DNA of 64,000 nucleotides from Saccostrea cucullata (taxonomy: Eukaryota). The notes under the pieces are model-generated. The model made no database searches. It saw nothing but the letters and a program-made list of their open reading frames with translations, and had not been told where the DNA came from. The stretch spans positions 372,001-436,000 of the forward strand of contig NW_026930103.1 in the NCBI RefSeq assembly GCF_032062105.1, read 5' to 3'. The translations under genes and the position numbers were made by a program. Of this stretch, positions 1 through 64,000 are shown one piece after another (the stretch's first letter is position 1; every line of letters starts with the position of its first letter).

Positions 1-13558: not shown

Positions 13559-16500
13559 TACATTCCATCCTGGTTAAAACTTTTAGTTCCTCATTTTGAC
13601 TAAAACAGTAAGGAGAGAAAAGGTATCATGGCTGATTGTTGATGAATAATTCAGAAGGTTGGGTACTTAAACCATAAAACACAGAATATCTCCATGTTAA
13701 TGGCTACAGCAGTTTTACCATGATCATAACATGTGTTGGCATACACTGAAATAGTTTACTACATAAATATGATAAAGGGAGATATTTTAGTACATTTGTA
13801 TAAGAATAATAGTACTGAACAATTTATTTTTGAAAACAGCTAAATTGACTCCAACTGGCCACCCCATGTCCCCAATACATGTATATTTGCAAGTTACTTA
13901 CATTTATCACAGAAGGTCACATTTGAAAAGAGATCCTTTCAAAGATTATTTACAAAGTTTAAAATTTCAACAATCCATTAAACAGCATAGATTTTAATCT
14001 ACTGTGTGATTTTTATTGATATTGCTGAGATCACTGATTGTAATAATACTTTTTCTGCTATAATTAAGGACCAAAGTTCTTGGAGCTTTAGAATATGCTG
14101 ACAAGCTCAGATTTCCTTTCATTGCTGTTACCCCATCCTGATGTTATTTCAGATTACCCAGCTAGCAGTAGTAGTCCTGTGTTTTACTTTATTAAAAAAG
14201 ATGTACACATAAAAAGGATATATTTGACCTCCTTTAAAGAAAAATGGCATGTTTTTCTTCAAGTGATCTTGACCTTAAAGGCCTAATTAAAAATAAAATA
14301 ATAAACCCTGGCAGTCATTTAAAAGGATTACTTAAATCATATTGGTGCTTCATGATGACGAAATACTTAAAGTACCATTTCAAAATGACTAAGAAACATG
14401 GACACAGATGGACAGACAGACAAAATTATATAATTTCTTCTCCTTTAATAGTGTGATATGGTTATGCATGTACAGTTTTTACCATTGCATATAAAAACTG
14501 CAATACAATAAAAATCTTAATAATGATATAATATATTGGTATTGGAAGTACTTGGAGATCGACACCTAAATTTTCAGTTCTTAATCGTGTAAATTTTGAG
14601 AGAAAATTAAATTGAAATGAGTTTTTCTTGACTTTAATAAAAAATATCAAAATATTTTATGCAAAGGTGAAGATATGACGCACTTGCAAGTGACATTTGT
14701 AATACATGTACAATTATACCCGATTAAATTCTTTTTGCGATAAGTTCTAGAAATGTAAACAAAGGTAGACCTACAAATTAAAGAAATATAGAGTGATAAC
14801 TGACTTAATATGGCATAAGTAAATATAAACATTGACTGAAGATATATCAGACCCTTAGGTTTATCTAACCATCAAATTCTGATCACAAACAAAATATATA
14901 CATGGGGTCTAAACTATCTTTTACAGCCAATGAGTGAGATATCTTTGGTGATATCAAAAAAAGAAGAGCACTTGACACATAAAAACAGCACGTTTTGCAC
15001 CTTGTACAGACTTTAGGAGGAAGAATTATAGGATTAGACTTTTAAAGAGCAGTAGTAAAGGGGGTATCAGTTAACCATGGCTCTAAAACTAGAAACTTAC
15101 ACACAGGTATATAAATATATAATCAAGGATTAGGGATTATTAGGTGACCAATTGTATTTAATGTCCATGGTTATGTGAATGACTAAAGGGAAGAGATGAG
15201 GTAACCTAAGACTTTATTTAACTCCCACTGAAAATTTTTATATTTCTCTGGTGACCTTATAGATATTAAAATCCATGGTAATATATTTATATCATTCATA
15301 AATCTTTAAAGCCCTGGAGAGAAGAATCTTTTTGGATTGTGTAAATAAAAGTACTAAGCTTTATGATATCAAACTTGAAGTTTTGGCATTTAAAGAGAGA
15401 AAAGCTAGCTGCAGCACAGTTGGTATAATATTTTGAAAAAAATAAAATAGCAGTCCTTTTTAAATGGCTGGAGTAAAATTTTTAAAACATATACATATAA
15501 CATCTAATTCAATACATTTTCCATTGATTCATTTTTTTAAAGAAAGTTTGTTTTTGAAGGTGGATGAATGCCAACAAGTCAGACAGACTTCTTTCATAAT
15601 TTTTATTGAACATACATGTACTTATAAGTTTTAATTTATCCATGTAGTAAGTTATCATAAAAAAGAAACTTTATTTTCATTTTTCAGGAAAAATTGGACT
15701 GCACTTTAAAAGTACAGTATAAAAGTAAAATTGTCTATATTCATGCATATTTAGCAATGTTTTGAAGGCAAAAGTTCAATAATATATACTTTAGAAAAAT
15801 ACATCAGTACTTACATTTTTGCATAATGAATGAGAAATTTTATCAAGTGTGAAATTGCAGTCGACTTTCGAAAATCTCCTTATTACCAGATCAGGTAAGC
15901 TTTCACATGCATTTACTCCTCTACAGTTCAATATATATACATGAATTCAACAGTCGTATGATATCAAAACAATTTCTTTTACCAAAAAAAAAGCCTTCAG
16001 ATCTTGCTGAAAGAAAGATCCAATGGAGAAAGAAATATTATAGTTTCGTGAATATTTTCACAGAACTGCTGCTGCTATGTTTATGCTTTGAGCCAGTAAT
16101 GCGTAAAACCCCAGCTGATTTCGTCTACCTATACCCGTGACACAATAACACCTGATCCCAATGTCTAGAGACAACATGGCAGACTTCCAATGTCAATTTA
16201 TTTTATATAAACGTTTATGTGTGCGGAACCTTACATGGGCTTTTCTTTGAGCCCTGCCAGTTTTTCCTCAATTCGTACCTAGTAATGCCTAGATAATCTT
16301 CCAGCACATGTCCTATAGACAAATAAATAGTTCCCTTCCTTATTTATAGGCCCCCCACCAAGAGAAAGGGGTGACGCATTTTATAGTCAGCAATGGCCAA
16401 AATTTGTGGTCATGAAAAACTGCACATCAATTTCATCAGAGTATTTAGGTATGAAGAGTGTCCTCAATCTAAATTTCAACAATTTTCCTCGAAAAAAAAA

Positions 16501-19500
16501 AAATTGCCAAATTATATCTTATATCAATGTCTGGTCGCCAATTTTCATGCAAAATAGAGGAAAAACCCTAATTCAGTCATTGCCTTGATACTCTTATTTT
16601 AGTCTTGTAATTCGAATGTGTATCAGTGTGACACAATGTTGGAATTGACTTTCAGCACAGAATTAGTTGGTTACTTAAAAATCTTAAATGATATATTAAT
16701 GTTAATTTTATCTCATCAAATATCCGTGTTTTAATGTGCAATAAATAATAAACTAAGATGTCAAAAAATAGTTGTTGTTCCAATTCATAAGTGTTTTAAA
16801 AATTTAATGACATACTCAAAAATTAATATACTGCAAAATAATATACATGTATGTAAATTGATTTTCTTAAAATACTGGATAACAGCAGTCACTGACTTTG
16901 GCCTGGTTGAGGGTCAATTTCAGAGTAACCTAACCCCAGGACCATAACTTTACTAAATCTCTTGAGTTCAAGCTCTAACCTATTATAAGCCTCCTCCCTT
17001 AAAAGTAGAGTATCAAATTCATCCAACTTATTATGTCCCAGCCTTTTCAACCCCCCCCCCTCCCCGAACACATGAAATCTAGATTAAAACTGTCAAAGGA
17101 CACACATTTTAATTTTTTTTTAATATAATACTAGTTGGTGAAAAAAAGAATCTTGTTTACAAAACAATGGTATTAAAAATGTACTTCTGATCCTAAATAT
17201 TATTAAACTTATCAGTTCAAAGAATTATGAAACAGCAGGAGAAAGTTTGACATTAATTTACTTTTGTATCTATAAATCTTTAAACATTTGGCAAAAGTTC
17301 AACCCCCCTTGAACCCATATTACCCCCTTTGCACAATGTTGGGTTGCTATTGTTGCCGATTGATCTAAGATTGATGAGAGTGCGATTCTGGCCCTTTGCC
17401 AGCTGATCAGCTGTTTTTAACCTTGTGGATTTTTTTATGTGCCGGTACTAATATTTGTCCTACACAGACTGAAATCAATATGTTAACTGTGTAATTATCA
17501 ATTTTTAAATTGAACAAAATTTGAGTTTACATGAACATTAAGACAATACACTATATTACAAATAGCATTTAAAGAGAGAGATAAGATATTTTAAGTGAAA
17601 TTATTATCAACTCTTTCATAATTAATAAGCATGTCATGGCTGTGACTCAAATCCATCAAAAAAGACAATAGTGACATTGTGTCTGCTTAACCTTTGGAAA
17701 TGATGTTATTAACAATATCAAAACATTTTAATACCTGGTACAATTTTCTTAAATATGCATGTCATCATTTACCAAAATAATTACTAAAGTTGTTTTCTAG
17801 CTTAAGAATAGAAGTAGAAATTTAAAGAATAATCCTAACAAATGAATGAGCAAGAAACACACATGTACCTGAAATTTCAGCAGACTTGAAAATCACAATT
17901 ATTGAAAATAAGAACAGTTCATTGTATAATTCAAATTCTTTATATCTTGATCAGACTTCAATAATTCTTCCTGCACTACACATCATTGTTTCCTTCCAAC
18001 ACTAAGACCAGAAAAACATTCAACTGATCAAGCTTGCAAGTTCAGGATCAATTAAGCACCCTTTTTTGCCATTTTTGAATCATTTCAAAATTCCTACACT
18101 ACATCTGTACATAGAGAAAGTCTAAGCACAATATTTATGCTAATTGTTGAGCATTTCAAAATTCCAGGGCGAATTCAAAGAATACAGTATAATTTCTTAA
18201 ACAAAACTATGACTGGGTGAATTCAAAACGGGGCAAAATTGTTTGCGAGAGTGAAAGGGCGAAAATAACCCTGTATACAGTATTCCATATGATCTTGAAA
18301 ATAAATAATTAAATTTCTATAGGTTTCCACCTGATCAAGATCAACATGTATATATGTTACAAATGAAAAAAGCTTCCCAAATCACACATGGCCTTCCCAC
18401 ATAGATTTATTCTTTCAGACATGAACTTCTCTTCCTCCCTATCACTGAAATGGGAGGATGGTCAGGCAAATTCACTAAAAATGTGTCCATCTCTGGCACT
18501 TATTTATATGCCCTATGTCAATCCAGAACTATAATTAGTATTCATCATGTTTATTAAATTGGTATGGTCATGATCTGACTCTGCAAAGTGCATTAGGATT
18601 TAAAAAACTTTTTTTTTTCTACAAAAGCTATTATAATTTATAAATGGAGAAAACACCTTGAAGATCTATTTTCTCTAAAAAAAAAAAAATATACATGTAT
18701 TACCTTGCATTTTACAACTCTGATGACACGTTTCAGCAAATAATAAGAACACTTCTAAAATACAGCACTCCCCCTTCAGACTAATGCACTTGAGCACAAA
18801 AATACTACCTTGTAGATTAAATACACTGCAAGTGTTGACAGCCGTTATGTACATTTATCTATTTTCTTATCAATTGCTCTTTGCCACACTTATAAGGTTG
18901 GTTATATCTATCATCTAACAAAGGGACACCCCTTATCATAAATTGCTAATAATATTATCATCAGAGCATGTGCCTCATGTTTTCACCACGTTAATATTCT
19001 AATAATTTTTTTCCTAACCAATGTGTCATGAAATGGCCATTTAATAAAATTTAAATGGGTAATGTAGATTAAAATTACCCTAATTCATAAGACAATTCAT
19101 ACTGATTGCATAATAAGTACTGGAGAATAAGATTCCTAGAAAAAGCTTTACTTTCATAGCAGCTGGTCACATACCACCTTCTGAAAGATTTTTGGTTGTA
19201 TGTATCTCCAAAGAAATATCTTAGGAAATTGAGTAACTGTTGAACTTGTAATGAACCTCTTTCAGTTTTTTTAATGGTACCTGGCTCAAAATTCCCTTAT
19301 GGAAACAAGGTCACAAACAGCAAATGAAGTATATCTGAAATGGATTACCAGATGCAATATTATCTCATAAATCCTGAAAAGTATCAACAATTTGAATAGA
19401 GGCAGGGCAAAAACACAGACCCTTAGGTACACTAGAAGTAGGACCCAGTGCTGAAGAAGAGTAAGCATCTCCTATTGACTGGTCACATTTGCCACGATCC

Positions 19501-19907
19501 GTCGGTACTGTAGAGTTGCTAGTCCATAATCAAAATGGTTTACAAACAATATAACATGATATTGGTAGAAAACTTGTCAATCAAAATTCAACTAAACATT
19601 GAGATTGTGACTCTGAATAAAAACAACTTAAAAATAGACTATTGAGTATGGACAAGGTTAATGAATGCCCTGTTATATCAACTTATTTGTCAGGAGCCTG
19701 TCTTCGTATAAATTAAATGCTCTTACATATCGAATATGTTGAGTGACAACACTATATATATTCAGGTGAAAGTGGGATGTCATTACAAAATAAGAGCAAT
19801 AAACAAGGAAAATCTGAAGTCATCCTTTTTTTGTAACATTTTGTTCATTTTATGATGATATCTAGCTTTGACTAAATTTGTGTTACAAATACAATCCATC
19901 CCCAAAT

Positions 19908-20381
19908 TAGCAATGACAGGCATGCGCGAGTTAAGGCACTTTCCTATTCTGCTCCATGCTAAATAGGTCATGTTTATCAGTGAATTAACAGCTTAAATTT
20001 CTGTGCATACTTTAATTTCTTGATTCAGATTAAAAGTTAAAAGACCATTTAGGATAATACATACATCGATTCCTGACAAAAGTGCTTAAAAAAATGCATA
20101 ACACGAGATACTCGCACGGTTATATAGATAACAAAGACGTAATGTAGCAATGACAGGCATGCGCGAGTTAAGGCACTTTCCTATTCTGCTCCATGCTAAA
20201 TAGGTCATGTTTATCAGTGAATTAACAGCTTAAATTTCTGTGCATACTTTAATTTCTTGATTCAGATTAAAAGTTAAAAGACCATTTAGGATAATACATA
20301 CATCGATTCCTGACAAAAGTGCTTAAAAAAATGCATAACACGAGATACTCGCACGGTTATATAGATAACAAAGACGTAATG
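19908..20381. repeat. Apparently perfect 237-bp direct tandem duplication
   Basis: 19908-20144 equals 20145-20381 (TAGCAATGACAGGCATGCGCGAG...AAAGACGTAATG). Confidence 0.9.
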
Positions 20382-21343
20382 GCGGCCATTATGTGAGAAA
20401 ACCCTGATGTTATAAATAGGCATTATAATGCTTAAGCACGTGATATTAGACAGTCATATGAATGTTTTACGAAGGCTGAAAGATAGAGATTTCTAAAAAC
20501 ATCTTGGGTACGTAGATCAAGTCCCATAAATAGAAATTTAAAGCGAAAGTAGATGACATATCGTGTTCAACTTCGTTTCTTTCGTTAATTTGCCGTTTTG
20601 ACAATACTTTGACAGCAATAAACAGATGAAGAAATCATTTTTCTTTCATTTGGTATAAAGTTTCTTAAAATAAATCGTTGCGCATAGGTGCGCAATGAGC
20701 TTTAACCAGTTATGCTTGACAAAAACGTCGACATTTTTAACAGGGGCAGATAACTGAAATTCCCGCGCAACATCGGAAATATTCTGAGGAGGCATTATTT
20801 CTAAGTTGTATATTTGTCAATCAATGTCAATATCAAGCTGTTATATTCTTACAATGCTAAAAAAAGATAATAAAGTAAATAAAATGCATGATTTTAATGA
20901 ATCAGATCTATGAACTTTGATTAGTATCGCTGCATTCTGCAACTTTAGTTTAGGATACCATTTGCAGTAATTGGTGTAATGTATGGATAATTATAATTAT
21001 TATAATAGATCTATATGTTTTCATTTTTTTAAATTTATATATTTCTTTCAAACAATTTTCATAACAGAATAACAAGTGATTGAACAGATTAAGGGGACCT
21101 CGAGTTCATACTTGGAATTTCTTTTTCAGGAATTTTTTTTTTATCAGATTTATACACATGTACCAGTATATCGTACAGCTAGATTAGCATAATTTTAAAA
21201 TTTGAATTGCTCAAAATAAAAACAATGAATGTTAATACTTTTGAAGTGTTGTTTAAATATTAGATTCATATTTTAATCAAATTGTTTCAACAAAAAAGAA
21301 ATAAAAATATTCTAACAATATTATTTTGCAATATTTAATAATA

Positions 21344-22040
21344 CGGCACGTCGATTTACCCAAATGGACCCAAATGGAACCCAAATGGACCCAAATGGAA
21401 ACAAATGGACCCAAATGGAAACACAAATGGACCCAAATGGAAATCAAATTGACCCAAATGGAAATCAAATGGAATATTAAATATGTATTATCGTATTTTA
21501 TTACTTATTTAAAATGATTAAAATAAATGATCTTACAGTTAAAATTGAGTTTTAAATTAATAAATCATTTCTAACATTGTATTTTGAGACATGAAATTGA
21601 ATTATTTTTATATCATTTTATATGTACCGGCAAAATCAGGGGGGTGGTGGTTGGCCTCTCATCCCCCCCCCCCCCCTCCACTTTGTTCTGACTGACATGG
21701 ACACTCTTTACTCCAGTTTTGTATCCAATTATGTGCAAAAGTAATTACAAATGGGAAAAAATCGAATTTTGTTTTTTTAAATACAATATAAGAAAATAAT
21801 TATTAAAATGTTTTTCTTTTATTAAGTTCATTATTTGCAATATTTTAAATAAGTAAACATTTGAGAATACGATAATACACTGTATAGATATATTTTATAT
21901 TCCATTTGGGTCCATTCGATTTCCATTTGGGTCCATTTGAGTTTCCATTTGGGTCCATTTGGGTTCCATTTGGGTCCATTTGTTTCCATTTGGGTCCATT
22001 TGGGTTCCATTTGGGTCCATTTGGGTAAATCGACGCACCC
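21344..22040 (+). mobile_element. Foldback-like MITE, copy 1, with subterminal (GGACCCAAAT)-type arrays and 8-bp TSD TAATAATA
   Basis: Termini CGGCACGTCGATTTACCCAAATGG... and ...CCATTTGGGTAAATCGACGCACCC; TAATAATA at 21336-21343 and 22041-22048. Confidence 0.9.
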
Positions 22041-22971
22041 TAATAATACATTTTTATAACAATATATTTAAAGATATAATAATTTAAAATCCATGAGTAT
22101 GTAAATAAAATCTAAATAATATTCTTTGCTAATGTGTACTTCATTAAAAGTACTCATGTTCTATCTTACTAAGTGCCTGGTTTCCCTATTTGGTATAACA
22201 TATATAATTCCGAGGATCCTACAATTTATAAACTGAAAAATGATCTGGAATCAGGGGGCTTGAAAACAAAAGTTTAATAGATTTTGCATTTGATTCTCAG
22301 AGTAAAATCAGCAGTAAATGCTGTCATTATTTAAAATTGTTAAAAATGAATATAAATTTACATTTCTTCAAGCGTTATTATGATTTTTTTTACAACCGAA
22401 AAATTGGCAGAAAACACGAAATGCTACTGAATTTCAAATACTTGTATCTTTTTTGTACATTGACCAATCTGAACAACCTTTACACCATTGAAATCCTTGT
22501 AAACAGACCTTTCTTTTGATGTAAAGCAAGTGGGGTTTCAAAATTATTTTAAAAATTGCCTGTTATTGCTACCCAAATACACTTCATAAATAAAGATAAG
22601 TCAGCAAATTTCATACTTTACGAGGGGTAAAAATTGTAAAGGACAACTGTTGACACTCTACAGACATAAAAAATGTGACAACATGCTGGGGATGAATTAG
22701 CATATCAAAACACAACAGATCTAGTCTAAGCGCGCACTGTCGCAATATCTATAGGCTAGTTCAACATTCGAGAAATTCTTTCGGTAATTTCAACCCAGAT
22801 GTAAAAATATGATAGAATTATGAGCATATTTACCTGACAAGAACATAATGTATGTAATCAAGCCTTCCAAGTTTTTATTCCATTTAATTCACACTCTACT
22901 GTTTACATGATGTCATGACGCTGTTTCGTTGTCGGCCATTAGTCACGTGGATAAACACAGCTTTTAGGGAT

Positions 22972-23288
22972 GGGTGCGTCGATTTACCCAAATGGACCCA
23001 AATGGAACCCAAATGGACCCAAATGGACCCAAATGGAAATTGGACCCAAATGGAAATCTGAATGGACCCAAATGGAATATAAAATATATCTATACAGTGT
23101 ATTATCGTATTCTCAAATGTTTACTTATTTAAAATATTGCAAATAATGAACTTAATAAAAGAAAAACATTTTAATAATTATTTTCTTATATTGTATTTAA
23201 AAAAACAAAATTCGATTTTTTCCCATTTGTAATTACTTTTGCACATAATTGGATACAAAACTGGAGTAAAGAGTGTCCATGTCAGTAT

Positions 23289-23320
<32 letters not shown>

Positions 23321-23646
23321 ATGAGAGGCCAACCAACCCCCCTGATTTTGCCGGTACATATAAAATGATATAAAAATAATTCAATTTCATGTTCAAAATA
23401 CAATGTTAGAAATGATTTATTAATTTAAAACTCAATTTTAACTGTAAGATCATTTATTTTAATCATTTTAAATAAGTAATAAAATACGATAATACATATT
23501 TAATATTCCATTTGATTTCCATTTGGGTCAATTTGATTTCCATTTGGGTCCATTTGTGTTTCCATTTGGGTCCATTTGTTTCCATTTGGGTCCATTTGGG
23601 TTCCATTTGGGTCCATTTGGGTCCATTTGGGTAAATCGACGTGCCG
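22972..23646 (-). mobile_element. Foldback-like MITE, copy 2 (inverted relative to copy 1), 8-bp TSD TTAGGGAT
   Basis: Near-identical reverse complement of 21344-22040; TTAGGGAT at 22964-22971 and 23647-23654. Confidence 0.9.
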
Positions 23647-23718
23647 TTAGGGATCGGGATCGGAACTCAAAATATATTTTGTGCCCTTGGTTGGCGAACT
23701 GGCAACTGGGGCTCAAAA

Positions 23719-26700
23719 ATGACAACAGAATTTTATGAATCTCTGCCAACGTATGAGGAATTAACTGTTCCTGAATTGCATTTAACATGGCCTGAATTAA
23801 AAGCAGGGTCTTTATATTTTGGAAGATTTTGTGATAATCAATGCAAAGTAAGAATAACAAAATAACTCGAATTTTCTCAACACTGTACATTTTCACTCAG
23901 TTTGATTAGATGCAGATCTGCAGCTTGCTGCGGCCCGTTTTTTAAAAGAACTTACAACGAAGACCAAAATTTAATTTTGCTTATAACTTTCTAACTTACA
24001 TTTGAAAATGGTTTAAATATTTTTGTAAAAGCCTTTGTGACATGACCCGGCGAGTTTTCCTTTGAAGTCAAGCATACTGTAACTGCGATACAAAACACTT
24101 TTTGTGGGCGTTTCTTATGCAAATGAGCAGAAACTGTACTGTATCTGAAAAATATCAACGATACAGTACGGTTTATTTTTAGCGATGACGGAAAGCTTTA
24201 TCCGTATACAAACATACCAATGGTTCAATTCGCCATAGAACTGTTAGTATTTACTCAAAAATTGAGGTGAATTAAAAATAAAATTTTACAACGTAAAGAT
24301 ATTAATGTCGGATTCAAAAATTTTAGAAAGGAGGGAGTGGGGCAGTTCACAAATTATTATTTGAACCCCCCTCCCCCCCCCCAAAAAAAAACAAAAACGG
24401 AAAATCGTATTCCGTGGGGGTAGATTTATAATCAACCAACACCTATGTGCGTCATTTGGTTACTTGTTGATGAATTAAAAACCGTATGTATACAAGTTTA
24501 GAAAAAAAAAAAATTTAAGAAAGCGAAAGAGAAAAAAACCCAAAGGTGGGATGGGGGCACCAGTGAGTGTTGTATCCCCGTTTGGTTACTCTACATTTTA
24601 ATGAAAACGTGAAGTAAAATACACCCCCTCCCCCTTTCCTTTCATCTGCTTATTTCAATTTTGTATATGTTGACCGGTGGAGGACATTGTCGAGACATTT
24701 CTTCAGAATCTACGATCTCCCGAAGCATTTTTGTTTCAAAAATATTCCCACATGATTCTTATATATCAAAATGTTTTGCATTAAATCGTAGCTTAAACTG
24801 AAAAAAACATGTCATCAAAAGGTCAGCAAGAGCTGCATAGAGAAAAAAAACCCTGCGCAATTAAATCTAAATAAAGTTTTTGGAAAACAAATTAATTTAT
24901 GCATCTCTTAAATGATTTTAAAATGATAGATACCTGCACGTCCATCTCGCTCGGCATTTCAGTTGAAAATGTTTAAAATGGGATACTCAATCAACTTTCT
25001 GCAAAATCATTTGATTGGCTGGGAGGTATACACCCAAATACGCATGTAAATTAGTGAGGTCCTTAGAAAGGTCATGTCAAAGTCATTTAGAATACTCGTT
25101 TCACTGTATCAGAGATACAGGGCGGGGCATCGGCTCGAGCTATCGCTCTCGCCTCAAGCCCCGCCCTGTATCTCTGATACAGTAAGAAACTCGTACTCTA
25201 AATAATACAAGGTATACAGTACACGTAGAAATTTATTTTAAAAGTGTATAATATCAATAGCAATTTCAAACAGAATCATTAAATATGCCTTTTTACAATC
25301 TACTTAAGCTTTTTGTCTTAGTGGTAAGTTCTTTTGTAAAACGATCCCCTGGTCCTTAAAAATTGGATGGACGACCAGAGAGGTACAGTGCCATCTATTG
25401 TGAACACGTATCGTGCACAAAAAAGTGTGTATGAGCGAAGCAAATTTCAATTCTTCACATTCAATAAGTGGAAGAAAAATGTCCATTTATTTTTTTCTTT
25501 TTGCTGAGATCTCCAGGAAATATTCAAATGCTGAGTCAAGTTTGCTTAGCCTACCTGTTGATCTTCCCTCTGCTTTAGGCACTGAATCACATAAACTGAT
25601 AAAAATTGAAAATTTGGGTCTCCAGCTGCAGCTGTCTGGTTGAACTATTGGACAGACAGACCAGGGAGTTACAGATCCAAACATTGTAAAAACTTTCTTT
25701 GTATGCTGCATTTTTTTTGTTTCAGGCTTTAAATATTTTTTCCTAGTATTATATGGGTTTCCCATTTTTGTTGATTAATCATTATTTTTGATGATTTATA
25801 ATTATAATACAAGTAGTTCATATCATTTGAGGGAAATAAGCCTGTATGTTCATATGAAGGTAGATTAATTTTTCTGGATGTGCTACCTCAGATTTTCAGA
25901 ATTCTTAAAGAAAATATATTAATATAAATGAATTACATTTTTATCAAAGCCAAATTGTCCTCCAAAAGCACTTCATAACAAGTTATACTGTAGAAAGGTT
26001 TTACAAGTTATGTGATAAAAATACAAGTATATGAACTGTTAATTAATTTAACTGTAGTGCTAAATGATGTTCATTTATTGACCGACTGGCTATTTCGAGG
26101 GCAAACTGAAATAATTTAAGAGGCCAACTGTCTTAAGTGGCCAGTTTCCAAACTTCCCAAAGGCGGCCCCTTAAAACAGGTTGGACTGTATTGTTTACAC
26201 AAAAGAGTAACTGGATTGGTCTTATTGACAGCCTTTCCCTTTGTTAGGTTTTAAAAAAAACTAAATCCGACATCTTTTTGTGAAGCATGTTGAAAGTGTA
26301 GAGTCTTTGTCCTACAAAAAAAAAGTTTTCTGTGATTTCATGTTCCTTAGGCCATATAAAATTAATCTTTAGATTCTCATCCCCGCCCACCCCTCTCAAA
26401 ATGTCCCGCCCCGATGTTTTTTATTTTGATTTTTGGGTATTTTCATGTATTTTTATTCAGTAAGAATTTGGGTCAAAGTTTAAGAGTTATCTCCCGTCTG
26501 TATTAAAAGTCGCGTGTCGCTATTTAAAGCAAAAACGCCATGTGAAGAATGGAGAAAAATCGGCAATAAACAATAAAAGCAGTTTAAATGTGTAAGGAAA
26601 AGATAATTTGTCAGTATAGAGAAGGCAGAGAAGAAAAAATAGCATTAACAAATATAGATACCATCACTGGCAGGAGCAAGTATGTAGAGAGATTGTAACT

Positions 26701-29171
26701 AAGTAAAAATAGACGAGGAAAGTCAAGTTATATATAACGATCTCTAGCTGTGTGACTTACCTTTGAAATAAAAAAAAAATCTACAACATCGTAGACAGAC
26801 TGAAGAGAAGGCCTAGATTTTTCAGTAGAATAATTATTAGAACATTTATATAGATTTTGCAAAATAAGAAGTCACGCATACACAATTTATTGGTATCCCC
26901 ACCTCATTTTGTTGCCGTATAATGTGCACTTGATAATTTGTTAATTAACAATAAATATTTAACTTTTAAAGAAAAAAAATTCTTTAGATATTTAAAAGAA
27001 TATGAAAAGAATTAAATCTATTCATATTTGCATTAAAGTAATGAAAAAAATGTGTACGGGGCGTCCATTGTTTTGTTGATACTTAGGCCTACATATAAAT
27101 TAACAATTATAAAAAATAAAAAATAAAATCCGCCTGTGCCCCAATTTTTTTGCAAATTAGGATGAGAATCTAAAGATTAATTTTACCTGGCCTTAGTCTC
27201 CGACAACTTTTTTCTTCATGCAGTGATTTTTATTTTTAAAAAGTGAATTTGATATATTTCGACAGCAAAATAATGATCAACTTTTCTCCTTTTTTCCAGG
27301 AATTCATGTTATGTAGACAAGAAAATAAAAAGAACCCAACTGCATGCTTGAAAGAGGGCAAAGATGTTACCAAATGTGGCTTCCAGTTTTTCGGCAAAGT
27401 AAAGAAGCATTGCATGAAAGAATTTGAAGCCTACTATACATGTATAGACAGAGACTATAAAGGACAACTGGATTTTTCCATGTAAGTCCTGGTCTTTAGA
27501 ATTATATATTTATAAATAACAAATTAAGAAAATTACAGTAAAAAGTTTTAATCATTTTATGAACATCAGAGCTGCCAACCCTTACGATTTTGGCATAAGT
27601 CTTACTAAATAAGTGTCCAAAATATGTCTTACGATTTCTCACTATATGCTTCCGATTTCGTTTTTTTCTCAATCAGAGTTTAAAATATTGGAATTTTCAT
27701 AAGTGGCCGTCTACAGTTTCTAGTACTATTATAATTGAATACTCATAATTCTTACAACGCTTGCTTGCATCGTCGTTTCGGTTTTAGATGGCTAATCACA
27801 TTCATGTTAATGTTTGAAAGTAAACAAAATGGAAATGTGCCTTTAATTGCTCCGATTGCATGTCCGTTTTGATATTTTCAAAACATCTTCAGCGGCATGG
27901 GGCTTTGGCGGTCCCTGGACCATGCCTTACTATTTTTCATTTCAGAATGTTGGCAGCTCTGAAACATAATGGATCATCCAATCTAAGTAAAGTTAGATGT
28001 TAGGTCTGCCTGCAAACTTGCTACACTAATATCGTACAACATCCCATAGACTGAGGGTCATGTCAGAGGTCAGATTCCAAACAACTGTAGACTAATTTGC
28101 TTCAACAAATATACGGTGATTTTGCAGGTGATGATTTGATTGGTTGATAGAATTTGACCTCTGACATGACCCTCTATGTGGGATGTTGTTAGATGTTTAG
28201 TGTAGCGAATATGGGAGTGGATCTAACATTTAATTTTAATTAGATTGTGGATCAACTTCATTAACCATTAACCAACGGAAGTGGGTCCTAAACCCTTGGC
28301 TATCAAAGATGTTAAATGGATATTACATATTATGATTATTTTATAACATATCAAAATTGTTTACCCCTTGAAGATGTTAATGGATATAACATATTATGAT
28401 TATTTTACAAAATATCAAAATTGTTTACCCCTTGAAAATGTTAATGGATATAACATATTATGATTATTTTATAACCTATCAAATTTGTTAACCCCTTCAC
28501 TTCACTATACATATGAGCATGTTTAACAGTTCATGAATGTTGTATTACTTCAAGGTGAAAGCGTGGAAGTATCAGTTGTTATACATAATTTTATTTTAGA
28601 TGCGGGGGATATTTCTTCAATCTCTGTAGGATTCATGAAGGATGAATTCAATCTATGGTTAATGTAAATGCCCTTGGCATACATTTTCCAATTTTTTAAT
28701 ACCATTTATTTGATATGGCAATGTTATCAAAATTATGAATTTTTAAAAATTGAAAGATGCACAGGGAAAAAATATATATATTTTCGTCTCTATTAGCAAA
28801 CTGTAAGACAGTCAATTGTAGGCTTTGACACAAGGTAGAGAAGAAGAAATTTTTAATTTACATAAAACGAATGAGGAGAGAGAGAAAAAAAATATTCTCA
28901 AAATTTTTATGCTGAGTAATTTTCTTTCTGTTTTAGGTGTAGAAAACCTCAGCTGGTATTTGACGACTGCATGAAAGAAAAGCTGAACATTGATAGACCT
29001 TACATCGGATATTTTGCCCGAATACGTCTGGTAGACACTGAGAAACCACGCCGCGTCCTGAAAACACGGGAATACAGAAAACCCAAGGAAGCCCCTACAG
29101 CTGAAGAACTAGACAGGATGAAACTGAAGGCCGACCAATATCCTCTACACGTATTCAAATTGTTTGAGTAG
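23719..29171 (+). CDS. NDUFA8: NADH dehydrogenase [ubiquinone] 1 alpha subcomplex subunit 8 (~181 aa)
   Basis: Exons 23719-23847, 27300-27481, 28937-29171. MTTEFYESLPTYEELTVPELHLTWPELKAGSLYFGRFCDNQCK/EFMLCRQENKKNPTACLKEGKDVTKC...HCMKEFEAYYTCID.../CRKPQLVFDDCMKEKLNIDRPYIGYF. Repeated CX9C motifs and the LPTxEEL start are typical of NDUFA8. Confidence 0.95.
25086..25203. repeat. Long DNA hairpin/palindrome, probably the end of a non-autonomous element
   Basis: Perfect 26-bp stem, 25103-25128 with 25158-25183, plus outer arms. Confidence 0.8.
26350..27192. mobile_element. PIF/Harbinger-like MITE in NDUFA8 intron 1
   Basis: TIR GGCCA....AAAATTAATCTTTAGATTCTCATCC with its inverse at the right end; TTA on both flanks. 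Confidence 0.8.
27567..27961. mobile_element. hAT-like MITE
   Basis: TIR CAGAGCTGCCAAC / GTTGGCAGCTCTG; TSD not clean. Confidence 0.7.
27979..28247. mobile_element. Long-TIR MITE (Mutator-like) with imperfect 9-bp TSD
   Basis: ~100-bp imperfect inverted arms (CAATCTAA...GAGGGTCATGTCAGAGGTCA and TGACCTCTGACATGACCCTC...TTAGATTG); flanks TGGATCATC and TGGATCAAC. Confidence 0.7.
28306..28497. repeat. Minisatellite, 3 x ~64-65 bp
   Basis: AAGATGTTAATGGATATAACATATTATGATTATTTTATAACATATCAAAATTGTTTACCCCTTG repeated three times. Confidence 0.85.
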
Positions 29172-29798
29172 TTAATCTGAGTAGCTAAAAAATGAACACT
29201 TCAGTTTTATAAAAAATGTGAAATTTTATGTTGATTAAATTATGAGAGTTGATTGATGTGTTGTTTTCCTTATGTGAATTCTGTATCATTGTCTAATTTT
29301 TTGCCATGACCTTTTGACCTAAAAAAATTATTGCTTTCTTCGAGTCATTGGGAATTGTGATATAAAATACCATTTAAAGGGTTCAAAGAAAGGCAAAGAT
29401 ATCATCTGGAAACTATTTGTTTGCAGTTTATAACTATCTGACGTTTGATCTCAAAATCAGTAGTCTTTTCAAAGTTATTGATAATGTCTTGTCACAGGTA
29501 ATGGCTAATAATGCACATGTGAAATATGAAAACCTTAGCTCTTCTCATTCAAAAGTTATGACCAAGGTTAAAGTCTTTGTGACAGACTGACAGACAAATG
29601 AGATTCAATGTCCCCTTGCTTTTGCAAAATCATGGGACAAAAGGATATTCTATAGAAATAAGTAAAATTAGATCTTAGATTGGACAGATGTTTGGACAAT
29701 AAAATGCTATCTTTGGTTGTTAGTATGGTAATTAAGGTTGCAGATATATATTTTTTCTGCAATAGCTGCAACATTACTTACCATACTAACAAATTATT

Positions 29799-30352
29799 AA
29801 CAAGATGTATTTGTGAAACACTGATGCCCCTGTAGGCAGCTTATGGCAAAGGCTGAATTCACTCAAATGCATGTCAAACTCCAAAGGGCAAGGTCAAAAG
29901 TGTTGGTACCCAAAGGGTTTTTTTTTTTTTTACAAGGAATACACATGTGAAATGTGAAAGCCCTAGTTCTTACTGTTCAAAAGTTTAAGTTATGACCAAA
30001 GTTTTTAAAAGTGGGTCAAGGTCAAAAATATTTATACCGACTGAAAGGTCTTGCCACATTGAATGCACTTGTGAAGAATGAAAACCCTAAGTCCAACTGT
30101 TCAAAAGTTAGGGTCAAGGTTAAAGTGTGTTTTTTTTGTAAAAGTAGGTCAAGGTCAGTAGGTCAGATTTGGTACCCAAAGAAAGGTCTTGTCACAAGAA
30201 ATACACCTGTGAAATATGAAAGGCATGTATAGCCTCACCCACTCAATAGTTATTGACTAGGCTAAAGTTCACAACAGACAGACAGAGAGATAAAAATACA
30301 GACGGGACAAAAACGATATACCCCTGGAATCTTTTGATCCGGGGCATAAAAA
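29799..30352 (+). mobile_element. Helentron/HINE-like non-autonomous element
   Basis: Starts AACAAGATGTATTTGTGAAACAC; GGTCAAGGTCA-containing repeats; (ACAG)n microsatellite; short terminal palindrome CCCC...GGGGCATAAAAA. Related fragments at ~29480-29650, 35655-36050 (-) and 45236-45330. Confidence 0.6.
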
Positions 30353-31626
30353 GACATTTTATTGTATATAATCATATATATCTATATAATATATATCGTC
30401 TATAGTAGGATTCAGTAAATAAAATATATTTGTAGGTCATTGTACATTTCATTGATGGAACAGCCACAGCTCAAGTGATTTATACGGTTATATACTTAGT
30501 ATCCTTTACCGACAATTTAGAGGATATCAATTTGGACCCGTCTACTATTGTGAATGATGGTCAGAGTAACGACTTAGATGCAATTAAGTGATACAACTTA
30601 ATTTATTATATAACCGGTTTATACAAGAATTTTAGATACTAAGTGAGATTTTTTTATGTTGTTGCATATTTTTAGCTTTTTTGGTTTTATGATGTGATCA
30701 ATCAATTCACTCGCATGATAATTTGCATAAACGCCGAAGAAAAGAAAAGAGAAAGGAAAAGGTATAAAGAACCAAAAGACCTTTAAAATTTTGACCTGAA
30801 ATTTAATCAATGGGAGTCAATCTAAAGGTAGATAAATTCATAATCTTGCATAGTGTTTCACAAACCTTGTGAAAGCTTCACACAGAAAAGGCTAAAATTA
30901 TTGTTTGAAAACTATATAAGCAATATATATTTTTGACCGTCACCTTTAGACCTCTTTTTTTTTTGTTTTTAAAGCTGTACTTAGAGGTTTAATTGTATGA
31001 ATTTATGACCTTGACTTTTGTTGTTTTGTTATTTTGACCTCAAAATCAATAGGGGTCTTGTTTGTGTCACAGGTATTTGCATTAAATTCTGTTGAAACCA
31101 AAGTTATCATCATATCATCAGGAAAATGGTATTTGTATTGAATATGATTTCGGTCAGACCCTCTGCCCCCAAAATCAAATAAAAGGATCCTTTTTAAACC
31201 ATAAGGATTTTGAAATTGAAGCGCTGAATTCTTATTTAATGATGTACCGCAAATGGCCTTGACGAAATGTTAATAAAAGTATATCGCACTGAAAAAAAGG
31301 TTGGACCTAAATTTAATTTCAAAAGGTCAAAGGCTTACGTTTTTAAATCAACTCTAAATACTTGAAAAACGGTGTTGCATAGCTTTTTTTTAGCTCACTA
31401 ATTGAGATGAAGAACCGTAGAAAATTTCTGACTGAGTTAATTTTGTCATCAGCGTGTTCAATCTCAAAGAGAGATATGGAAAATAAAAGCAAACCAACTT
31501 TTTGAAGCAAATAGCTCTGTTAACGTTATTCCCATTTTGTTTTCGAAAGTTTGTTAAATAGAAAAATAATAATATGGATGTTAATTTCAATAAAGTCTTT
31601 TTTTTTCATTTGGAAAGAACGATTTT

Positions 31627-31986
31627 TTAATCCTCTAGGATGACGCCCTCTGCGCTCTTAATCCTAGCTGTCTTAGGTCTCTGGGCTGCCATTATCTTCT
31701 TCTGTATTACTTTTTTACGCCTGGCTTCTGCCTTCTCCTGCTTTTCTTTGAGAAGCATGTCTCTTTCATCTGTTAATAATTTTTTTTAGTTTTTATTGCC
31801 ACAAATTTAATACAATTACGGTATGAGATAGAGAGAGAGAAGGGGGGGGGGGGTTATACCTTTCCACTGCTCATCAAAGACGACTGTAGTAGACCTTAAT
31901 TTGATAGGTGGAAGCTTTGGTATCTCGCATGACTTGAATTCAATGTTGAATGACACTTCATGCTTTGTTTTCACGAGATCGGACAT
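31627..31986 (-). CDS. Small two-exon protein (89 aa), stathmin-like
   Basis: Exons 31986-31860 and 31769-31627 with a 90-nt GT-AG intron, phase 1. MSDLVKTKHEVSFNIEFKSCEIPKLPPIKLRSTTVVFDEQWKDERDMLLKEKQEKAEARRKKVIQKKIMAAQRPKTARIKSAEGVILED*. SFxI, a Pro linker and a KxEKAEARRK helix resemble the stathmin-like domain (by eye only). Confidence 0.6.
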
Positions 31987-32699
31987 CTTATTGTTTTTGT
32001 TTCGGCACCCCCACTTCCAGCTGGAGATGTGCAGAAAATTTGCCAGGGAAGAGGCTTGTTAGATGCAATTTCTCATCCATGACCTCACTTTGAATCTCTT
32101 TTATTAAAATTTATGTAATCCATTTAAATAATAAACACTTGAGAGGACGCCTACTATGTAATATGTTCTAATCTTTCCCAAAAGCTTTCCTGTCCCTGTT
32201 ATTCTTCGCGTATACTGGGGGGGGGGGGGGGGGGCTGTCATCATGGTGCGGAAGAGAAAGGGAACCATGCTATTTATGGGATTTTCGTCCATTTAAGATT
32301 TAATTAATGCTTATGTTTGGGAGGGGCACAAAATGCCATCCATTTGTGCCCTTAAAATTTGATTTTGTAATGCGTTACCCTCCTTTTACACTTATCCCTT
32401 TCCATAAACATGGGGATTGCTATTTTTTTTTTTTATTATTATTATTTTTTTTTTTACAAAGGTTCGACATTTTTTAAAATTAAAATTGTTAAAATGAATA
32501 TAATAAGCTTTATATTATTTTTAATTTTTTTTTTATCATTGATATACTGGAATGCAGAAATGTGACAATAACATGCAATACAAAATGTATATAATCATCA
32601 AAGTTTCTAAAACATTGATATTACAAATTAGATTTACGGAGAAAATTAAAATAAACACTTACAGTTACTGCAAGAATATAGCAAATAAAACTTATAGTA

Positions 32700-33091
32700 C
32701 AGTGGCGTAGCATCGTTTTTGAAAGTGGGGGGGCCAGCCAGAGAAATTTTTTTTTCTTACCTGAAGAAGTTGACAAGCAAATAAAAAAAAAGAAAAGAAA
32801 AAAGTAGCCAAAGTCGAAAATCCTATTTCGTGGGGGCGGGGGGGGGGGGGGGGGGAGGGTGTAGAAAAAAGCCTTTTTCTCAGACTTTCAATACCAATTT
32901 TCAGTACATCACTACATTTTCAGTACATCACTAAAAGTCTAAAAGTGGGGGGGGGGGGGGCAACCAGGCTTTCAATTTACATTTCCTATAGTATAGAATA
33001 GAATAGAATAGAATTTATTAAGTAAGGTTGGGGAAAAAAGATGTGGGGGGCCAGGCCCCCTGCCCCCCCCCCCCTGTTTGCTACGCCCCTG
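32700..33091. mobile_element. MITE with CAG(T/G)GGCGTAGC TIRs and G/C tracts
   Basis: CAGTGGCGTAGCA ... TGCTACGCCCCTG; TAGTA on both flanks. Confidence 0.75.
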
Positions 33092-33149
33092 TAGTACCAG
33101 ATACGGACAGGTTTCCACCCTGTGTAATCAATTTTTATTTTACATGTAC

Positions 33150-34600
33150 ATATAGAGGATATTCAATGTTTTGTGGTTGAATATGGAATTTATTTCACGA
33201 GTGGGACAGGATTTTTTATATTTTCATGAGTGCGAAGCACGAGTGAAAATATCAAAAAATCCTGTTTCACGAGTGAAATAGATTCCATATTCAACTACAA
33301 AACAATAATTCCAATCTTAATTTTATTTATTGATTCCTTGTGTTTTGATTGGACGAGAACAAATTCAAGAAAAAGTTTACACATCGATGAATTTTTCACC
33401 AGAACTACTTTCTTGACTGAGTAAAAACAATGAAAACAGATACTTCTAGTCCGTTTTAGCTAAATTATGACTACAAGAAACTTATAATAAAAAATGAATG
33501 AATGAATGAATGAATGAATGAATGAAAAGGAGATAAACAGGACTGACAGATGGGAATATTATATTTATGTCACTGTCGGATCACGAGTGTGAATTTTTGA
33601 AATCACTGATCATGCTGTCATTTTCTCGACGTTCCATATCAGCTCAGTTGGTATCGTTGTGATAGGGAAAAGAAACGTACCTCCACTTTTGCCTTTTAGC
33701 ATCAATTTCATATATTTACATCCTACAGTCTCCCTAAATCTTTGAACTTTCCAGAGCAAATCGAGGACGTTCGGTCTGCAACTTTTTTTGGCCATGGTCA
33801 AGGACGAATTTTTTTTTAGAAAGGTATTTACGATATTTTTTAAACTTAACCAACATTCAATGAGTTTTTATAAGTTTAATTATTGATTGTTTTGACAAAT
33901 AAAGTTGGATTTTATCTATATTCATCTTGAATACGTTTCTTTGCGGCATAAAGTATAACATGCAATACAAAATAACGTATATAATATGGCGGCCTCAAAG
34001 AGAAATAATTTTGAAAATTTAAAAAAATCGTAATTGGAATTATAAAATTAAACACTTTTTTTTTCAAGAATATAGCATGTAAAACTTATTTTACTCACAA
34101 ACTTTACATAAAAGTGCTTCGCACTTTTTTTTTTACCTGAAAAAGGCAAGTTTAACAAAAAAAAGAAAAAAGAACGTTTAATCCTATATTGAATTTTCTG
34201 TTTATTACATTAAAAAAAAATTCTTTGATTTTTCTTTTGCCTCTGTCTTTTTGTAATACAGTCATAGGCTCGTGACGTCACAGTTGAGCGGTTGAGACGT
34301 CATAGCTATGTGAAGTGAAAACACTGTAAATATGGATTTAGCAACATATTTTTGGGTAATTTTGACAGTTTTATTCGCTCTCAGAATGGTTTATTTATTT
34401 CCATCTATCTTATATTAGGTCAAGGAAGATTTTTTTACACCAATCTTCGTTATGGGAAGGGGAATCGAGAGTTTTCCCGCACTTCTGATATTCGTCACAC
34501 TGTGACAGGATATCATTTTGATATCCTTTCACACTGTGATAGGATATCATTTTTATTCAATGAATAAATTACAGTATTTCACTTGTAAAAATGTAATAAA
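33150..34600. mobile_element. Non-autonomous element starting with a ~140-bp hairpin (33167-33304)
   Basis: Long imperfect palindrome with GTGCGAAGCAC apex; CpG-rich interior; repeated TCACACTGTGA.AGGATATCATTTT near the right end. Right boundary approximate. Confidence 0.55.
33495..33525. repeat. (TGAA)n microsatellite
   Basis: About 7-8 tetranucleotide units. Confidence 0.9.
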
Positions 34601-35176
34601 TATAATTATTCAATCGTGGTAGAAATCATTTTTCAACGGAATCATTTTTTTTTGTATGTGGCAACTTAGGTACACTGACCCCTATTACTCTTTTTAAGTC
34701 TCTGTAACTTAACTCTCTGTTTAAACAAATACATTTTTCTACGACTGGCGGCCATTTTTTCTACGTCGAAAAAAAAGGCATTGTGTCATTATTCTTTGGG
34801 GGTATTTTAAACTCTTCCTTACACTGGCCGGAGTTAAATTAAATTTAACTTTCCGGTTATTGACAGTTTGCCTAAACTGGGTACACAATAAAAATTGTTA
34901 TACCTTTATAAAATTGTTCCCATACAAATCTTTTCGAAAAAAAGTCCAACACATCTGATGTTTTGCTGAGCGGGCATAAAAAAATCGATGTTGGACCGCT
35001 GAGTGAGATGTTGGACCGGTCGTTGAGATGTTGGACCGCTTACGTCACAGAATGGGCGGAGCTTAATCTCATTTACATTCGTTGGTGTTTAACAGTGACG
35101 AATCTGAGGTTACATCACGGAATACAGTTAAAAATACATGTATGTAGAAAAAAATTAAAATGAAAGGTATAACAAA

Positions 35177-35323
35177 ACATTTATTGACGGAGTTCGAGGG
35201 CAAAATGCGTTTTGTCGACCCTCGAACCAAACTGTCTGCCTTCGGCCTAACGGCCTCAGGCAGACAGTTTGGTTCTTGGGTCCGACAAAACGCATGTTGC
35301 CCTCGAACTCAGTCAATAAATGT
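35177..35323. repeat. Long DNA hairpin, probably an element end; same terminal motifs as 52025-52157
   Basis: ~65-bp arms ACATTTATTGAC...CTGTCTGCC and GGCAGACAG...GTCAATAAATGT. Confidence 0.8.
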
Positions 35324-37027
35324 ATAGTATTGACCGTGAAGAAACGGTTTAATGTATAAAAATGTGTAAAAATATAATTACCCGATGACTTCTGAATTGA
35401 TTTCTATTTGTTTGTAAAAAATCAAATGCTAATTTTGTTGACATTGTCAATTTAAGTTTTTCAAAAAGGATTATGTAAGAAATACCATCATCCGGTATCA
35501 TGCAAAAGGCCTGGTAAGGTACCTAATTTTTGTGAGTAAACATGTTAAAGTAGCGATACTTCAATGACAAAATCTCAGAATAAAAAAAATTAGGAACGTA
35601 TGGTCTGTGCTTAAGGGGTCTCGACCCTCTGCTATAATAAAAGATCCAGGGGTACATGTATATGTTTCCCCCTGTCCGTCCGTCTGCATGTCTTAATTTT
35701 GTCTGTTTATCTGTTCGTTAATTTTTTCCGCAGAAACTTTAACCTTTGTCATAACTTTTGAGTGGGTAGGTCTATGGCTTTCATATTTCACAGGTATATT
35801 CCTTGTGACAAGACCTTTCGTTGGGTGTTACCATTTGAACTCTTGACCTAGACCTTCATGTAGGCGTTTGACACACGTTTACAAAAAAAAAAAAAATTAA
35901 AAGTAACCTATAGCTTGGCCATACTGAACTTTTGAACAGTAGGTGCTTGTGTTTTCATACTTCACATGTGTATTCTTTCAGTAGATATACATGTTTACAA
36001 ATATTCTTGACCTTTTGTCCTTGGCCTTACATTCTGACCCACTTTAAAAAATGTTTAATCCTGAAAGTTTTTTTTCAAAAGTAGGTTATATTCCAAGTCA
36101 AGATAGAAAGGCCAAAACTGTGATATCCAAAGGAAGGTTTTGCCACTAGGAATATACCCGTGAATGAATATTTGGACATCATTTTCTCGTTCCTTAACAT
36201 TCCGGATTCTTTTGGCCCGTCTGTGTGGCATTTCTTGCTTTTCTGAGCTGTGAGATTTCCTGTTAGAAAACAGAAACATTTTAGAAGGTTGCATCAGTTA
36301 TGAAATTATCATTCATCTTCTGGGAGTAATAACGACTGGTGACGATATGACAATGGCATAGGTATGACAAGTTCTGCACAATGTTGTTTGATTTAGCCAT
36401 TGCCCGTGGTGGATGTAACACGCTACTTTCAAGTACAAGTCTTAATCAGCTGTTTTCGTTTTCACCTTGTTTCATGCAAAGTTTTATCAATGCCGAGACA
36501 TATAAAACCGGGATTTAATATCTCTCTCGGATTTTCCCTCAAAACTTTTGACTAGGAATTCTTATTTCCTACCAAAACCAGGGACCTATTACTAGTATAT
36601 ATATAGTTCCCTGCCAAAACAAATCATGCCAAGAAAACCTTAGCATTCTCTCCATATAGCAAATTCAATAAAAGCCGAATTAACGTTAATCTGTGATTCT
36701 TCCCCGGGGAGATGTGCGCCAAGCAATTAATGTCAGCAGGTTTGAGGGAGGGATCTTAAAATTTACTGGGTTTAACTTATAGGTAGAATACTAATTATTT
36801 AGAAGATTTGCCCCCCCCCCTGTCCCAAAAATAGGGAAGGAAATTAATTATAGTAAAGTAATTCTTTAAAAAAATAAGCTGTATTTCAATTTTTTACATA
36901 GTTCAATTTCAAAATATTTTTTTCTTAGTATAAATTGGCATCTGGTAGTTGTGGAAGTACCGCGTTGAAATATAGATAAAAGGGTACCAAATTCCCGGAC
37001 GCTTACATCATTTCCTGGTTGAACAAG

Positions 37028-37988
37028 ATGGAGACGAGTACTGAATGGGTAGACGTTACCCGATTGGCTATGTAAACATTTTCATTTTAAAATGAATATT
37101 TTCTGTTGATTTTTTTTCTTATTTTCTTCAATCCAACTTTTTAAAATATAAATTTTGGTACCAGTGCCTCTGACATTTTACGTATTTTATAAATAAATAA
37201 AGATTTTTGACAGGAACTATTTAGGGCATAAGGGACTACTTCCTGGGGTAGACGTTTATTTTTTCTCTAACTAAGAAAGCTAAGAACCTAGGATCCACCC
37301 CCAGAAGTCTGCTGCCGTAAATTGTCTTGCCGGCGTTTTGGGAATATGGGTGATTTGCATCAATTACAAATGGTTTTAAATGACTTGAATGGTCTGATGA
37401 CAAAAAAAAAACCATATGCGCACTACACTTGCCATAATATTCAACTTGTTGACTGGGGGCAGTAACCGACAGAAGATTGATTGATTGATTGTATGTTGTT
37501 TGACGTCCCTCTGGAGAATTTTTCACTCATATGGAGACACCACCATTTGCCGGTGGAGAGCTGCAAATTTTGTCCTGTACTCGGCATGCATTGAGGGATC
37601 TTTTTCATGCCAGCACCTACAGCAACACAGGACCTCTGTTTATACAGTCTTATCTGAAGGACAGGTCTTCTCGTCCCACTGTGGGATTTGAACCAGCAAC
37701 TTAAGGATCAACTCCTTACTACCCCTCTGCGACTCTTAAGAGCAGATGCTCTAACCACTGTGCCACACAGGTGACCCGGCAGTAGAAGAAGAAGAAGAAG
37801 GAGGAGCAAATCAAAATTAAAAGAAATGCATATGTCGCTTCTGTGACATTTGGCCTTATGTGAAATGTATTCTACAGCATAATGTTCTAGATGAACTGTG
37901 TATTTTTTTTTTTAGGAAAATGAAAAGAACAGTGTCAGAGCTGAATATCTCAGAGGGTATTCATCACAACCTGCCTGAGTATTATTGA
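37028..37988 (+). other. Putative spliced upstream ORF (38 aa) in the IMMP1L leader, in frame with IMMP1L
   Basis: aagATGG at 37028, donor after 37071, acceptor before 37916. METSTEWVDVTRLAMKMKRTVSELNISEGIHHNLPEYY*, then CAAACT and the IMMP1L ATG. The choice of donor is inferred. Confidence 0.4.
37474..37778 (-). mobile_element. tRNA-derived SINE, same family as 11465-11752, with (CAAT)n tail
   Basis: Minus strand: TGGCACAGTGGTTAGAGC (A box), GGTTCAAATCCCAC (B box), shared body, tail CAATCAATCAATCAATC. Confidence 0.8.
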
Positions 37989-37994
37989 CAAACT

Positions 37995-40087
37995 ATGTGG
38001 AGGAACCTGTTTAGGGCCTCAGTGAAGAGGGGCATTAAAGGGGTTTTTCAAGTCTGGTGTGCTGGCTGTGGAATTATGCTATTTGCAAACAGGGTAGCAT
38101 GGAGCATTAATGTAAGCAGATTTTTTTTTTCAAAATTAAGAGCCTTTGAAACAAGAACTTGAAGCATGCAAACTTTTTATAATTGAAAAACAAATAAATT
38201 CATTTAACATGTTTAAAACAAACATGTCATCATTAAAAAAAAATCCAAAATTATCTTCATTTTTTAAAATTTATTGCAGCTGACAGGGGATTCCATGTAT
38301 CCAACAATTCACTCCAATGATAAAGCATTTATTGAGTACATGAGTGTTTCAAATCACAGATTACAAAAGTAAGAAATACTTTTGTGCTTTTATTTCCTCT
38401 TGCCTTTATTTACTGGGTTTTTCAAATGATTTTAGATGTAGAAAGAAAGAATAATTGATATACTTTATTTGACAAAAAACATACCTTTACATTTTTTGTG
38501 TATGTTTAGTGCATATATTTTTTGTATAATGTGATTATAAAATTTTGTCACAATCACAGAAACTAAGAAACGAAATATCCTGCATTTTAAAATTTAGCAT
38601 GTCTTTTGTGAAACTTATGGGTAGAAGAATTTCTATAAACTCAGTTACTTGCATTGAGTTCAATCAATCAGGCACTTGATTTTAAATTAATTCTTGTGTA
38701 TGTATAATAAATACCACGTGGAAGAATCCTAAACATATGCATAAATTTTTTTGATAGACCAAATTTTACACTAATTCAAGTGCACAATTCATTCACATTT
38801 GGGGAAAAATGTACAACTTTTTTTGTTATTGTAGAGATGACATAGTTATTTGTAAGAAGCCCTACAACCCCACTAGTTTAGTGTGCAAAAGACTGATAGG
38901 CATGGAATATGACAGAATCATTAAAGAAGATGGAGAAGTGGTCAAGGTAACATAAATCACAATCACAGCAATTTGCTAATGACAAACAATTTCGATTGAT
39001 TATCATATAGTATTCATTCAATTTATATCTGAGTAGTTCCTCATATGTTTTAAATCTTCTTGGAAAGAAAAGAATTTTTTGAAAGTACAGTAAAACATGC
39101 TTATTGCTAAGGTGTTTATAATGAATTGACGATTATTGAGAAGTGATTTCATTCCCCATGATACTCAAAATAAGCACCTTTGCAACAACCACACGAGACT
39201 AACATATTCAAGTATTGAATCCAATTTCAAATTAAGCTTAGAATTAAATTTGTCCAACAGAAGTCAGAATAAAAAAGTTGATTTAAAGTATCAGAAATAA
39301 ATGTGTACTAATTATCCTAATAAGACTATGGAACTTCAATACATGTATTCATCCAATATTTGCAGGTACCTCAGGGCCATGTGTGGTTAGAGGGAGATAA
39401 TAAAGAGGATTCAGAGGACTCCAGGGATTATGGTCCTGTTCCATATGGATTGCTGGAGTCCAGGGTTTTCTATAGGGTAAGCTTTAATTCCTATGGGTTT
39501 TTGTTAGAATTTAGGGTTTTCTATAGTTCCAGTAAGCTATCATTTTTATGGAGTTTTGTTGGATTATAGGGTTTTCTATTGGGTAATTAATCTATCATTC
39601 CTATGAATGGGGTAATAAGAAAACAAACTTGTTCGATAGAAATCATATTTATTAACCTCAAACCAAACCCTAACTACAGAATGAGTACTTAAAAAAGTGG
39701 GCTTCATATTTTAGCGGCTTTGGTGTGGACATTGATGTGCTAATTCTTAATTAATGCTAAAAAAAATCATTCATAAACACAATAAATGGCGAGGAATAAA
39801 TCATGAATATGCCAAAAAACTCAATACCCAGTTATTTCACTAATTCAGCTTTTATTACACCAATTTTTGTACACGTACAGAATATCATCTGTTTGATATT
39901 TAGGTAAAAGATCAATTTTCTACAGTTTTTTTTTTTACTACATGTACATTTATACTGAAAAAGCTGTTGCTTTCTATTTATGTTGTAGTGGTGGCCTTTG
40001 ACCAGAAGGGGGTTCCTAGAACTTCCAGGTGAAGTGGAAATCAACGAGACAAGGCGGAAACCTATTTTATATACTGGCAGTAGCTAA
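37995..40087 (+). CDS. IMMP1L: Mitochondrial inner membrane protease subunit 1 (peptidase S26, ~175 aa)
   Basis: Exons 37995-38111, 38280-38368, 38835-38946, 39366-39476, 39989-40087. Catalytic Ser box GDSMYPTI, Lys box VCKRLIGME, and VPQGHVWLEGDNKEDSEDSRDYGPVPYGLL...WWPL, which matches IMP1 rather than IMP2. Confidence 0.92.
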
Positions 40088-42276
40088 ACAGGCAAATTTT
40101 ATGTGACTTTAATGTTTCTTAAAGATAAGGTATCAGTTTTAAACATACTTGTGTTCATACAGATGTAAATTATTTTCATACTTTTATTCATGCTACACTG
40201 TACATGTGCAAATAACAGGGTAATTTCCTTTGTCTTGCCTCGTAAACTTATAAAAAAAAGCATTAATTTAATAAAATATCAGCATTTATATCTGAATTTA
40301 TTTAGCAATTTTTTATGATTTGTTTTTATTAATTTGTCATGATTTTATTTTTTAAATACATTGCAATGTAAGCCATTCTTGTGATTTCTAAGTAATTTAT
40401 ATGAAAACATACTTGTAAAGATGTATGTCAGTATGTTTACATGTTTAACAAATAAAAAATTCCTTATAAATTTTTTGATGTAAGAGGAATGAACTATCCA
40501 GATGTTGAATCTTACTTATTCTGTTCTGCAGTGCTTCAAGCCAAACGGCATTGGTTTATAAAACACATGTATATGAAACCTGTTCTGATATTTTCAAAAG
40601 ATTCATCCTAACATAGTATCTGATTACCAGTAAATGTATTTCAGCATTGCTGTATTGTATATTTTTTAAGAAAATCAAAATACAGACAGATTTGCTTTCT
40701 TTTCTGGCTCAGGTGAAATGAAAGTAAAGACAAAAAACACTTCTTCAATATTTATTAAAACTTGCATTAATTTACATGTACACAGTTGTCACTAGTATAT
40801 AAATAACTATATTTGTCACACTACATTCATGCCATACATCGGACCACAAGCAAACAAATATTTATGACTTTGCCAGAACTGAAGATAAGGCAGGAAGAAA
40901 TGGAACTGGTATTTTTGCATTAAAACACTGAAGCAAAATTAAAATCAAGGAAGGCATTGATAGCACTTTATATCACAGGCTTGTGCTTTGAACTAAGTTA
41001 AAGGCAAGGTAAAAATGTTAATTAACTAAACTGAGTATTTACTACATGTATAACTAAGTACTATATGTCCATCTTGTCATGGCATTACTAAAACTTGGTA
41101 GTTATGACACTTCCTATTAAATGCACAATTGTAATATCTGTATGGTCACTGAAATTAAATGTTGATTATACTTTAAGAATTTTTTTTCTTTTTAATAAAT
41201 TTGTTTGAACTTGAATTCCTTAAAAGTTACAATAGTTACATTCTCTGTATTTGTTTAAAAAAATCTGGATACAATTGCATAAAATATCACAAAGTAAAAT
41301 ATATTTCAAATACCCTAAAAAATTATTATAATACACCAAGGGCAATCGAAAACTAAAACCCTCATTAAAATATATTTAATTAAATATTAAAGTCCTCATT
41401 TTTGAAATATGTTTCTGCAGTTGTCTGTAAAGAGAGAAGGAGGGGGGGGGGTACATGTAAAAGTTGTTTCCTTTTTTATGACAAAGCTACATGTACAGTA
41501 CATCAGAGTACATGATCAGCAGTGCCTATTTATAGAAGCAGTAACAGTTTAAGATAAAGATTACATCAAGTTCTAATAAATTTTAAATTTCAAGCATTTA
41601 AAAGCCAACATTTAGATATCCTGAGGGTATAAATTACCAGGTAAATGCATTTTTAAAAGTATACATGTAACTAACTGAAAAAAAAATTGAGGTAAAAAGT
41701 GGATTGTCAGCTTTCAGTTGAACAGCTTAAAAAAAAAGAGTAAACAGAATTTAAAACAAATTTTTCTATTATAAAATAAAAGTTGGAATGTTGTAGAAAC
41801 ATAAATATGCACTTATAGTACAAAGATAAGACTTGTTAACAATCTTAAAAGCAAGAGGTTTTATTGCTTCACTGGTATATGCTTAATAACAGTGAGTTTG
41901 ATAAAACACATGACTGACAAGACACAAGAAGCTACAGCAAGTAAAACCCTGGATTATATTTTAAAAGTAGAAATATGCTTGATTACAATGGATAATACTG
42001 AATTATCTGGATACATGTACACTGTACTTGGTAAAGGAACTCTAATATTTTTTCTGAATAATGTAAAGTTGGAGACTTGAGACATTACTCCATTGACAAA
42101 CCATTTCCAAAATAAATAAAAAAAATTTTCTCTTAGAATTCAGGTTTTTACCTTGAACTACCTTCTTCCACAAAGAAAGACAATCTTTCGGACTGAAATA
42201 TTAAAGTCTTCCATTTAAAAACTTGGTGGTATAGACAGAGTTGACTAGAACAAAATAAAATGGCTATATTTTTGGC

Positions 42277-45200
42277 TTAGGACTCTTCCTCGAATTCTGT
42301 TGGAATAATTTCCATTTCAACTCCGAAAGCAGCTTCCCAAGGTTCACGAATTGAGTCCAACATTGACCTTGTACTCATGCTGGTTTCCATGGCAATGAAC
42401 CACTGAGCCTCTTCTTGAGATTCTTCATTAAAGAAATTTATCTTGACTTTAGCACCCGTTAACTGACATACCTCCTAAAAAAGTAATTAAAAAATTATCA
42501 TGATGACATAAAAAGTTGTGATGCCTGAAAGCACTTAGACGCTTTCTCTCTCTTCATATCAAATGACTACTGTATTTGTATTTATCCGCAAGCTCCAATA
42601 CTTATTTAAGGGGGCAAATGCATTATTAATTATCAAAACTGATATGATTAACTCATTCTTCATTCAATGCATTTATAACAATAAAAACTGGTCAAGTTCT
42701 TACAATTCTCTTATAATTAAACCACTCTGTTACATTAAACTTTTCCATATCTTTGAATACAGACCACTAGAAATATCCTAGAATCAAAGTCTAAAACATC
42801 TTTGACCAAAAGCCATTTGAAAAAGACCAAGAAATAAGCCTACATTTTCTTGAAAACTCACCACAGAAGCAATGTTATTAATTTTCTGCCTGTCCAGGAG
42901 AACAAACTGTTGTCCTTTGATGTGTTCAGGTAAAGCTGACTGTAACCTTGGTAATGGCCACTGGTGGTTCTCTACGACTAGAGAGATGTACGTTTCTGTC
43001 ACAGCCAGACCCACAGATCGAGTGTCATCGGTATTTTCTGTATAAAAGAAGTAATACTGATATGTAAAGGAAGAGTTGCTATTTAAAATTTGATGCTTAG
43101 ATTTTAATGTCTCACGTAGAAATAGTGGAATTGACTTCTTCATGTGACATTTGAATATCTGCAGTGACAATAAAATGAAAAATGTTTGTCTCCCTTTTCT
43201 CTTTTTGACCAAATTTTATATTTACTAAGGTTGTCCTGTAAAATTGGGACAAAGCGTTTTTCTCGAAAAATAATAGGTGCACTTAGCTGAAAACTTAAGT
43301 ACCGTAAATGTTTATATATCATATTTTAGTGCATTATCATTTTTTTGACAAAATTTAGACAAAAATAAAGATTTTATTATGGTTGAATGTGCATAGGGTA
43401 CGGTCCTACGGCGTAAGGTTAAAAAAAGAAGGTTTTATTAAAGACAAAAATAAAATAGATAAGATTGGGGAAAAAATTATCCTTATTTGATTCCACAGTT
43501 TATTTTGTCTTTTTAAATAATTCAAGGCATTTGGTTAATTTTTGGCAGTTTCCTGAGCATTCGAAAAGGGAAAGTGGTAAACACAACACACCAAAAATAG
43601 TAATGTTTGATGACATTATGGCAGAAATTAAGTTTCCAACAAGTTTAGATTTGATTTAGCTCTTTCTGAATGTGGTAGATATACCCCGGTAAATGTACGA
43701 TATACAAAGACATTTAGTAATGCATGAACTTGATTAAGTGAACTCTGCTTTCCGCCAAAATCACTAAGTAGAATACAGTGCTAAATATATTACGTTAACA
43801 GTAATTTCAAGTCACAGAAATTATATCTCTTGTATCATAATAGTAAATGCCTTAAAATGTAATTAAATTTTTTTCTGTGTATAATATCCAACCAACTTAC
43901 CTGTAATAAATATTGCAGACAGGTACCTAACTAGGTCGAACTTGTTGTCATCGTCGTTGAGGTTGTGTTTGAACTTCCACCAGACTGTGTCCTGTAGATT
44001 ACCCAGCGTGTCCGCATTAAACTTACTGATCCCCTCCAACTTACTCTCCTCACTGAAAGCTGTGTCCTGGATAATTTCTGTAAGATGTAAACAAATTCAC
44101 TGTGTAAAGAAGCTGTGGATTATTTATGTAATACTAGTAATAAAGTGAACATATTGTAAACATACTTTATCCAACATCTCCAGAAAAAGTACTTCAACAG
44201 TATTTTTATCATCATAAATATTCAATATGAAAAACTAACAAATATCTGGCAAAGCCATCTTCAAGTTCAAACCTTAAAGCCTGCAAGAAACTTGCTGACA
44301 AACAAACAAACCTGATTCCCTTCTTATTTTGTAAATTTTATTTTACAGGCCTTACTGTCTGTGAAGTACCTCAATGCTTCTTGTAATAAAACTACCAGGA
44401 TAATATCAAATTTCAAAATCTGACAATTGTTTCCTGAATCTATTCATATAAATACACCTTATCAAATTTATTCCCCCATATTATGTATTATCAGACAATA
44501 CCGTTACTAAGCTGGTGAACACATGACTAACCTGTTACTAAACTGATGAATGATTTACATCTCTCTTCATCTCTGATCAGGAAGCTGTAGCTGGAACACA
44601 TTGTATCAAACTCCAGTCGGACACTCTGATAACCTAGTCCTATATCAATGTAACACAGCTCAGTGATTGGCTGATTCTCAATGCAGGATAATCCATCAGT
44701 ATTCTCCCTATATATGGTCAAAATGTGCATATGTATCAAAATGTGCATGTATTTCATATTCTTGTACACATATTTCAACCATGCATGATAAAATACATAA
44801 ACTTTAATTGAAAGAAATAGTACTTGTAACTGTCAATACATTTTGAATTTTTCGACTTCATAAATTGAATAGTTTTAAATTATTTTCTTCATTATGACTA
44901 TTTGGAATACTCTTATACTCTGAGTCAGCTCTTTTTGTTTTGTGTATTATAGTTTAACAGCATGATTTATTCTAACAAATAAATGAGCATATAAATAATA
45001 TTATTGATTAAATCTGACCATTTACTTGATCTGCGATATAAATAGTTTATGTTAAATCTTACCCTTGGCCTGGATCAGTGATTTCTATGATCAGGACCCT
45101 GCTGGTAGAGAAGATGAGATAGGATTGGAACTCCGAAGACCTCATGTACTGGACAGTGGAACACTGGAAAGAACCAATCAACAGATGAGATCTATATTCA

Positions 45201-48200
45201 AATTTGTAGGTCTGATTTAAAAACTACAACATACTGTTGTTTGTAAAACACTGATGTCCCCATATAGTAGCTAATGGGGAATATTAAAGTTTCACAAATG
45301 CAAGTCAAACTTCAAAATTAAGATAAAGAGTTATAAAGGTGGGTAAAACACATTGTACAAGGCAAATGCAATAAACAAGGTAATGTTTTAGCACTTATAG
45401 GGACTGCATCATAAATCATGTGTACACATGCATTAGCAGTTAAGATGCAAGACTAATGCTAAAATAAAACTTTAAACTCTTAAGATTTAAGGAAAGGTAA
45501 ACTTTTCTCTTTACTTACTTGTATACAAAACTGAATACTCTCAGATTCCTCAAAAACATTCATATCCAAGTACAGTTGTAATTTGTGATCAACAACACTC
45601 AAGTCAACATGGTGTAAATTGTCCAGGCTTTTCAACCAATCATAACCAGATTCATTCATCACTGCAGAACTGTCTGTCATGTCAACTCCATTCACCACTA
45701 TCCCCACCCTCTGGGTAATGCTGTCTTGGGTACTATTTTGTTCACAAGTTTCATAACTGGAACTATTGTCTATGGATTCCTCCCCCGTTTTAAACTGGGA
45801 ATAAATGCTTGTGTCTCCATTATTGTTCTCTCTATCTGAACACTCATTCATCACAGTCTGACTCGTGTCCTTTTGTGGAGAGTCATTATTTATGGACAAG
45901 GAATTCTCATACATACTAGATACCATGCTAGAACAAATACTATTGGACAATGGTGACCCTACAGGGGTCAAGTCTTCTTCCTCAATTACTCCATTCAAAT
46001 TCAAACTCCTAGGAACAGCTACATTGCCATTTTCACCTTTATCTTCCTTTTGTGGAGTTGATGTCACAAAACAAGTATTGTCGCCATTTTGTTGTGATTC
46101 AGATATCGTTTCAACACTGGATTCCGATATCACAGATATGCTAGCATCACTGGGATTGGTTATCAATGAGATATCACTGTCTACAGAGGTTCGAGTTTTT
46201 CGATGACTCTGCTCGGTAGACTTAACGTCTGACCATGAATCAATAAGTTTGGCACTCTCCTCTTCCCTTTGTTTTTCACTGAGAGCTTCTCCGGTAGAAT
46301 TGGATCTGGTTATTTCTGGTGTTGTCAGTATTTTTCCGATGTCAGAATGAGACATGACGTCATTGAATGCATAGGTCCTAGGCCTGGTCAAACTACCTGT
46401 TACAGAAAAATAATCAGTTTGTCATTTATATCATTAACATGTGCCTAACAATAATTAAACACATTCTCTTACACTTTATACAGTTTGCAATGATCTATAA
46501 GTATTGAACATTTTGAAAATATCTAAATTTTATGACTTAAGTTTTCACTTACCTGACACTTCTGATTCATCTTTTTTCCTGGTGGAAGAAAAACAAAATC
46601 ATGTGAATTTTTATATATATACTATGTAAAGTGAAATCGCCAATCATAGAAAAAATAATTTAAATTTTTAAATGTATGGTAAAACGACGCAAACATACAT
46701 AATTTGAACAATCATTATTTTTGAAAATTCGCTGTTACACTCCTTGTTAAAATTTCAATAAACAATTTTACCCCTCCTGTTTCATGTCCTCTCCATTGTT
46801 GGTGGGTTGAGCCCCCATGGAAACAGGGACCCCCTCCTCCTCCTCCTGGGCCACCTCCATCATCATCTGACTCCCGCAATGAGGGCACTGGTACCTCACC
46901 TCTATAAGAAAATAAAAACTCAATAATGAATACTTTTTTTACTGTAATAATTTTTGTCTTTTGAATACAGACTTAAAAGCTGCAAATGTCATTTTTTACT
47001 ATCAATTCATTCCAGTGACATACCTGGTTCTGCAGTTTTGTCTTTTTTGTCAAATACATGCTCAGAGATGTCCACCTCCTGTTTGGAGACTACTTTTGAA
47101 CATTTCAAACACTGTAATGGAAGATACTGTACATGTATATCATTAGTAATTTATGAAACCCTGACCAAGAAGTTTGTCATCATTACAGAGCCAGTTTTCT
47201 TTATGAAAGTCTACATCCACATATAAACTATACCTGTAGAAGATTTTTCTTTCTTTCCTCTGCCTCTTTAGCTTCAACTATTGGTCTTAATAGTTCCTCA
47301 AATTCCTATAAATAAATTAGAAATATTGACAACCACAACTTCATTTACATCTTGTGATCACATCGACAGCTACAAAATGCATCTTTCAATACTTCTCATA
47401 ATTAATAAATATTTTTTTCTCATGTTCACTTTATTTATTTACAACCCTAATATAAACTGCAATAAAAAACATTTTTTAAGTTTATCTAAAGCTTATAAGT
47501 GCATATTTTTTTTTTTTTATAGAAATTTGCTGAAACAATTTCTGACTAACTTTTGATGCTACAGTGTTCTCCATTATGAAGACTCTTTCCCTCCTGTCTT
47601 TCTTCATGTAGTCAAACTTAGCCCTGAACACAAGGACTTTTTCATCAACTAAGTTTGCATGAGTCACTGCCTCCTCTTCAATCTGTTAATATAAACCAAG
47701 TTTGCATTCTGATATGTTGTGCAATTGCATTATATATTTTTATTCCCAAATACCTGCACTTGTATTTCTCTCTGTTTAATTCCAAAACATTTTTCAATCA
47801 AGTTTCGGAAAATCTAACATGACAAGTTTTACCCCATATGACATGTATAATTTTACAGTACATATCATATTTGATGGTTTAAAACCAAATCAATACCTTG
47901 AATGATAACAGGCATCTGAGATCCAGCATTTCTATGATCTTCCCGTCAATGTCTTTTTCAATCAAGTAGCGCTGGTTGAGGGTTACAAGTAAAACTTTGA
48001 GATCAGCATCAGGCAGCATTACAATAAAGGGCTCACATTCTTCTCCTGTCAAAAATTATACAATCACTATTTTGTATTCAATGAAATATCTTGTACTAGA
48101 ATTATAAGGGTCTTCATAGAAGCAATAACAGCTAACCATGGTTGCAAAGAAACTCATGATTAACTTTTTTCTCTACTCCTTCTTTCCAAATTCAGTGTTA

Positions 48201-51200
48201 GTGCATCTTGCACAAAGCTTTCAAATATATCACATTCATTAGTTTTCTTGATATTAATCTTGTCTCAATTAAAATGCATTGCCATTTCCTTCATGTTATG
48301 AAACAAGCTTCCCATTCCAAAGAATGGTCAATAATTTAAATGTCAGCACAAATCATATGTCTACAATAACATACAAAGAAATCAGTCTCCCAACACATTA
48401 CCATAGAGAGCTAATTTCTCTTCTTCATCCCTATCCCACTCGGCTCCCTTTGAGCTGTTCATTCTGTTATAGCCTGGGTGTTCACCAGACAGGGTGGAGA
48501 AATCTGAGGAAGAGGTCTTCATGATGGTTTCTGTAACAGAGATGCAAATTAGTTTTTTTTTTACACTAACAAACTTTCCCTCAGAAGGCTATACACACCT
48601 TGACTAAGAATGGGACATACACATGTACATGCAATAAATGCTCATTGCTATGAACATACATAATTGTTTACAAAAAATTGACAAAACTTGATTGAACCGA
48701 GAGAATAAATTTGAGATATCCAAGGAATTAAGATATTGAAGGTAAAATACACAAAGAGTAAGTAGTTGGGACTTCCAAATAACTTTGATATATCCATGAT
48801 ATTCGAGATATCAGTATTCAAGATAAAAAAGTTCAACTGTATTATATAATTGACTTACCAGACCCATTGGATACATGTAAAACTTCAATGTCATCTTCCA
48901 TATCATTCTCTCCATGATGAACATCCACTGTACTCCCATTCAAATAGAAGTCATCTTCCGTGTGAACGGCTGGTTTTGAATTTGTGTTATCTTGAGTGTG
49001 ATTGGATTGTTTTTCATTATCAAGTACAGAACTTAGTAAAGTTGATTTCTGTTCTCCATTCTCAATAATCTGTATACTACCATCATAATCCTTCGCAGAT
49101 ATCACCTGTATAATACAGAACATATAGATAATTCATTTTTACTAAAAATTCAAAAAAAACCAGTAAAAAGTAGATACATGTAACAGGAAAAAGACATGAT
49201 ATTTATACCCTGTTGATCGAAAATTTTATAATTCTACAAGGAGAGGTGGTAAGGTTTCTTTCCTAGTCCAATATTTATGATATACATGTACATATTTTTA
49301 ATACAGAAAGCATATCAGTTTTTAAAAATTTGAAGTGACATATCATATGTGTCTTTAAGAAAATTCTTCAAATACCTGTAGCCAGTTTACACCATAGTGG
49401 TCTCTCAAGACTTCTATTTCTTCTCGTGTTGATGCCTGTCCCTCTACAATTCTTGTTGGTGAAGGAGCTGTTGGAAAGTTAAATGACAAATTTAGATTTA
49501 TTTTAAAGTCGGTTAAGTAAAACACATTTACTGGGAAGACATACATCTTTCTACCAAGTATACAATAATAATAAACCATCAACTACGTAGAGTGAAAAGC
49601 AGGTACAATGAAGCATCAATCTTTAAGTTATTTCTTGTGTTCTCACTAAAAATGTGATTGTGACATGATACTCAATCATTTACCTATAATTTCAATGTAG
49701 TCTAAAATTCAAGAAAAAACACAAATCTTTAAATAATTGTCTAAAATAAAGTGGATTCCTGGTGTGGGGACATCATCATTCTCATCCCCTTCTAAAAAGT
49801 CAATACACTAAATTATATTCATACTGACCTCTTGAACTCTCTGGAGAGGACTGGTCGGTGGTTTCAGTGACCTCACTTCCTTCTGTGTCTGTCCTTTGTG
49901 ACCTTACCCGGGATTTCTTCCTCCGGCTTTTCCTCCTGCCTGGGGACCCCACCTTCACTGCTTCTGCAATGTCGTCCGTGTCGTCAAAATTGTAGGACTG
50001 AGCCAGACTTGGGTTATTTGTTGACTGTCTGGAGCTTCTTTCTGCTGGCTGTTTGCCTGTGGACAATTTTCCTGTGCTCTGAAGGTGCTGTAAAAGAAGA
50101 AACAAAGCTTTATTATCGATGGTGTTCAAATTATCAATTAATATTGTCAGTGCCATTCTCTATCCTTGAAAACAAATTTAGTTGTAATCTAATGTCTTTT
50201 TCATAAAATGTATGTGTTGCATGGTGTATGTGGCAAACCTCTATATGGGTACTGAGTATATCTTTCAGATCATTAAATCTTATCATTTGAAACTTTAATA
50301 TTAATGTTCATGCATATATTGGGTAAATGGAATTCCTTGCAGAATTTGATATTTGAACAAGATTAAATATTACATGTGTTAAGTATTGTAATATTTCTAT
50401 TACAACCAACATCNNNNNNNNNNNNNNNNNNNNNNNNNNNNNNNNNNNNNNNNNNNNNNNNNNNNNNNNNNNNNNNNNNNNNNNNNNNNNNNNNNNNNNN
50501 NNNNNNNNNNNNNNNNNNNNNNNNNNNNNNNNNNNNNNNNNNNNNNNNNNNNNNNNNNNNNNNNNNNNNNNNNNNCCAGGATTTCTGCTGGTTTAACAGG
50601 TTTGCCATCCAGAACAACCTAAATATAACAAAATACCAAAATGAATTAAAAGAATTCCACATAATTTTCTGTAACAATAAGACACGTTATCTGCAACAGC
50701 ATAACCAGAGATTATAACTGAAGCCTTACAGTAATCACGTGTGTCACGTACGGTAGTCAAAAAATTTACAAAATCTACATGTATCTCAACAGTACTGAAC
50801 TTCACAAGTTATGTAATCCAAATGTCTTGGTACCACAAAAGCACATATTTGATATTTTTAAAATGTTTTTAGTTACAACATATTTGAGATCTTATTAATC
50901 TATATATATGCATCATACCTCTTTTGAAGTGATAGCTTTAGATGACATCTGATGAAGGGATCGGATTCTATGTTGTTGATGATAACTTAAAGGGTTGCCT
51001 TGCAGACTTATCTGAAATTCAGAGATTTGTATTTCATACAGATAGTTTTCAAGTCTCATATTACACTGTAGCATAAATATAGGTTAAAGAAATGTTATAG
51101 CTGTTATTTCTATACATTTGATTCTATTAACATTAAAATATTTTGTATTTCTAATAAAATTTTCATCAAAAGAAAAGATTTTTTAAGCAACTAATACTGT

Positions 51201-54200
51201 AAAACGAGAATATTTAGCGCACAACTAATTTTAGCACCTTTGGCGCAAGAGCCCATGAACGCTAAAATTTATTGTGCGCTAACAGATTTCAAAATAATAT
51301 TTTTGTGTGTGTTCAAAGCTTTTCCATAAGTACATGTAAACCAGAAGGCGCGATTACATAATGTCGAAGGGTCATTGGATTTTATAAACACACTAGCACT
51401 GCTCATGGTAGGATCGATCAAGAAAGTTCTGCCAAATTATAATTTAATTAAACTATTGTTACCCCAGTAGTTGTTACCTGATTCTTATCATTAGCACCTT
51501 CAAAGTTTTGCTTCTCGGCATGTCAATCATCTACCTCCTCAAGGTAAACAGTGCAATTAAGCATGACGATTGAGCTTGCAGACAATACCTGATTTTGTTA
51601 TACCCTTATAAATATCCTTCTATATATTTATTACTAATAAAAAGTCCAACAATAGAAATGTTTATTACGTCGGTCTAACAATTTCACTATTGACCGGTCT
51701 TACATAAGAATTGTTAGACCGCAACGTCACTTGTCTGTTACGTCACAATTAATAATCATCGTTCAATATCGGCGACGCGAAAATAGCCGAAGTTAAGAGC
51801 TATTAAGAGTTGTTGCTAACAGCAAGGTAAGGTAGAAGGGAAGAGTATGTTTTGTGATAAATAATTTTTGTGATATAATAGATTTATAATTGATTTTGTT
51901 TGTTCTCAGCTTGATGTTTTATATTTACTGAAGAAGCCATAATTTTCCATATAAAATAATTGATAGTATAGCGTGTATTGATAAAATTGATCAATCTTAA
52001 GTGAGCAGTGAAGGGTACAACAAAACAGTTATCGGGCAACATATGATTTGTTGGACCTGAAGATGAAAATGTTGCCCTTGGCCTGCGGCCTCGGGCAACA
52101 TTTTCACCTTCAGGTCCAACAAATCATTTGTTGCCCTCATACCCAGTCAATAACTGTATAATGATTACCGTTTATCCAAGTAACTTTCTTTGGATGCATG
52201 CATTGTATTTATATGAATGAAATACGTAAATACACCATTTCTTTTATTTAAAATAAAATGAATTTTAACACTGAGTCATTGCAACACCACGGTAAAGTTG
52301 ACGAATATTTACTTATATACGGGAGCGCTATTGTGTTTCCTTGCTTGACTAATCAAAAAGTCAAATACGGGTGTGGATTAAAAAATATATATCACATTTG
52401 TATATTTTTATGACAAGTGCAAGCACTAAAATTTATTAGCGCCAATGCATTTCCACCTGCGTTTGCGCTAAAATACGTATGCACCAAATTTTCTCGTTTT
52501 ACAGTATTTATCTAATGATAAAGTTCAATTCAGATCAAGCAGTACATAATCATAAGTATAAAGGCTATATTTACCACATGGAGGGAGTGAAGTTTGTTGA
52601 AGACCCCCAGACAGGAGTGGTCCACCAGACAGTTCTCTGAGGCATCTAATTCCTCCAGATTTACCAGCATCTCAACTCCTGTCAATTTACAGGTAAGCAA
52701 AAATAATGGACTACATACTAGTATTATATTATGTGTAGTGAAATTTAAAGCTTTTCCTGACTGTGGTTCCTGATTATATTGTTTTATTATCAGTAACAAT
52801 TATACATGCAATTAAAGCTCATCATCTCAAACTCTGATATCTCAAATACCAGGGATATGTCTATTGAGTTTGCACTCCCAACCACATATTTTAAATATTT
52901 TTAACCCTGGCCATCTGATATCATGAAGATTAATCTTGGTCACAGTGAGTTTAGAATAACAAGGTTTTACTGTACTTCCACTTACCAGAAAGATTGTCTA
53001 GGTTATTGTTCCTGATGACCAGGGTTTGTAGTTTATTTTGAACTGTAATGGAGAATGTTGGCACAGAATCCAACATGTTGTATCCAAGATTAATTCTCCT
53101 CAACTCTGTCAGGTACTGGGGACAAAAAATATAGATTTTAATTTAATTGATGAGAAGGGACTGTTTTATACTTTCTCCACAAAATTTAACAGCAAGAAAA
53201 TCTAGTCAAACAAGAGATGTTTGTAAAACACTTATGCCCCCCCCATCCCCCAAATTGGAATTTTTCCAAGTCCAAGGGGCATAACTCTATCAAAAATGGC
53301 GCGATCGTACCCAAAACAGAACTTGGCCTAGATATTCAGCTGATAAATCTGTGAATATGTGCAACCTCTGCAAAGAAAATGAACAGAAACTGCAAATAAC
53401 AGGAAGTGGAATTTTTCTAAGTACAAGGGGCATAATTCTGACAACAATGGTGCGATCGTACCCAAAACAGAACTTGACTTAGATATTCAGCTGATAAATC
53501 TGTATACTATTTCAATATTTGCAACCTCTGCAAAGAAAATGAATGGAAACTGCAAGTAAATTTTTCTAAGTCCAAGGGGCATAACTCTGTCAAAAATGGC
53601 GCGATCGTATCCAAAACAGAGCTGGCCTAGATATTCACCTGATGTATCTGTATACCAAATTTCATTTCAGTATGTTCAACGGTTGTGAAGAAAATGAACA
53701 GAAACTAAATGGACCAACAGACAGCAGCAAAGCAACATGCCCTCCCTTCTTTGAAGGGGGGGCAAAAAAAGTTGCATGCATTATGTTTTAACAGAAACTG
53801 AAGACAAAGCTATCAGAGATACATGCACCTGCATATATCAGTACTAAATAATATTTTTCAAAACAATACGTATATGTGACATTACACCATGTAAAAAAGT
53901 CTGTGTTTAATTGTTGTGTCTTTCTTCATATTTCCCATTTTCACATAAATCTCACATACCTCAAGGTAATTCTCTACTTTATCAATGTTGTTGTGACTAA
54001 GATCTAAAAGGTGTAAACTTGGCAAAAGTCTCTGAAAAAAATATGTTAAACTTATCAAAAGGTTATTAGTTACACAAAATATTGCTTTCTTCCACATTTT
54101 GTTTAAATGAATTTCAGTTTCATCATAGTCATTTTAAATCACTGTGAATAGCTCCTGTTAAATCCATAGTACTCACTAAAGATGCATCCAGTTTGGATAT

Positions 54201-55736
54201 CCAGTTGTAGCTAAAATAAGCAGCAGTTAGAAGTGGCCATGACATAGGATTACTCTGGTCCCCTCCACAAGTCTCCAGAAATTCCTAAGGGTATATAGAG
54301 AAGGATAAAAATATCTCAACTTATCACAAGCATTAATCCTAAATAGTAAATACAGAAATATGTTATATACAGGCATATTGGAACAGCAGCTTTATATCAC
54401 AGGAATTAGAATCTGCTCAATCTTACACAAAAGAAATTTTTATTATTATTTGACCAAACTAGTACACTTTAACTACTGGATTTCTTATTCAAAGCTGATC
54501 ATGCATGTTCGCTTTGAATAGAAAGGAGAGCAATACAACACTTCCTCTTCTTTTGTTTTGTTTAACTCTAAACAATTGTATTAAATTGTGAAGCAATACT
54601 TCCTTCGCCATTAAGGTCAAAAGACAAAAAAAAAATTTAGATTGTATTTTACAAGTACCTGTAGTGTATGCAAACACCTGGTTACGGTTACAACATGGAG
54701 TTGTCCTCTTAACTTGTGCAATCCCTCCAACATGTGAGTTGGAATCTTTTTTAGCTCCAGAACCTGAAGACTTTTAAATCTTGAGATCAAAATAGGACCT
54801 TGCATTGTTGCTGTTCCATGAGTTATCTGAAAATTTCACAAATATAAAACCATTAACTTGATCCTAATGAACAAAAATGCATACAGGTTTCAAAGATTTT
54901 TTAATAATTTTTACCAGTTTTTCAGGATCCCGAATTTCACCCATTTTAAATTGACAAAATATCTATTTACAATATTCACTGCTGTAAATCACTAAATTTT
55001 CATGACATTTTATTTTCGTGAGATAGTCATTAACTCTTTATAAGTGAAACAGTGAGAATAGCTTAGTACATGTATAATGTTTAATAATACTAATATATTT
55101 AATAATACTAATATACAGATGAATGAAAATTTTTGCAAGTACACTGTCTCGCATTATTATGCGTAAATAAAGTTTCTACGGATAAAGAGTGATTTACAGC
55201 ATTAAATCAACACTTACAACTGTTTTTTTTAAACACACTTCACTCACTTTTAAAGATACAGTTTTTGTGATAAAATCATTTAGAAATTGAGCATTGGTCC
55301 TCCATCTATAGAACTGATCCTGTTCATGGTTCATCCTTTCTCTGCCTCTACCTGGCCCTCTCCTTGACCTCTCAACTTCTTTTTTTGCCTCAAAGTCATA
55401 CTTGGTTTCACTGTATCTTCTAAATGCATTATTCAGTTGACTCAGTGATTGTGTTGTCAAACAAAATTGAGTGCTCCCATTCAGAATTTGTTCTCCTGTA
55501 AAGCAACCTATTATATTCAAGTAAGAAAAAAAATAATAAAAAGCAAACTTAAAAAACAAATTGCCAAATGAATAGCTTAGATATATGTATTGTAATCTAT
55601 AAAACATTTGCATGTCAACAAATCAGAATGTAGAATATGTCAAAAATTGAAATTATTAATCACAATTACCATTCTTCCGCAGAAGGTCAGCTAAATCGTT
55701 AACAATGGCAAATTCTTTCGGATTCAATTTATCCAT
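42277..55736 (-). CDS. STK11IP: Serine/threonine-protein kinase 11-interacting protein (LIP1): LRRs, CxxC..CxxC Zn-ribbon-like motif, conserved C-terminal region
   Basis: Exons 55736-55670, 55495-55248, 54826-54659, 54284-54177, 54031-53960, 53115-52986, 52678-52575, 51011-50919, 50618-(gap), 50087-49829, 49467-49376, 49105-48859, 48530-48402, 48045-47897, 47682-47551, 47305-47234, 47111-47024, 46901-46772, 46578-46553, 46396-45519, 45163-45063, 44707-44532, 44077-43901, 43037-42862, 42474-42277. Motifs: FKSLQVLELKKIP, CGGDQSNPMSWPLLTAAYFSYNWISKLDASLRLLPSLHLLDLSHNNI, LQGNPL, YGVNWLQ, CLKC...CPHCGS, VDHKLQLYLDMNVF, IGLGYQSVRLEF, IREPWEAAFGV. Confidence 0.9.
50414..50575. other. Assembly gap (162 N) cutting an STK11IP exon
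   Basis: Run of N; the exon starting at 50618 (VVLDGKPVKPAEIL...) runs into it. Confidence 0.99.
51197..52504. mobile_element. TA-flanked DNA transposon derivative with a nested hairpin-ended element
   Basis: TA|CTGTAAAACGAGAA ... TTCTCGTTTTACAG|TA; internal hairpin at 52025-52157. Confidence 0.8.
53208..53770 (+). mobile_element. Helentron/HINE-like element with a 3 x ~150-bp internal tandem array
   Basis: Starts AACAAGAGATGTTTGTAAAACAC; CAAGGGGCATAA.TC...AATGG.GCGATCGTA.CCAAAACAGA at 53271, 53422 and 53571; terminal palindrome GCCCTCCCTTCTTTGAAGGGGGGGC. Confidence 0.7.
54982..55198. mobile_element. MITE, decayed copy of the 13351-13558 family
   Basis: CTGTAAATCACTAAATT ... AGTGATTTACAG; internal TGTCTCGC..ATTA.GCG.AAATAAA shared, with CpG decay. 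Confidence 0.7.
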
Positions 55737-56451
55737 ATTATGAAAGTCTTTCACGTGTACATCATTACATGTCCTGGTTTAGCCCCTGTCATCATGGTCA
55801 TACATTATGCATATTAATTTATAAAAAGCCTGGATAATTTCTCATTTCTGCGCATCTTTGTCAAATTATTGTTAAGTCTATTTGGCAATTAACAACTTTG
55901 AGGAAAATCAAACTACCACAAACGCTTTAAATGCAGGAAAAGGTGACAAGTTGAGTTTTGTTGATAAACTTTACCCTCATGTGACAAAAATAGTTCAGGA
56001 AATGACGTCATGGAAAAAAGAATATGATTAGACTAAAATACGTAAACTTGTAAATTGGAGTTCTCCATTAGGTTTTGTCACTGTCGAACATATTACGTTT
56101 TATGAAATGGATTTTCAAATTTTATCCAATATTTACATTCATTTCAGATTAATTTTAATAAGAGTTAGTAGTTTTTAATACCTATCCGGGGCTTGTCTAC
56201 TATAATATTGTAGGTTCTTATTTCTACATCTGATTTTTTTTTTAAATTTATGTAGTGTATTACATTAAATATTTTCTAAATGTAATTATTTTTGTATATT
56301 TTGATAAGAAAAATAAGGTAAATCAATCACATAAATGCAAAATATGATAAATTAAGTTTCAAGAGTTGTCTATTTTACATTGAAGGAGTAATTAGTTTGC
56401 CCTTTACTTTCATTTTAATTTACGCATGCGTTGTGCATGTCAACACGCACC
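55737..56451. promoter_or_regulatory. Probable bidirectional promoter region shared by STK11IP and NAA35
   Basis: Divergent start codons about 715 bp apart; contains CACGTG, TGACGTCA and CGCATGCG motifs. Confidence 0.5.
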
Positions 56452-59400
56452 ATGGAAGGGGAAACACAACCACCAAGGTAATGACAAACAAAGGTTTATT
56501 TCTGCATCTATTGCACGTAATTTATTTGTTCAAGTTTTTAAGATGAAAGTACTGATGTTAAATTTATGTTCTGTGATGTACACACTGTTCAGTGTGTTCA
56601 CAAACAGGTCGGACATTAATGTAATGCATGCACAAGCATGAAACTTGCAGATGCACACCTTGTCATATGAAAGGCTTTGCATTTGCAGTTACACTTGATG
56701 ATAGAATTTTGATATTGTTTTCTCAAAGGAAAAGCTATCCAGGTTTTAATAGCGAGCGCAGCAAGCGTCGCGAATCGACGCAGGTCACTGCGAGCTCTTA
56801 AAGCAATGCCTGGGTGAAGAGAGAATTTTGACAACTGCACATTCATTTGATAGAATTTTTTGATGCAGTAATTTGGACCCACAATGCATCGCTTCTTACA
56901 CAAGGCTAAAGCAACGTTCTCGCGAGAATAAAAACAAAAAAGTTAAACAAATAATAAACTTGCATTGATTTAATGAATTTGTTGCAGAAAAATGGTCTAT
57001 TAAACGGTTCTTCATTTCAAATCAGCTCTGTTCAAGCTTCAGTTTGATAATGCAACGTGACGTCAGAGTCTTAGATGCGTTGAATGTCACGTGCGGTTTG
57101 ACGAGCCTGATCTAAATGAAAACTGGATAAGTATCTGCGCTGGCCCTAACGGTCACACCGTCAACATATTATGATCCATAGATCGTATTTGAAGTGGATG
57201 TGTAAAACTTGCACTGCATTTGTGTGAATGCATTTATATATGCTGTTTTATGTGAATGAAAAAAGAAATTTGTAAAATCACAGACACTTATAACAGAGAT
57301 ATATTATAACTCCACCATTTACAGGGGTGTAGGATCTGTAAAGATTTAAATCTATATACATTCACTATCAGTGACAAAATTATAAAAGTGCAAGGAATAT
57401 ATATGGAAAAAGCTTAGAAGAGGTACTGCAAACAAAAACTAGTACAATTTTCCTTAATGTGGACACTGTAATTAGGGGTGGGACGATATACCGATACACC
57501 GATACATATCGATATTTTCCTCCAAGATACGGTTTACGATACAAGCATTCAAATATCAGTACGAAACGATACACGAACGACCTATCCAAAAACTGAAAAT
57601 GAAAGTACCTGACCTTGGAAAATGGCGGCTTGTACGAGCGAAGAGATGATGTTGATATTGAAAACACACTTTAGAACTAATAAGTCGTTGGTTAGGGGTA
57701 AAACATTATCTCTTTTTAGCAGCCTCGGAAGATTGGACAAGAAAAGTTCAGTATGTAATGCGTGCTATACACAGAAAATATCGTTTCCAGAACATTTGAT
57801 ATTATTAATTGTTAGTCCATCTTGAACTTTTTTTTTGTAATCTCAACTTGGCTACAGACTTTCAGCAGTGAATTAATAAAAATGTAAATGTGATCGATTT
57901 TTTTAAAATGAATTTTTAGTCAGTTTTCTCTGATAAACTACACAACTATTTGTAAACAACTTCTGAATTAGTGAATAGTAATTTGGTAATAATAGTATGT
58001 ACATGCATTATTGTTTTTGTAAAGTTTTAGTCAATGAAATTGATGAACTTCAAGTATTAATTTCAAAGAAAACATGATTTGATACAGAATAATTTGTTCA
58101 TTTAATGTCAAGACAAAAAAAGGAATAAAATACTAATTTTTCTGAATAGTTTTGTAATTTATCATAATATCGAGATACGTATCGTATCGTGACAATATAT
58201 CGAGATACGTATCGTATCGCAAGATGTGTGTATCGTCCCACCCCTAACTGTAATTTAATTGAACTTGCTTGAAGACCGTATAGTTTGCACTAAAACCATC
58301 AAATCATTAAAAACTGCCCTCTACAGCCTAGTTGTTTCAGTTAAATCAACAAGCTCTCTAACAGTCTATCACTCTATGCATCAGGACCTGACTGACCAAC
58401 TGCTCTCACCATCATAGAAAAGCCCAAAATAAATAATTTAATGTAGTCATTTTCCCCCTTTCTTATGCATAAATTTTAAGAATATTGTATAATGATATTA
58501 AATTTTTATCTTTTTCACATGACAGTGTTCCCAGTTCTCAGGGTGACCACTTAAGGACTGAAGATAAACCCCGATATGACTGGGTTGACATCACAGATGA
58601 ATTCATGTCATCAGCTTCAGAACTCCAAATGGGGGAACTTCTCCATGACACAGGGTAAGTCATGATACATCATTACATCAGGGAACAAAACTCAGACAAC
58701 TCCTTGATATGGTATAAGTTGTGATACTCTTCAGTAAAAGAGATTAAGATGGGAGGAGAATTAGTCCATGAGACAGGGTAAGTTATCACACCTTGGCTTG
58801 TTTCAGAGATCCAGATGCTAGATTTCCCAAATAAATATGTGTGTGTATGTGGGGTGGGGGGTTAATTTGTAATCATTCGGATGTCATTTGTTTCAAAGCG
58901 CCCTAATGGAGATTTCCATCATACCTTGGGTAACTAGGTTTTACATCAATCAAAGAAGTGAAAGTTCAAATTCTGCCATTAACAGCAACCATGTTACATT
59001 AAGTTGAAAATTTTGAGGGGAGCATGTCCTGGGATTCCCATTGTATATTCATTCCCACCAAGTGCTGATGTAGTGCAGTCATTCTCATATTCTCTCTTTT
59101 CACCATTTTCCCCCTTCCACAAAAAATGATATATAGTCAAATTAGAAAAACCTAGATAAATCACTGACATGTTTGTTGCATCATTAAAATTGTACAAAAA
59201 ATACAGAAAGGATTAACCTTAAAAAATGATTAACACCCTAATTAATATTAACAGATTTGGACTGTTTGAAGCCATGTCAGCCATTGAGATGATGGACCCT
59301 AAGATGGATGCTGGTATGATGTGTAACCAGATACAGAGGAAAGTCCTGACCTTTGACCTGGCTTTAGAGGTACATTTCAACTCGTTTGTCATATATGATG

Positions 59401-62400
59401 TATACCATGTTAGATGTTATAATTAGCCAAACCTATAGCTAAGAAATTCAATAATAAGTCATCTAAAAATACGCCTTTAAACCCCTATAGAGAAAACAGT
59501 TTATATTGAAGACATCTAAGTCTTGAGTATTATTAGTTATCCAGATTCAGTCAAGAATGTACAGGGATTATTCAGGGTTTTATTCCATACACCCTGAGAC
59601 CGAAGGCTGAAGGGTGTATGGAATACAACCCAGGGTAAATCCCCGTACAGCCTTGATTGGACCTGGATAACAAATTTATTTTCTATGTACCCAAATAAAT
59701 TCTTTGTAAACATAAGTCCAATCAACTGTGTTTCAACCAATTGTGACGTCATGTTATTTGCTTTTTATCATAGAAAAACTGCATTGTTATTGTCTTGTTA
59801 TTTATCTCCGGGTAAAGTTGAGAGTAAGGTAATTTACTCCCGGATTGCTAACCAATCAAATCTTGTGTTACAAGCTAGATAGAAAATAATGTTTAATTTA
59901 TATATTTAATTTTGTATTGAGACTTGAGGAGAAATAACCATATTTTTCTGCATTCATTACAGAGTGGGGCCATTAAAATTAAAGACCTGACAATTCCAGA
60001 ACTGATAGGCATTATGGACACATCCCTGGCTTGTTTGGTAAGCAATGTAGTTCTTATATGCTTGCATTGGGAATGATGTTGATACACAATGAGGAACCTG
60101 TTGATGTATATATTACATTATAGGACCCATTGTTTATTGCCATAGTTCAAAAAACAAGATTTTTCCTGTTTTGAATTCTGTAAGTTACTGGACACTGTAT
60201 GTGCCATTTGCATAATTCCACTGAGAAAAAAGCACTGAAAGAATAAACAACACATGAGAGTACTATCATCTTTCTCACATTTCACATTTCTACTGTACAC
60301 AGGCCACATGGTTGGAGGGTCATTCCTTGGCCCAGACAGTCTTTACAAATCTGTACCTACACAATCCATATGTGATTGAGGACAAATGTTTGAAGGCATT
60401 CAGCATCCTAATGTTGAAACTGGTGGACCATATCAGGGACAGGGTGAACAGGGCTGGGGTTTTTGAAGAGGTGAGTATGATTTTTACTGAAATTAATTTG
60501 TTTTAATAGATTTAATGTTTTTGGTGTGAGTACAATTTTGAATTCTGAATGGCAAGAATCTCCTTATCACAAAATGTCATCATGTTCATACACATGCGCC
60601 ACTGCAGGTCAATATACTGTATACAGGGAACCCTCCCCCCCCCCAATTAATTTTTGCCCCTTTGGCCCTTGTCCTGATTGGGCAGATATGAAATAGGATG
60701 AATTCAAAGAATACAGCATTGTTTCTTAAACAGACAGTGTTTGCACACGTAAAAAAGTGAAGTAGGGGTAAGTAATCTTGTATACAGTAACTAAAGCTTC
60801 ATCTGATGATTTCAATGATGCTTTGAGTTGTACTTCAACATATAAACAATATCATTCGAAAATTATCATCAAAGTTGTAGTGTTTGGAAAATGAAACAAT
60901 AATAATAAATATTGACTTTATTGAGACAGTATAATCATTTAGTTAATGTCTCAAAGAATTTGATTCAACTCATCCATCAGTTCAAAAAAAAAGTTTGTCT
61001 GATTATTTAATTATTCAATTGTTCTGTAAACTTTACTGCAACTTGAGATGAAAGATAAAATCATAAATTTTACTGGTAGAAAATAAGGTTTCCCATAAAA
61101 GAAATGTAAAAGTCTGTAATAAATATGCTTAAAAAAGAATCTGTGTTTGTAGGAGGACTTCCAAAGTATGACATATGGTTTCAAGATGGCTGCTGATGTC
61201 ACGGATACCAGAGCAACAGGGATGATGAAAGAAGTCGAAGATGACCTCAACAGAACTCTCAAGGTCAGTCAATCAAAACAACTAAAAATTTAGACTTACG
61301 AGAATTGTTTTTGGTCAGTTTTCAAAAATAAAATCTTAAGAGTCTTAGGATTTGTTATTTGATATTGTATGCTTGAGAAAAATCAATAGTGTTTGTAAGG
61401 CAGTGAGTCTTTACTTTTTACTCTATTAGCTTTAAGTAATAAAAATAAGTTCATAAAAACTGGTCAACTTATGTATAAAAATGTATTAAGTATACTAAAC
61501 ATGGAATCATTTTAATTTGTGGGGGTCAATAGTCTTGGGCATGAAAAATTTTACTTGTTCGTGAGGATGTAATTTCATGGGTTACTCATTTATTTGAGAG
61601 ATTCAATGAATCAGTATGCTTTAAAAAAGTAATGTTCAAGGGGATGTAAATTCGTTTATCAGGGTGACCCACGATATCCACAAACAATGACCCCCCATGA
61701 ACAATGATGATTCCACATTATGTACTTTACATCATGTTACAGTCACAATATTATTTCAGTTGTTGTTTAAATATACATATACATGTATTTCACAAAGTCC
61801 AAAGTCAAGTTAAACTAAGATGAAGCAAGGTCCTGCAAAATTCGCTGTCATTTTCTAGACCTATTAGTTTTATTTAAAAGTGGCCACAACAAGCTCTGTC
61901 CTTTGTGGGAGGTGAGAAACATGATACTTATACTCTAGAAAACTGTCCCTAACGGAGTATGAATGGTCATTAGTAATAAATATAAATATGATTTTGCAGC
62001 AGCTGTATTGATTGTACCTGTACAACTTTTTGATAATTAGAATGACTTGCACATTGGAATTTCCATTCTTATGACCCTACCTAGTCGACAAATTTGTTAC
62101 AAAAAGGGAAATCCCCTGTCTGAAACAAAACTCATTTTGATTGACAACAAGTGATGCCTTGAAACAAATTTTTGATCCTCAATACATGTTCTCTTGTTTA
62201 TTTCTATATTGGTTGATGGATGGTACTAGAAACCTCCCAATACATAGAAAAAAAATGTATGACCTTTTCCATCTAAATATGAAGGATAGGTAGAATTCTC
62301 CTGATCTATCGTAACGATGCAAATCCGTTTGAAGTGTAATTCGTCAAATTCCCTTTTCTTCATGATGCAATTATCAATACACCTAATGGCAAAAAATAAT

Positions 62401-62785
62401 ATTACATGTGATCTATTACATGCAACATTTTGCAGCTGTAAATGAAGTGATGAATTTCTGTACACCTTCACATAATGATGATATATTCAGTTGTACCACG
62501 ATTTAAGAATAAGATTCATTTATTTGTACGTTGAAAGCATGAGAAAAAAATTAAAATGAAGAGATTAGCATGTGTATTTTCTAGAAAGGGATGTGTTTTT
62601 ATTTTGTATATTGAAAAAAATGGGATTTTTGAAGGACTAGATTCTGAACTTTTCATTCATACGCAGTTGCATAATCAATGCATTGTTCATTTCTTAGTAA
62701 GCTGGTCACCTGCAGGTTAACAGTTACTTAATTTATCAATATTTCTGGTTGAGATAAGTGCATGCACATCATTCTTATGATATGT

Positions 62786-62829
<44 letters not shown>

Positions 62830-64000
62830 TCAAGTACATGTAATTCTTTTATTCTTTAAGTTTTACATAGAAATATGAAATCATATACTTTTATGAAATA
62901 CATGTAGAATTTTATTGAATCAATCAAAATTTGGGGAATTAATTAAATTAACCTCACAAACATTGTTGCCTCTAAGGTAATAAAGTGTTTCTTTTCTGTC
63001 AGTAAATTGCTGTGCAGATTGAGAGCAAAATAATTCCTTTAATGGAAATCTCTCTATCTCAGGATCACCCCCTTAGTCAAAGCCAGTACCCATTGACAGA
63101 AATTAATTAAGATTTATCAAACTCTCTGAAATGCCATAAAATGTCTACCAACTTTTCTTTAATAGTATTTCTCTGAAAGAGAAGTTGATTAGGAGTAGGT
63201 TGAAACATGAATTGTTTTGGTTACTTTCTTATAGTCTCATTGTTTGTTCTTCAGATGACCAGAAGTAAAGTGGGAGAGGAGAGAGATGCACAGACAGAAC
63301 AGGAGGTAAATCAATTTAACCAGTGTTTTCTTGCTATGTAAATACATTATATATAAGATTCTTCACTGTAAGTAGACAAGTGCTTCTGCAGGGATACATA
63401 GAAACCAAACACTTGTTTTTGTGAGGGTTATTTTCATGTACAATTGAACTCAGTTTTCTCAAACACCTAAGTGGAAATCAATACAGTGCATATGGTAAAG
63501 TGACTTGGCAGTTCCTATCGCTTTCTGTGTTTTATCCTCATTATCTTGAATTCTTAGATATCCTGAAAATAAATCTCATTCTTCTGGAGTTCAAAGTAAC
63601 CAGGTTTGACTACATGTATATATTTATTTTTTCTAACAGCATGAAAGATGCAATGCCCTATTTTCAAGAGTGAAGTTCTTCCGGCTGTTTTTTATGACAC
63701 TGTTATCATTCAGTAAAGAAAAGGTTAGTGCCATGAAACAGAAGTTTCATAGTTAACATTTCTATAGATAAATATAAATCATAGAAATTGTTACCAATTA
63801 AAAGAGAAAGTAAAAGCAAAATTTCAGAACATATTTTGAGGAGTTTGAAGTGTTTGAAAATACAGTAGAATGTTTAGCACAAAAATGAATGTTTACTCTT
63901 ATTTATTATCAAATTCATCTATTTTTACAGTGTGAGGGAATCCCCCAGGCCCAGAAGTTGATTGGTCAGCTTCTGGAACTCTTGCCCACCATCAGGGACA
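56452..64000 (+). CDS. NAA35: N-alpha-acetyltransferase 35, NatC auxiliary subunit (MAK10), 5' part
   Basis: Exons 56452-56477, 58526-58654, 59255-59369, 59963-60037, 60303-60470, 61153-61263, 63255-63305, 63640-63723, 63931->64000. [68 protein letters not shown] and [14 protein letters not shown] are Mak10 signatures. Exon 1 is inferred. Confidence 0.93.
57473..58246. mobile_element. hAT-superfamily MITE in NAA35 intron 1
   Basis: TIR TAGGGGTGGGACGATA / TATCGTCCCACCCCTA; perfect 8-bp TSD ACTGTAAT (57465-57472, 58247-58254); subterminal CGATAC repeats. Confidence 0.9.
59536..59890. mobile_element. Short non-autonomous element beginning with a ~135-bp hairpin (59536-59671)
   Basis: Arms GTTATCCAG...TATTCCATACACCCT and AGGGTGTATGGAATA...CTGGATAAC; CCAATCA motifs follow; inverted ATTTTCTA/TAGAAAAT pair. 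Confidence 0.6.
60617..60787. mobile_element. Small TA-flanked MITE
   Basis: TA|CTGTATACAGG ... CTTGTATACAG|TA; a related right half lies at ~18155-18282. Confidence 0.65.
62789..62826. repeat. (GA)n microsatellite
   Basis: Pure GA run. Confidence 0.95.

Follow-up and report, generated by a model that had tools for sequence, protein, structure and literature searches.

Five long hairpins are present in the window, by which is meant the whole 64-kb stretch of Saccostrea cucullata DNA analysed here, and they lie exactly where an earlier note had placed them. All five are included in the six longest short-loop inverted repeats of the window, and either strand of each folds much more stably than shuffled sequence, with z values of -9 to -21. 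The apex consists of a GA/GA mismatch, an inner stem and a GNA or GNNA loop on the purine strand, and the opposite strand of this module displays T.C/C.T bubbles and a pyrimidine loop. The apex sequences reported in the earlier note were recovered, including the GA opposite AA at 52025-52157, with the qualification that 59536-59671 is a decayed copy, whose inner stem (gacc/ggct) contains one mismatch and one wobble. An intact GA-GGCC-GAA-GGCC-GA enclosed by hairpin 5's own outer stem (ACACCCT...AGGGTGT) is present elsewhere in the genome, as are, for hairpin 4, GA-GGCC-GCA-GGCC-GA and a relative with a GAA loop.

Hairpins and the elements that bear them, in window coordinates
Feature	Position	Strand	Structure	Family copies
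Hairpin 1	25086..25203	purine strand (-)	apex GA-GAGC-GATA-GCTC-GA; second CGAG/CGAG tier near base; GA bulge	GA/GA tiers kept in 28/28 and 27/28
Hairpin 2	33167..33304	purine strand (+)	apex GA-GTGC-GAA-GCAC-GA, GCGAAGC inside; second CGAG/CGAG tier ~33198/33270	GA/GA tiers kept in 29/29 and 27/29
Hairpin 3	35177..35323	purine strand (-)	apex GA-GGCC-GTTA-GGCC-GA; family with two more purine tiers, CAAG/CGAG and CGAG/CGAG	purine tiers kept in 27, 27 and 24 of 29
Hairpin 4	52025..52157	purine strand (-)	apex GA-GGCC-GCA-GGCC-AA	
Hairpin 5	59536..59671	purine strand (+)	apex GA-GACC-GAA-GGCT-GA, decayed	
Element 1	24035..25209	+	~1.17 kb, non-coding; 5' TIR 24035-24047, 3' subTIR 25070-25081, hairpin 25086-25203, tail ~5 nt	at least 267 candidates at ~96%
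Element 2	33152..34600	-	tail 33152-33166, hairpin 33167-33304, subTIR ~34200-34211, terminal TIR ~34586-34600	at least 968 candidates at ~97%
Element 3	34894..35331	+	~440 bp; 5' TIR 34894-34906, subTIR 35163-35175, hairpin 35177-35323, tail 3-8 nt	at least 2014 candidates at ~97%
Element 4	51593..52162	+	~570 bp; 5' TIR 51595-51607, subTIR 52011-52023, hairpin 52025-52157, tail 3-5 nt	at least 1404 candidates at 94-97%
Element 5	59524..59889	-	~365 bp; tail 59524-59535, hairpin 59536-59671, subTIR 59676-59686, terminal TIR 59879-59889	at least 772 candidates at 74-79% identity

An assignment of the elements to palindromic MITEs was rejected, because the hairpin is only the terminal part of a longer non-coding element. 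The same order is observed in all five, namely 5' TIR, body, 3' subTIR (a copy of the TIR), hairpin and a tail of 3-14 nt, where the TIR/subTIR pairs measure 11-13 nt in 5/5 elements and the hairpin starts 1-8 nt past the subTIR; the hairpins belong, as terminal signals, to high-copy non-autonomous elements, in agreement with what had been proposed. The ends of element 1 were derived from copy coverage and from the termini of 29 other copies, its TIR and subTIR being read directly, and neither a GTCY microsatellite nor a central satellite was seen in it. The window copy of element 2, intact copies of which span ~565 bp, is interrupted by an 884-bp insertion at 33304-34187, which is absent from contigs of other runs that diverge from the window at 33152 and 34600. 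For element 3 the contig ends fall at ~34887 and 35326, and element 5 represents an old family. Inspection of ~30 copies per family revealed insertion between T's (T...T) without target duplication, the flanks being otherwise unalike. The assembly gap at 50414-50575 is situated more than 1 kb from every element (the nearest starts at ~51593) and outside all of them, and continuity across it is therefore irrelevant here. The stems had been described as mostly unrelated, which was overstated: elements 3 and 4, whose TIRs are almost the same and which share a GGCC core, are related families, so that the independent cases number four rather than five.

The GA/GA mismatches noted lower in some stems proved to be fixed within their families, with two, two and three tiers in the three families for which 28-29 copies each were compared. 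They are retained in 24-29 of the 28-29 copies, always in a Y-GA-R context (2-3 tiers per hairpin), and appear either as CGAG opposite CGAG or as the variants TGAG/CGAA and CAAG/CGAG; the 'GAT' in the second tier of the hairpin at 25086 is specific to that copy, the family sequence at this place being 'gg'. In these families the tiers always share a strand with the c(GNA)g or c(GNNA)g loop. The same-strand coupling claimed at the outset accordingly holds for the families examined, and is broken by one family, numbering a few hundred copies, that carries a GAA loop on the TC/TC strand.

Genome-wide pattern searches bore out the expectation that this combination of mismatch and loop exceeds chance. 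The motif GAGNNCGNAGNNCGA matched 2145 times compared with 239 for the reversed pattern, and its GNNA version 1395 times compared with 288, which together give ~3,500 exact matches against ~530 for the reversed controls and an enrichment of 5-9-fold. Among the first 100 matches listed, the NN positions were complementary in 60 for GAGNNCGNAGNNCGA, where 6 are expected by chance, and in 53 for the GNNA version. Strand-swapped and fully paired versions showed no enrichment or a weak one, and such alternatives were 5-60 times rarer than the motif; in the copies, the fully paired TC..GA form was ~60 times and the GA..TC form ~8 times rarer. At least 17 core types with complementary stems occur in the genome, and the inner stems covary (GTGC/GCAC, GCCC/GGGC, GGCC, GAGC/GCTC, GCAC/GTGC, GTAC, GACGC/GCGTC), whereas the GA/GA, the flanking G-C and C-G pairs and the G..A loop ends remain constant, so that what the families have in common is structure and not sequence, as the earlier note had supposed. 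The motif was absent from at least one probable HLE2-type hairpin (L005:1848-1999).

The purine strand of all five window elements is complementary to the conventional top strand and carries the hairpin at its own 5' end, and the same polarity was found in L029, in L016 (GAA loop only) and in a 470-bp element of another organism. The difference in stability that had been postulated between the two strands was not reproduced with standard DNA parameters, which gave near-equal folds, 0-5 kcal/mol apart out of 39-75; the proposed asymmetry would rest instead on the stabilities that the literature gives for CGAG blocks and for GNA/GNNA mini-hairpins. Melting temperatures of 76.5 °C for GCGAAGC, 71 °C for GCGATAGC, 69.5 °C for GCGTTAGC and 33 °C for GCTTTTGC have been reported (PMC13037366), and in the CGAG block two sheared G:A pairs are flanked by a C:G and a G:C pair (PMC10085684). 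It has also been found that the stability of a pyrimidine triloop can equal that of its purine complement (PMC5449611). Because the Y-GA-R context, the 5'-C...G-3' closure and the loops (GAA, GCA, GATA and GTTA all match published stable purine motifs) conform to published stability rules, the purine-strand fold may be the structure under selection.

Sequences of the mini-hairpin class (GCGNAGC / GCGNNAGC) recur unchanged in the apexes, where element 1 has GCGATAGC and element 2 has GCGAAGC, while CCG..GG variants are seen in other places, and the oyster tiers correspond exactly to the C:G, double sheared G:A and G:C arrangement of CGAG blocks (PMC13037366, PMC10085684). Mini-hairpins are a known component of single-strand replication origins (phage G4, ssiA). 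Unlike the oyster sequences, both motifs belong to oligonucleotides or origins, and no description is known of either as a recurring, strand-specific building block at the ends of transposons in eukaryotes. The left-end hairpin of minute virus of mice contains a GA/GAA 'bubble' through which its two arms differ for the HUH nuclease NS1, and in the subterminal imperfect hairpins of IS200/IS605 and in integron attC sites the enzyme distinguishes top from bottom strand by bases that are unpaired or mismatched. The latter are bacterial systems with short hairpins, and their likeness to the oyster ends implies no relationship of sequence or protein. Terminal fold-back DNA with GNA loops closed by sheared G:A is likewise met in Streptomyces telomere palindromes and parvovirus terminal hairpins (PMC5449611), which are ends of replicons (linear chromosomes, viruses) and not of transposons, and which differ in enzymes and geometry.

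The closest anatomical counterparts are the HINEs (DINE-1 of Drosophila; Cg_HINE and Helitron-N*_CGi of Crassostrea gigas), which exhibit a 5' (sub)TIR and, on the 3' side, its complementary subTIR, then a palindrome and a short tail (PMC7492417, PMC2374699, PMC11417382), and which share with the oyster elements T-T or T-rich insertion without duplication, lack of coding capacity, very high copy number and a bivalve host. Published HLE2 stem-loops possess stems of 7-20 nt, in contrast with oyster arms of 50-70 nt bearing 2-3 GA/GA tiers and a GNA/GNNA loop, and the literature examined mentions no conserved rule for mismatches or loops in HLE2/HINE palindromes. Helitron1 (Helraiser) also places a hairpin a few nucleotides from its 3' end, where it functions as a terminator in which structure outweighs sequence (PMC4778049, PMC5876387), but Helitron1 has 5'-TC and 3'-CTRR ends, A-T insertion, no TIRs and a short, GC-rich, perfect hairpin, and Helitron1-type termini were found on none of the five oyster elements.

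The five hairpins are therefore probably the 3'-terminal stem-loops of non-autonomous Helentron-type (HLE2/HINE-like) elements, most likely mobilised in trans by RepHel, with the purine-strand fold as a strand mark. The earlier note had left the enzyme open between a tyrosine recombinase (YR) and an HUH nuclease; the latter fits the anatomy best, since the TIR, subTIR, stem-loop and T-T insertion constitute the published HLE2 (Helentron) layout (PMC11417382, PMC7492417, PMC2374699), and the reader enzyme remains a candidate. The window is devoid of a transposase, as had been stated, and hundreds of intact gene copies of RepHel (HUH nuclease plus Pif1 helicase) are present in the genome, where at least 471 Helitron_like_N candidates were counted; many of them lie in 2000-2850-aa open frames, and they carry the HLE2 marker DUF6570. 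The layout was also confirmed in a different organism, by an autonomous RepHel-PIF1-APE element that has a perfect 12-nt TIR/subTIR and a (GTCA)n microsatellite and whose 3' end was defined by three copies; in this sole autonomous Helentron with a definable 3' end, the 3' palindrome is short and weak and the GA module is absent. No autonomous copy with termini of any of the five families was found in the part of the genome read, and 0/8 RepHel loci on contigs covered by the matches listed had an exact motif match on their own contig. Downstream of another Helentron (L103), short hairpins with c(GAA)g on the coding strand were observed.

Among the alternatives, the one that survives best, although it appears rather unlikely, accepts Helentron ends and assigns the functional fold to the pyrimidine (top) strand, whose T.C/C.T bubbles and open loop RepHel would read at termination, the stability of the purine strand being a mere by-product. 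The IS608 TnpA makes comparable use of hairpin irregularities. All cases tested have the hairpin at the 3' end of the pyrimidine strand, the coding strand of the autonomous RepHel-PIF1-APE Helentron shows c(TTC)g in the mini-hairpin of the 5' TIR/IR, and Helraiser cuts and joins the top strand only, with the 3' hairpin as terminator (PMC5876387, PMC4778049), so that, judged by Helitron1, it is the pyrimidine and not the purine strand that would be transferred. Against this, no reason is known why the bubbles should without exception complement Y-GA-R exactly, and the loops C-closed GNA/GNNA; these are precisely the published rules of purine-motif stability (PMC13037366, PMC10085684, PMC3201870).

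Mobilisation of the same elements by a Crypton-type YR, with the GA/GA tiers and loop selecting the strand, is more doubtful. In a circular or folded form with the hairpin looped out, the subTIR and TIR would become inverted 11-13-nt arms around a spacer formed by gap plus tail; folded recombination sites of this kind are used by integron attC sites and the CTX phage. The arms and the ~4-16 nt of gap plus tail resemble YR site geometry (PMC3212892), at least 1184 Phage_integrase candidates exist in the genome, and the long hairpin is missing from the defined autonomous Helentron of the other organism. However, elements that encode RepHel are documented to have this layout, as one of them confirmed here, animal Cryptons are reported without terminal repeats of any kind (PMC3212892), and the insertions are plain T-T without a shared core. 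The one YR locus that was read, situated in a multi-ORF, DIRS-like unit, showed no hairpin within 1.7 kb on each side, and 0/6 YR loci, on contigs covered by the matches listed, had a motif match within 5 kb.

It is very unlikely that the CGAG (CTCG) boxes are same-oriented protein-binding sites of duplex DNA in both palindrome arms, with the mismatches of the folded form incidental: the 8-mer CAYGAGTG does occur four times in one orientation in element 2, yet only the 4-nt Y-GA-R rule persists between families, the variants TGAG, CGAA and CAAG keep a purine-purine opposition and not a sequence, and the C-closed GNA/GNNA loop accompanying the tiers would be meaningless in a duplex. An apex without function, shared through common descent or through chance decay of palindromes, can be practically dismissed despite the existence of related families (elements 3 and 4; outer stems alike in GCCC and GTGC types), given the enrichment, the rarity of the paired TC..GA and GA..TC forms, the presence of the mismatches already in family founders rather than as single-copy changes, and the persistence of GA/GA and of covarying inner stems where outer stems have diverged past alignment.

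On the favoured reading of Helentron ends marked by a purine-strand fold, pairing between the TIR and the subTIR would draw the two termini of the element side by side at the base of the hairpin. A perfect palindrome is identical on both strands, and therefore only the fixed mismatches and the loop distinguish the folded strands; they may serve as a mark of strand identity and a docking site for an enzyme that acts on folded single-stranded or extruded DNA. With the purine strand lying opposite the conventional top strand, either the hairpin might snap shut on the bottom strand, so that the end of the top strand stays unpaired and open to cleavage, or such Helentrons might be processed on the strand opposite to that of Helitron1. 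A strand-specific, stable G·A tip on thousands of ends could thereby show the transposing enzyme its DNA strand.

All five long hairpins that the earlier note had described in the window are present as it reported. They lie in AT-rich DNA (G+C about 33%; assembly 1.17 Gb), account for all but one of the six longest short-loop inverted repeats of the window, and fold with z values of -9 to -21 against shuffled sequence, on either strand of each hairpin. In all families, conserved DNA extends for 230-1050 bp beyond the hairpin on one side and for 3-14 nt on the other (about 425 bp on the long side in intact copies of element 2), and the hairpins are the ends of elements, not whole elements. These non-coding transposons are numbered 1-5 after the hairpins in which they end. 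The assembly gap at 50414-50575 lies more than 1 kb from the nearest element (start about 51593) and is irrelevant to the finding.

Coordinates and copy numbers of elements 1-5 in the window, and coordinates of palindromes in two copies (loci L097 and L098) of an autonomous Helentron of another organism. TIR, terminal inverted repeat; subTIR, its 3' subterminal complement.
Feature	Hairpin or palindrome	TIR	subTIR	Remark	Copy candidates	Identity
Element 1	25086-25203	24035-24047	25070-25081	one 1-nt gap in the TIR-subTIR match	at least 267	~96%
Element 2	33167-33304	~34586-34600	~34200-34211		at least 968	~97%
Element 3	35177-35323	34894-34906	35163-35175		at least 2014	~97%
Element 4	52025-52157	51595-51607	52011-52023	1 mismatch between TIR and subTIR	at least 1404	94-97%
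Element 5	59536-59671	59879-59889	59676-59686		at least 772	74-79%
~230-bp palindromes, L097	15600-15840, 18060-18300			conserved in two copies
~230-bp palindromes, L098	3600-3830, 6040-6280			conserved in two copies

On the side away from its hairpin, each element ends in a sequence of 11-13 nt whose reverse complement (the subTIR) lies 1-8 nt inward of the hairpin, and in all five elements the stem-loop begins 1-8 nt past this subTIR and stops 3-14 nt short of the element end. Approximately 30 copies each of elements 1-3 revealed a T on both sides of the conserved block and otherwise unrelated flanks; because the flanks share only this bounding T, insertion appears to have left no target duplication. 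In the literature, the Helentron/Helitron2 group (HLE2) is described as having a 5' TIR, a body, a 3' subTIR, a stem-loop and a short tail, with T-T insertion in the absence of duplication (PMC11417382; PMC7492417 for Crassostrea gigas; PMC2374699 for DINE-1). Judged by sequence, the order of parts in the five elements is that of the non-autonomous HLE2 member (HINE), and all five possess the short inverted repeats (11-16 nt, 5' terminal and 3' subterminal) by which HLE2 is recognized. The stem-loop occupies the same position after the subTIR as in published HLE2, but the stems here are much longer. Element 1 contains neither a microsatellite nor a satellite array; GTCY microsatellites or central repeats are frequent in HINEs, though not obligatory.

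The same element ends also mark contig breaks in other sequencing runs, at 33152, 34600, about 34887 and 35326. None of the runs covers this locus. In two of them, from differently labelled organisms (X1 and X2), elements 2 and 3 are represented by thousands of contigs at identities of 90-99%, and the unique DNA that separates them in the window (within 33100-35400) by almost nothing, and no empty site of the five elements came from these two runs; the two families are either common to close relatives or very recent in them. In the window, element 2 is interrupted by an 884-bp insertion (33304-34187), which is absent from the contigs of the other runs and from other copies. This 884-bp repeat sits exactly at the foot of hairpin 2 with a junction that is not T-T in either orientation, has, roughly 60 nt inward of its right end, the small hairpin aaaaGTGC-TTC-GCACtttt (about 34110-34128), and terminates in ...AATCCTATA, a sequence similar to the end of element 2. 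Elsewhere in the window, a 76-bp near-palindrome (29717-29792) begins with TTGTTAGTATGG and ends with its reverse complement, shows no GA/GA and no GNA loop, and resembles a pair of HLE2-type TIRs in which one arm directly follows the other.

That no transposase lies in the window, as the earlier note had it, was borne out, since no open reading frame with a Pfam match was found there; nor did 40 Helentron proteins match any RepHel fragment when compared by tblastn with the window and 90 loci. The genome itself holds at least 471 Helitron_like_N (PF14214) candidates, many with open frames of 2000-2850 aa (up to 2848 aa), and one locus (L093) combines the HLE2 marker DUF6570 with Helitron_like_N, while relatives carry PIF1 and APE endonuclease. 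The layout of a coding element was checked at four loci of another organism (L097, L098, L100 and L101, from ENA assemblies). At the 5' end of its autonomous Helentron, a 12-nt repeat and an adjoining complementary repeat form a small hairpin, followed by a (GTCA)n microsatellite (L097) and then by the RepHel, PIF1 and APE genes; at the 3' end, the point at which three copies diverge is preceded, at a distance of about 24 nt, by a perfect 12-nt subTIR. The HLE2 layout was thus verified on an autonomous coding element, whose TIRs are unlike those of the five families. Two near-perfect palindromes, each about 230 bp long and centred on TCGA or GTCGACGT, stand between its RepHel, PIF1 and APE frames; they may be introns or nested foldback elements. 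At three loci, a Helentron of Mytilus edulis (L094), one from ENA (L095) and one from Saccostrea echinata (L096), neither a long hairpin nor the motif was found, and brute-force TIR searches there returned only noise.

The apex irregularities were tabulated copy by copy for elements 1-3. In 28 copies of element 1, CGAG/CGAG occurs in two tiers (28/28 and 27/28), together with a GA bulge and the loop c(GATA)g; element 2 has CGAG/CGAG at two levels (29/29 and 27/29), one 1-nt bulge and the loop c(GAA)g in 29/29 copies; and 29 copies of element 3 exhibit TGAG/CGAA (27), CAAG/CGAG (27) and CGAG/CGAG (24), along with C.T and T.T single pyrimidine mismatches and the loop c(GTTA)g. All seven 2x2 internal loops of these elements are purine-purine in a pyrimidine-GA-purine context, and all seven GA/GA tiers lie on the same strand as the G..A loop (the purine strand). 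An independent hairpin of the same design, with a 5-bp inner stem, was found in the flank at locus L029 (about 1014-1190). At that locus (G000:C9605, 1016-2065), a low-copy hairpin-first element and a copy of element 2 stand head to tail; at a paralogous locus on C22888, about 23 other bases stand in place of both, and the pair is either a composite moved as a unit or the product of two successive insertions.

The design also recurs in the other organism, where a 470-bp element bearing three CTCG/CTCG tiers and, on the complement, a GCGAAGC-type tip is located about 20 nt upstream of the autonomous Helentron in the orientation of its genes, and a second copy of that Helentron is followed, about 800 nt beyond its 3' end, by another such hairpin, whose TC likewise lies on the coding strand. 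Therefore, the module is not confined to the Saccostrea cucullata genome.

Genome-wide matches to the motif and to its rearrangements. Complementary: matches with a complementary inner stem among the first 100 listed.
Pattern	Matches	Reversed	Complementary
GA..GA with GNA loop (GAGNNCGNAGNNCGA)	2145	239	60 (chance 6)
GA..GA with GNNA loop	1395	288	53
TC..TC with GNA loop (strand swapped)	338	435	~68, one family
TC..GA (fully paired)	192	279	11
GA..TC (fully paired)	441	304	35

Across the genome, the GA/GA patterns exceed their reversed controls, and the other arrangements are rarer. These matches therefore imply about 2,000 intact cores with GA/GA and a G..A loop, which is 5- to 60-fold more copies than each alternative. 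The 10-nt flanks of the pattern matches showed that the outer stems, too, pair across the GA/GA step in distinct families. Together, the GNA and GNNA patterns comprise at least 17 distinct complementary core types, with the inner stems GGCC, GCCC/GGGC, GGGC/GCCC, GTGC/GCAC, GCAC/GTGC, GAGC/GCTC, GTAC and GACC/GGTC and the loops GAA, GCA, GGA, GTA, GATA, GACA, GTTA, GTAA, GCTA, GCCA, GCGA, GAAA and GTGA; the inner stems thus covary across families, with GA/GA retained. Loop and mismatches are tied to one strand in all families but one. The exception, TC-GGGC-GAA-GCCC-TC, is the sole real hairpin family among the TC..TC matches; it numbers a few hundred copies, its outer stems pair perfectly, and its coupling is reversed, so that its CGAG blocks lie on the TTC-loop strand. 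Abundant non-hairpin 15-16-mers, such as GAGATCGGAGTTCGA and GAGGTCGTGAGTTCGA within the conserved ...TTCGAGAGATCGGAGTTCGAGCCATCGAGA, were set aside, as they resemble the T-arm part of a repeat derived from tRNA.

In all five window elements, TC/TC and the pyrimidine loop are found on the strand with the hairpin at its 3' end, the conventional top strand of HLE2, so that the purine version is its complement. Three further cases have the same polarity, namely L029, where the boundary at the hairpin foot is set by the paralogous locus that is free of the insertion, L016, which has a 12-nt repeat pair and a GAA loop only, and the 470-bp element of the other organism.

Published melting data bear on what this polarity would mean for stability. 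The mini-hairpin GCGAAGC melts at 76.5 C and GCGATAGC at 71 C, in comparison with 33 C for the pyrimidine-loop analogue GCTTTTGC (PMC13037366). GCGAAGC occurs in the tips of element 2 and L029, GCGATAGC in that of element 1, and C-G-closed GTTA and GAA loops elsewhere. The CGAG block, which consists of a C:G pair, two cross-stacked sheared G:A pairs and a G:C pair, is typical of pyrimidine-GA-purine steps (PMC10085684), and the hairpin tiers have exactly its sequence. Given these tips and tiers, the purine strand would be expected to stack without interruption into a single helix, its tip compact and resistant to nucleases, and the other strand to be broken by T.C/C.T bubbles (two or three) and to end in an open loop. 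In ViennaRNA, whose DNA parameters omit these special motifs, the purine strand of the window copies has an advantage of only 0-5 kcal/mol out of 39-75 (8 kcal/mol in L098), so that the strand asymmetry is taken from the literature and not computed; in addition, at least one pyrimidine triloop is reported to match its purine complement in stability (PMC5449611).

A mechanism may be proposed on the observed position, layout, fixation, covariation, strand coupling and polarity. A perfect palindrome would give identical hairpins on both strands, and thus the fixed mismatches and the loop are the sole marks of strand identity; they may serve as such for enzymes acting on folded single strands, which need one. 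Pairing of TIR with subTIR would bring both element ends to the hairpin foot. In Helitron1, the 3' hairpin is a terminator, and cleavage and joining involve the top strand alone (PMC4778049, PMC5876387). Should Helentrons act in the same way, the purine hairpin would fall on the non-transferred strand, where it may hold the duplex open and leave the top-strand end single-stranded for the HUH nuclease; alternatively, the elements may be processed on the other strand, with the hairpin being origin-like. The purine fold is favoured as the probable selected structure, because every detail obeys the stability rules of the purine motifs. It is tentatively suggested, as a possibility rather than an expectation, that the Helentron-type end signal is a one-strand non-canonical fold, made of sheared G.A CGAG-block tiers under a GNA/GNNA cap and placed on the complement of the strand that Helitron1 transposes, which would represent a general strand-identity code of eukaryotic single-strand transposition if the enzyme uses it.

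Several observations weaken the HLE2 assignment. The autonomous Helentron with defined ends has only a short 3' palindrome, and the stem-loop of HLE2 is likewise known, from the papers searched, only as a short palindrome kept by compensatory change. Downstream of another Helentron, 55% identical to this genome's RepHel, locus L103 (12270-12660) has short hairpins with c(GAA)g on the coding strand, and a probable HLE2-type hairpin at L005 lacks the module. The hairpins at L103 form tandem arrays of two types (period about 54 nt, 13-bp stems), which resemble stacked element ends.

Mobilization by a Crypton-type tyrosine recombinase (YR), of which a variant holds that the same purine fold may be an attC-like site for Crypton recombinases, is considered improbable. 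Two 11-13-nt inverted arms around a short spacer, with the hairpin looped out, would suit the geometry of such an enzyme (PMC3212892). Cryptons, however, have 4-6 bp terminal direct repeats in fungal and oomycete groups, and their animal groups are devoid of any terminal repeats (PMC3212892); the present elements share no 4-6-bp direct repeat with their flanks and, unlike animal Cryptons, carry inverted repeats. No hairpin accompanies a YR locus (L102, G000:C2273:21300-25200), a weak test on one locus. There, a Phage_integrase-type frame of 332 aa stands downstream of an open frame of at least 450 aa on the same strand, and a frame of 208 aa comes after it; the locus looks like a DIRS/Ngaro-type retroelement rather than a Crypton. 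Comparison of the motif with RepHel and YR positions gave no co-location with either class among the first 100 places listed, a comparison of little power.

A canonical Helitron (HLE1: 5'-TC, 3'-CTRR, A-T insertion, no TIRs) was rejected in view of the ends TTGT.../...AATAC, ...TATT and ...CTCTA(T), the presence of TIRs and the T/T flanks. Cut-and-paste MITEs or foldback elements do not fit a 3' repeat that lies internal to a 120-145-nt hairpin and tail, with no apparent duplication, and whole MITEs do not fit copies conserved for hundreds of bases on one side of the hairpin only. Hammerhead, K-turn and C/D-box readings of GA...GA fail since the loops obey DNA rules (GATA, GTTA, triloops) rather than GNRA, and a scan of the window at Rfam gathering thresholds detected no known RNA family.

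For the HLE2 reading, the element class is known, and no earlier description appears to exist of an end structure that is long, tiered, purine-coded and strand-polar. No relevant paper linking Helitron with sheared or purine-purine G.A motifs was found among the top-ranked full-text matches, in agreement with the earlier note, which knew of no description of the shared apex. All mechanistic work has been performed on one Helitron1 element. A fixed, tiered, covarying and strand-specific module of two well-characterised non-Watson-Crick DNA motifs provides defined substrates, which could reveal the strand that the enzyme reads and the role of the fold as terminator, origin-like site or recombination site. 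If the enzyme uses the purine fold, this would mean either processing of the opposite strand or a bottom-strand lock that exposes the top-strand cleavage site. For annotation, the module also offers a simple descriptor by which to recognize elements, thousands in number, that are readily misfiled as palindromic MITEs. With about one exact core per 330 kb, such stable one-strand hairpins may affect replication and genome stability in bivalves.
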